Position numbers and translations under genes: made by a program
NCBI GenBank assembly: GCA_965178125.1
Contig: OZ237735.1
Coordinates: forward strand, 372,001 to 436,000
Source: Bilabrum cf. latius
Taxonomy: Eukaryota
Direction of reading: 5' to 3'
Length of the DNA stretch: 64,000 nucleotides
Notes under the pieces: generated by a model
What the model saw: the letters and a program-made list of their open reading frames with translations, nothing else
What the model was told of the DNA's origin: nothing
Database searches by the model: none
Part shown: in pieces, positions 1 to 64,000 of the stretch
Layout: each line of letters opens with the position of its first letter
Position numbering within the stretch: position 1 is the first letter of the stretch

Positions 1-353
1 CAGCACACACGGCGCGCGTTGGAACGGTGCTGCTTTGCTCTGGCTGCCTGCCAGCCAAGAGAGGGGCATGCGGTGGGCGAACGAACAGATCCAAGTCGCG
101 AGAGATGGGATTCGGGGTCGACTAGGATCATGGTGCAGGGCCAGTCATTCGTTTGACTTGCCCTGCAGTGGCTGATGAGGTCGCTGCTGCGTGTGTTTGC
201 CAGCCCGCTCTCCGATGGAGTGCAAACTCGTCGGGAGCCCTCTGGCGTCGGCCATCGGTTTTGGGATTGGATCAATTAGATCCATTGAATGGCCGAGCCG
301 CCAATTCGTTTTCGCGATGTCAATCTTAGATTCTGTACCTGGGGCAATCCAGT

Positions 354-1439
354 TCAAGGTCCACCCTTGCCCAAATCGGGCCCCGCTCCGTCCCGTGCCG
401 CCCCGCCACTCGCCGCCTCTCCCTCCCCCGCTGGACCAGCCGACCCCTTCGGCGGCTTGAACTCGCCGCACTCGAGCACCGTCCACTCGTCCACTGGCCT
501 CTCATTCAGCGCCGTGACCTTGGACATCTCCTCCAGGGCATCCAGCCCGCTCACCACCCTGCCAACGGCCTGGGCCTTGCCGTCCAGCGCGGGCAGGGAG
601 CGCAGCGTGACGTAAAATTGAGACGCGTTCGAGTTGGGCACGCCGCTCCCAGCCATGCCCACCACGCCTGCAGAGGCATGCGACAGCTTCAAGTGCTCGT
701 CCGCAAAGCATCCTTGCTTGGAAGTCGGATCCACGAACCCCTCGGGCACGGCCAGGGCGCCCTCAGGGCGGGCGTCGCCAGCGAAGGACGAGACGCCGCC
801 GTCACCATGCCCCCCGGCCACGTCCCCGCCTTGCACGAAGCCAGCCTCCACCACACGATGAAATGGGGTGCCTTTGTAGTGCAACACTTCGCCACCAGGC
901 CCCTTCCCGCACTCCCCGGTGCACAGGGCCCTGAAGTTGTCCGCGGCCCGTGGGCACGAATCGTGAAACAGCTCAATGATGATCTCCTTGGGAGACACCT
1001 CGCCTGCCCGCCCGACTTGCATGTACACCAACGGTTGCCTCAGCGCTAGTAGTGCAGAAGATCTTTCAGACTGCGTCTTGTCAGCAAGTTTTGGCTCATC
1101 CATTACCTGCCCGGTCCAATCCAGCGAGCTTCGCGCCCATCTTGCAAGCCCACTGGCATCTCCTAAAAGATCCCTACTCGGCAACATCACGACGCAACAG
1201 TCCTTTTTCCATGATCCAACCAGGTCGGTGTTATTACGTCTCCATTCATCGTAGTCACTTGGCAGGAGAGCGGTAGCTTCGCAGGATACATGTGAATATG
1301 ACGAAGCCAACCGTCGTCCCAACTCCTCAGCGGCATGATATGCGGCCGAACTGACGTTGCCAACTATACTCAAAACAACTGGCTCGATCTCATCCGTTCC
1401 TGCCATGCAATCAGCAGCTTTCGTATCTACAACGGACAT
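354..1439 (-). CDS. Cyclophilin-type peptidyl-prolyl cis-trans isomerase, PPIL6-like (N-terminal extension plus cyclophilin domain), 361 aa
   Basis: Motifs IELFHDSCPRAADNFRALCTGE, LHYKGTPFHRVV, FVQGGD, GVVGMA, NASQFYVTL and LDGK..AVGRVVSG. ATG start, TGA stop at 354-356, no internal TAG. Confidence 0.92.
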   Translation of the reverse strand: MSVVDTKAADCMAGTDEIEPVVLSIVGNVSSAAYHAAEELGRRLASSYSHVSCEATALLPSDYDEWRRNNTDLVGSWKKDCCVVMLPSRDLLGDASGLARWARSSLDWTGQVMDEPKLADKTQSERSSALLALRQPLVYMQVGRAGEVSPKEIIIELFHDSCPRAADNFRALCTGECGKGPGGEVLHYKGTPFHRVVEAGFVQGGDVAGGHGDGGVSSFAGDARPEGALAVPEGFVDPTSKQGCFADEHLKLSHASAGVVGMAGSGVPNSNASQFYVTLRSLPALDGKAQAVGRVVSGLDALEEMSKVTALNERPVDEWTVLECGEFKPPKGSAGPAGEGEAASGGAARDGAGPDLGKGGP

Positions 1440-1549
1440 TCCTCAATTTCGAGTACCGGTTGCAACCAGATGCACTGCACGAACTGAGCCGGACGCCCGG
1501 CGGACAGCAACTGCAAGTGAGGTCGCCGACACCTGGGAGTGCGGCACCC

Positions 1550-2794
1550 ATGAGTTTTTCTCTGGGAATTATTCTTATCCACGGCATGGCTGCGTTTGCG
1601 AACCAAGCTGAAATTGGGGGAATGGCAAGCGGCAAGTCCGTCAGTCCTGTCTCGGAAAGCCCCGGTGTGGGCAGCCAGACGAATGTTGACGGAATCATTC
1701 CGCCTGATATCCGCAGCTAGATTGAACGTGCAGCTAGAGAATAGGCCCAGCGTGACATTGAGCAACTGTTGAGGTCCAGGCAGTCGAAACGGACCGGCGT
1801 GCCGAAGCAGAATCGACGAATCCGGGCAATAGTTTATGACGATGGCACTGTGGAGGAATGCTGTTCTTGCAGTAGTGCTGCTGCCGGTGGGCCCCCACCC
1901 ACGTAGACGTAGGGCAAAAAGCGGCAGTCGTCTGTCCAATTTGACGAGACACCCTCAGGATTGCCCTCTGGCATTCTCCCTGGCTCCATTGAAGAATCAA
2001 TAGCACGCAAACACCAAAATAGGCAAAGTGCGTATTCTGCTGCACAACGGAAGTTCTTGAGGGAGGCGCCTAGCACCGGTGTTGGAGGTGCCGATAGCAG
2101 AGCCAGCGCAACCACAGGAGATAGCGGGCGGCAACTCGAGAGCACGGACAGTCGAGCTGAGCCACTCTCAAGTCAAGAGGTTTTGCACAACGCAGCAATT
2201 GTAGAGAGAGATGGCAAGCCCGCAAACCAAGCTGAAATACGTCAGGCGTCTGGTTTCCTGGACCACGATCCTGCACAGTTGGGCGGTCTCGACCTGTCAA
2301 GCATTGAATCAGAAATAGCAAAGGCTCTGGAAGGTGCCTTCTCGTCCGGAGACATTGACCTCAGTCGGCTTCTATCCGGCTCTGGCGCTTCAGGCGACCT
2401 CTAGCCTCAGTCTGATGGCGACGGACCACATGGGCGTCATGGTGCCCACGATGGCAATCGTGGTGGCGCTAGCGAGTCCTCAGAGGTAGACATGCTCACC
2501 TCGCTGCTCTAGCGCGAGTCATTGGGCGATATGCTCGGTGGCATCCTGTCCGAAGAGGATATCCGGCAGGCAGTGATAGAGGCGACCAAGGACGTCAGTC
2601 CGGAAGATAGACAGGGTTTGGAACCTGCGGTGAAAAGTGCAGATCCATCCTCTAACTGAGCACAGTCCGGATCGTCTGTACAGTTTGAACATGCCATGGC
2701 AGACGCAGGCAAGGCGATCGTCGAGTTCATAGAGGGACTCGCACTGGTGCGAAAGTGCACCTTTCAAATTCTGAGACTGGACGAGCAAGTTTGA
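1550..2794 (+). CDS. Hypothetical protein with a possible signal peptide; needs TAG=Gln and a probable 36-nt intron (2630-2665)
   Basis: ORF-track pieces 1460-1720 and 1961-2404 are one frame separated only by TAG codons. The N-terminus MSFSLGIILIHGMAAFA is hydrophobic. The in-frame TGA at 2657 lies inside GTGAAA...CTAAC...CACAG; the frame then runs to TGA 2792-2794. No family recognised. Confidence 0.6.
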
Positions 2795-2811
2795 CACAAC
2801 AAAGCGTAGAA

Positions 2812-3337
2812 ATGGCGGCTGCAACGTCCGGTGCTGCAAGTGAAATCGTAATGCGTAAGTTCTGTCCGCTGTGTACTTGATCTTTGCATGCCAGGATTGC
2901 TAAGTCAAACTTTGAGAGGTGATTGCACTTTATCATTCTGTATCGCAGCCCGATCTTTCAAGCTGCTCGAGGAGCTGGAAGACGAAAAAACTGGGAAATC
3001 TGTTGCTGGGGTTAGTATTGGTCTAGCAAAGGCTGATGATGAGCTGTTGTAGGAGTTCGCTGGCAGCGTAATACCGATGCGGGGCCCCCTGGAAGGCAGA
3101 TTCCTTGAGGTCAAGATAACCCCGCCTGAAGAGTATCCGAAAGAGCGTCCCGTCCTGAAGTTTAAGTCAAAGATTAATGCAGATTTTGTGGACTCATCAG
3201 GAAACGTAGATGCTGCCAAAGTTGCGGCTTTGAGCGGATGGATACACTCCAGCAAGATGGCTGCTGTCCTTGGTGAACTCAGAGCCTTGTGCGAAGGACT
3301 GAAGGTGTCCTAGCCCGAAGATGGGTCTACATATTGA
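2812..3337 (+). CDS. MMS2: Ubiquitin-conjugating enzyme E2 variant (UEV1/Mms2); exons 2812-2854 and 2949-3337
   Basis: The spliced product reads EIVMPRSFKLLEELE...YPKERPVLKFKSKIN...LSGW...VLGELR...KVS[Q]PEDGSTY*. This matches UEV hallmarks (PRNFRLLEELE, KLPQPPEG). Intron GTAAGT...CGCAG at 2855-2948, in-frame TAG at 3050 and 3311, stop TGA. Confidence 0.9.
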
Positions 3338-3605
3338 ATTGCAGTGAGCACGACACAGGCTTACCCGACAAACCCTGAGCTATTTTCTATTTATGCCACT
3401 GAAACCCCACCTCAGCTCAGCAGGCACATCGCATAGCAACAACATACCCAGCCATAATCTGAAAATATTAACCACTCTGATGCGCGTCGTATCACCAAGA
3501 AACGGGCCACAAGCAAAGATCAGCTTTGTCGAATGCGGTGCAGCCAACTGCAACCACATGGTGATGGCTGTAAAACGATCCGCACAAGACCAAACGCTTT
3601 ATCAG

Positions 3606-6600
3606 ATGGCAGAACATGAAAATGATGACCCATACGATCCGATCGATCTTACTTCAGGCGACGCTGGACTCCAGACTTGCGGGCAATCAGCAGCACCTCC
3701 TTTTGCGACTGCTGCCGTAGCATACGATGAAGCAGTCGAAGTAAATGCTGGCTGCAGCGACATTGAAGGATCGAGCATAAAGGGTGGTAGTAACGATACG
3801 GGTGGCGATAGCCATGGCTCCCGGGCAGATGCATTCAGGGCTGTTCACGTTCCAAGGTGGCTGCGGGCCCCATCTGATGAGCCTGCGTCGGACCAGCCGG
3901 CCACCATTTCTCGGTTGTCTCCATATTATCCGTGGAGCGACACGTTTGAAGCCGCGCAGGACATGCCGTCTGATACTCCGCGGCAGTCATTTGAGCGTGA
4001 AAAGGCACTGCTTGGGCTCGTGTGCGATTTCGAGCGGCTTGCGAGACGACTTGCGGCAATTCTTGCAGCTGAGCATGGACTTCCAGCTGATCAGCGAATA
4101 TTACGACCGACGAGTGGCCTAGGTGGCATCGCAGGAGGGTATAAAGTCCTCTGTGGCAATGTCTTTCTCAAGACTAGCGTGGATCACGCCGGAATATACG
4201 GGGGGGATGCTCACGCCGGGAAAGCAGTGTTCGAGCCATGAACTGAAGAGCCTGCGCAGTCTTCTCAGTGTTAGGGTGCCCGGGCTTTACTTACCACTGA
4301 TGGCCACCGCCCGCAGCGCGGGAATCACGGTGGTAGCCATCGCCCGGCTGCCAATCGGAGACCACACTCTCGTGTACGGCTCGTGCGACGCAGGCAATAC
4401 GGTGCGAATCAGAGACCACGCAATGAACGACATGGTCAGGCGAGTGTGCAGGAGGCTGAACCTAGGAGCGCACCCCGTTGGCGTGACTCCATTTGCGGCG
4501 CCGCCGTCCAAGCCCCAGTGGCTGCAGTCAGCTCCGGGCGATGCACCGGTCAGGAGCTCTGTCGTGCTGCGAGCCGCCGGCTCGAGGTAGGAAGGAGACG
4601 ATGGGTCAGAAGAGACATAGGGGCGACGACAAGAGGCGGCTGGAGGGAGTTCGCGGGCGGTGGGAGCAGGTGGCACACCAGGATTGCGACACGAAAGCGC
4701 AGCCTCAGGTGCTGCACCAGGTGCCAGCACTGCGGCGGGTGCATGTGCTGGCACGAGTGCCGGCGCTAGCGATTCGAGCGGCAGTGAGCCAACGGTCACA
4801 CCATACCCAGCCGCTGAGTCAGTCAGGTCGGCACAGGAGCTCAGACCACAACCGACTGAGTCTGCAAGCTTGATGGCCAGTCGGGATGACACGAACACGC
4901 AAGAGGTCCAGGACAAGACGAGGCTGCACCTGCATTCTGCCAAGCACCCGTTGCATCCTCGCGCCATGCGAGTCGGCCAGGCCGGAGCAGAGCGCCACTA
5001 TGCCGGCCACACTGTCTTGTGGGGGGCCTGTGATTTGGAGGGGCACCTGGTCAGGAGCAGGGCACAGCAACAGCCTGCAGGGGCAGAGGGCCAAATTACA
5101 GAGAGTACAGCAGACCCAGTGGCTTCTAGCACCCAGCCTATCGTAGCAACATAGTCCGATTCGAGTTCGGACGCACCTGCCGAGAGGCGCTACCTGCTAG
5201 ACACTGCCCGTCTGTTCCCCGCCTTCAGACCTCGGTACCGATCCAGCGGCGAGGTTGTGCCCGCCGTCAGCGAGGCCTTGGGTCCCAACTCGGACCAGAG
5301 GGCACTGGTGGTCATCCCAGCGCAGGAGAGCCACCAGGTCAGGGAGTTTCATCCGACCAACCCGGATCGCTCGTGGTACAAAGAGGCGGTTCATATCCTG
5401 TCCAGATGCATTGGGACGAAGCTTCGCTACGCAGAGTAGATCTACCGCGATCTGCTCCAAGGGCAGCGACAGCAAACGGCAGGCAGCGAGCAGTAGCAAG
5501 GGCCAGCGACTCCCATCTCTGTCGGCCAGCTAGAAGACGCGATGCGCAGAACTCCTCTGCGCGAAGAAAGCGTGAGGTACACGGACAGTGAAGACCTGGT
5601 CCGCATCAAGCGAGCCAGACGGTCTCCGCGGGGCTCTGGAGTCATGGTGCAAGCTATCGAACTCGACCTGTCAGGTGAAGACTCCCCGCTAGTTCGGCAG
5701 GATGCGGCTTCTTTGGCACCTTTCTCATAGGCGAGCCTGAATGCATGGCTGTGCGGTGGCGTCGCGTCGGGTGCAGAGCAGAATTAGCCAGAAGCCGATC
5801 GAGCTAGATGGCGTTGCATTACTGAGCATTGGGCCGGCATAGATGTGCTAGAAGGCGTTGTGCCACGGTCGTCATTTGGGCTTTCCGGTGGAGTGCCCGC
5901 CATGGCGCACTTTCCGCCGGGTTGGCATGACGTGTTCGATGCTCCAGCCAGCCAGGCGGCAGTTCCTGCAGAGGCAGCAGCACTGGGGCGAGGAGCGGCT
6001 GGGTCGCACGCAGACGACCGTCCCAACATCAACACGCGTGCAAGCGCTCTGCTTGGTGTACAAGTGACAGGCGATGTGGTGCTGTGCCTTGGAGTGGGGC
6101 AGCCCCTGTTCAAGCTGCTTCGGCCGGAGGCTGTACTGAAGCACCCTAAGCCTCTGTCCAGCGATGCATTTTCGGGATTTTCCCAGTGCCGCATGTGCAA
6201 GATCAATGCTTGCGGGCACTGCAGCAAGTTCTTCAACGAAGAGGTCCAGCAGGCTGCGATGGTAGTGCTTCGCGACAGGATTCGTGAGCTAGCCCGGCAG
6301 TTGGTGGATGGAAGCGTGTCCATCAGCGACTCTGATCAGCTGTGTTCCGTGCTTCACTCCAAGGGCATTAATTTGAGGTACCTCGGCTTGTTGCGTGCCA
6401 GCATACGGTCTCTTGCAGACAAGGAGCTAGCGGGTAGCGGACAGACTAATGCCTTTCGGGTGGAAAACGGTTCCAGACGAGGCTCACTGCAGGCTGGACT
6501 CAGCGCCGGGACTGGGATCGCTGGCTCGGATGGAGCGAGGGCAGCAGTGTCTGGTGCCTCTTCTCAGTGGATCTAGTCTCTTTTGCTGCAAGAGATGGTG

Positions 6601-9600
6601 GCACGCACCCTCCGAGTGTCTCTTGAGGAACGGATGCGGCTCGCGTTCAGACTGCACGGCGCGGATAGGCACAGGGCAGGCACAGATGCTCGGGAAGCAT
6701 CCGACGAGCTTGATGTGGCGTCTATTGTGGCTGCCTCTTTTTTGAACGTGGCCTTCGGCAGCAGCCGATTCACTTCGAGGCTCTGGCCTCGGCTACTGGT
6801 CGCGCTGTAGTATAAGTACGGCGTGCTGGCGTTGTCACCAGAGGAGCGCGAGCCGGGCAACTGGATTTTCGACAGCTCGGGACTCAAGCCCGTACCTCTA
6901 CTGCTGCGACTTGTGTCTCTGGCTGGCCTCGAGTTCGATGCGGCTCCGAGGGGTGCTGAAAGTGGCACGCTAATGGCAAGCACTGCAGCGCGTGCATCCG
7001 CTGTAGACGGTGTCGGGGGAAGGAACCCAGAAACGCCTGACAGCACACCTTCGCATTGGAATCGCTGGAATGCTGCGTATGATGGACCGCTCTGTGCAAT
7101 CCTGCGAAATCCTGAGGCGATGTCACTAGCTGCGGCGCCCTTCACCTATTCTTCTATCAACAAAGATACTGCAAGGCGCGAAGATGTACCTTCAGCCCTG
7201 GTGTGCGTTCGCGTTGTACCAAGGTCGAAGCCTATGGTACATCGAGACGACATGGTCAGGTCCATTGAAGAGCTTGCCGTCTCTGAGTCTCGCTCAAGGA
7301 CTGCAAGCCTCGCTGAGGACGGTGCTCCAAGCGCTGGCCCTGGCCATGGTCGTGAGCTAGACAGAGTTCACACGTTAGTCTAGATCGTTCGACTGGCAAC
7401 GGATGCGTTCGGCCAGCGAGATGCATACACGCTCAGCGCCCAAGTATAGCTTGGGTCGGAATTGACGCGCAGGCAGCGATCTGCCGAGGGCAAAGCGCAT
7501 GTGTTGGCAGCGTTGCAATCCATGACACCCCAGAATAGCTCAGACGGCTTGCAGGGGGCCGGACATCCGGAAGCAAGCTCGGTCTCCGAGTCGGACGACC
7601 AAGGCCTTCCGCTCCATCTTACAATCGCTGGCGTTGAAGCCCGTTGCGCCCTAGGCGAAGCGTTGGAGCTGTAGGGCGCCTTCGACGCGGCACTTGAGAC
7701 TTACCGTCACGCTCTAGCACGGGTCAGGCTGCTAGCTCCGCTGCATCCCCTCGTTGGCAAGCTCAGCTGCTGCGTTGGTAGAGTGCTGCTGCTGCACCCT
7801 AGCCCGACACGTGGTTGCACGGATAGCACGAGCCTAGGTGCATCGAGCGTCGCGGTCTAGACCCCTGGAGACGTCGCCGGCTCCATTGGCTCTGAACTGG
7901 AGCATGGGGCAAGTGCAATCGCCGCGGTCCGAGCCGCCTTCAAAGTGTACGATTCCCTTCTGGCAGGGTCCGACTCGCCATCTTCCATCGTGCAGCTCTT
8001 AGTGCCGGCTTTGCTATCTGGCAAAGTGGGTGATGTGGCAGCTTCAATCAGCTCTACCTGCCAGCTGGTGCGGGGGTTCGTGCAGCAGCAGGCACAGGCG
8101 CTCGCTTTGATGGGCGTGCAAGACGTAAAACGCAGAGCCTTAGGTACTGCGCCGATGGAACGATCGAGCGGTATCAAGTAGATTGCCAAAGCCCGATCGT
8201 TGGATCAACCCCAGGGAAGCGATGGAGCCGGAGCCCGGGTGATCAAGCTTGCCAACGGCCTCAGATTTGGCGTGCCTGCAGGCAGGCCCGAAAGCACAAT
8301 CACTATGCTACCATTCTACTGGCACGGCGAAGACGATGCAGAACTGGCTGTCAAGGCTCTACTACGCCGGTTGGGGGGAAGCAGAGCCCTCGAGGAGGCA
8401 GACAAGCACGCAGGGGAACTCGCTGGGGTCAAGCACGCTTCCGGCGTAGCCGCTGCCGCATCCGTCCCACCCCCACGGACTGCGAGCAGCTTGCCTGCCG
8501 CTCCAGACCTTTCCCAGGTGGAGCAGTCATTGGTGCCGCCAGCCATGGGGCGTTCCAAGAGCGATGAGCTGTTTGATGAGCTGCAGGCAGGCGATGTGCC
8601 TCGCTCTGACAAGGATGCAGCGGGTGCAGGAAATGGTACCGGGTTGGTGGAAGCTGGCGGTACCTCGGGGGACAGTGCCGAGCAGGAGGCATGCATACGT
8701 GCCATTCAAGCGGGACGAGCAACCTTGCACCGGCTAGTCCGCTCCCTTGCACTTCTCGAGGACATGATTGGGGCCCCCCGCGGGTCGAATCTCGGGCTTA
8801 GCGGAAGGCTGTTTGGCAGCTCAGGCATCACGGGAAGTGCAGACGCGTTCAACGAGTGGGTGCTGGGCGATGAGCTCTTCACCAAGCCGATACCGCAGCG
8901 GCAGTCATCCTTTGCGAGCTGTGGCGACGACGGGTCGTCCTCTCGAGACATCTTCGATTCTGGGGAAGCCATTTCTGTCTCTGCAGCTCGCGCTTCTGGC
9001 CTGCGTATGGCATCGGATGATGCCTCCGCAGTGGTGGAAATTCTCGGCCCAATCGTCAAGTGGGCACAAGCTGGCGATATGGCGTGCTCTCTGCTGCGAT
9101 TCGCCAGCTCTACTGGAGTTGCGCTGGAGTCGCACGAAGTCAACGAGGTCTATCTCGAAGGACCCACCAGGGTGCGATGCACCCTCTGCGCGACGACTCA
9201 CCCAGGAGTGCTAGCAGCATGGTACATGCCAGTCAGGTCGGGCTGGTATAGGTTGGTAGCTTCAGTACGCGGCCCAGACGGCGCCCTCGGGGAGCACGTT
9301 TCGTCTCAAGACTGTCTGTGCGTGGTGCCGGGTCTGCCCGATATCAGGTCTGCTGCGGTATTTCTTCCCTCGAAAGTGTACACGCACCAGATCCTCATGG
9401 GGAGGGTCGACTGCAGAGACTGCTGTGGCAACATACGAATGAACCCGCTGGATCAGCTGCACATGGTCGGGGCTCTGTCTGGCAGGCGCACGCATACCAT
9501 GTGCCGCATCCGTGCAGACGTAGGGCTCGACGGCATGGTGGCATCATCGCCTACAGCTCGCGTGCAGTCGATTCCAAAGGAAATGAGTATCAGCGACATG

Positions 9601-10125
9601 AACCTCCGGGTTGGGGTCGTCAACTCTGCCGGGGAATACCAACTGGACATGAGATCTGCGACGGCACCTGACGGCACATTTGTCGATCCTCCACATTGGT
9701 TGGTGTGGCGCTGCTTCATGCCCGCTACAACCATGACCTCTGGTCCTTGGATGTTCAACTGTGAGCACGGAGCCGTGCTTAAGTCATACGAGGTTTGCAG
9801 GGTGGAAGTCGTTGACACCCCTGGCACCAACAGTCTGTGTCCTCATCGAGTTAACGACATGTTTAGCTGTGAGGCGACGCTCTGCTAGATGTGCTCCATG
9901 CGGTGGGCCAACAAGTGCACGCTGTGCGATAGCATACTGGTAGGTCGTACTACCATGGCCAGACTTTGCCAGAACCATGCGCGGCAACACGGTGGGTCTG
10001 GCTTTGCTAAGCCGCACTGCATCAGGTGTGGGGGCCTATGCACATTGAACACGCGCGTCGCACGGCTGTGCTCCCGATGCTCCGTCACAAAGGCGATACA
10101 GTGCGTGTGGAAGGGCAAACACTAA
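3606..10125 (+). CDS. Clu (CLUH/TIF31-like) domain protein with TPR-like helices, a filamin/Ig-like segment and a C-terminal PHF5-like Cys-rich zinc finger (~2,170 aa); one apparent frameshift at ~4228
   Basis: Clu motifs GGIAGGYK, HELKSL, LPI...TLVYGSCDAG, DLEGH, RYLLDTARLFP, LLRPEAV..LSSDAFS, LHSKGINLRYLG and EMVAR. From ~4234 to TAA 10123-10125 the gene is one frame broken only by TAG. Confidence 0.8.
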
Positions 10126-10250
10126 TGTAGCCATTATTTGGATTTGGTAGGTCGGGCTATTCTTGCAGTGTGGCATGCAAATCTGGTAAAAAAGTGGAGT
10201 GTTCATGGTCATTCATACAACATATACTATACTTACTAGTTCCCAAGCTG

Positions 10251-13200
10251 TTACACCTGTTCCGACGGCCCTACAAGGCGTTCTTTTACGTACCAGGGAG
10301 GAAGAGGAGCTCCACCCTCGTCGGTAACCACCCTGAGAAACCGCACCTCGACGTCGTCTACGGCTGCATGCTCTTCATCATCTGAGTTTGGTCCTTTCAT
10401 CGCAGGGAATAGCGCAACTCCACCCATAGGTACATGATGTCGCTAGCCACCCACAGCTGTGCGCTGGTGAGGCCTTGCAGCGCTCGTTGGTGGAGAGGGA
10501 TCTCTTGCAGACGTGACGCCAAGCTAGCGCTGCGGTCGCGAGGGGCCATCGCCAGCGGCAGCCGCGGCGTCTGCGGCGGGGGAGACAGGCTCGGAAGCCT
10601 TGCCCCCAGTCCGACTCGAGGCCCCTGAATAGGGCAGGTGCCGCTCTCCGCTTCCGTCACTCCCGCAGTCTGATTGCAGCGGTGTAGACGGGGCGACAAG
10701 GGCCGGCTGGTCTTGCCGGTCCCGGTGCTTAGGCGCTCCTGGTGACCCCACGATCTGCGTCCTCTGGGGTGCGCTGGCTCGTATGGCCTGCTGAATCGCA
10801 TCCCTGAGGCTGTGAATCTCGCTCCTGCTCTCCAGCACGCGGCCCAGCTCCCTCTGCAATCCGTTGCGAGACTCCTCCAGCGCGCGGCACCGTGCCTCGC
10901 AGGTCTACAGGGCCTCTTTCGCCGCCAAGCACTCTCCCTATAGCCGCCGCATCTCACTTTCTTTGCTTCGAAGGGCCTTCACGACGTATGCTTCCGGCTC
11001 GGCGGCCTTGGCGATGTCCTCTTCCATGCCCAGCATCGCGGCACGCAGCTCCTGCGCGGTGCGACGCGCAGCCTCCAGTTGAGCCTTCAGGCCGTGCACC
11101 TCGCGGGTACGAATGACCAATAGGTGCGCCAGCCTGACTCCCTGTCTCACCCGGCGCTACGCCCCGACGGGGAGGCCACCCAGGAGCGCCTCATTGGAGT
11201 CGACGGTAGGAAAATCTGAAGGCCCTGAAGGTCTCTCTGGAGACTTGCTTTCAGAGTGACCGGAGGACCGCTACGCACCCTTGCCGGCATCAGAGCCCGC
11301 AGTTGAGCCATCGGCATCTGCCTCTTCGGCATCGCTGCCACCTGCACCCTGGATCAAACCCGCAGCCGCGCGGCCCGCTGCGAGCACCGTGGCATCCAAC
11401 TCCGCCTCTAGGGCCTAATACGCCCGCACCTTTGCCTTCTCGTGCTCTAGGCTGGCTCGCAGCTCGGCTCGCTCTTGCTCCGTGCTGGCTCCCACCCTCT
11501 GCAGCTCTCCACGCGCCACATCAAGCTGCCTCCGCAGGATTTCTCCACGCTCCTCCGCGGCAGTGCGTCCTTCCTGCGCTTCACCCAGGGCGGCGTTGCA
11601 CTTCTCGAGCTCAAATGACTTGACCCTGCAGTCTGCCTTTGCCTGCGCCAGCTGCTCTTGCATGCTTCGAAGGTCATCCTCCAGCTGCTTGGATGTCTGT
11701 CGTCTTGACGACTCTGAGGCATCCAACCGCTCTTGCAGCGCCCGAATCTGCACGGACTGGTCGTCGATCCGCCCTTGCGCATGCCTGGACTCTCTCGCCC
11801 TCAGCTCCTCTGCCTCCCCGCGCACCTTGGCGACCTCCACCGCCGCTTCCTCCCTCAATCTCTGCAGCTCGGCCTCCAGCTTCAGTGACTCGCTGGCAGA
11901 TCGCTCGTCCCTCTCCCGCTGCAGGGTATCCCGTACCTGCTCCCGCCCTGCCTCTGCCTGGCTGAGACGAGCCTCAAGCTCCTGTGCTCGGGCGCTAACC
12001 CGCCTCAGCTCCCTGTCTGCGTCTTCCGCCTATCTCTGCCACCTCGTCCTCTCGGCTGCGAGGGCCTCGTCCTTGGCCTTGAAGTCCCCCAGTTCCCCAC
12101 GGAGCCGCTCTCTCTGGTCCTGCAGGTCGTTGACGTTTTCCTCCGCTGCCCCCAGGGCATGGCTCATCTCGTCCACCCGTCTCTGCAGGGAGATGCGCTC
12201 GGCTTCCGCGGCGTCGAAGGCGTCCCCCTTCCCTTGCAGCTGGTCGCAGCGCTGTTCCAGCCCGCGCACCCTGTCTCGCAGTCGCTCTGCCCGCTCCTCG
12301 GCGTCTCTGGCCCTGCCTTCTGCATCCTCGCAGGCAGTTTCGGCCGCCCTGGCCCTGCGCACGGCCTCCCTCTGCTGCCTATCGGAGGCGGAGGCCTGCC
12401 CACCCAACGTCTCTCGTGCCTGGTCAAGTTCCCGCCGGACAGTCTCGAGCTCCCGCCGCAGCGGTGCCGTGGCCTCTTTCAGCCGCAGGCACATCCTCTC
12501 GCGCAGGCTGAGGCTGTCCTTGGGTCTCCTGCGCAGCTCCTCCGCCGCGCCCTCGCTGAGCGAGAGGTCGGCTGCATCCAGCTCTGCCTCCGTGGCACCC
12601 GCCCTCATGTGCTCCACCTCGCGCTGCAGAGACGCCAGCTGCTCCTAGTGCGACTTCCTGAGCGACTCCACCGACGCCTCCGCCTGCCTTGCCCTTGCCT
12701 CTGCTCTGCTCGCCCCTGCCTCGGCCTGCGCCGCCCGGATGGTCTGGCCGTGGAGGGCGTCCTCCAGCTCGTCGACGCGATCCGCCAGGCGAGTGTTCTA
12801 AACGTCCAGCGCATGGGCGCGTCCTTCTGCTGCGGCAATTTCGCGCGCAGAGGATGCCCTTGCGCGGCCGCCAGACGGGTATCCAGGCGACAGCCCAGCT
12901 GCCGTCAACGTGAATGAAGAGTCACCGAATGTGTCGCTATCATCGATTCGAGGGGTCGGAGCTGACCACCCCACTGGCTTCTAGCTGCTATAATGCTCAT
13001 CTTTTAATCCATGCCCAACGCCCTGTCGTTGCGCAGCGCGATGGCTGCTGCGTCTCGGCGGCGTTTGCAGGTCCCGAATCACTGAAGATGGCAGAGACAG
13101 GTCCACCGATGCATCTCCTCCCGAAGATCCTCCACTTTCTAGGGCATGATCTGATTTACCTCGTTGGCCTCTCTGAGGTGTCTTTCTCAGCGCTGATCGC

Positions 13201-13409
13201 AAGGCTTGCCGGTTTGACGAGCGTCCTCGCTCGCTTGACGAGCTCTGCGAACTTCCCGCGGACGGCAAATTTATGTCGGCTGTTCCAAGAGTAGACGGTG
13301 TATCGCTGCTACTCTGCGACGCGATTTCACGAACGTCCTATTCATCGAGTGGTGTCTGGAGCCCTGCTTGTCGAATCACTTGCCGAACCTCCTCCGAGGG
13401 GTCACTCAT
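10251..13409 (-). CDS. PIBF1: PIBF1/CEP90-like centrosomal coiled-coil protein (~1,052 aa with TAG=Gln)
   Basis: Five same-frame ORF pieces joined by TAG. Segments EELRRRPKDSLSLRERMCLRLKEATAPLRRE, RVKSFELE, AY[Q]ALEAELD, RRVRQGVRLA and EPEAYVVKALRSKE resemble PIBF1 as I recall it. ATG 13407-13409, stop TAA 10251-10253. Confidence 0.78.
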
Positions 13410-13601
13410 TTGTCGGAATGATTCTCGGGACCTTGCACGCAGTTATCAATCACGCACGCAGCGTAGATTGGAGTGTACAGGCTCTCTAGCAGAAACAACG
13501 CGGCTGTCCCGCTCAATTTTCTAGTGTGCAGCAAACGGCAACGAATCCAAAACCACACTGCTTAATCGGGAAGCCACGAAGAATCTGATTTAACTCCGCC
13601 G

Positions 13602-15731
13602 ATGGACTCCACAGCCGGGCATAGGCTCCAAATGGCCCACTATGCATCATAGGCTATGGATGATGAAGATGGAGACATAGTGCAGCACCCTGGATCGCAC
13701 AGTCGCGGGCCAGCAGCAAGTAACCGACGTGATGCCAGATCAAACCGGGAAGGATTCTCGCATCAACAGAGGCAAGCTGCAATGCAGGGGTTGGCTATGG
13801 CCTCGATGGGGCCGCGTGGACAACCTTATGCTCGATTTCATCCAGACGTCCCAGTCGTTCCCGAGTCGACATCGCCGGCGCTTGGTGCCGTCGGCCAGTT
13901 GTAGCCCAGAGCAGTTGCGTACCTTCAGCGCCGCGGCCAGCCGATAGGCGGCCGCCCTCAACGATCAGCCCTTGACTTTGTTGGTAGTAATCCGATGCCT
14001 AAGGGAGCGGGAGCTTCTTCTCGAGCGGAAGTTGGCACACGGGGCCCTTCAGCACCATCCCGCCCCATGGAGACTTCGGGTGACGTTGCACACTCCTCAG
14101 GCCCTGGCACCAACGCCACAGCCTCTGGGTCTAGCGGTATTGTTCCCAGCTGGAATCCTGGAGGTCTTGCAGCTGGCTCCCGCGCAGCGCGAGGGCATGC
14201 CCCTCCTTCCGGACAGGCGGCCATGCAGGATGGCGAGCAAGGCGGGGCTGCTAGCTCAACGGCAGGCTCGGGGGCTATTTCATTTGGGTCAAGCGCTGCT
14301 GCAGCGCCCAGTTCCGTCGGTGGGGCAGGCCCGGATCCTTGGGCTGCGGGTGGTCCTGGGCCTTCGAGTGGTGCAGGTGCAGGTGTCGGCGCCGGTGCGG
14401 GATCCATCAGTCGTCCGATGGACGCCAAACGAGTATTGCACGTGTCGTGGGACCCTGCCACGGGCACGTTCAAAGGCATGCCCAAGGCTTGGGCGGGGCT
14501 GCTGCCGAAAGGCGTGGTTTAGTCAGCTGCAGATACCAAGCCGCTGCCGTCGCACGTGGCCCCGCCCCCCCCGAGCTAGCAGGCCATAGAACAGGCCAAG
14601 AAGGGCGAGTTCAAGCTGTTTGTTTCTTCTCCATTCAACGTGCAACACGTGCACCACGTCGCGGTGGATGCTTCGAGCACATCGGGTCTGCGAGGGCTTC
14701 CGGCAGACTGGGAGAAAGCCCTGAAGGAATCTGGAATCACGACGGAGGAAGTTGCTGCGAATCCAGGACCCGTGCTTGACGCGCTCCAGATGCACATGCA
14801 AGGGCCCCCACCGAAGCTGCCTTCGAGGCGTTCCTTCGACCGCGAGATCTCTGCAGCGGCTCTGGTGAGTCCAGATGACCCTTCCAAGCTGTTTACGGGG
14901 GTCCGCAAGCTGGGTGAGGGCGCGGGCGGGGTGGTGTACCTCGCTGAGGAGAAGGGAACGGGCAAGCAGGTTGCCATCAAGACCGCCCCCCTGTCGCAGA
15001 TCGCCGCTCTCAAGAACGAGATAGCGATGCAGCACCTCAGCTCGCACGCAAACGTGGTGCGGTACCACAACAGCTACATCCACAGGCCGAGCGAGAGGCT
15101 CTGGATCGCCATGGAGTACGTGCACGGGGGCACCCTTACGGAGGTGATCGGTCCGACAATCAAGATTCCAGAGAGCCACATCGCGTTCGTCTGCCGAGAG
15201 CTGCTGCAGGCCCTGGCTTACATGCATAGGAAGCACAGGCTGCACCGAGATTTGAAGAGCGATAACATTCTGTGCGGGTTTGACGGGTCGGTGAAGATCG
15301 CAGACTTCGGCTTCGCTGCTGGCCTCACGCAGGAGCAGCAGAGGCGCAAGAGCGCAGTGGGAACGGTGTTTTGGATGGCACCAGAGCTCGTGTCTGCTGA
15401 GAAGTCAGGGTCGGGGTATGGGCTGCTGGTGGACGTGTGGGCGCTCGGCATCATCTTGCTCGAGCTGGCCGAGGGCGAGCCTCCGCACCTGCATGTGCCG
15501 CCGGTGCGAGCGCTCATGCTCATCGTGACCCAGCCGGCCCCGTAGCTCAAGAAACCAAAGGAATGGTCGCCAGAATTTCGCCACTTTCTTGGGAAGTGTC
15601 TCCACAAGGACCCGTCGAAGCGGTCTGGGAGCGAGCAGCTGCTGCTGCATCCGTTCTTGCGGAAGGCGTGCACCCAGGACGAGTGGAGCAAGTTCGCCAC
15701 TGCCATTCTAAGGGCTCGAGGAAAGCGATGA
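13602..15731 (+). CDS. PAK/STE20-family Ser/Thr kinase with two CRIB/PBD motifs (~709 aa)
   Basis: CRIB-like ISRPMDAKRVLHV..D...F.GMP..W and VSSPFNVQHVHHV..D....GLP.DW. Kinase motifs LGEGAGG, VAIK, HRDLKSDN, DFG, GTVFWMAPE and DVWALG. Subdomain XI (WSPEFRHFLGKCLHKDPSKR...HPFL) lies after an in-frame TAG at 15543. Stop TGA 15729-15731. Alternative start at 13656. Confidence 0.93.
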
Positions 15732-16161
15732 CCAGAAACTGATGCGACAGAAGCCGTTGCAAAATGGTTTATAAATTATTACCGAACGCTGCAATCAAAG
15801 GTTTTGAACAAGGATGTCCACTCTGCGGCGCCGCGCGCTGCATCCCCGGGCCTCCGGCGGGACGGTTCCGCTTCTGGTGGCCAGCCAATGATATAGAGGG
15901 AGATTTACGTTCCCCTTGGTATAGGACACGGGTACATTGTTTAAGCTCAGGTCTATCTGGACCAACCAAGTAAGACTTGTTGGACTTCAGCGGTCTACGT
16001 AGGATTCTAATGTAAATTTTGCTATCATTGCATTTAAGTCGAGGCGATCTTGGCGGCATTCTTGCAGCACGAACGCGACGCATAGCCGCAGCAACTATGA
16101 GAGTGCACCCAGTTAAATCAAATATTTCGCAGGGCATTCAATCATCTTGCGAGCTGCAGCC

Positions 16162-19100
16162 ATGGAAAGAACTATGGACAGCCTCGAGTACGTGCTCGAG
16201 GCCCGGCAAGAAAGCACTGCCAGTTCGAGCTCTGCCAGCGCTCTGACTTCACGAAAGGAGGCCTTGTAGGCCGTCAAGGAAAGCGACAGTATATAGGCTG
16301 TAGTTGCGAGGGGTACTCGCATTAGTTCCAGCTTCCCAAAAGATTTTGAGCTGAAGGGAGCAGCCGACACCTTGCTTGCGTGCGAATCCGCGCCTACATC
16401 GCAGCAGTTCGTTCGCAGCGATGCTGAAGCCCGCTTGAGGGATGCATGCATTGCAGCTCTTCAACCATCTGCTGAAACGGGCACAACCATCCGCATTCAG
16501 CGCGACCAGCGACTTGCAATGTCTGCGATCCACGATTCGCAGCATGCTGCAGCTGCTGAAGAGGGTAAAGAGCGATCAAGAAACTTGAAAATACTCCAAT
16601 CGTCCGAGATGATCGCCCAAAGAAGCGATCCAGCATCGGGGGCGGGTTCTAGTGAGCCTGCGCCTGCGCGGGCTGATGGAGCCGCACCAGACGCAGCTAC
16701 TGATCGCATGTTTAGGGACGTGGTTTGGGCTCTGGAGCGGCGACACGGTATGTCTGAAAAGGAGCTAATGGATGAGTACCGCAGGGACGTTCGTGAGCTA
16801 GAGAGGCTCGCTGATCTGCTGCCTGGGTTGGCCGATGGCAGCCCGGCCGGCAGAGGCGCTATGGCCACAGCAAGCCGTGCATCAAGTGCATCAAGTGCTG
16901 CTGGGGCCGCGGGGGACGCCCTCTCGAGCCTGAGCTCGTCTGCTGGCGTCTCATTGCTCGACAAAAACGCCCCTCTCACCCCCGGTGAGGTAACTATTCT
17001 CTAGGCGCTGGCAGACATGCTCGAGTCAGACCTTGGAGGGAGCCTTGCCGAGGAGAGCACCGCAGCGGTTGAGACACTCAGGAGCACCGTACAGGCATGC
17101 GTCTTGCGAGCGGCCAACACAACTCCGGCCGGCGAGTCCAAAGAAGGAGGGAAATCTGAGACGTCGCCATTGGTGGTCTCAGTCAGGGCGGCGCTCGCTC
17201 TCGCCAGCGCCTCTGGCCGCCCTGCCGTGCAAGCTCGCATCGCGGCCACACTCCTCTCCGAGGACCTTGCCGGACACAGCCTGCCCATTGCCCCCATCGA
17301 GCGACTGGTCACGAACACCGTCAAGAGCATGGGCATGCTGGCGAATTCGGTGCCATTCTGCCACACTCGAATCAGGGCAGCAGTGCCCCTGCCTCGGCCA
17401 GGCGTTGTCGTGCCGAGCAGCGGGTACCGGCTGCTGGACGATGGTGCCAATCGCGCATCTAGAGATCTATTTAATGCATTCGGCAAGCTACGTGTAGCTG
17501 CCGATGATGCAGTCGGGAAGAAGTTGGACGACCTGGGCAGGCCGCCACTGCCGCCGACTTACTACGAGATGTGCCAGGTCAGGCCCGGCGTGCTGGCGGT
17601 TCACGGGAAATGCGGAGCGCAGCTGCTGCAGATCGGTGGAGCCCTGGGATCGAAGCCAGGCCACACGATCCTGTCAGTCCCAGGACTTTTCATGCGAGTT
17701 CCATTGTCAACGGTGCTAGTTGCAGACTCGCTCTGTGTATCCGCGCGTGCTGGCCACGGTACTTTGCGTGAGTTGTTCGTGGACTCTCTGGCACCGGCGT
17801 CCGTCTTCCGAATCGGAATCGACCAAGGTGCGCATTCCGACGGTTCTGTGGGCGAGGCAGTCTCAGCAGGGAATGCGTCTCCTGGCGCGGAGGAGTCGAA
17901 GGATGCGGATGAGGAACAGGAAAGCAAGGAGGCTGATGAGGACGACGCGGCGGCAGCCGGGCAGGGACCTAGAGACGATGCAGCCGCTGCCGACCACCCT
18001 GAGCCGAGCCGGTCAAAAGTGGGTTCAAAACAGTGCAATGCGGCCATGCATAAGAAGCTCGACGAGCTGCATGGACTCATGCTGGAGGACCTCAAGGGCT
18101 GGACGAGCCCTGCCATCGCAGACTCGCTTGACAGGTTCGCCCTGGTTGAGCTTTCTCAAGAAACCATGCTGCCCACTGGCACTGTGTTCGGAGTGAAACC
18201 TGGAAAGTCAGTCAGTTCGTCCGCCCCGGTAGAATCGGAAACGACGCGGGTGGGTTCAGCCAAAGAAGCTGCCGGAAGCTCAGCCAAGTCAGGCGCTGTA
18301 GGGAGTTCTGAAACGGATGTAGCCTCGCTTTCGGATGAAGCGCGGCTGCAGAGGCAAGTGTTTGATGACGTTGTGTCGGAGTACGGCTACCTGCGGGTGG
18401 TTTCCCACGGCAGCACTGTCTATGGCCTGCGCCTGGCAACGTGCGCTGAGATGCTCTCGACTGGGATCGGACTGCCTGATGACGACTTTATTGGATCGCT
18501 GCCGGGAGCGTAGCCCGACGATGGTGAGGAGGAGGCCCACGTTAATATTGCCGCCCGTTTGTGCCCAAGTCTGTCGATTGACACGTTGGAGTTCGCCGAT
18601 AGAGACTCGATCGAACGCCCGGCCGCTGCCAGCGACGACAATGGCTCGGACTAGTACCCAGTCGTGTCACGGGTTCGATTCTTGACTCCGACAAACACTC
18701 AGGTGCTGGCAGGGTGGAGCTATCTCACCGCTATTCGAGAGGATGTTGCGAGGATCGCCACGCAGGTGCAAGCCGTCCTATCTCTCCGTAGGCTTGAGAC
18801 TAACCCTGACACCCTGTTGCCGAGCGAACTGGTTATGCTTGAGGCTGAGGCTCGTGGTATCGCTGGCCGTATGGCCATACCAACGCTGATAGAGTCTTTG
18901 CAGCAAAGTGCAGGCAAGCATGGGGATAGTTTGGACGGTGCGGCCAATGGTGATGGAGATGAGAATGCTGCGGACGAAGAAGCATCCGGTGCTGCCAGCG
19001 GTGCAGGTGCTGATGAGCCAGCTGTAGACCTAGTGTCTGCACAGAACCGAGCGTGGCTTAGATTACTGAAGAGCAGCCACCCTCTGCTTGCACTGCTGTT

Positions 19101-22100
19101 GTAGAGGGACGCCGGCACCCTGCGTCTGCTTGATCGCGGCACAACTGTGTTTGACCTCGTCGCAGTACAAGCAACGGGTCGTGGGACGATAGATATTATC
19201 TTGCCCGGGAGACTTGCCACTCGACCGCCTGTGTCTGTTGCATTTCCTACGGTTGGGCAGAAGAGCGTAGTGTCGTACGCTTCTGCGCAAGCAATCATTC
19301 CAGACGCTCCAGGCAAAGACTCGCGGCAGATGCCGGGAAAAGTGCCGAAATTCAAGGCAGAGCAATGCCTTGCGCTCCAACATGAGTACGCCATGGGTAT
19401 GTTGAAAAAGAAGCTGCTTGACCATACCAATGACGATAAGCCGCTATGGAGTGCTGTCGCAGACAGGATTGATCTTTGCCGGCACGACGATGCCTCGCAG
19501 GTGCTGCGACGCGTCGTGGAGGAAGCCTCGAACCGGTCCATCTTCCCTATTGGGGACAGGAGGCGCCAGCACACGGTCAGGATAACAGGTAAACAGCCAC
19601 CAGGTCCGTCATCCAGTGGCTATGCAGGATCAAGCGGTTGGGGCAGCACGCCGTCGTCTCTGCCAAAAGCAGACGTCCAGTGGAGCCAAGGCGACAGAGT
19701 CATTGAGCCAGTATCGAAGCGGGAGGGAGTGGTCTTGAGTTATGACTCTTCCTAGGCCTTGGTCAGATTTGTGGAGTGCGGCGAGGTAAAGTCTATCGAA
19801 GGGGGGGACCTCGATGCGCTAGACCGCGAGGCCTTGTCTGGAGGAGACGGGGACTCTGAGGACAGTAGGCTCGTCGTCACAACACATTGGCTTCCACCCG
19901 TTGTTTTGCTGGATGCCTGCGAGTACGGCTTGGACAGCGATGGGAGCCTGCCTCAAGGGCTGCCTGACTTGGATGGAATCTCCATTCGTGGCTGGCAGCT
20001 ACATGGGAGACACGGCTGGCTCGGGAGGGTCGGTGTCAACTTGCAGTACCAGCTGGAGGAATTTTCTTCCGAAGAGAGTGCGCTAGCTTGCAAAGCTGTG
20101 CTCCCTACGCGTGTAAGCGGTATCGATGCGGATTGCAGGCATGGCAAGGAGGCAATCTAGTGCAGGGCAGCCTGTTACAATCTCGACGGTCACACGCGTG
20201 GTTATGGCTAGGCCAACGACCCGTTCCGCCTTGAGCCATTGTCCTCCATCACCGTCGACTATGCTCTCTCTGGGCTGAATTCGAGCGCAGAACGCTTCTG
20301 CGTGCCTTACCTAGGCGACCAGGAAGCAGCAGCAGACGGAGCCATACGCAAGCCTTCCGCAGTGTTGGCGTAGTCTCATTTTGACTTGAATGGTATGTAG
20401 CGCATCAGCGATGGTGATGTGGGCAAACACACGAGGTAGATGCGGCGCTGGGCAATGCAATGGTCGTCGGCGACTCGAGCTCAGGTCCGCTATACCGATG
20501 CTAGCTCAGATTCGGCCGCTGGAGGCGCCTCGATGGCAACGCCTAGGGTTTTGCCACGGCCGGCAGCTGAATCAATCGGAACACTTGATAGGGTATCTGA
20601 AGCTTGCCGAAGCTCAATTGGCACAGTTTCCGGAATCGCATCGCCGAGAAGCCCAATTGCTCCCTTCTTGCGGGAAATCCGGAGGGCCGAGGCGAAAAGC
20701 GGTTTCATCACTGCCAGGACCCTATTTAAGCAGAGCACAGGAGCAGAGCCAATCGACAGTAGCGGAGAGAAGACAGAACCTTCACCTGCTGGATCTGCCA
20801 GCGGTGGTGCGGCCGCCAACGACTCTCGGGGGGATGATCCGCAGGTGGATCGGCACGCACGATGGCTTGCTGCCAGGGCTCCTGCAAACCCGAACTATGC
20901 AGAGGAGATCGACAAGACGAAGCACGCGGACCTCAAGGGCGTGCAAGTATTCAGCGACGTGTCTAGCGACAAGTACGGACTACCCATCCTTAAGTCGGAC
21001 GATTTTCTGCTGCCACGGCGCTCCAAAGGGCTTGCACCCCCCTCGAATGCGATGCGTCTTGCTTTTGGTGCCCAACTCCAGGCCGTGATGCGCCTCACAA
21101 AGAGGGTGCCCACGGAGTGGTCGTTTTACGGGGACAAGTGGACGCAGTGCGAAAGCAGCTTACAATCAATGATTCAAGACGTTATTTTATCCAAGGGTGA
21201 AGTACCTCCATTCGTCGCGTGGCGGCGAGCAGAAAGCAGGTATGTTCTTGCTTGCGTTCCGTTCTTCGCCGTGGAGCAGTTCAAGCGCGTCGCCGACTCG
21301 TGCCCTGCAAGTGACTCGAGTGATTTGGGGTCATGCGTTTACTTCATACAAGTGAACACGGTGTCAGGCATGAAGCGGCCAATCAGGGTTCGGTTCGTTT
21401 CGATGGGCATTCCGGACGAAATGAGGCGCCTCGTCGAAGCTGTGCGGCGAACCATGCTCAAGTGCAAGGGTATGCCGCCACTGGACCAGGTTCAATCGGG
21501 GCCGAGCGCTGAAGGGGCACCAAAGGCGGCCACGTCCCCAAAGGAACGTGCAATCGTCAAGTTCGCCGGTGAAGTTGCATCCGTGCGCGCAGCTGCCCAG
21601 GCTGCAGTGTATATGACGGCACAGCGCTTCACTAGCGAGCCGCTGAACGGCATCAAGATTGCTGTGCTGACGCACGATTCTATGACAATCGACGATTCTT
21701 ATCTATCCATGCCACGTGCAGTTGCTAGACTGGACTGGGGTGGAGACCGTGCGCTGGCCGCGTGCTGCCTGTGCCCCCGCAAGCTGGACTTAGAGCACTT
21801 TACCATAGCTTCTGACGATGAAATGCCATTTTTGATCATTTCTGGTGAAGATGGGAGCATGGGAAGTTTGTTATCGCCTTCACACCAAGCCAGGCTGATT
21901 GATAGGGCAGTGTAGCAACAGCAGTACTTGGACTGGCTCGGGGGTGGCTCTGCACACGTGGAGCAGTCCCAGTCGTCACTTCTTGGCGCTTAGTCGCCAG
22001 GAATAACTCCTGCATCAATTGGCGCACTGCTTACTGAAGGTATTCGGAGAGAAACAGCAAGGCCACAGCTGCTGAAGATGGACTACGATTTCAGGGTGGT

Positions 22101-25100
22101 TGATTCTGGCCGTTTTCTTCGACTTCGCAAAGTGTGCCGTGGCCGCTCATTCGCTGAAATTGGGTCGTCGCTTGAGTACGTTTCAACTGTTCTGGCATTG
22201 CTGCAGCTGCGGGCCAATTCCTTGCTTTCTTCTGGTGGCGAACCACTTGGTCAGGCTGCCAGTCGGATTTGCATGGCCATAGCCTCGTCTTCGACTATTC
22301 GCATGCATCCCGTTCCACGATGGCTGCACGAGCGGCCAATAGCTGGATTGTGCCCACTTAGCTTTGTTGCTGGGTAGGTACTGCAAGCCTGCATTAGATC
22401 AAGCTAGGTGCATCAGCCGGGGGTCACGGTCGAAGCGTGCCAGGGAATTCTTGCCACAAGCAATCGTGCGCATGTTTCATCCAGCGATGTGTTCGAGATA
22501 CTGCATAATGTCATGAATGGCAAGGGGGGCCAGCCAACGTTGACATTCGCCAGAGCAGCGTTATTTGTATTCGGAGACACCACGCTGCGAAAGTACTTGA
22601 TCGGTCGGGCTCCATTGGCGCATTGGGCGCAAGACTAGCTAGAGCAACTTGTGGGTGTCGCTGCGTGCGCAATCTAGAGGGCGGCTTCGGAGACCTACCG
22701 GACCGTTGCATTTAACTCTATTGTGGTGGCACTTTCCAACCTACAGGAGCAGTGGGTGTCTAGTGAGGCCAGCAGCGATTAGCCGAAAGCTCAAGTCAGG
22801 CTGGCTAGGCTTGTGTCTGCAGCGAAGGTGCTCTAGCACTGCCTCGCAGCGTGCGAGCACGTGCTGGGGGGCTCTCCAGGCACTGATGTTGGTATTGCAA
22901 GCCAGGCGGCAGATATCGTCAGGGGCTCGCGAAACCTTGCAATCACGGTGTCGCTGTGGCTTGAGGAAGCAAGCCAACCGTCGCCGGAGGAGAAAACGGA
23001 TGGATCGCGAGGGCAATACGCTCTTCCAGAGCAACACCCAAGCCTCGCTACTATTCAGGCTGTGGAAGAGGCCTCGCCAGATCTGCTCAAACGCCTTGAA
23101 TCAATGTTACGTGCTCTTCGAGGCCAGGGAAGACAGTGCGCTGGTGTTACGTCCGTAGCCGCTACAAGCCTTTAGGTAGCGTGCGAATCGCTGCTTTGCG
23201 ACTTTTTGAGGCTTCGTCTTACTCTTTCACCCTTGAGTGGTGCTGTTGCGCCAGGCAGTAGTGCATCGAAGCAAGAGACGAAGCTTTATCCAGGCAGCGG
23301 CATGTCGTCATGGATAGAGTCAACCGTGATGTCAGGTGGTCTAATCGCTGCGACAGGTGTAGGCGGAAATGTGCCTAACACGGGCCCTCCAGACTGGATG
23401 GAGCAGCTGGCCGAACTTGGACCAGCGTCTCCAACGTATTCATCGTGTGTGATGGCCTTCCTGATGGAACTATCGTCCCCACGCGAGGAGCTGCGCGGTC
23501 AGGCCCGTCCGAAGCTCTCGACCAAACCAGTCTCGGCTGCTCACCACATGATGGAGTTCGTGCGGTCTTGCGACAAGTCTTTAGCGCGAAGAAAGCCGAG
23601 ATCAACAGAGTTTGCAGCGTGTCGTCATGTTGAAGGGAGCTGCTTCGCGGCGCTGCTGCATCACACGCGGGCTTCAGGTCTCGCCGCTGCACTTGCAATA
23701 GCTCTCTAGAGCTCGGCCGCTGGTTCAGATGGTGGCCATCCAAGTCTTGCGCCATTCCGACTTTCGGTTGAACAGGCTGCGTTGCAGTTGGTACCATTGC
23801 TAGACAAAGCAGTGTCCGTGTGGCAGCGTAGAGTGCAGCCAGCCGGAGCCGCGCTGAAGCAGCTGACTGGCAAGATGGAGAATCTTTCAGTAGCAATCAA
23901 GGAGGATAACGCAGCTCGTGAATTGCTAGAGGAGAAATTGAATAGTGCGCGTACAAAGTCAACGGGGGACGCGGAGACTGAGGGGCCGGCAAAAGACTTG
24001 CCGAGCCTTGTATCTGTCTCAAAGGCGAAGGCGTCGGCATTAGCAGCAGCTGATGCTAGCCTGGTGGCCGAAATATCTGCTCTCGGAAACAATAAGAAGC
24101 GCTGCGAGAATCTCTTTTTGGCTTTAGGTGGGGCGGGCGAATGCAGCACAAACAGCCGTGGCAAGCCTTCGGTCACTGCTGGACTCGGGTGGTTCGAAGC
24201 GGTTCCAACCGACATTGCAGTGCAGCACTGCATTTCTCGAGCGCGTGGCATGTGCCGTAGAGTTGCCCTCCGGTCTGTCCTAGCAGCCATGCATCCAGAA
24301 AAGTTCGGTGCGCAGGACAGCAGCGAACTCGCACTGTTTAGTTGGAACTCTCAAGAGACTGCGGAATGCTTGGCTGGTCAATTCAGTGGCGAGCAGGCTG
24401 CTGCTATTGGTGAGGCAGCAGTGTCGTACGGACCATTCGCATACCCCGCTATCTCTGCTGTATGCCGTGCCTAGTTCTTGCTGACTGTGTCCTAGGCAGT
24501 CGATGCGGGAGCCGCCAGGCTGGTCTTCCGTGGGAGTAGCAGCGCAACATCTGCTCAAGAGCCTGCCGTACCTAGGACAGCATCAAACCTGTCGACGTCA
24601 TCAAGAGGAGCAGCTGGCTATTCCAAGTTAACCGGTGAATCTCCAGCGGTGCAAATGCGGCGCAGCGTCTCTTTTGAGATGGGGTTTGCGCTCGGGTACG
24701 AGTCCGAGTCTGCTTCGCAGACAGCTGACGGTAGCTCGAATTGCGTGCACCGCGTGGCAGAAGAGGTTGTTGGTTGGGTGTCGGGACTGAACGTGTCGCG
24801 CGTATTCCCTGAAACGGTTTAGCAACCAAGCCTGCGGCTACGCCGGCAAGAGCTGTTGGAAATTGGGTCAAAGCAGCCGTATGTTGCTCGCACTGATGCA
24901 TCTACCCTGTCGAATTGGCTTCGAGTGCCTTTGCACGATGTGTGCTCAATTCGTACTGTGATGCAAGTGCGCCACAGTCGAGCAATTCAGCGCATTGCTG
25001 CGTTCAGTGAGCTGCATCGGCTTCTACGGTGCGACTGGGCAGATGCAGACCTTCTCTTGTCTGCTATGCGCTCAGATCCCCCTCGGGATGATTCGTCTGA

Positions 25101-28100
25101 GCTCCCCCACTACCTCCTTGGGCTTCATGGAGCAGGTGTGGGCGTGTGTAGGAGAGTGCACGAGGCCTTTGCAGGGCTTCTGAGTACGATAACGGACCGA
25201 ATTTGCGGCACGACGGACTATCCACGAGATACGCAAATTGGGCTGGCGTCTCTAAGAGCGATATCGTTTGCTTATGCACCCTTCGACGCAAAGATGCTGG
25301 TACAGTCGGGGTCTGTAGATCGGCTTTGCTCCATGCTACCATAGCAGCAGCTTGCTACGGGAGGGGGCGGCATGGTCGAAGGCCCAGTTGATGATACCAC
25401 GCCAGAAGCTCTGAACGACTGCATCGCCTAGTTTCTTACGCAGCTATCGTGGAGCTCGCTGCGATGGTTCTCGTTGCTGAGCTCGCAGCAGGGAGGCTCC
25501 GGGCATCCCAATACCGAGCAGCAGCTGCCTGCAGATGAACCTGGTGGGATGTCAGCCTTGCAAGCGACCTGTACTATTCAGCGAGTTGTACTTAGGACGA
25601 TTGTTGGCCACCTCGAGTTGCTTTGTAACAGGGCTATCGCCGCAACGGGGTTCAGAATGCTAGTGGTTTCCGGCAAGATTGACGCTGCCGGGTAGCCCGA
25701 GAATTCTTCGCCATGGTGGTCTCTCCTTGAGAAGCTCTACTACGAGCGCAGCCCACAGCAGAACAACCTTCTGGTGGCAGTATCACAGCGTGATTTGGAC
25801 CGGATCGAGCAGCTGTTGCTCATGCTGATTGCTCAGCTGGACACTCCTGCAGGACAAGCAGCTGTGGCATCCGAGTCTTGCCTCCGGATGCTGCTCCTGA
25901 TGATCCTCGCGTGTGGTCCCGAAGTGGCTGGTCCGTATTCTTCCATGATGTCTTCAATATACTCTGGATGTGCCCTCTAGCTCAACGTGAAGACTCAGCG
26001 GTTCCTGATCAGGCTGGCTCGAGAGAGCATACTGCTGAACTGCGGCTCCACGTAGAGAGCCTTCGTACTGAGGAAGGTCATAGAGCAGGTGGGCTTCTTT
26101 GGCAACGGGGAACGCCTCCACGATAGCCCCGCGAACCTAGCTGCAAGTTTGCTGTCGCGAATTCAGTACCTGCTGCTTGGCGCGAGTCGCTGCACGAGCA
26201 GTACGCTGGTGGGCGAGGACGATAAAATAGCTGTTCCAGAAGGCTCAAAATCCGTGTCTTCGAGTGCGATACCTGATCCGCTGGAGCAAGTTCGAGGTGC
26301 TGGGCTCCTTCTTCTCTCTCGAAGTGGGTGTTTGAACGGTTTGTTGTCGTTTGTGGTAGAGGAAGGCACCATTAGTACTCAGCCGTATGTCTGTAGGGTT
26401 GACTGGGTTGATGAGTTCCCGCGGGTCACTTTGAGCTGCACGCGATCAGCAGCTGCTGCTATAAATACAAGCAGCTCTGATTCAACGAATACACCGCCCA
26501 GTACAATGCCGACTGAACACCAGGACAGCGCGTCGACTGAAGTACCAGTTGAAGAAGTGAAAGACAGCAGTGAGCATGGCGAAACGCCAAAGCTTTCGGA
26601 CTTAGCAAAGCGATTTTCTACGGCGTACTTCAACAAGCTTGTTGCTCGCGGTGAGGCGGAGCCGGGACTTCGTTCCACAGGTCTCAAAGCCCCGCGTACA
26701 TCCGCGCCATCCTGGTCGCTTGCCATCGAGGCACCCGTGGGCATACCCGTAGAGTCTTTCCTTTCTCCAACGCTGGTGGATGCCATCAAGTCTCTCGTTT
26801 GGATGCCTTACAAAACTGTGTTGCCTGGAGAGCAAGTTAAGGCGTACAGCAGAGGCTGGACCAGCGCAGAGCACATGGCGAAGGGTATGCTCCACAGTGC
26901 AAGCAAGTTTGGCTTGGCTGTTGTGATGCTGGGCTAGAAGCAGGTGTAGTGCTTACAGATTGCAGAGCGTTTGCTCCGGGTCGGCGCAAGGGCTGTGCTC
27001 CTGACAGATGCTGAAGCGACTGCGCTCCTTGATGGTTGCCGCGCCAATGCAGAGGCTGCTCAGACTCGCGACAAGGGGGATGCTGGCCAACTAGCCGCTG
27101 ACGAGTCTCCGGAGGACACTGCTCTTGTAGCGGAGTTCTTGACGTGCGCGGGAAACAGGCCTGCTGGCGTGCATTACGAAGCAATGTCCATTGTGTACGC
27201 GTTGAAGGGGATCGCTGGGCGTGCGTTTGCCCATGGGCCCATCACGTCGTCTCCGGACGATGCCATCCATGGAATGTTGCACGGCATCGCTCAGCGTCCG
27301 AACATGTCAGATGGTCTCACTGCGATGCCACTACACTCTCCGTAGGGCAGCATGCGCCTTGCTGACGCATACGTTCAGTTCGTGAGATGCCTTGCAGCGC
27401 TCCCCATACCTTCGCCAGATGCGATAGACGGGGGCGGCTCAAAGGCTCATTCGTTTGCGCAAAATTCAAATGCGTCGGGTTGGTGCTGCTTCCTGCGCAG
27501 CCACGCAGCGAGTGCGAGCTCATCTTCGGAGGCTGTGCCGATCCCCGTCACCGTACAGCGCCTGCTGGCCGAACATGCCAGCTCTTGGCCCGAATCGCTC
27601 AAGAAAGCTTGTGATGGTGCGTCGCAAGAAGCGTAGACTGAAATGCAGTAGGCTAAGCTTCGTGTGGCCGCATCGACTGCTTTAGTACTGGGCATCGGAA
27701 ATGCCGTTCCGCTTCGGGAGGGCCATCGCATCCGGTACAGGAGCTCGGCTCGCTCCAGCAAGGCAACTAAGACTGGTGTTTGCCTTGCATATGAAGCTGG
27801 ATGCAAGTATGCTGTCGTTTTGTTCGACTCGGATACATAGAAAGTGTCCTCGCTTGCTGACCTGAAGAAGCATGTCCGAATGGTCGCGGTTGCAACCATG
27901 TCTGTCATGGAAGCCGTGCCTGCTCCTAGTTCGCAGACTATAGAGAAATGGTTGCGTGAAGCAAGAACGGCTTCAAGGTCGTCCCCGCTGTCTTTGGAGG
28001 AAGTTTGTCTTAATACGGCGCTTGGCTGTGGCGACATACTTCGTTCGGGTTCGAATGATTCCAATATTCCACAGAAGCTGCTGTGCGGGCTGTGCCTTGA

Positions 28101-31100
28101 CTTTTTGTTGCACAGATGGAAGCCAGGTAGCAGCTCATTGTCTCCGGATGACGCGAAGAATCTCATGGGCCTGCAATCTTTGCTTGAAATTGGAAACGCA
28201 TCTAACTAGTCAGGGCCGTCGAGCGGTGCTGGGTCGGACGACGTTGCTCCCAAACCTGCCTCGCGCGGCTAGCAAATTGATTCGGAATGCCTGTCGGTCT
28301 CAACTGTATTTAGGATGCTCTGTACCCTGCAAAGCACCGTAACAAATTGTGAGTTGGTACGCACGGATCAATTCTTGTCAGATACTTTTGATGGTCGGCA
28401 GCAGGGGTCAGCATCGTCGTTGAGTGTCGCGGATGAGTCGTCAGTGGCACGCAGCGGTGAACCTAGCTTTTTCTCGTACAAAGACTCCCTAGCACGATTT
28501 GAGACTGATAAGGACGAGAAACTGCCACAGCTGCCAGCCGAGCCTTTGCCGATGGCTCTGGATTCGCAACGCAGCGAGTATTTGGCGTTACTCGATCCTC
28601 ATAAACGCCGCGGCGTGCTGCTGTGTGGCGTGCAAGACACGGCTGGCAAGGTGATTCCAGCCGATTTCGACATTCCAAAATGCATTCCTACATTTTACTG
28701 CGAGTTTACAGTGTCACACTATGGAGATGGTAGTTGCTCCGTTGGACTCAGCGCGGGTCAGGATTCTGCTGCAGGCAGCGGCGAGAACGGACCGTACGCT
28801 GACCCAATCACTGGGCATCCAACTCCGACTGCGTGGGGTAACCGAGCAGTTTATAGGTCTAACGGAAGCAAGTTTGTCCACCTTAGCTCTCCATCGTGCT
28901 CTGATGGCCCAATGGCACTCCTAACTGATGAAGACTCAGAGTTGCTGAACTCTGTGTCTGCTGCCCGAGGCCGGGCCGATGAAAACGCTGTCGTCCTTGG
29001 AGTTGGCATACATTGGGAATCAAAGAAAGTGTTCTTTACTGAGAATGGATTGTGGTTGGGGTTTGTCGACTACGTGCCGGCGGATGCCATGGAAGGACTG
29101 AGACCGGCAGTTGAGATCAGGGGCAGGGGCTCGCAGCTGTCTGTCAACTTCGGTCAGGAACCATTCGTTTACGGTTTTGACAGGGTTCTTCATCAGTGCA
29201 GCGGCAATGAAGAATCGCGGGGCGCTGCGCCAAGAGTGAAGGCGTAGCTGGAAATTCACGCGTCACAGCAAGATTCTGCAGACCGTGGTGGACTATCTGA
29301 GGCCGTCAAACGGTAGCTGGAAGACTCGTTTGTAGCTTACTCTGCATCCGCACTAGAGCAGCAATGGAGCGCTCTTGGGATCAACAGCGAGAATGCTGCA
29401 GAGAAGGGCCCCACTGCGGCAAATGAGCGAATCCAGTTCTACTTGGACGCCATGCAGAAGGTGACTGTAGCAACGATTGCCAAACGAATGGCTCAGACTT
29501 GTTGCGTCTGCGACCAATGGCGTGGCCAAGTCTCTATGCTTCAGAATATGGTTGTTGGGTGGAATTTTGACCAGCTTGCGGCACTGATTATTCGATGCGG
29601 TGGTGATGCAGATAGAGCCTACAATGAAGCGATGACCTCGGGCGGTCCAAGTGCTTCTGTGCGTGCTATGGTCGCAGATAAGGCTCACCTGCGTTAGTGC
29701 AAGAAGTGCACTCATCTGCTGGTACCTCCTGCTCACATCCCAACTCCAACGTCGGACAGGAATGCTGCAACTGGATTCATGCAAAAGTGTGAGTTTATTC
29801 GCCACAAGAACACTAGAATCGGCGGTATGGTACCAGAATTTCCAGGAGTGCGCGCAGAAGTGGTCGCGGCGCAGCCGCGGACAGCTGCCCAGGAGCTCGA
29901 AAACGCCGCCTAGTGCAAAGATCGGATCGTGGCTGTCAATTTGGCAGCGCATGTGAACCCAAGCTGGGCTGTACTGCGCGCTCAGCTGGCTGGGGCAGTG
30001 GGTGTAATCTTTATATCTGATCGCGAGGACCCCTTGGAATTGGAAGGCAATGAAGGTAGTGAGGATGAGCCCCCTCACAGCTTGCTGGATACCATTAAAA
30101 TTCCATCAGTGAGCATTGGGCGGTCCAGTGCATCATCTTTGGGGAGCTTATCGGCTAGCGATAGCCCCAGGTAGGTCATCATGGCATTCGGAACCAAACC
30201 GACAGTGCATGAGACTGCTGAAACGAAGCAGCCCGTCGTATCCAGCGCCAAGGAGCAAACACATCCACTGGCTACACCTTTGGCACCTACCGAGGAGCAT
30301 TCGAATACGCTTCGAGCAGCCCATGATCGGTACCTGTCAACCTGTGAGAGCCTAGATGCGCTTGTGTCGCCGTCTTCGGTTCTGTGTGGTGCATGCGAGC
30401 AAAGCTTGGCAGAGAATGGGCTAATTGCTCAGCAAACCGCCACAGTTGGAGCCATGGCATCCGGTACTGCGCACCAGAGCTTGTTTGAGGATATTATTGG
30501 CCCGCCTGACAAGCCACTTGACTCAGACATGGATGTGTGGTTGCGAGCCATTGATGTTGCAACGATCGATATTCGAATGGAGTTGGAGGAGCAGATGCCT
30601 CTCAAGACCATGCTGGAGCAGCTCAGGGACGGCAGGGATTCCGACGTCCGGGTTTTCCTGGCTGCCAACGATGTCAAGATTCCCGATCGGCCTCCACCCC
30701 GCAGCAGGATGCGCAGTTACAACACCAAGCTGGAGTGCCTGCGCTAGTACCCACCGTTGGCTTCGGAAGGGGTAGGAATGGAAGTCGGGTAGCTCGTGCG
30801 AGTCTCACCGGCAGCTAAGAAGTTCTTGTCAGCCTCCAAGAATGACTACAGCGATCGATACCGCGAATGGAAGAAGTCGAATGGTACGGCACATCTTCAC
30901 AGACCCGGTGATGTGGTGTCATGCCGCAGCTAGGAGGCTATCGTGGTCCGCTGCCTGGACGCTACTGAGATGAAGAAGTATTCCAAGGATCGCGGCCGGC
31001 CGCTGTCTTCACAGAAGGCCAGTGGTAAAGAACCACAGGCCGGCAGCATCGGCTATGTTCTTTTTAATTCTGACAGGCGCCGGATCGTGGTCCCATCAAC

Positions 31101-34100
31101 TGCCGTGAAGCCTTTCAACGGCGAGCCAGCCCTGGCTGCTGGCCATGGGCTGGATTTATGCCCCGTGGCTCACATGGAAACTAAGGGGCTTACTCTTTGG
31201 AACAAATTTGCAGAGCCGTACGTGGGGCGCTGCGGAACTGTTGAAGCGATGGTTGACTGTGTGAATGCGGACGATCTATTCCGACGGGATTCGACTCTGT
31301 CTCAGCACCGAACCGCGATGGAAGGCGGCCTGGCCACTTTGGCCTCTTGCAAGTGGCCGGGAGTGTTGGTTCGATTTGAAGCACCAGAGCAAGGCATTGT
31401 ATCGCGCATTTGGTTTCCCGCTCATGTGCTGCTCGGCGCGCACGATAGTGCGATGCCGACGAATCGGCTTTCGCCGGCGTTTGAGCAGGCGGTTGTTCCG
31501 CGCGGGCTTTGCTACATTGCCCCTGTAGCAGTGGCGAGACAGGCTTCCATGTCGACAATGGGGGCGGTTCTGGCTGATTGGAGCCTGGATCGGGCGCGCA
31601 AGCTAGTGCTGATGGCTAAGGCCTCCGTGCCTCGCAACTCAAGCGATACTGCCTCGCCTGAAGCGTTGGAAAAAGCAGCTGTTGACGCAAGGCAGGCTGC
31701 ACTAGAAGAGTGCTTCGGGCAAATGTCGCCTTCGAGCACAGTGCTCGCCACGACGTTTGGACCTTCCGTGCTCGCTACGATGCTGCCGTTTGTCGCTGCC
31801 GCTCCGAAGCAGGTGTATGCGTTGCAGCAGATGATTTCGGCAGGGGATATCTAGACAGGGCGGATCAGCGCGCACAATGACGATGGAACAATGCCTCTGC
31901 GCTCGACAGATGGCATAGGCCATGCTATTAAACGCTCTGTTTTCGAGGAGAGGCTGAGTGATGACCTCGAATCGCAGCTCCGGAAGGACGCTTAGTACGT
32001 GTAGCGTCTACTGATACGGGCAGGCACAAACCTCAGCTGTAACGAGCGAGAGTTTCTCATCGTCGAACGCCCGGATCTGAGCGATTTCGAAACTGCAGAC
32101 CAGAGTTAGAAGGATGACAGTGGTCAAAGTAGCCCTGGAGCTGCGGCCGGCGCGTCCCCACTAAAGTCCTACTCGTCTCCTGGCAGCTGCCCTTCCAATC
32201 ATGTGGTGGTAGAGGTAGCCAATACAAAGTCACCAGTGCTGCTTGGAGTGCACGAGTCCTTGCAGGACGAAGTTTCGCTTCTGTCTGTGCAGTTTTCGCA
32301 TCCAACTGCGCGTGGAGATCGCGATGAGTCGACCGAGTACTCTGTCTGGCGTCCCGACGCGAGCACATCGCCACTACGGAGAACGGGTCCAACAAGCCAG
32401 CTAGTCACAGACGTCCAAAGCCACAGGATCAAGCTGGTGAACGGCGATAATTTCACGGACGACTACAGCAGATACCTGGCAGCCTCTGCCCTTGGTTCGG
32501 CCGAGCTTGACCAGCGGCTGGCGCCCATGCTCGTTCCTGGGACTGCCTCGATTCAGGTCGCATCCGCAGACTCCATGGGCGTCGCAGACAGCACCAATTC
32601 CGCAAAGTACTATGAAATGGGGTCGAAGACGCGCGCAGAAGGGTCCGGATGGTTGTCATGTCGCCTTGTTCCCGTCACGATCTCCGATCTGCACGCCCTA
32701 TGGGCGGCGCGGCGTATCATGCTAGGCGCTGTTGGAGCGTTCGCCGAGGCACAAGGGCGTGCTGCGGCGGGGGATAGTAAGTTGCTTGAAGACACATTGC
32801 AAGGCCGAGGGGAGCTTGGATCCAGGCTGCAAAGGTGCAAGGAGTTACGTGGGGCCCTCGCTGCCTTCACCGTAGCCTGCCCGTCCCATGTTGCTCTGAA
32901 ATCGGCTGCTGCCGAATTGTTGCAGCAAGTTTGCGCTCTTTGCAGATCAGTTCGGGCAGTTGCTGCCGCTTTGAATACTTCGACTTGCTGCTGCGAGCTG
33001 CTTGAGCCCAGTGCCAAAGTTGATGCGCACATGGGCGATGAAAGTGTCTTGGTGGTTGGAGATCTTGTCGAAATGATGGTTGAGCAGCGAAAGGCGACCC
33101 AAAAATGTGACGAAGCCGCTACAGATAGCACTGAGATGGCTCTTGAGGCGAACGGGTACGCTGGGTCTGTCGTGACTTAGTAGTGCGCGGTGATCAATAG
33201 TGCGACTGCAGCCTTCCAGAGCGAGTGCCTGGGAAGCGTTGGGTCTAGTACTTCGTCTGGTAATGAGCAACCAATGTCCGATGATTTTATCTTGCTGGCA
33301 ACTGCTACTGATTGCGCGACTAGAGGCCGACACATCCCCAAGGCAATTGTGGCGCATGCCCTGGCGGCGTCTGGCCACTTCGATGACCTACTGCCAGAGC
33401 TGCCCAACCCAGCTCGAGAGAAGTCATCCGATTCTGGCGATGCTTCCTCTGCTGCTGTTTCTGGCGAACGAAGCAGCGAAGAGGGTGCTGATTATCACGG
33501 TCAAGCGGTCGATAGTGGTGGCCCTGTTGGATAGAATGATTCAGACTCTGCAGCAGCTGGGAAATCTGAAGCTGGCGCTATCCAAGCCCAACGAGAGCAG
33601 GAGAGCTCTGTTGCTTCGGACTCGCAAACACTACCCGATGGTGCTGGCGACTCTGCAGCCAACGCTCTGGCCGGTGGTGCTTCCACTGGCCGGTCTGGGT
33701 CATAGGGTGAGCAGCAAACGGATATTTCCGAAGAAGGCGCAGGGGTTAGCGGTGGCATGGGCACGGGTGAGGGCACGGATATTGGCATGGATGATGACAT
33801 GGGCATGGACCCAGAGCTAGCTGCTGCGCTGGCCGCTTCTGTGGAAGGCTCACTGGATGACTCTGAGCCTGCATCTGCCCCAGGACTAGCTGCAGCGACG
33901 CCACCAGAAGTGTCCGCTGGTTCGGCGGATGCAGCGGCGCCAGAACCGCAAGCACAACAGGCCCCACCCGCTGTTGGTGATTCTGCATAGGCTCCTGGCG
34001 ACTTGCCCGCTGCTGGTGGTGCAGCAGAACCGAGGCAAGGAGAGGCGACTGAGCCATCGGCGGATGACCCAGGAGCAGCGACATCTGGCGATGCAGATGA

Positions 34101-37100
34101 AGGCGCCCGCGGTGGAAGCACAACAGAGAGCAGCGCCCCTGCTGCTGCGTCAAGGGACCTTCCGGCTATCATGTCGTTTGACGAGGCAGTCGCCATCGTT
34201 GAAGCACAAGGCACCCACGGCGGGGTGGATGAGCTGCTGCAAGTGATGGCCCAGTCGCTAGTAGAGTAGTCCATGGCCGAACACGAAGCGGCCAAGGCAG
34301 CCCTAGAGTCTGAAGAGGCCGCTGCAACCGCAACAGGCGGCGAAGCTGGCGGGAGTCTGGATAAGTCTGCAGTCACAGATGCTCCGGCTCCCGACGCCCA
34401 GCTCGGCGATGCAACTGAGGGTGGTGACAGTGAAGTGCCGGTCAGAACGAGCGAACTCGCCGCAAAGGCTCTGGAGCTTGGCCGCCTCGACGCACACTAT
34501 GATGTCTGGACGACTTCCCTCGATGAGTAGCTTGTGAGGTTCGTGAATGCCATGGTTGACGGCGGGGTGATTTCTCCAGGTATCGACGGCGAGGTAGATC
34601 CAAAATCATTGCCTGACATCTTTGGCATGCCTGAAGCCGAAGCAACCGAAGGTGAAAGTACCCCTACCGTTGAGTCGGACGAGCAGAGAAAAGCCAAGGG
34701 GCTATTGGTCTTCTTCGGTGAGCTAAGAGCAGCAGAGCTTTCGACTCAGGACGTTCGCTGGCGATGGACGGTGCTATGCTGGGTGAATAGCCGCCTCCCG
34801 CTTGGTGCAGTGGATCTGTCTTTGGGCGCATTTGCTGACTCAGAGGCGGAGTGCTCCGGGTCTGTAGCAGATGTGGCAAGGTAGAGCTGGGTGCTGGGCG
34901 TGTCTCGTGCCGGAGGCAAAATTGCTAGTCGAGGGACTGGCCCAGCGTCTGGGGCTGGTGCTAGCGACCCAGCAGCCGACGACACGTCAGGCACCATCCT
35001 ACCGTGCGCTCCACACCACCTTCGGTGGTCGGTCTCTTGCATTACAACACAGGCTGCGGCTCTCGTTAGACTGAGAGCGATGCTGTCGACGACGCGCCTT
35101 GACCGCCTACTGCGAAGCCGCATCGCGCTGTCCACAACGTCTGAACCTGCCGAGCGGTTGCAGATTCGGGTCGACCGGCAGGCTGCCAGGGAGGCTGCAA
35201 CGGCCGCTGCTAATAGCGGCCAGTCTTCTCAGTCCGTGTCATCGCAAGGGAAGGATAATCGCGGGCTAGGGGCCCCTGATCCGGAGCTTGTCGCCCCGGA
35301 GAGGGCTCCGCAAGGGGTCAGCGGACCAACGTTGCTGGAGCAGCTGTACCGCTAGATCGCCCAAGCATCGGACTCCAAGCTGCTGCAGCCACCGCGCAGT
35401 ACGTACCACATCAGCTTTGAGCCAACGTTCCAGCGGGAGTTCGCCGCTGGCGAGGCCGGTCCGTACCGAGCGTTGTTTTCTGACATCGCCTTGGAGCTGC
35501 AAGGTCGACTCGCCACCGCGTCGAGTAGCGGCAGCGGCACTGGGGCGCAGAATGCGTCGGGTAGCAACGAGTCCAAGGAAAGCGAGGAATGTGACAAGGC
35601 GGCAGATTCGAAGTCAGGCGCGGCAGGTCAAGGAAGCGAAAGCAAAGGGTCAAGGAGCGACAGGGAGGATGAAGACGGTGGTATTGCCCTGGGTGGGGCT
35701 GAGGAGGTCCTCGACTTGTCAACTGGGCCCGAGAGCTACCTGGCCCGGGGACAGAACTACTCGTGGACAGGATTGGCTGAATAGACTGAGGCACCGAGTC
35801 AAGGGGGCACGGCCGCTGGCGAAGACGCTGCTGCCGCTCGCGCAGAAGAGGATACCATTGAATTTAAGCCGTCTCTCCTGCCACTGCTTGAGCAGTGCCC
35901 CAATAGCCGAGACAAGATCGGCGACAACAGAGGTGCCATGCTGCTCAACCCGCTTGGGCCAGGTCAGGCGACAGAGGGGCAAAAGGGCCTGCTCGGCCTT
36001 GTGGGTGGTATGCTCGGCGTGGCAGTCCGCACCTCAGTCAAAGTAGACCTGCCCGCCGCCCCGTTGGTCTGGAAGCAGATCGTCGGCAGTCGTGTTGAGC
36101 TCGCAGATATCCGGGCCGTATCTTCCGCCTTTGTGCAGCAGACTGTAGACCGGATACGCAAGGTGTCATCCGCAGAGGAGTTTGCAACTGCTTTCGGGCC
36201 GTAGAGCGAGCTGCCGCTGCGGTGGGGAGAGCAGACCTCGGCCTTTGGAGACAGCGTCTCTGTGTCTCGTCCAGATCCGGTATCGGGCGGCCCGGTGGAA
36301 GAAAACGACGACGAGATGGATGCCAGCAACGACGGCGGTGCTGCCAGTGCTGGCGGATCAGGCCCCGTCCGGTTGAGTCGCACACCATCCACTAGGGTGG
36401 CGGCAGCAGCAACGGTAGAACAGGAGCTCGGAGACCTCGGCGAGAATGTCTGGCTCACTGGCCTGCCACTTCCAGTGCTTGTGCCCGGCCATGTCATTCC
36501 TCGCCATGAGGCAAGCGTTGGCGGTGCAGCCGGTGCGTCGAGCCCAGAGCTGGAGACGCACGCCAAGGAAGAAGCTGATTGGCTACGTACCGGCGGACTC
36601 GTCCCGGACGATGATGGTTATGGTGAAGATGACGATGCTTCGGCTGGGGTGCCGCCAAAGATTGGGGCGGCCGGGAGCTTTGGAGTAAGCTTCGGCAGGG
36701 TAGGCTCGCATGGGCTGCGCCCAGTTTCAAACGCGACGGGCGCTGCTGACGAGGGCGATGGCGAATCTGACGAGGAGAACGGCGGAGAAGCTGCAGATGC
36801 CAACCTTGTGTCATTCGAAGAGAGGCTATTGTTTGCGAGGGCGCTGCTGGATGCGGCCGTGGCTGCCAGGGAGACCCCTGCGGCGTGCGTCGCTGCTGGG
36901 CTCGGCCGGATGCTGCCGCTCCCGCTGGTGAGGCTGTTCCGCTGGGACCAGCTGCAGCGCGCCGTCTGTGGGATCGAGTCGATCGACGTGCAGATGCTTC
37001 GGAGGCACACCAAATATCTGTACTGCAGCGACAGCGACTCTTCCGTGAACGATTTCTGGGCTGTGCTGGATTCATTCACGCAGGAGCAGAGACGTGCCTT

Positions 37101-37548
37101 CATCCAGTACGCCTACGCCCAGAGCCGGCTCCCAAGCACCGACCGCGAGTATGCCGGCCCTCCCCCCGTGCAGCTCGTGTACAGCGCGCTCACCGTGGAC
37201 CAGCTGGCCAAGAAAGCCGATTCGGGGGGAAGGTAGTCTCGTGGGTCGTCCTCGCTGCTGGGGTATAGCAGCATACTATCCTCGAGCTCGAGCTCCGGGG
37301 GACTGCGGTCTCGCGGCCAGGGCAGGACGGGGAGCCCTGCGCCTGGTGCCTCGGCTGGGTCAGGGCGGCTGGGTGGCAGGGAGTCTCGGCTGCAGAAGCA
37401 GCTGGACGGGTTCTGGGTGCAGGCGGACACCTGCATGTTCAAGATCACCGTCCCGGCGTACTCGTCGCGAGCAATCATGAGGCGCCAGCTGGAACGGATT
37501 GTGGAGCTGTCCATGGCTGGTGGGTGGCAGATGGACGCTGACACCTGA
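16162..37548 (+). CDS. Giant HECT-type E3 ubiquitin ligase (~7,128 aa, one uninterrupted frame) with SPRY (~28690-29180), PA (~29830-30150), UIM-like (~33800) and C-terminal HECT (~35320-37545) domains
   Basis: More than 30 ORF-track fragments share one frame and all end in TAG; I found no in-frame TAA or TGA in the gaps I translated. HECT motifs EFAAGEAGPYRALFSDIALELQ, LPLLEQCPN..G.NR..LLNP, IDVQMLRRHTKY, FWAVLDSFTQEQRRAFIQY and catalytic ADTCMF..VPAYSS. Stop TGA 37546-37548. An upstream exon cannot be excluded. Confidence 0.9.
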
Positions 37549-37695
37549 ATTAACCACGCGGACCAGGCCAAGGCACGTCTCGCCCAGGCCAAATCTCCCC
37601 ATGCGGCCCAGCAAGCAGTTTTGAGTAACGTGATGATTGTGTGAATATCGGAGATTTCTACTTTTTGGATCGACCCCTATATCGAGGCCATAGAA

Positions 37696-39462
37696 ATGAA
37701 TTGCGTTTACGTATCATCCGCAACTGTCGCCTGCGCAGCTGTGCTGCTTGCATCGTATCACCAGGTGCGCCACGTCATGTTCCTGCCAACGCGAGACCGG
37801 CCAATTCCGACTTTAAACTGGTCTTAGGAGGTTGACTTTTCTGCGTTTCGTTCCTCTGCCAGAAGGCCTGGGAGTATCCAAGACGTACAGTTGGTCGTGA
37901 CAGATGCGATGGAATCGGGCAAGTCGCTCAAAGTGGTTGGATCGGGCCATTCATGGACTGATCTAGCATTGCCGCTGAATCAATCAGGCATCATGATGTC
38001 CCTTGACCGACTCAATTCCATTAGATCAGTAGATAAACGAAGAATGCTAGTTTCGGTAGAGGCGGGGATGCGCGTGTCAGATTTTTATGAGGCCTTGGCG
38101 GTGGAGGGCTTGGCGCTGACCAACGTGCCATCCGTCAATGAGCAGGCTGTGGGTGGCGTAATTGCTACTGCAAGCCACGGTGCCGGGCTGTCAACGGCAT
38201 GCCTTTCCACAGCAGTCCACCAGGTCGAGTTGGTGACCACCAGACCGGGTGCACCCGTTGTGAACGTGTCCTCGCGCGATGGTGGGCTCTTTGACGCTGT
38301 GAGGGTCCACCTAGGCGCACTTGGCGTCGTAACTGCGGTGACCTTTCGGGTTGTGCCCGCGTACAGGCTCCGCACGCGAGAGGCCTTGATATCTTCGGCA
38401 AAGTTCTATGAGAGCTGGCAGCAGCCATCGGCCCAGAAAGCACGGTTCCAGCACGTCCAGCCGCACGTCCTCAAGGAGCCCAACGCCTCGTACGTGTTCT
38501 CTGGCAACGGGATGGGTGCACTTGCCACAGCACACGAATTCGCGAAATTCTGGGTCATCCCATACACAGATCACACGGTAGTGCACGCAATCGATCGAGT
38601 CCGACCCGCGCACCTCACCGGCTCTGGTCCACTGCCTTCCCCCGATGAAGAGCCGGCGCTTGCCCCCGCCGTCTCGGCCATGGAAGAACTCAACCGATAC
38701 GGTACGGAGCTGCTGAACCTCGGAGGCCCAGGTCAGCCCCTGCAGCCCCAGATCAACGAAGTCGCGGCGCAGCTGGGCTTTGCCGTTCCCCGAGACAGGG
38801 AGGGCCGCAGCGACAGGCTGCAGGTTATCCAGGCGCGCGTGCCCTACCACACAGAAACCGAGTACTCGGTGCCGGCGAGGTTCGCGGGGCGCGCCATGAT
38901 GGAGTTCACCAGTGCATCCACCCAGCTGGGCACCAGGAGCGGGTTTGTGCACGAGCTGAGGTTCGTAGCTTCAGACCACATCCCGATCTCACCGGACTAC
39001 TCTGCCAGTTTTGCGGCCGCTCTCGACAGGGAGGTGCTAGCGGCAGTAGGTGACGGGGAGGGCGGGGATCCAGAGGCGCTGCGGGCTGCTTGGGCGAAGG
39101 TCGACGAGCAAGGCGCGCTTGCGGTGCAGCACGTGCCCGGCCTTTGGGAGGCGCTGGCCGGAGACTTGTCCATGCACGCCGGTTTGCTGGCGGCCAACAA
39201 GCCTAGGCTGCATGTAACCCTCGGTCTGTTCGGGGCCTCTGACGCGCAGAAAAAGGAGTACTTTGGGCTGTTCGAGGAGATTTGCCGCAAGTACGAGGGC
39301 AGGCCGCACTGGGCGAAGCACTTCTACCGGACGGCTCGCACAGGTCTCGAGAAGCAGTGGCAGACCGGGGAGGGAATTCAAGGGCTTCGTGAGGCGGTCG
39401 CATCGCTGGATCCTGCGGGTGTGTTTTTGAACCGATGGCTGCTCGATCGCCTGTGGAATTGA
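37696..39462 (+). CDS. FAD-linked aldonolactone oxidase (L-gulonolactone oxidase / D-arabinono-1,4-lactone oxidase family), 588 aa with an N-terminal hydrophobic segment
   Basis: NWS[Q] N-terminal motif (only reachable through TAG 37825), VVGSGHSW FAD-binding His, GGVIATASHG, LGALGVV, ETEY, ELRF and GRPHWAK. Stop TGA. Confidence 0.88.
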
Positions 39463-39591
39463 TGTTTGTTCGTGTCTGCGTCGGCTATTTCGATGGTAGA
39501 TACGATTCCCAAGAATCTTTTCACAGTCCTCGGCGCAAGTCTGTTGTGACAGTGTTGTCAGGCAGTCCATGTCGACACGTGTCACACCACG

Positions 39592-39747
39592 ATGATTCAA
39601 TGGCACCCCTACTGACGAATACAGAGCATCCATGTACAGTGATGTTTGGGCCGATAGTGGTATACTGATCGGATCAATTCCGAGTACGAGCTGAGCGAGA
39701 CCAGCGCTCTCACTTAGGGGAATTCAGAAGAAGATAAAGGAAATAAT
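39592..39747 (+). repeat. Split direct repeat A1 (156 bp)
   Basis: ATGATTCAATGGCACCCC...AAAGGAAATAAT, apparently identical to 46117-46272. Confidence 0.95.
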
Positions 39748-42128
39748 GCTCAGCCAGCAGAGTGCGCAATGGAAGCAAAGCCGGGCGATCGTGGCGCGAA
39801 TGACCACTCGTATGGCCCCAACGGTGAGGCGGAGGGTGAACGCTGTGGGTGGCGTTTTCGATGTGTTTCAAGGTATGGCTGTTGAACACATGTCGAGCTT
39901 CTCGGAGCCTGTCGTACGCGAGGCTGTGAACATGCTAAACAAAGAAGGGGCAGATGCGCAGCGGGCTCTGTTGGGCAGCTGCGTACGCGGCCACACGCCG
40001 GTCGCTTCCCTGGGCGCAGGGGCTGCCGTTATGGGCGTGTTCAAACCGACCACGACGCCAGACGTGGAATCGGGCCTGCGTGGCGCTCTGGAAGCGGCAG
40101 CAGGGTTCTCAAAGGACGATCTGATGCCCGAGGACCATGGTGAGCTCTGGAAATGCCTGCAGCAACCACTACAGAGTGGTGTAACGCCACAGCAGGCAGC
40201 GTGGGCAGCACGTGCGGCCCTGTTCGGCTATGCCCGGGTGGCACCGTGGACGATCCCCTTCCTCGACGAAATGTTCGATGCTCTGTTGCCCAACATGCTG
40301 ATCCATGCGATGCCGAAGCCGACATGCAGCAGTTCGTCGGCGAGCGCGGCGACGGGTGGAAATTCAGGCCAAGATGCGACGGGCAGCAATGGGGTGCCCC
40401 CACTCTGGGGAGCACCGGTGATCCCGGTACCATCCGGGGCATCAACAACAGCACCATTCACGGGGTCAAGGACTGAACGTGTAGCCGGGGGGCCGATGGG
40501 AGCGCACTCACTGGGCCGGGGCATCATGGACGGTGGCGGGTTTGGGTGGAAACTGCCTGCCCCAAGCGGGGGGGCCGGTGCAGGGGCGACTGCTACCTCA
40601 GGCCATCCGCCGAGCGAGCTGGGCCTCTTTGATTTTGGGGGCGGATTCAGCCGTGGTGGAGTGACTGCGGCCGATGCTGGGGCGGGTGGCAAACCAGCGG
40701 GAGGTCCAACGGCAAGCCGCGGCGCCAGCGCGGTGTTTGGGGCGCAGGCGTCGATGGGCACCATCTCGGGCGCAACGCTGGGAAAAAGGGGGAGAGCGGA
40801 AGAGGTGGGGGAAGCACAAGCTCCCTGGGAGGCCATTGTGGCGGATTCGGAACGTCGCACCAAGGCGGCAAGGCGCGAGCAAGAGGTCGAGGGAGCATCC
40901 GCGGGAGCAGGAGAGGCGACCGCGAGTGACGCGATCGACAAGCGAATTCAACAGGCGGTTGCGGCCATGGCATCGGGTGAGCCCAATGGTACGTTGTAGT
41001 TGCTCCGTGCCCTTGCGCTTGAGTTAAATGCCCGGCCCGAGCACTCCACCCAGGCGATTAAGTCGTCAGCCGGCGCCTGCAAGAAGTCACCATACCAGGG
41101 CCAGGTCGGAGCAGACGATGGAGACGGCGCCAAGGAAGTGCATAATTCCATTCCCACGGCGAAGGGAGTTGACTCTTTGTTCTACGACACCGTACGGTCT
41201 TAGGAGGTGCTTCAATTTAGGGACAGTGCACGGTATTTGGCCGAACTCGGGGAGGAAGGCGAGAGAGCTAAGGACTTGGCCTCAGTGGCGCTGACGAGTG
41301 CGGACAAGGCAAAGATTTCGTTACTTCGGATTGAACGCCCCGCGCAGATAATGTTCGCTTCTATGGCGAGTGCGGCTGGTTTTCGCCGGGAGTCAGGATC
41401 TGGCCGCAGCTTTCATGTGGCACCGGTGCTGGAGGAGGCGGGTGATTTGCTCATGCCGGACGGGATCAGGCAATTTGCGAGTAAGTGCGGGTAGCACGTG
41501 TTGTCGGGAGTGGCAGAACTGGAACAAGGCAACATTTTTCGATTACCCACGATATTGACCAGATCGGTGTGTGGGGCGCTCGAGTGGGTCGTGGCAGGGA
41601 GCACGTCGTTGCTGAAGGTGGTTATCAAACTTGCGACACTGCTGCACCAGGATAAGCATGCGGAAGCCAGGGCAGTAATGAGCAAGCTTCACGAGGCGTT
41701 GGAGATTGCAGTGCGAAGAATGTTTTTGGGTTTAGGGATGGTCCTTCATGCGGCAGCAGTCCGCACGGCAGGTGGAGGCAACGGGGACACAGCCAATACG
41801 GGTCAGCATTTCGTGTTAGCAACTGCTCTGCGCATGATTTTGATACATAGGGTGGCACCAGTGGGGAGAATGGATACTCCTGCGGTGCTTCGACTGTGGT
41901 AGTTGCGGAGCGAGAACGAGACCCCGCTGCGGATGACGCAGACTCAGGTGGGGCCCACGTGGGAATTACTGGGACTGAATCCGGCAGGCAACCATAGCGC
42001 TATGGCGTGGGAGGATGTGACAGCCGCGATAGACAAGTCAGCATTGGAGCGAGCAAAGCGGGTGGCAAAGGCGCATGGGGCCGCAGCTGGAGGAGCGGGG
42101 GCAGCGGCAAAACGGTAGTCAGCGAAGG

Positions 42129-42162
<34 letters not shown>

Positions 42163-42292
42163 CGCGAGTGCGGGTGGACAAGAGTCGCAGCAGGAGTCAG
42201 AGCGCCACAAAGGGACGACATCGGGGCCCAAAAAGTAGGCGGAGCCCCGTACCTCCCCAAGACGAAGTGGCCGACTAGCGGGGAATGGGTGA
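39746..42292 (+). CDS. Ngaro ORF1, putative Gag-like protein (848 aa with TAG=Gln)
   Basis: The ATG overlaps the end of A1. One frame through six TAGs to TGA 42290-42292. Gag assignment is by position only. Confidence 0.7.
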
Positions 42293-44684
42293 CGCGGCCC
42301 GAGCCAGGGGAAGGGCTGCAGTAGTGTAGGCATGTGCACTATCTTCGGAAGCAGCGCAAAAAATCCTGGCTCAGCAGAAGACTCCGACCCTACAGCGTGG
42401 TGAGCCGAGCCTGCGGACACTGGATGGGCGGTGCATTGTGACGGACATCATGGAACACGCGGACGAATTGTTGGACTAGGTTGCATCTGCAGGCCCCTCG
42501 AGACGATGGCACGAGGTGCAGATGGAAGCAGCCGGCTATTCTGTGGATAATGACGGTGATGCGGGAGCGGGGATGACTGGGGATGCACCGTCAGCATTGG
42601 GTGCGGACGGGATGTGGTAGGCTTGGGCACGATGCCTGGCAAAGCGGGACAAGATTGACTTGCGGTCATTCCCACCGGGCTAGGCACCATCATCTGCTTT
42701 GGACGTCTGGTATGGAACGTTGTCACACGGGGAGCGTAGGGGCGAACTGCAGCAGGGGGAGCGATGGGCAGCACGCTAGCCGTGTACGCTGTCACCTCGT
42801 GGAGCATGGCAGGCACATTTGGCTCGTTGTCGACGCTGCGGGGCGCGGGGCGCAGTGGAGCCCGATTGTGTAGCGGGCCGGGGGTTTGTTGGACTGGCAC
42901 GACATGGGCTTCGGGCGGAGGCAGTCTTGAAGGTGTTGGGGGCGCAGCCGGTACGGGCTGACCCGAAGGACTTGCCGGCGGACGAGGAGGATGTAGTCCC
43001 GTTCGTGGAAGCAGCAGCGAGTGCAGGCAAGATTCGACCGGTGGAGGGCGCCGCGGTCTAGGTGACGCCTATGTTCGTTGCCAAGAGGACCGCAATCGAG
43101 GTACAGCAGCGGGAGGGTCAGACACCACGCTTGGTGCAGCGGGAGGACACGACTGGCAAGCAGCGCCTAGTCACGGATATGAAGCGCTCGGGCGCGAATG
43201 AGGCATTCCTTGACTTGCGTTTTCGGTATGGTGATTTTGCTCGGCATTTAGCAGAGCGAGTGGGACGTGACAGGCACGAATGGGGGGCAGCCTTCGATTT
43301 CAAGGCGGCATATCATAGTATAGCGCTGGCACCGGGGCTGCAGCGATGGATGGCAGTTCGCGGAGTGGGTGGCAGCATGTTTTAGTTTGTGGTCTTGTCG
43401 TTTGGTTGCAGAATGGGCTGTTTTGTCGCATCAGTAGTGTTGGCAGAGTGTCTAGCGGGGGTGCGACTGCGCACCGCACATTGGGCTTTTGGGTACATTG
43501 ATGATGGCTTTCTGTCAGCACGTACGGAGGCCCGCACTATGTAGTTGTTGTGGTGTGCCGTGCTTGTAGCGCGGGGGATTGGCATGAGGATATAGCCTAG
43601 CAAACTTACCTTTCCAACATAGGTGATTGAGTTCCTTGGGCTAAAGATTACCCTGGGAGCCCACTTGAAGGTGACACTGCGCTCGGATCGATGGCCACGG
43701 ATCCACGCAGTGCTGAGGACCGTTGAGCGAATGCGAGCTTTCAACATGCTAGCAACGAGTGCGCTGGCGGTCAAGGCTGTGGAGAAACTGGCAGGACAGT
43801 TGGGCGCGGCTGCGGCAGTAATCCCCCACGCTTCGCAGCACGTGTTTGCGATATACTAGGCGGCTGCAAAGGCTCGCAAAGGTGGTAGGCACATCTGGAC
43901 GGCAGAGTTCAACGAGGAATTTGAGTGGTGGCTGACATGTAGGGACCGCGGTATCTTGACAGCGGCAGCAGCTGCACCGATATACCCGTTGCCGGAGGGG
44001 AGAGCATCCGTGTTTTGTGCTGACGCGTCAGCCCATGGACTGGGTGCAATGTGGCGCCGAGGCAATGGTGATTCTGGCTTGATGCAAATGGGTTTCCACG
44101 AGGACATGCAGTTACTATCCAGTACGGCACGCGAACTAGCATCACTACGAGCTTTTTTGTCAGGACCAGGCTAGTTGGCGAGGAGCCAGACTTGCCCAGA
44201 GGCGCTCTTCGTGCTGTCAGACAATCAAGCCCTGCCAAATTTGCTGCGGAAGGGCGGCTCGATGAAGGCTGGGTAGCGAGATGAGCTGCGAGAGATTGGA
44301 AGGCTGGCTGAGAACTTGGGATACGTGATCTTCCCCGTGTGGTAGAGGCGAAGTACACCGATCATGGTGGCATGCGATAGATTGAGCAGGGTGGAGGACG
44401 GTGCTGGTCAACTGGTGTAGACGGCGGGGCAGCGCGTGGGCAAAACGGGGTTTGTCTCGGCGGCAAGGGCGACATCTGACTCAACTTTTCATGCACCATT
44501 TCATCTTCGCAGGACCATTTGGGGAGCTGATCCCAGTGACTGGACGAGCAGGCTCAAGTGCTGCGGCACAACGGCGAGCAGCGGTGGCGGCGACTAGGAC
44601 CCTGATGCTGTAGGAGAGTCAGCAGCTCGGCAAGGGAGCTCTGGACGCGCGCAGGCGGAATCTGACCATGCAGGCGGAACTTGA
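42075..44684 (+). CDS. Ngaro ORF2, reverse transcriptase plus RNase H (frame open from 42021; true start uncertain)
   Basis: RT motifs RLVTD, FDFKAAYHSI, F[Q]FVVLSFG, YIDD (43494-43505) and PT[Q]VIEFLG. RNase H motifs CADAS, RELA, LSDNQ and CDRLSR. Stop TGA 44682-44684. Confidence 0.9.
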
Positions 44685-45729
44685 GGTCGGGGATCCGGTG
44701 GAGGCCATGTGGGCTTTGCTGACGGAGTAGTGCGCCGCCGGGTTGAAGTATGCCACAGTGTTGCGATTGTTCCAAGCGCAAACGGCGTGGTTCAGGTCAG
44801 CGGAGTTCCCGCGTACCCCACTCGCAGACGTGGAGTACAGGCAGGTCAAACTGGCCCTGCTCGGCTACAAGCGTAGATGTGCCGGGGCGACGGATCCGGA
44901 CGCGGTACGTGCCCTACGTGTCCTGGTGGACAACCCTGTAACGTTGCGAGCACTAGTGATGATGGCCTGGTAGCTGCAGGCAGAGTGGGATTCGATGTGG
45001 CAAGGCCCAGCTGCGCTGGCCCGTGCGGACTACAACTCAACACCAGCGGTTCTCGATACATTTATGTGCTGCTATGTGGGGACATTCTGTGGCTTGGCCC
45101 GGTGGCCAGATCTGGTGCATCTGGCAATAGGGGAGATAGAGTGGACTGCAGCGTCTGATGACAACGAGGTTGTTCCCGTGGCCCTGATTGGGTGGCAGCG
45201 GTACAAGTCGCGGGTGCTCGGCGGCAACCCCGAGCAGCGCCCGCCAGCGGTCATTCCATGCTTGCCGGATGGATTCGAGGAGTTGTGCCCGTATCGGTGG
45301 CTGAAGTGGTGGGTATCAGTTCGGTAGCCAACACAAGGGCAGCGCGGGGAAGTATTCGCCTCTCGAACACGGGCTGCGCACAGTGCCACGCTGCAGTGGA
45401 TAACAGCGCAAGGGATTCCTGTGCACCGCAAGGGGGAGGGTGTGTACGCCTTCAAGAGTGCGGGAGTGTCAGCATTGCGCCAGACGGACCCAACCAAGGA
45501 CGAGAAGTACGTGCACGGCCAGGCTGGGTGGTCTCTGCCCAACATGCCAGCGGTGTATGATCGTTACTCATTGATGGAAGCGGCAAGGGTTACGAGGAGT
45601 GGGATTCTTCGGGCTATGGTGGGAGCTGGCTTCATCCCAGAACTTCTGAAGATTTGGGAATCCCAACGCAGGGAGCTTCACCGGAGCCCAGTGAGCAGTG
45701 GTGGGGGTGAACGGGATTCAGGGCTCTAA
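44386..45729 (+). CDS. Ngaro ORF3, tyrosine recombinase (frame open from 44386; first ATG at 44491)
   Basis: FCGLARWPDL (catalytic Arg), RYKSR, LCPYRWL, YAFKSAG and AGWS..MPAVYDR (Trp and catalytic Tyr). Four internal TAGs, stop TAA 45727-45729. Confidence 0.85.
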
Positions 45730-45737
45730 CTGGGCCA

Positions 45738-46118
45738 GTGGGTGTTCCTTGCGGCGTTCGATGGGCGAACAGCCAAAAGGGGGGCCCAGTGTAGATCCCG
45801 TGGCCAGTGGCAGGTAGTCCCCATAGCGGCTTGAAAGGTCCGTGCCGCCTGCCCAGTGCCCGGGGAAGCACCAGCCAAAACCAAAGCGCCACGGAAGGAG
45901 GAGATTACGAGGAGCAGGTACTAGGTACGAGAGTGGAAGCTGAGGGCAGGACAAAGCGGCCAGCCGGGCCTAGGCGGCACGGAGACGGCCGTGCTAGCGA
46001 CAGACGAGTGGGCGACGGTGGGTAGCGGCGCACGAGTGGCGCGTGGCGGGAGAGGGAGAGTGCTGGGGGAGCGAAGCATTGAGCGGTTGATCGACAGATC
46101 CACATTACCAACCATCAT
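45738..46118 (+). repeat. Split direct repeat B1 (381 bp)
   Basis: GTGGGTGTTCCTTGCGG...TTACCAACCATCAT, apparently identical to 47556-47936. Confidence 0.95.
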
Positions 46119-46272
46119 GATTCAATGGCACCCCTACTGACGAATACAGAGCATCCATGTACAGTGATGTTTGGGCCGATAGTGGTATACTGATCGGATC
46201 AATTCCGAGTACGAGCTGAGCGAGACCAGCGCTCTCACTTAGGGGAATTCAGAAGAAGATAAAGGAAATAAT
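46117..46272 (+). repeat. Split direct repeat A2 (156 bp), sharing an AT dinucleotide with B1
   Basis: Copy of 39592-39747 directly abutting B1. Confidence 0.95.
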
Positions 46273-47555
46273 TTTTACTTTTATAGAATTGTTTCTTGTC
46301 TTGTTGGCCCCATTTCCTTCGGATATGGATGGGGCGGCATCGCGGCGGAGGCCGGGAGGTGAGGGGGGACCAGTAGTTGGCGGACAACAGAGGGGCTTAC
46401 AGCTGAAGGGAGGGGTGCCAGGCGGATAAGGTTTACTCAGCGAGACAGGGCGTCTTAGGGGCGGGTAAGTGTGTGTGTGTCACTGCTGCCCGGTAGTGTG
46501 TGTAATATTCTCTTGGGAGGGGGGCGGAGGCAGACCGCTCCTCCTCCCTCCGCACTCAGTACCAGCATGAACCAGCCCTCTTTTCTGTTCATGTGGACCC
46601 CCTGACAACGGGGGGACCACGTGGCACCCACGCAGGATGGCGGCGCAGATTCGGAGGGTACCAACACTCATACCTAGCTACCAACATTTAAGCGTTGCGG
46701 AGGGCAACGGAACGGGGCCAGGGAAGCTGCGTGCGTCTAGCCATCTAGAACACGTGGACGAACTGGTGGTGGCCTTTGCCACCATCCCATTTCACCAACC
46801 AGATGAGGCTCCGTGGTCGCATCTGGTGCCGATGGCCACTGTTAGCAGGACCGTTGGTGGGTGGCTTGGGGGGCCAGGGACTTGGCTGAGTCAAGTAGGC
46901 GTGGGAGTAGGGGTGGGTGCGGTCAGTATGAGGTCCGTGCCTCATGTTGATCGCTGTAAATCCGGCTATAGGTCGGAAGCAACCCACCCTCCCGGTTGCA
47001 ACAGTGGGGACGGGTGTGAGGTGGCCACGCGTGAGGTGGTCATGAGACTGGGAGCAGAGGTGTGGTCCGTGCCGTAAAATCCCCCATGTGGAGCACCTCT
47101 GTTTTTCTGGAAGCACAAAGAACCGCGTTGCGGGCCCAGGAAACTTCTGTCCTTTGGATGGCTCCGTGGCCGAAGGGGGACAGAGTGACCTGCACAGCCG
47201 AGAGGAGAGCCTGAATCTCGGATCGACCCTGGGACAGTCGCACCGGCGACACCCACCGAGAGAGCGAGGCGAGATCCTGCACAGCGTACGCTGCAGTGGA
47301 GGACCACTGTGGTGCTGCAAGAGGCACGGCAACGTGCGGACAGCAGCCGGACCCCGTATCCTCACAGAGGGTAAGGCAATGGGAGCCTGAATAGGAGCGG
47401 ACCGGGTGACGACTGTGCTGGGGCTGCGGTGAGCATACAGGACCGTGTCGAGCGTGGTGGGCTGGGCGGGATGTGCGAGCGGTGATGCCCTAACTCGATC
47501 GAGTTCAAGATTTTTTCTTCTTTTTGCGTGGTGGCGTCCCCTAGGTCGGGGCGGC

Positions 47556-47936
47556 GTGGGTGTTCCTTGCGGCGTTCGATGGGCGAACAGCCAAAAGGGG
47601 GGCCCAGTGTAGATCCCGTGGCCAGTGGCAGGTAGTCCCCATAGCGGCTTGAAAGGTCCGTGCCGCCTGCCCAGTGCCCGGGGAAGCACCAGCCAAAACC
47701 AAAGCGCCACGGAAGGAGGAGATTACGAGGAGCAGGTACTAGGTACGAGAGTGGAAGCTGAGGGCAGGACAAAGCGGCCAGCCGGGCCTAGGCGGCACGG
47801 AGACGGCCGTGCTAGCGACAGACGAGTGGGCGACGGTGGGTAGCGGCGCACGAGTGGCGCGTGGCGGGAGAGGGAGAGTGCTGGGGGAGCGAAGCATTGA
47901 GCGGTTGATCGACAGATCCACATTACCAACCATCAT
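47556..47936 (+). repeat. Split direct repeat B2 (381 bp), right end of the element
   Basis: Copy of 45738-46118. Confidence 0.95.
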
Positions 47937-48041
47937 CATAGGGAGACCGGAATACGGCTCCAAACCGGAACACGGCTTTGGTCATGTCTCGAGAGCTCAC
48001 TTCAACACAAACAAGCAACAAGATTTAAAGAAACAGCAGTC

Positions 48042-49979
48042 ATGGTCGGATTTGAGCTGAACCTAGCAACTGATTACCCCGGACTCCTTGCAAATGCAGC
48101 CGTTGTTCTCGCTGCAGCTGCGGCCATCTACGTGCAGGTAAGGCAAAAGCAAGCACGGCATGCTTAACGATTAAATAGGTGCAGCAAGCTGCATACTCCA
48201 ATGCCATGATATCTATAATACACTAGCTTTCCTGATTTTGTTTGGATCGAACTGAATCACTCTGTTGCTTGGATTCGAGAGTCTACACCGGCGACACGTT
48301 ACACTGGCCATAGACGAATCCTCCACGCAGGGAATAGCGAGAAAGAACTCAGGTTTGACTAATCCCAAAGGGTTGGCTGCAACACTGTGCCTTTTTGGGG
48401 TGTATGTTGTGTAGGGAATCTTTTTGGCAGTCGTTGACGAGACGATGGCGGGAACGTTGGGCGTCATCAGCCTGAACCATGTGCGAGTCATGCAGCTCGC
48501 CAAGTTTCCTCTCGCCCTGAAGATCTTTGCTGCACCGCTCCTGGAATCAGTCGAATTGTACGTGGGAAGCGGTGGGCTTTTGCAAAGCCTCCAGTTCGCG
48601 GTTTCCGTGTCATGGTCCTCAGTCCTCCTGCTCGCCCACGGAAGAGTGCACGACCCCACGGTGTATGTTGTGTAGGGAAACCCTTGTCCATGGTCGTGTC
48701 GTCAGGAACGGGGCACACGCCCCTGTCCCTGGCTGGGCCGCTGATCCTCGCCGGCCTGTTCACAGCGGTCATTGACGTGCACGTTGACAAGCTGGCCCTC
48801 TAGAACATCCCTACCATCCGTGGGGTCGTGCAGGTGGCTGGCGTGTTCGTTGGCCGCGTGGTCGGAAACCCACTCTTCCTCGTGACTGGACAATCCCTCG
48901 GGGCAATTGCCGCTACCGCCGTAGCCATTAATTTGGTTCTTCTTCTGATCGCCTTTGGTACCGATTGGACCGCGGACATGGAGCCTCAGGGTCCTCAGGG
49001 TGCGCCAGATGACCTCCCGTCCAAGTCGGATGAACCAGCCGAGTCCAAGAAGCCCGAACCAGGAGACGCTGACAAAGTTTCGGACAGTGGCACGGACCTG
49101 CGCACAGCTGACTCGACTGCAACTGGTTCACAGGCAGATGCACCGCCAGCTGCCGCAGGAGATGCCGACAGGCCGGTACCGCCAGCAAACCCCTTCGAGG
49201 CCATGCGAGGAGTGATCACGGACTCGTACGAGTTCATAACCCATCGAAAGAACATGTTTCGGTGGCTTCTGCATCAAGTCGTGCCTCCGCTTTCCTACTT
49301 TCACCTCGAGTCGGTGCTCAGGGTGCAGTTTGCCAGCGCTGGGGTGGAGCTTGGCACGGTTGCCTGGGCTGATCTGGCATTCGCTCTGCCGGCCATTGCA
49401 GCGGTGCTTATCATCGACTACATTGCGGATGGCCATCTCAGCCACTACGTTAAGTACTACTACGGCCAGGCCGGCGTTGTGCTTGTCCTGCTCGTATTGC
49501 TGTGGCTCACTTCGACTGGTGCCGTCGACACAACCAGTGCTGCAATCGTCTATGGCATTATGATGCGGGTGCAAGACGTCCTGTTCTTTATTTTCGAGGC
49601 AGGCGAGTTTGCGTTCTACGGCCAAGTCGCGAGCCTGCAGCCATAGATCGCTGGGACGTTGATCGCGCTGCAGGCGTCCATGTTCAACCTCGTGGAGTTC
49701 GCTGGGCCGTGGCTAGCGTCCGTGGGCACCCAGCTTCTGAGTGCCCTTGTCACAGGGAACGATCTCACGGCGTACATGATCGTGGCGCTGGTCATGACAA
49801 CCGTCGGGGTGGGTTTCTTTATCGTGGCCGGAGACGAAGTGCAGCGGTACGGCAACATTCGGCACCGGGACTGGGAGCACAGCCAGCGGCCCATCCAGCG
49901 GAACGTGTGGCTCCTCCGCGTTATCCTGGCCATGCAAGCCGTCGTGGTCGGATCCAACGTTTGGGAGCTACTGGTATGA
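48042..49979 (+). CDS. MFS transporter, AmpG / acetyl-CoA transporter (SLC33)-like; intron 48138-48414; frame break at ~48660-48720 (possible pseudogene or assembly error)
   Basis: Spliced IYVQ|GIFLAV...LAKFPLALKIFAAPLLES resembles the family motif Y..QG.......P...K..WAP..D. It is followed by FTAVIDVHVDKLAL[Q] and many hydrophobic helices. Donor GTAAGG, acceptor TGTAG, stop TGA 49977-49979. Confidence 0.65.
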
Positions 49980-49995
49980 GGTGTGTTTTGAAACC

Positions 49996-50018
49996 GGGGG
50001 GGGGGGGGGGGGGGGGGG
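49996..50018. repeat. G23 homopolymer between two convergent gene ends
   Basis: Seen directly in the sequence. Confidence 0.9.
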
Positions 50019-50100
50019 CTGTCCATTTCTATGGGAATTGCATCGGCGCACACGACGCTGGTTGACTGAGTATCCGCATGTTTACATCAACAGTGCCTGT

Positions 50101-51709
50101 TCAATCCACGTCAACATCGGGCAGCTCGCGATCATGAGGGTCTCGCTGCCGTGAATCCTCTTCCACAGTCTAATTCACTGTGACACTGCTTGCCCCTTTT
50201 TCGCTGCTGGGGTGTTCCGACTCTCCGTCCATCTACTAAGACTGCCTGGCGCCAGTCAACAAGCGAGCCTCGAGGCCTTCCAGCGACACGTCCACGTCCT
50301 CATCCGTGTCTAAAGCAGCCCTTAGAAGCACCCTGCAATGGGCACGCAGTAAATCAACCACTTTATGCAGCTGCTTTGCACGCTGACGGGCCGCGGCGCC
50401 GACTGCGCTATCGGCAGGCTCCGCTTCCGCAATTCTGTGGAGCTTGCCGGCCTCGTGCTTGGCAATTCCAAGGGCAGAGTACCCCTCCGAATCCCTAGTG
50501 AGAACCGCCTCTGTGGCCGTAGGACACAAATAATCGCTGTGACTATCCCCCTCTAGTATATAATCGCCCGCTGACACCCTCATGGCCGCTGCCGCTGCCT
50601 CAAGCCGACCATCCGCGATGTAGCACGCAGCCAGCACGCCACGGGCCCCGTTGATGCTGCCGTGATAGGCAGCCCAATGGAGAGGCGTCCACCCCGTTGA
50701 ATCAGCCGCCGACGTCTTGCAGTCTAATTTGACCGAGAGGTCCCTGACGGTGGCAGCGTCGGTGGTCGGCGACCCAGCCGCCACCATGAGGATGCTCCAC
50801 TGGTGCGTGGCAGTCCTGTAGTCGACCGGCTTGCTCGCTTCTTTCATCCTTTCCCAAGCGGCAAAGAGGACTGGATCATGCTAGTCCTCCCAGGCGCTAT
50901 ATATGGCGTGCTCCATGTCAAAGTCGTAGCCTTGCTTGGCGTGGGCCGCCTTGGCAGCGGCGACCAGTTCCGTGCTCGCTGAGCCTGTGGCAATCACGGA
51001 CTGGAGCCCCGGCGGAGACTCCCTAGGACTGCGAGACGAATTCAAGGAGAACCTATGCAGCAGTTAGACTCGCGTAGAGGCAGATCGCGCCGAGAATTGC
51101 AACGGGCGGCCGTGTGCTGCGGGCGGCACACACTCACTCATCCGACAGATCCCCGTACGGGGACGGGTCGCTTCTGTTGTTGAACAGCCACCTATGGATC
51201 GTTGGCGATTCTAGCAGGCGTACCGGTGTTAAGATAACACCAGAAAGCATGAGGTACTAAACTCCAAAGAACAGCGATGCTGCAAGAGCTATGGCCGATT
51301 GAAAGATTGACTGCAGCTCAGAATCAGCGATCGCAACTTCATGCTCGGCGTATGATGACGGGACATAATGATCAGGATCATTTCCGAAGTTGTCGTTTTG
51401 ATTCCCTAGCACCAAGCTCATAAGGGACGGGGGTTTCGGCTTGAGGAAGAACCTGCGCCTCGCCAGCGCATCTGAACCCCTCTACTGTAAAATGTTGCCT
51501 TTGACAGCCGTCCAAACCAAGTACTTGAGCCCAGCCATAATAACGAAAGCAACTCGCATCAGCCATGTTATCTATGGGTTTCTCCATGGTACGACCTGGG
51601 CAAGGACCAGCGTCAAAATTGATGCATACATGGTGAAGCTGCTCTTCCTTGGCGCAGAAGAGACACCCGCTCCGTTGTGCGTATTAGCGGCATTCAAAAA
51701 GGCCTCCAT
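50101..51709 (-). CDS. Pho88/SND3-like membrane domain fused to ankyrin repeats (507 aa); exons 51709-51138 and 51052-50101
   Basis: Exon 1 encodes hydrophobic helices and the pattern ..YAEHEV..........P.RLLESPTIHRWLF..PYG, reminiscent of Pho88. Phase-compatible 85-nt intron GTGAGT...CTAAC...CATAG. Ankyrin motifs GWTPLHWAAYHG and RDSEGYSAL. Stop TGA 50101-50103. Confidence 0.7.
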
Positions 51710-51874
51710 GGCCAATTATAGACGATAGTCAATTTGTGGAACGCAGTTGTCAACTTCGCAACTTTCTCGATGTGAGAGTGAGAAGCAACTCATACCCCGC
51801 GCCGCCGCCGCCGGTGGGCCAGTGGCACTGGTGGCACTGGCAGCAACCTCATCGGAGCCACGCGGGAGCAGAAT

Positions 51875-54800
51875 TCAAAACTTGCCCGACTACCTTAGCG
51901 CAGCCTTCAGCATCGAACGATCTGGCAGGATATCTCCTGAAGCTGCGCGACTGGACCCGCCCTTTCTCGCCGTGCCTCGCTTCGCCTTCCTCCGCTTCGG
52001 CGGGTCAAACACCGTAATCTCCCGGCCGTTCAGCTCATCCGCCGCAGGTCTGGGCCGCTTAGCCGTGGTCCCCGTCCTCATTTCAAATGATCGTCCTCCT
52101 TGCACGATGCCGAGGTAGGCCCCAGCTGGAAGCACAGGGGCAAGCGCCTTGGTTCGGTTCGGCGACTGCAGGCCTCCAGCCAGCACTGCCCCGGTGTGCT
52201 GTGGAGAAAAGATGTCCGAGGGCCCGCCCCGTGCCCGCATGGATCCATTACGCCCCCTGCGAATCGATCCGGCCAGCGGGACTCCATCCCAGGTCTTGTG
52301 CACCGGGCCTAGTTCCCCCGGTGGCGGCTGCTGGGACCCAGCCCCAGAGGCCCCGCCTCTCCTTCTTGAAGTCGAACCCCTCACACCTCCAGCGGTGCTG
52401 GCTGTCCCAGACACCCGCCCGTCAATGGACTCGGCCAACTCGCGCTAGTGCCGGGCCTCTCGCTCGCCCTGGGACGCAGTCTCAGACGGGAGCGAGGGCG
52501 CTCCCCCACGCCCCCCTCCTCTTCGTCCTCCTCTTGCACCTGCACCAGCACTACCATCGCCGCCGAGAGAAAATGGGTTGCCCGGACTCACCAGTGCTGG
52601 CTCCGGCGCCATCCCGCTGGCCCGGGCCTGCCGCACTGCCGCCGCACGCTGCCTTCGCACGGGGTCGCGCGCCAGACCCAGCTCCCGCTCGAGCTCCTCC
52701 TCCCTCGACTCGTCGGCAGCTGACCCTGCAAGGGTGCCCTGGGCGTCCACCCCGGCGGCATATGCATCCGTGTACGCGGCCAGCTTGCCTACTCGCGTCT
52801 AGGTGCTGCTACTCTGACGACCCTGCACACCCCGCCGACTGCCTCGTCCAGCGACTTGCCCCCGATTCGTCCCCGCTGACTGGGACAGCCCGAGCGATGC
52901 TTCTAGCTCCCTCTCTGCCTCCGTTTGACCCAGCCCATCCGCACCCTCAGCGTGCAGAGAATCGACCGCGTCGGCGAACGTGACGTTCAGTGCTCTGTTC
53001 CCCGTCCCGTGCCCCTCTGCCTCCTTGCTCTCCTGCAGACCTGAAATTCGGCTGCCCCTGCGCTGCCACTTGGCGGGGTCGTTGATGGGATCCCCCGCCC
53101 AGCTCGTCAGCATCGAGATGGAGCCCCTGCGGTGGTGCCTCTGGTACACGCCAGAGGCAGCCGTGGACTCGGTCTCGTCAAAGTCCTCCTCCTCCGCTAA
53201 CCCACCAACCACGGTCCTATCGGCCTGCACGGCAGTCGCTCCCTCGTTGCCCTGCTTCTGCTGCTTGATCGCCTTCAGAGTGTCTGCCATTGACTTCCGC
53301 AGACCGCGCCGGGTGCCCGTGCCTGCCTGCACCTGCTCGACGCCCTGCTGCCTGAGCAGACCCTGCTGGCTAAAGGCATACTCGGGGTTGCGCCCCGCAG
53401 TGGTCCGGGCGAGGGCGCCCAGAGGTGCATCGGGGTCAGCCTCGGCCGCCGCCTCCACGTACAGCTTCGCAGGAGCCGGCATGTTCGAAACTGCGGCGGC
53501 AAACCTGTCGGCAGCAGCCGGTGTTGCGCCCGCTTGCTGCCTCAGCGGCAGCGTCTTGCCGCGCCTGTACCGGTCGTACATGAGCGCTCTAGCTCTGGCC
53601 GAGGACGACAACAGCAGTTGGTTGGACTTGGCCTGAGGTCGCTGCAGAGCAGCGAGCCGTTCGTCATGCTCGCGCTTGTCGCGCAGCTGCTCCTATCGTC
53701 GACGGTGGCTGCGCACCAGGTACTCTTCGTGGACCTTACGGCTGGCTGGAGACATGCTTGCTTGCAGATCCATGAGCCCCCTTGCAGCATCTGGCAGGTC
53801 AGGCTTGCTGCGAATGCGACGCGAAACGGGCGCCGACTCCTCGTACCGTTCAGGCTGTTCCTCTGCAGCAAGGCCAGGGGTAGCAATGCCATCATCCTGC
53901 TCTGCTTCGGCATCCGCTAGACTTGACTCGTCATCTTCACCTTCGGGATCGCTGAAGCCTGTCGCACCAAAGACGTCGCCTTCGGTTGGTTCGCGCGTCG
54001 GAGGCGCCAAAGGCATGGAAGAGTCTTCATCGCGGGGCATTGCTAGCGAGCGCAGGTCATGTCCTTCATCGTCGTCTTGTCCAGAAGCCTACCCGTCACC
54101 TGATTCGTCCGGACTCTCTGCGCGCAACTCGTCCAGCGAGCCCGACTTCCTGAACTGCTCCTTGACCTCCTCTTGCAGCCGCCGCGCCATCGCCTTGAGC
54201 TCTGCGGCTGGACGCTCCTATGTGGGGAGAGGGGCGGACGATACCACCGGGGCCTTAGCAGCTGCGGCAATTGCCTGACTTCTACCACGCAGCAGCTGCG
54301 TTATAGGATGTTCGTTCGGTCGACCTTCGCCATCGCTCTCACGCGCAGTTCCAATAGCTGGCTGCAGGTCCTGCTCCGGCTGACTTTGATCCCTTGGCTC
54401 CATGAACTTGGCAGCATCTTCTGCTTGGCTGCTCAAAGTAGGCTCCTCATCCTGCCGTGCTGGCTGCCCGTCTTGCCCTTCGACGAATGGATTAATACCA
54501 AGAGCAGCGGCAGCCTCTGACCCGGACACCACAGCAGCAGGCACGTCACCCACGCCTGCACCCTCGGCAGCAGGATCGGCCGCTACTGTCCCGTCCCCGT
54601 GGCTGTTGCCAGACCCACTCACTGCGAGGGATTGCTGCTACTAGGACGTGCTGGACGATCGACGGGGCCTGCGCGACTGAATGGAAGCGCCAGCAGAGCC
54701 TGCACGGGGCGCAGCTCCATGCTTCTCGTCGCGCGCTCCGGACTCCTCCTGAGCAGTGCTGAGCCATCCACCGATCCGCCTTGGCTTGGCGTCGCCTGTG

Positions 54801-57800
54801 CTCACCACGTCACCGCCACTTCTCATGCCGAAGAGTCTGTCGACGTCATCCTGTCGTTGTCGGCGCGACTCTGCGCTCAGCAGGTGCGACCGCATGGCCC
54901 TCGTAGGCGACGCGATCCCAATGGAGGACCGTCTAGAACTCCCCCGAGGCTTGCTGCCGTCATGCACAAAGGCGTCGTTGGCAGGCTTCCAGCCCTTCTT
55001 GCTGAGCCGCTCGAGGGGTGCTGCCACAGCCGCAGTCGGTGGTGGCAGAGGCTGTCCGGCCGGCGAATGCGTGGCAGTAGCGAGGTCATGCATCGCCGTC
55101 TTGGTGGCGGGCGAGCGGTTCAGCTCCTTCTCCAGAGCTGCAGCCCTCGACTCGGCTTCTTCCTGCTATGGATGTGCTTGCGAACGGCTCGATTTTGGAT
55201 CCGAATGAAAGCCAAGGGCATATGGACCCATCTTCACATCTCCCCAGGCCTCGCTGCGGAGGTTGCGCCGCATAGCCATCAAGCCGCTGGATGGCTGCCC
55301 CTGCGACTGCGAAGCACTATCGGGCACTTCCGGAGACACTTGCTTATCTGCTTCGACTTTCTCATCTTGTCGCTGTGGCGTGCGCTCCTCTGCAGAGCCC
55401 TTGAGGCCTAGCTTGGGAGCTGCGGGCTGCTTCCGTTCTCTGGCCGTCTTGAGTGCGTCAAGTACGGCGTCAAAGTCTTCCGGTGGCACGCCCGATGCTT
55501 TCGCAAGGGCGATGATCTGCTCATCTGTCGCACCAGTACCACCGTCTGTGCCTTCGGCTTCTTTGCTAGAATTGTGCCTGGCTATCGGCTCCTCATCGGC
55601 ATCGCCTGGAACTGAGGCCTACTTTTCTGGAGAGGTTGGCCTGATACCAGTTGCCTCGTCGACCTCATCGCTTGGATCTGTGCTGAGAGTCTGTCGCGTC
55701 TCATGCAGCGGTTGGTCTGTCTATGAGGCTGCGCCTGGCTCTTCATCGCCTGCAGGTGGAACGCTAGTCTAAGCCTCAGTCGAGCTGCCCTTGTCAAACA
55801 TGTCTGCGACAGCTTCAGCCGTCGCCTGTTCGAATGGAGAGGGAGCGTCCGCTTGCCCAACTGCATCACGCTCTGGCGTGCTAGCAGAGTGTTGCTTGCC
55901 CGACGGTCCAGACGGCATGTGCTCCTCGCTCCAATCAAAGCCGCCGTCCGGGTTCTCGTCGCCCTGGTCCGATTCCATGCCATCTCCCGACGGGCGCAGG
56001 CCACCTGGGTGTGCCTGGCTGGCATCACCCGCGTCGGGGTTGCCCTCTTCGTCGGAGCGATCCTGTTCGTATCCGAACTGCCGCATCGCTGCAGCCCTAC
56101 GAGCTTCCTTGGCTCGCGGGCTCTCAGCGTCTACTGCCTGCACCAGCCCTCTGGCAGCGGACCCGTCGTGCGTCTGCAGCAGGACCACGCCATCCGGTGG
56201 GTTGGAGCCAAGCCTCGCCTGCTCGATCGCCGCCATGGCAGCCCTCCCGATGGACCCGTGCACCTCGCTGGGCTTACCTCCACGCAGCCTGGACCCGCGA
56301 TTTGTCCGCCGCGCGGCGCTGCCATACCGCCAGTAACGAGCTGTGCCCCCGCTTGCTGGCCTGCTGGGGTCTGGCCTGCCGTCGGGCGTGCTGGACCCTC
56401 GTGAGGTTCTTGAGGCATCCAGGCGGCTCAATGGAGGCGACGTGAAAGTGGCTGAGCGCTAGGGGGTGGAAGTTGTAGGCTCTGGCATCGGCACTGTGCC
56501 CCAGCCCCGCATAGCTGTCGGTGTCTGCTGGTCCCGCCGGGACTGTGACCTCCTGGCTGCATCAGCAAGGTACGTGCGGGGATGAGGAGGGGAGGCGAAT
56601 ACTTCCTCCGCCCCATCGCCTTTCGATTGAGAGCTGTCCAACCCTGTGCCTTTGTCCTCCATCTCTCGCACCGCCTGACGGACCCTGCCCGCGGGCTGCG
56701 ATCTGGTCAGCTTCTTGCCCCTGCCGCGGGCAGACCCTCTGGCCCCGCGCCCACGACCTGCGGCAGACCTGCCGCGCCGTCCAGTCGTTGTGGAGCCACT
56801 GGATGTGAGCGTGCGCCCCTGCAAGCCGCCCATCGCGTCCTGCTCGTCTTCCAGCAGATCTTGGCTGGCCTGCCTGCGTGCCGCGGCCAGCTGGGCTCGT
56901 TCTGCCGTCCGCGCAGCTCGCTGGGCCCGCCTCACCGCTCGCTCCACCGCTCGCTCTGCCGTCCTAGAGCCTCCAAAATCCGATGAGTCTACTCGTTTTA
57001 GCACCCGCGGCGGCTCATCCTCGCCACCTCCCGTCGTGGACGCAGCCAGATCGCTCTCGTCTGCCGCCCCCCTGCCCCCAGCAGTCACCTGCCCTTCACC
57101 TCGGCGAGGCGCGTACCTCTGACGGTCGGAGCTGCGGGTGCTCCCGCTCGTCTCTCCTTGGACCCTTTCGTGCAGATCGGAGCTGCCCAAGCCTGGTGTC
57201 CCCACTGCCCGGGGAGAGCGCTGCTGGCCAACCAAGTCACCTGCGAGGCTGGCGGGCGTGCCGGGCATGCCTGCGCTTCCACGAGGGGAGCCTCGCTGAC
57301 TAGAGGATGGGCTCAACAAGAGACGCTTAGCTCTAGTATGCGAAGACGGTGATCGCTTCGCAGCGGGCTCTGCTTGCCCCTGCACGGGGAATTGATCGGA
57401 TGCACCTTCGGCAGTACCGCCACCCGCTGGTCGTGCGCGGGTGCCGGTCTATGCTCGATCCTTGGCTTCTTTTGCTCGACGTTTTGCCTCCGCATATTCA
57501 TTTCGCTGCAGTCTGAGCTATAGCTGACGCGAATCAGACGAGACTGCTGAGGCTTGCTTGGGACGTGCCAGCCGCCCCCAGTCTGATGCTTGATCATCGC
57601 TGTCTACAGCTCCGTCGCTGCCCACTCCATTATCAACCGCATGCCGGCCTTGCAGCTCGCTTGGTGGCGACCGAGTCTCTTTCGCAAGCTGCTGCAAGGG
57701 CTGCAGCGGCGACGGGGTGCTATTGCGAATATTTGGCGGGCCGGTCTGTATAGGAGAAGAATCCTTCTTGATTGCGTCCGGCTGGGAGGATCGACTGTCT

Positions 57801-57967
57801 TGTAATTTATCAGTTGCACCATAAAACCCTTGGGCTCCCGCCATTCGTCGGGATCTAGTGATTTCTCGCGCGGCTGCTAGGGAGCTCTCCACATCGTAGT
57901 CATCCTCGGCAGCTTTTCTCAGGTCTTGGAGCCTCTGCTCTCGTTTCTTGCTTCTTGGAGTCGCCAT
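51875..57967 (-). CDS. Large low-complexity (S/A/G/R/E-rich) hypothetical protein, ~2,030 aa
   Basis: Ten same-frame ORF pieces joined only by TAG. Start MATPRSKKREQ (ATG 57965-57967), stop TGA 51875-51877. No domain recognised. Confidence 0.75.
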
Positions 57968-58168
57968 ATGTGTGACCTTTCGTGTATCACGTTTTGATCC
58001 GTCCGCGCAAGGACAGACTACCTTGTTGACCTGACCGCAGTTTTGCGAGCCGTTCGGTTTGGCCGCATTGCACTGCACTGTGGTGCCTTGCGGTCGCAAC
58101 TGGTCGCACAAAATTCAAAATCGAACGCACCCCAAACCTCTTGCTTCAGTTGAGGCCTTCATCATCAA

Positions 58169-59102
58169 ATGTCCACAGGCTCATTGGATAATACCCCCAA
58201 AACAGCAAAGGAGTGGCTGCATAAGATAACTCACCGACATGGCATGCAAAAGCGCGTGGCTCGATTTTTTGGTACCGGTGGTCCCACCCTAATGCGAGCA
58301 TTCGCTTCGGATGGTAGCAAATCCCTTCGAAAGCAAGTAGAAATGTAAGGCATTCCAAGTTTCGGCGCTGGGGCCCCGTTTATTGGATCTAATGCTTGTG
58401 AGTGGATTAGCATCGACGTATCTATTTCGCAGGGTATTCAATAGCGAGCACTTGAAGGAGAGATTCGACCTGTACTGCGTCGGAAGGGCAGGACCATTAC
58501 TAGCAGCCGGTGACGGCGATGACCAAGGCTCGCGCAGCGAACAGGCAGACGCCGTTCTTTGGCTCAAGCACATCTACGTAGATGAAGGGGCTACTGCCAG
58601 GCTCGCATAGTAGCTCGCAGGACATGCAGGCATTGCTGTGTCTTAGTTGCATGAAGTTCTGTCCACCCATACGTCGTCATTGGAGAGCATTGAATCGAAG
58701 GTACTTCGACGGCTGGTTGAGTGAGTCGCTCGGACCGCGATCTTGATCTGTAGTTTGCTCCGCTGCTGCATTTCGTTATGCAATGTGCTTACCTCATGAG
58801 CATGTTGCCCAATTGCTTTTTTTGCGACATTGCAGCCTTCGGTTGTGCGAGTCCTTCCTGATGCCAGGCCGAGCGTCAGCGAATCCCAGCCGCCAGGTCA
58901 GCAGCTCGGCTGCCTCCTCCTCCTCCTCCTCCTCCTCTGCGGTCGTACAGGGGCCCGAGGCGATGATGCGGACGAGCCCAGCGCGTCACGCGCAGCTGCA
59001 GCGGGAGCGAGAAGCTGCCGATGGCGCCGAATTGTCGCAATCGGAGCGTCATGCTCGCGAGTCGGCGGAGGCAGCGAGGGCCCACGTTGAGGAGGAGGAG
59101 GC

Positions 59103-59135
<33 letters not shown>

Positions 59136-60260
59136 GGCTTGTGCTGCTGCTGCTGCTGCAAGTGCCAGTACCAGCAACAGCGCGTAGCTTGTTGCAACAT
59201 CAAGCCCGATGCAGATGGATAGCGACGGGGATGGAGGCGGCTCGGAAGCACTCGCCGCGGCCTCGCAGAAAAAGCCGCGCGGGCGCGCAGTATCGAAGCG
59301 CAGTAAGACGAGCACCACAGGTGCGGATGCAGACACAGCCCAAGCAGCTGCCGCATCGGGAGGCAGCACTACTGGTCGCAAGCGCAGACGCAGCGCTGCA
59401 GCTGCCTCCCCGGAATAGCCCGCAGGGCCGGCATCGGCACCGAGATCGAGATCGGTGAGGCGAGCTCCTGCCGCCTCTGAAACGAAGCCTGCTGTTCGTC
59501 GCCAACGGCGATCACCAGTGGCCTCTGATAATGTAGGGGAGACAGGCAAGCCGAAGGGTACCGCAAGTTCGGTGAGCAGGAGCAAATCGAAGGGGAGAGG
59601 GAGGGGGGCTGCTGCACCCAGCTCCACGAGCTCAGCTGCTGCCAAAAGCCCAGCAGCAAAGAGAGCAAGAAAGGAAACCCCAGCAAAGAAACGGAGCCCC
59701 GCACCACCTGCGAGCCAATCGAAGGCTTCCAGTGCGCTGAAGCGCTCGAAGCCAGCTGCCAAGCCAGCCCCATCGAAGGCCAGCGAGAAGGCCTCGATGA
59801 CTAGAGGGAAGAGCCCGAGCGCAGGCAAGGCCAGTGCCCGGAAGCCTGGCTCGAAGGCGTTCAAATGGACAAAATCTACGGATCTGAACGAAGTATCCGA
59901 CGAGGCAGCTAGCGCGTTTCAGAGCCAAGCTCTTGATTTCATCCGGAAGGCCATGGGGGACGGCTGGTCCATGAAGGCATTGGGCGAAGTCATGGGCATC
60001 AACGCGAGCACATTCTCGGCGCTTAGGCATGGACGACTACCAGCGCGGTCTATCTCAGTGACGCAAGCACACCAGTGAGTATTTTGCGGGTGGTCAAGCT
60101 CTGAATCCCCCTGATTTGAACCCCTTCGACATGTGTGTCACGTGGTGGCCTTGCGAACTACATCTGAACCACGCAAGGCACCAGCCTGATTGTTACACCT
60201 CGCAGGTTCTTGTCCGATCGTACCAAGATGCGAAAGGCCGGACTCGACAAGTACCTCTGA
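58169..60260 (+). CDS. Putative DNA-binding protein with HTH-like segments and a histone-H1-like K/A/S/P-rich tract (585 aa); exons 58169-58344, 58433-58720, 58836-60074 and 60206-60260
   Basis: Three phase-consistent introns (GTAAGG..CGCAG, GTGAGT..TGCAG, GTGAGT..CGCAG); the summed exons are divisible by 3. C-terminal WSMKALGEVMGINASTFSALRHG resembles an XRE/Cro HTH. Poly-Ser and poly-Ala tracts. Stop TGA. Confidence 0.65.
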
Positions 60261-60380
60261 TTCGATAAGCGCGTGCATAGACTGCTGATTTCGTTGAAAG
60301 ATGCTCCATTAATGCTCTTTGTCGCACATGCAAGGTACTAGCGGACTGCCTCTGCCTCTGCCACTCGATCTGACTCCAGC

Positions 60381-63300
60381 TCAGCTCAAGGCACCAACTG
60401 TCCTCTGTGCAGCAATGTCTTTATCGATTCGCTTGGAGGCCTTGTGGTCCTCTAATGACGTCAAGGCTGCCATTTTCTTCCTGTTCCGAAGAGACTCTGG
60501 CTGGTCATCATCAGCGTGCTAGGCGGTACCACGCGAAGGCAGCGGCGATGCGTCGCCAAAGTACCTGTCCACGACTTTGTCGAGCTCTTCCTTGGTCTCA
60601 TGCGTTCGCCCAGGTGAATTCGCGAAGCCGATCGAACCAGGCAGGGAGAACCGCCACCCTTGGGCTGCAGCCATGCCGGCCTTGCTGGTAGGCTGCAGCT
60701 CGCCTGCAACCGCCCCGAGGCTGCCAGCGGAGCGATATGGAACCATCGGACCGTCTGTTGCGCGGTCCTCCATACCAACGACCGGAGCCACCCGTTCGTC
60801 CCCAGGCTTCGGCCGTCTGCCACGCACGATCCGCCTGGGCAAGTCACTGCGGCTCGTGCTGCCAGGCAATGCCACTAGACCGCCTCGCACGTCCCTTGCA
60901 ACGCAGGTGTACACGTACTGGCTTGCCGACGCATCCCACTCCCGCTTCCACATCCTTTTATCAATCGACGATTCATCCACGCCGAGTGCCGTGAGAAGTC
61001 CATCCAGCTGTACCTGTCTCTCAGCGATCTCTGCGTGCATGACTCCGTACCACTTTGCTTCCTGCCCGCTCTCGAGCTCGCTTAGCACCTCTGCGGCGTA
61101 TTCTTGGAGGATCTGGTGCCTCGCGGCTGCCTGCAGCCCCTGGGACTCAGTGGCTTGCAGGCTCTCCTTAAGTATTGCGGAGTATCCAGTGCCACCGTGG
61201 TGCACCAGCGCGCGATACTCACGCAGTCGCGACCTAGCCTTGGAATCGACGCGCGCCCTGACGTCAGTTAGGTCCCTGTACCTCTGCTGCGCAATTTCAA
61301 AGGCACGACGCGGGAGGGTTCGTTCCTCCTTGGCTCTGCGCTCCTCTACCGATGCAGGGATCAGACGGATGCACTCCTGCAGCTGTACCTCCATCCGCCG
61401 CAGCGCGCTCTGCAGCTGCAGGTACCCGAACAGAGCATCCGGGTTCGTGTCGAGCCCCTCGTCCTCATCCATAGCAAGCTGATACTGCTCGTCGACTTCA
61501 GCCTTAACGGCGTTCAGAACCAGGATCTCTTCCTCCACGCGCCTCTGCTTGGGCCCCATGTGAAGCCATCGCTCGGTGGCTGACGGGCGATCGCCCATGG
61601 CAAGCTCACGCTGCACCTGAGCGCGAAGTGCGTCTTCCTCCTCCTTTCTCTGCTGCACGTACGCATTCATTGCAGAGACTTGCTCTCGCTAATGCACGTC
61701 CATGATGTAATCCACCGAGGAGCCTGGTGGGAACCTCTCGTTGCGCCACCTCGTGAGCTGCAGCCAAGTGGTGCGGCCAAGGCAACGGCTGCGCAAAGCA
61801 GAGCGGATAGCGGTGGCAGCACCCAATAACTTGGGGTGTGTCCTCAATAGCTCAATGAACTCATCAAAATCAATGGTGCCGCTGTCGTCCGTGTCTGCAG
61901 CGAGAACTGCTGGGTGCAGCCCCGGGCCAACCCCGTCACAATCTGAGTCTTCCACCCCGCTGCTTGCAGCAGGCGAGCTGCTGAATCGCGTGGCTTGTGA
62001 TGGAGCAGCAAGCTGAGGCGTACTGATTGATTTATTCATGCGCTCTCCCGATGCTGCATCTGTGCCGTGACCCGCCCCCGCCTTGGTCTCAGCAATCGGT
62101 CTGCCACGGCTGTCCTTATTCGCAGTGGCATCCTTGCCATGGCTGCCTGTTGCAGATAATGCAATAGCTTGGCCTGTAGTATTTGTACCGCTTGCATTGC
62201 TTACGCCGGGGTTTGCATCACGCCCCGGCGGGGTGGTGGGTGGCCCGCTCGATGCAATGCTAGACCGCTGACTCTGGATTTGCACCCGACTTGGGCCCTG
62301 GGTCAAAGATTCACCCGAAGCAGAGCATGACTGAGCCATAGCATGGCGCGCTTGGCTCGGTTTACCAGGCTGCGTGCTCTCAATCCTGGCCTGCTCCAGC
62401 TGCTGCAGCATGCCTTGGCTCAGCATCGCGTGCCCAGGCAGGGCGGCCTGCTCGGAGGACAAGGCACCGGCTCCACTCCACCAGTCTGCATCGTCTTCTT
62501 CTGCCAGTTTTTTATGCTGCTTAGAGCCGTGCTAGCTGAAGTCATTCCGTTGGCGGGACGAACTCGGAAACCTGGCAGTGGCAGTGGCAGTGGCAGTGGC
62601 ACGGGTGCTCGTGCTGGTCCCGGCGCTCGCTGGCCCCTCACTTGCAGGAGGCTATGCTGCTTGCATTATGCTTCCATTTCCATTGGTGATGGCAGCGCGA
62701 CTGTCTTGACCTCGCTTCCACAGCCAAGACTTCAGCTCTGCAGACGTGGTTGAGTCGATGCTGCCTTGCCTGCTTCTGCTTCTGTGGCTGCCTTGGGACT
62801 CGAGCACCGAGTCGGAGTCCGTGTCCACGAGAGACACCACGTCGTCATCAGCACCTGCGGTGGCTGGATTGTCCCGAACACCGAGCGCAGTGCTAGCTTC
62901 TACGCCCAAGGGCACTATTGTGTTGGTTTGCGGGGTGCTTTTTGACTGCTGTGCTGGTTTGTCTACGACTGTAGCGTTTCGATCCGAAGTGGGCCGCCCG
63001 GATTCGGTGAGATCGTCGGGCTTGACGGCCTCTGTCGGCTGCTCTGTCAGCATTCGATACAGCGCATCACACTGTGGCAGAGTCAGTGGCTCTGGTTCTG
63101 TTATACCTTCCCAGTCGTCTTGCTCCCCTCGAATGATTCGAGTGCTTCTGTCATGTCCCGTTCCACTCCCAACGAGCTCGAAACAGAAGCGAGCGATAGC
63201 GGCGTTATCCATTGTGCATACGTTCCACAACCCCGCAACAAACTCCAAGTAGTCAAGTTCACCGCTGCCGTCCTTATCGAAAAGGGCAAACAGGCGCTCC

Positions 63301-63560
63301 ACGAACCTAGTGCGCTACAGCGAGAAGTATTCTGTCGTCTCCGCAAGCGACAGGCTACCACTCCAATCAGCGTCTGCTTCCAGAAATGTGGCGAACATCT
63401 CCCAACTACGATTTTCATCCAGATTAAGTCCGTCGAGAAACTTGCGTTTTCTCGGAAATATGCGATCATGGAAGTACTCAAGTGGTGGAAGTCCCTCCTT
63501 ATATATCTTTGATATTTCGAGCGCCCTGCTGCTGTTTTGCTGCGACAATACGCAGCCCAT
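60381..63560 (-). CDS. EF-hand calcium-binding protein with an N-terminal MGC acylation motif, coiled coil and a WW-like motif (~1,059 aa)
   Basis: MGCVLS start. EF loops DADWSGSLSLAE, DKDGSGELDYLE and DTDDSGTIDFDE. Four same-frame pieces joined by TAG; stop TGA 60381-60383. Confidence 0.8.
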
Positions 63561-64000
63561 ACGGAAGTCAGTTTCAATTAAGCTATCGGATCTCCATTTG
63601 CTCCCGGGTTGATATGCGTGGGCTCGGATGAAATCTTGCGCTCAACTCCTAGTTTTGTAAGGTTGTGTTTTCGCCCCGCCGGGCCAAAATACGATTATTG
63701 TCCCAACAGCAACTACTTGAGTGCACGACCATAGTACGTCGTTCATCTACTTGCAAGCAATACTGTCTCAAGTTTATTTGTCTAATTCTTTGTAAATTTG
63801 CAAAATGGTGAGAAAAATTTGCAAGTACCGCCAAACATTGCCCCATTCCTATACCTACATGAGCAGGCGCGTGCCACGCGATGTTGACTTTTCGTATCGA
63901 TGAAGTGGCATGTCCCTTTGCAACATCATTAATCCAACAGTGTCTATCCGTTAGAATTTACAAAACATATTCGCAGGACGTCCTCCAGATTCTTCTTGGG

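What the first reader, a model, noticed from the sequence alone, without database searches (positions are those of the whole stretch)
1550..63560. Alternative nuclear genetic code: UAG read as glutamine while UAA and UGA remain stops
Seen: nearly every gene is interrupted by in-frame TAG, with about 60 by hand count in the HECT gene alone. I found no internal in-frame TAA or TGA outside predicted introns and the two local frame breaks. All 16 reconstructed ORFs end in TGA (13) or TAA (3: 10123, 10251 minus strand, 45727). Essential domain parts lie beyond TAGs: kinase subdomain XI, the HECT catalytic Cys and RT YIDD. Evidence for Gln: UEV KVS[TAG]PEDG vs conserved KLPQPPEG (3311); RT F[TAG]F vs YQF (43383) and PT[TAG]VIEFLG vs PxQxIxFLG (43620); TAG embedded in Gln runs (TAG-CAA-CAG-CAG at 21913, TAG-TAG-CAG-CAA on the minus strand at 54643-54632, TAG-CAG-CAG at 25342). 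Established: nuclear UAA and UAG are almost always reassigned together. Uncoupled cases are rare (UAG=Gln in the fornicate Iotanema spirale, UAG=Leu in a rhizarian, a few ciliates). Inference: this genome does not resemble those lineages (GC-rich, Ngaro-bearing, possibly a Cafeteria-like stramenopile), so it may be an independent, undescribed reassignment.
Basis: partly seen in the sequence, partly recalled or inferred. Interest (0 to 1): 0.96.

Follow-up and report, generated by a model that had tools for sequence, protein, structure and literature searches.

The report
Nuclear code: TAG means glutamine
This stretch of an unidentified GC-rich eukaryote reads the stop codon TAG as the amino acid glutamine while TAA and TGA still end genes, a rare split of the two "TA" stop codons known from only a few protist lineages.

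Summary
With TAG read through, the window gives ORFs of 7143, 2114, 2079, 1086 and 1063 aa. The standard code gives at most 568 aa, and reading TAA through gains nothing. Fifteen ORFs (18,767 codons) hold 158 in-frame TAG, 0 TAA and 0 TGA; 12 end in TGA and 3 in TAA. Contigs from three runs in two studies carry a spliced GT..AG joint. The listed X5 contigs cover 28 of the 48 in-frame TAGs in window 1-20000 with no base change, so the TAGs are neither edited nor spliced out.

Glutamine is supported by fragments of close relatives. At 14 window TAG sites the orthologue has Q 9, E 2, W 1, L 1, S 1 (lnL favours Q by more than 21 units). One UEV TAG aligns with the Q of human UBE2V2 "KLPQPPEG". A metagenome relative (L001) also has TAG-interrupted ORFs.

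TAA is a stop: 0 seen against 23-82 expected. The tRNA-Gln(CUA) gene, eRF1 and the organism's identity lie outside the window and were not tested. The code is known from Iotanema, Protocruzia and some phyllopharyngean ciliates, so this is probably a further lineage. Its independence and its absence from print are not shown.

The parts
354..1442 (-). Cyclophilin-type (PPIL6-like) gene; 0 in-frame TAG; ends in TGA
   Evidence: Pfam Pro_isomerase E 1.2e-33; atlas nearest clusters are cyclophilins including PPIL6; stop codon
1355..2659 (+). ORF of 434 codons with no family; 6 in-frame TAG (1718, 1742, 1904, 1910, 2402, 2510); ends in TGA
   Evidence: all 6 TAGs lie in listed contigs of X5, X6 and X7 with 0 other letters
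2855..2948 (+). 94-nt GT..AG intron of the UEV gene
   Evidence: Joint 2854->2949 in contigs of X5, X6 and X7 (3 runs, 2 studies), absent from X1
2951..3337 (+). UEV (ubiquitin E2 variant) exon 2; TAG at 3050 and 3311; TGA stop at 3335-3337
   Evidence: phmmer to human UBE2V2, E 1.6e-16. The TAG at 3311 aligns with the Q of KLPQPPEG and the TAG at 3050 with T. UQ_con Pfam match
3781..10125 (+). CLU / eIF3_p135-like ORF, 2114 codons, 16 TAG, ends in TAA (10123-10125)
   Evidence: relatives' fragments P0072-P0075
10251..13442 (-). Coiled-coil ORF, 1063 codons, 12 TAG, ends in TAA (10251-10253)
   Evidence: X5 contig covers 10256-12902 with 0 other letters
13566..15731 (+). PAK-type kinase (PBD + Pkinase), 721 codons, 5 TAG (13650, 13902, 14520, 14577, 15543), ends in TGA
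   Evidence: Pfam; PDB PAK2 E 2.9e-78; orthologue in L001; X5 contig covers 13619-15788 with 0 other letters
15970..16132 (+). Possible 163-nt GT..AG intron upstream of the HECT ORF
   Evidence: Joint 15969->16133 in one X5 contig only, shorter side 41 letters; weak
16117..37548 (+). Giant HECT ubiquitin ligase ORF (SPRY, PA, C-terminal HECT), 7143 codons, 62 TAG, 0 TAA/TGA, ends in TGA
   Evidence: relatives' fragments P0076-P0085; X5 contig of 19,904 nt starts at 17341
37645..39462 (+). FAD-linked sugar-1,4-lactone oxidase (FAD_binding_4 + ALO), 605 codons, 1 TAG (37825), ends in TGA
39586..47855 (+). Retroelement with split direct repeats (39586-39747 = 46111-46272; 45738-46037 = 47556-47855). 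Three overlapping ORFs: 39695-42292 (6 TAG), 42021-44684 (RT, 18 TAG), 44386-45729 (4 TAG, ends in TAA)
   Evidence: Repeats; RVT_1 E 2.3e-10; TAG positions. No Pfam hit for ORF1 or ORF3
48438..49979 (+). Hydrophobic (membrane-like) ORF, 513 codons, 2 TAG, ends in TGA
50101..51063 (-). Ankyrin-repeat ORF, 320 codons, 4 TAG, ends in TGA
51875..58114 (-). Low-complexity ORF, 2079 codons, 15 TAG, ends in TGA
60381..63641 (-). EF-hand protein ORF, 1086 codons, 5 TAG, ends in TGA

Best explanation
The window is nuclear DNA of a gene-dense, GC-rich (55-64%) eukaryote whose ribosomes read UAG as an ordinary glutamine codon, about 17% of all Gln codons here. UAA and UGA remain the only terminators, with UGA the commoner. 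Shown here: UAG is sense, it persists in transcripts, it corresponds to Gln in orthologues, and UAA and UGA are never in frame. Inferred from what is established for other such codes (PMC5304391, passages): a tRNA-Gln with anticodon CUA, one base away from the CAG-reading tRNA-Gln(CUG), pairs with UAG but not UAA, and eRF1 has lost or weakened recognition of UAG while keeping UAA and UGA. Neither gene lies in the window. At least two further organisms known only from environmental or culture sequence data share in-frame TAG, so the change is a trait of a clade and not of one strain.
For: (1) ORF structure. Only TAG read-through opens long frames: 7143 aa against 568 aa. There are 158 TAG, 0 TAA and 0 TGA in frame in 18,767 codons of 15 ORFs. 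Pfam domains continue past TAGs.

(2) Transcripts. Contigs of X5, X6 and X7 (2 studies) carry the spliced joint 2854->2949, and their depth changes from gene to gene, whereas X1 is flat. The listed X5 contigs cover 28 of the 48 in-frame TAGs in window 1-20000 with 0 other letters (X6 13, X7 9). The only base difference reported in 20 kb is a C>T at 18444 in X7.

(3) Amino acid. At 14 window TAG sites where a relative of 81-94% identity has a sense residue, that residue is Q 9, E 2, W 1, L 1, S 1. P(at least 9 Q by chance) is 1.7e-10. With the substitution table taken from the same 2556 aligned columns, lnL is Q -35.6, H -57.2, Y -57.8, K -58.6, E -96.7. HECT aa 3105 is Q in three relatives of 92%, 52% and 40% identity. 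The UEV TAG at 3311 aligns with the Q of human UBE2V2 KLPQPPEG, and the conserved tail follows it only 8 codons before the TGA stop. Pfam bit scores with TAG set to each of 9 residues put Q first in both tests. RVT_1 (4 sites): Q 45.7, E and K 44.9, L 37.4, W 35.8. UQ_con: Q 31.9, K 31.2.

(4) Relatives' fragments came from standard-code gene calls. Four of them stop exactly at window TAG sites and 2 more within one residue. Two stop where the window has CAG and one where it has TCG.

(5) L001, a metagenome contig with a PAK that is 81% identical overall (88% in the best segment), has an open frame of 1326 codons with 12 TAG and no TAA or TGA.

(6) TAA. If it were used like CAA, GAA, AAA or TTA relative to their G-ending partners, 23-82 in-frame TAA would be expected. 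0 are seen, P no more than 1.4e-10. Reading through the TAA that ends the CLU ORF adds 103 codons with GC3 0.44 against 0.63 in the ORF, running into the convergent gene.

(7) The base after TAG is unbiased (A .23, C .30, G .28, T .19), so this is not context-dependent read-through.
Against: Only 9 of 14 TAG sites are Q in close relatives, against 83 of 92 CAG/CAA sites (Fisher p 0.019). So TAG sites are less conserved than ordinary Gln sites. E, W and L are one-base neighbours of TAG, as expected if TAG arises at weakly constrained sites, but some mixed decoding is not excluded.

In the poorly conserved HECT N-terminus (39% identity to L001), TAGs pair with T, E, H, V and N. The PAK kinase-domain TAG aligns with E in human PAK2 and S in L001.

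The Pfam margins for Q over E and K are under 1 bit. The Gln-run argument is weak.

The kind of runs X5-X7 is only guessed as RNA; the tool marks X5 'probably DNA'. An intron-less DNA form cannot be formally excluded.

I could not see the relatives' DNA apart from L001, so the stop codon at their fragment ends is inferred. No tRNA, eRF1 or peptide evidence was available. The sample is one 64-kb window.
Confidence: 0.88

Rival explanations
1. Ordinary UAR=Gln code (NCBI table 6): both TAA and TAG mean Gln, and TAA is merely rare because the genome is GC-rich.
For: TAA is the rarest stop triplet in every frame (47-99 per frame). The genome is 55-64% GC. UAA and UAG are usually reassigned together (PMC5304391, abstract and passages).
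Against: 0 in-frame TAA in 18,767 codons against 23-82 expected from A- versus G-ending codon pairs. Making TAA sense lengthens no long ORF: the longest stays at 568 aa under TAG+TGA stops. 3 of 15 ORFs end at TAA. Read-through of two of these gives a 103-codon tail with GC3 0.44 and a 13-codon tail holding a second TAA.
Confidence: 0.03
2. TAG is a sense codon for another amino acid (Glu, Lys, Leu, Ser, Tyr or Trp, as in other reassigned lineages), or is decoded ambiguously as several.
For: 5 of 14 orthologue sites are not Q (E 2, W 1, L 1, S 1). The PAK site aligns with E or S. Pfam margins over E and K are under 1 bit.
Against: Q is the plurality at 9 of 14. lnL for Q is more than 21 units above the next residue and 61 above E. 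L, W and Y score 7.6-9.9 bits below Q on RVT_1. One column is Q in three relatives of different divergence. One TAG aligns with the UEV Q.
Confidence: 0.05
3. TAG has a dual meaning, as in Condylostoma or Blastocrithidia-type codes: sense inside genes and a terminator near the 3' end of some mRNAs.
For: Cannot be excluded from 15 genes. Gene ends were defined here by the first TAA or TGA, so a true TAG terminator followed by a short open tail would go unnoticed.
Against: In UEV a TAG 8 codons before the TGA stop is followed by the conserved C-terminal residues. Kinase and HECT domains continue after their last TAGs. TAA and TGA are never in frame, unlike in the codes with no dedicated stop (PMC4967479, search listing and abstract only).
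Confidence: 0.04
4. The TAGs are not translated at all: sequencing or assembly error, RNA editing of UAG to CAG, tiny introns, or pseudogenes.
For: None found. The formal gap is that the runs are contigs, which drop rare variants.
Against: The same TAGs stand in contigs of 4 runs from 3 studies with 0 differences, and across a spliced joint. Random C-to-T damage would also create in-frame TAA and TGA, of which there are none. Two tiers of relatives keep TAG at the same sites. 15 of 15 long ORFs being pseudogenes broken only by TAG is not credible.
Confidence: 0.01

Closest known systems
Iotanema spirale (Fornicata) nuclear code: UAG=Gln, UAA and UGA stop (PMC5304391; passages read)
   Same: The same three assignments. 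The mechanism predicted there is a tRNA-Gln(CUA) plus an altered eRF1 (T32G in the GTS motif of I. spirale).
   Different: UAA is the predominant stop in I. spirale (passage), whereas 12 of 15 ORFs here end in TGA. This window is GC-rich and carries a CLU ('clustered mitochondria') family gene and an FAD-linked lactone oxidase. By inference only, that fits an aerobic organism better than an anaerobic fornicate. Kinship was not tested.
Protocruzia tuzeti and two phyllopharyngean ciliate lineages: UAG (not UAA) = Gln (PMC11687900; passages read)
   Same: The same code, and independent recurrences of it.
   Different: The window is a 64-kb stretch at 58% GC with a retroelement, a 21-kb gene and a CRIB-domain PAK. 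From recall, ciliate macronuclear DNA of these groups is not like this. No ciliate marker was tested.
UAR=Gln codes (NCBI table 6): many ciliates, hexamitin diplomonads, oxymonads, ulvophytes, Amoeboaphelidium protococcarum (PMC5304391, PMC11687900, PMC6299283, PMC6394959; passages)
   Same: Stop-to-Gln reassignment of UAG.
   Different: TAA is not sense here. Amoeboaphelidium genomes are 40.5% and 39.9% GC (PMC10608142, Table 1) against 55-64% here, so the window is not from that genus (inference).
Other UAG-only reassignments: rhizarian exLh and some ciliates (UAG=Leu), Scotinosphaera (UAG=Ser) (PMC5304391, PMC11687900; passages)
   Same: UAG is uncoupled from UAA.
   Different: The amino acid differs. 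Leu scores 8.3 bits below Gln on RVT_1. Leu and Ser each occur once among the 14 orthologue sites.
Earlier scan note e1-5483482: soil giant virus reading TAG as Gln with TAA/TGA stops, host unknown
   Same: The same code. The virus would need a host with this code.
   Different: This window is cellular (spliced introns, retroelement). No sequence link was tested. My two viral-contig scans found nothing.

Membership tests
UAG-only stop-to-Gln nuclear code (table-15-like; Iotanema / Protocruzia type) | UAG occurs in frame throughout bona fide protein-coding genes and stays in the mRNA | tested here: met
   158 in-frame TAG in 15 ORFs, with domains continuing past them. 28 of 48 TAGs in window 1-20000 lie in listed spliced-transcript contigs of X5 with 0 changes. 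Caveat: the kind of these runs is a guess.
UAG-only stop-to-Gln nuclear code (table-15-like; Iotanema / Protocruzia type) | UAG positions correspond to Gln in homologues | tested here: met
   Q at 9 of 14 sites in close relatives; lnL for Q is more than 21 units above the next residue. One TAG aligns with the UEV Q. Q is first of 9 residues in two Pfam score scans. The sample is small.
UAG-only stop-to-Gln nuclear code (table-15-like; Iotanema / Protocruzia type) | UAA is not a sense codon and terminates genes | tested here: met
   0 in-frame TAA against 23-82 expected; 3 of 15 ORFs end in TAA; tails after TAA look non-coding. Window-scale only.
UAG-only stop-to-Gln nuclear code (table-15-like; Iotanema / Protocruzia type) | UGA is not a sense codon and terminates genes | tested here: met
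   0 in-frame TGA against 276 and 485 in the off-frames; 12 of 15 ORFs end in TGA.
UAG-only stop-to-Gln nuclear code (table-15-like; Iotanema / Protocruzia type) | A tRNA with anticodon CUA and Gln identity; no tRNA(UUA) | not testable with these tools
   No tRNA in the window (ARAGORN) and no Rfam match in the window or L001. No whole genome is held.
UAG-only stop-to-Gln nuclear code (table-15-like; Iotanema / Protocruzia type) | eRF1 N-domain altered so that UAG is no longer recognised | not testable with these tools
   No eRF1 gene among the window's ORFs (Pfam).
UAR=Gln code (NCBI table 6) | UAA in frame at Gln positions | tested here: not met
   0 of 18,767 codons. TAA read-through opens no longer ORF.
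Codes with no dedicated stop / context-dependent stops (Condylostoma, Blastocrithidia type) | The same codon is both sense and terminator, decided by position near the 3' end | tested here: inconclusive
   A TAG 8 codons from the UEV stop is still read as sense, and TAA and TGA are never in frame. Fifteen gene ends cannot exclude occasional UAG termination.
   RT is present (RVT_1). The repeat pairs lie in A1...B1-A2...B2 order. The third ORF has no Pfam hit at E no more than 0.1, so the recombinase is not shown.

The most novel reading that the evidence does not exclude
A so far unplaced, GC-rich, non-ciliate and non-fornicate eukaryote clade has independently uncoupled UAG from UAA and reads UAG as Gln. 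The clade includes the window's organism, Logan-assembly relatives of 87-94% protein identity, and the more distant metagenome organism of L001. It is not in print, and such a lineage is the kind of host required by the TAG=Gln/TAA-stop giant virus noted elsewhere in this scan (e1-5483482).
Probability: 0.45. Interest if true: 0.8.

Novelty: new member of a known kind. Interest (0 to 1): 0.68.

Why it matters
UAA and UAG almost always change meaning together. Each lineage that splits them tests what couples them: wobble at tRNA position 34 against eRF1 recognition of the third stop-codon base.

A GC-rich lineage with a long genome contig, spliced genes and available sequencing runs could supply things the published non-ciliate case lacked. 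Those are genomic tRNA genes, eRF1 and GlnRS sequences from several related species, and a view of how TAG codons spread. Here TAG is 17% of Gln codons, is denser in a retroelement, and sits at less conserved sites than CAG/CAA.

There is also a practical consequence. Standard-code gene callers have already cut this clade's proteins at every TAG in public protein collections, so its genes are systematically mis-annotated.

Tried and rejected
- No whole genome is held. The scan has no notes on this genome or on look-alike stretches.
- The look-up of sequencing runs: no RNA holder listed. The kind of X5-X7 is a guess.
- The ALO protein search found 71 proteins at E no more than 1e-10. The three best are 29-33% identical over 63-71% of the query; later rows reach 45% over shorter stretches. 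No close or named eukaryotic relative appeared, so it gives no placement.
- Viral-contig scans with the RT region and with PAK found no relative.
- The genome-contig scan with PAK found only a 28%-identical kinase in a chlamydial MAG.
- Rfam gathering search of the window and L001 gave 0 matches. ARAGORN found 0 tRNAs.
- Atlas look-up of the cyclophilin gave cyclophilin clusters but no useful taxonomy.
The neighbour-profile likelihood ranks R just above Q. This is not informative.
- Aphelid idea: Amoeboaphelidium is an algal parasitoid said to read TAG and TAA as Gln. I rejected it on GC content (40% against 58%) and on TAA being a stop here.
- Mikhailov et al. 2022 is not held. Karpov et al. 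2013 was seen only as a citation.
- Literature searches for a matching published lineage found no non-ciliate, non-fornicate UAG-only Gln case.
- The last large protein search returned only 2 fragments, because low-complexity words filled the candidate list.

Full report
What is in the window. The 64-kb window has 55-64% GC, no N and no tRNA gene. Under the standard code the longest stop-to-stop frame is 568 aa. If TAG alone is read through, frames of 7143, 2114, 2079, 1086, 1063, 887, 865 and 721 aa appear. If TAA alone is read through, nothing lengthens. If TGA alone is read through, the longest frame is 705 aa. The effect is therefore specific to TAG.

The long frames are real genes:
- a PBD+Pkinase PAK kinase
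- a giant protein with SPRY, PA and a C-terminal HECT domain
- a CLU/eIF3_p135 protein
- an FAD-linked lactone oxidase
- an EF-hand protein
- an ankyrin protein
- a cyclophilin
- a reverse transcriptase
- a two-exon UEV (ubiquitin E2 variant) gene

Counts. In 15 ORFs (18,767 codons) frame 0 holds 158 TAG, 0 TAA and 0 TGA. The two other frames of the same DNA hold TAA 56 and 92, TGA 276 and 485, TAG 180 and 149. So TAG is as common in frame as out of frame, while TAA and TGA are excluded. The HECT ORF has 62 TAGs. TAG makes up 16.9% of Gln-type codons (158 of 937), or 8.4 per 1000 codons. The base after TAG is unbiased.

Are the TAGs in the mRNA? One search for sequencing runs found 12 runs. 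X1-X4 hold the stretch completely and may be the window's source. X5 and X7 come from one study and X6 from another, and their kind is only guessed as RNA. I laid X1, X5, X6 and X7 on window 1-20000. X1 is flat at depth 16 and colinear. X5-X7 have depth that steps from gene to gene, and all three carry a joint 2854->2949 that removes 94 nt with GT..AG ends. That joint is exactly what puts the two UEV exons in frame. These contigs therefore derive from spliced transcripts, although an intron-less DNA copy cannot be formally excluded. The listed X5 pieces cover 28 of the 48 in-frame TAGs in this 20-kb stretch, X6 covers 13 and X7 covers 9, all with 0 other letters. The only base difference reported in 20 kb is a C>T at 18444 in X7. 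Editing, micro-introns and assembly error are thus not the explanation.

Which amino acid? Conserved-domain sites in the window are few, so I looked for orthologues.
- A metagenome scan with the PAK protein found L001. This is a 6157-nt contig whose PAK is 81% identical overall, 88% in the best segment. It continues into the orthologue of the HECT gene. It too has a frame of 1326 codons open to the contig's end, with 12 TAG and no TAA or TGA.
- Protein searches found ten fragments of 87-96% identity from Logan assemblies and four more at 40-52% (P0072-P0085; P0075 is 71-72% identical and covers no TAG site).
- The fragments were predicted with the standard code. Four of them end exactly where the window has TAG and 2 more within one residue. 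Two end where the window has CAG and one where it has TCG.

At the 14 window TAG sites where a relative of 81-94% identity has a sense residue, that residue is Q 9, E 2, W 1, L 1, S 1. If these were random columns, P(at least 9 Q) would be 1.7e-10. Using the substitution counts of the same 2556 aligned columns (89.8% identity), the log-likelihood of the 14 observations is -35.6 for Q, -57.2 for H, -57.8 for Y, -58.6 for K and -96.7 for E.

Further support:
- HECT aa 3105 is Q in relatives of 92%, 52% and 40% identity.
- The UEV TAG at 3311 aligns with the Q of KLPQPPEG in human UBE2V2. All 5 alignments printed are of that one protein. The conserved tail follows the TAG.
- Setting TAG to Q, E, K, L, S, W, Y, R, A or X and scoring against Pfam puts Q first both times. 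RVT_1, with 4 sites, gives Q 45.7, E and K 44.9, S 43.7, R 43.5, A 41.2, X 40.7, Y 38.1, L 37.4, W 35.8. UQ_con gives 31.9 for Q against 29.3-31.2 for the rest. The margins over E and K are under 1 bit.

Results that pull the other way:
- TAG sites are Q in relatives less often (9 of 14) than CAG/CAA sites (83 of 92; Fisher p 0.019).
- The kinase-domain TAG aligns with E in human PAK2 and S in L001.
- In the fast-evolving HECT N-terminus (39% identity to L001), TAGs pair with T, E, H, V and N, and L001's own TAGs pair with V, I, A, T and L.

My reading is that TAG is a Gln codon sitting preferentially at weakly constrained positions. E, W and L are one-base neighbours of TAG. A minor share of other decoding is not excluded.

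TAA and TGA. If TAA were a Gln codon used like other A-ending codons relative to their G-ending partners (CAA/CAG 0.46, GAA/GAG 0.52, AAA/AAG 0.36, TTA/TTG 0.14), 23-82 in-frame TAA would be expected. None is seen (P no more than 1.4e-10). Reading through the three terminal TAAs gives three tails: 103 codons with GC3 0.44 (against 0.63 in the ORF) that run into the convergent gene, 13 codons with another TAA, and 34 codons. UAA and UGA are therefore terminators, at least at the scale of this window.

Mechanism. Shown: UAG is decoded as sense, most likely as Gln, at 158 sites regardless of context, even 8 codons from a stop. Inferred: a tRNA-Gln(CUA), which by C:A mismatch cannot read UAA, together with an eRF1 that no longer recognises UAG. 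This is what was argued for Iotanema spirale, whose eRF1 has T32G in the GTS motif (PMC5304391, passages). Neither gene is in the window and no genome is held.

Comparison with what is known. The assignments equal those reported for Iotanema spirale (PMC5304391, passages), and for Protocruzia tuzeti and two phyllopharyngean ciliate lineages (PMC11687900, passages). The code differs from the common UAR=Gln code because TAA is a stop here. It differs from UAG=Leu or Ser codes in the amino acid.

Amoeboaphelidium is cited as reading both TAG and TAA as Gln (PMC6299283, PMC5304391 and PMC6394959, passages). Its genomes are about 40% GC (PMC10608142, Table 1), so the window is not from it.

The window's traits are a long GC-rich contig, a retroelement, a CRIB-PAK, a CLU-family gene and a lactone oxidase. 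They do not look like ciliate macronuclear DNA or an anaerobic fornicate, but this rests on inference and recall, not on a test.

Eight literature searches found no matching published lineage. Supplements and subscription papers were not visible.

That is a lead, not support.

Verdict. The reading 'UAG=Gln, UAA and UGA stop' is well supported (0.88). It is a further member of a known but rare kind of code, seen here in a clade of at least three divergent organisms. Whether it is an independent and undescribed origin remains open.

Noticed in passing
window 39586-47855: Retroelement with split direct repeats (39586-39747 = 46111-46272 at 99%; 45738-46037 = 47556-47855 at 100%) and three overlapping ORFs. 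The ORFs carry 28 TAGs; the RT ORF has 18 in 887 codons, about twice the window average. The element evidently lives with the variant code. The third ORF has no Pfam hit, so a tyrosine recombinase (Ngaro/DIRS) is not shown.
   Followed up: partly
P0072-P0085 (relatives' proteins) against window 3781-10125 and 16117-37548: Public protein collections hold this clade's genes only as short pieces. Each begins at an internal Met and ends at a TAG, because gene callers used the standard code. This is systematic mis-annotation.
   Followed up: yes
L001 1-6157 against window 13566-20700: Gene order (PAK followed by the giant HECT gene) is kept in the metagenome relative. However, PAK is 81% identical while the HECT N-terminus is only 39% identical, so rates are very uneven between neighbouring genes.
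   Followed up: partly
window 9 of 14 TAG sites against 83 of 92 CAG/CAA sites: TAG sites are less conserved as Gln in close relatives than ordinary Gln codons (Fisher p 0.019). Replacements are mostly one-base neighbours of TAG (GAG, TGG, TTG). This may reflect where new TAG codons arise, or imperfect decoding.
   Followed up: partly
window about 49995-50020: A run of about 23 G directly after the TGA stop of the ORF 48438-49979.
   Followed up: no
window 10126-10250: Two convergent genes (CLU-like on the plus strand, coiled-coil on the minus strand) both end in TAA and are only 125 nt apart. Intergenic spacers in the window are generally short and the genome is gene-dense.
   Followed up: no
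window 1-20000, runs X1-X7: Identical sequence (0 other letters) turns up in runs filed under three different coded organism labels (A, B, C) from three studies. Small shares appear in runs labelled protist and algae metagenome. The organism may live in mixed cultures with other organisms.
   Followed up: no
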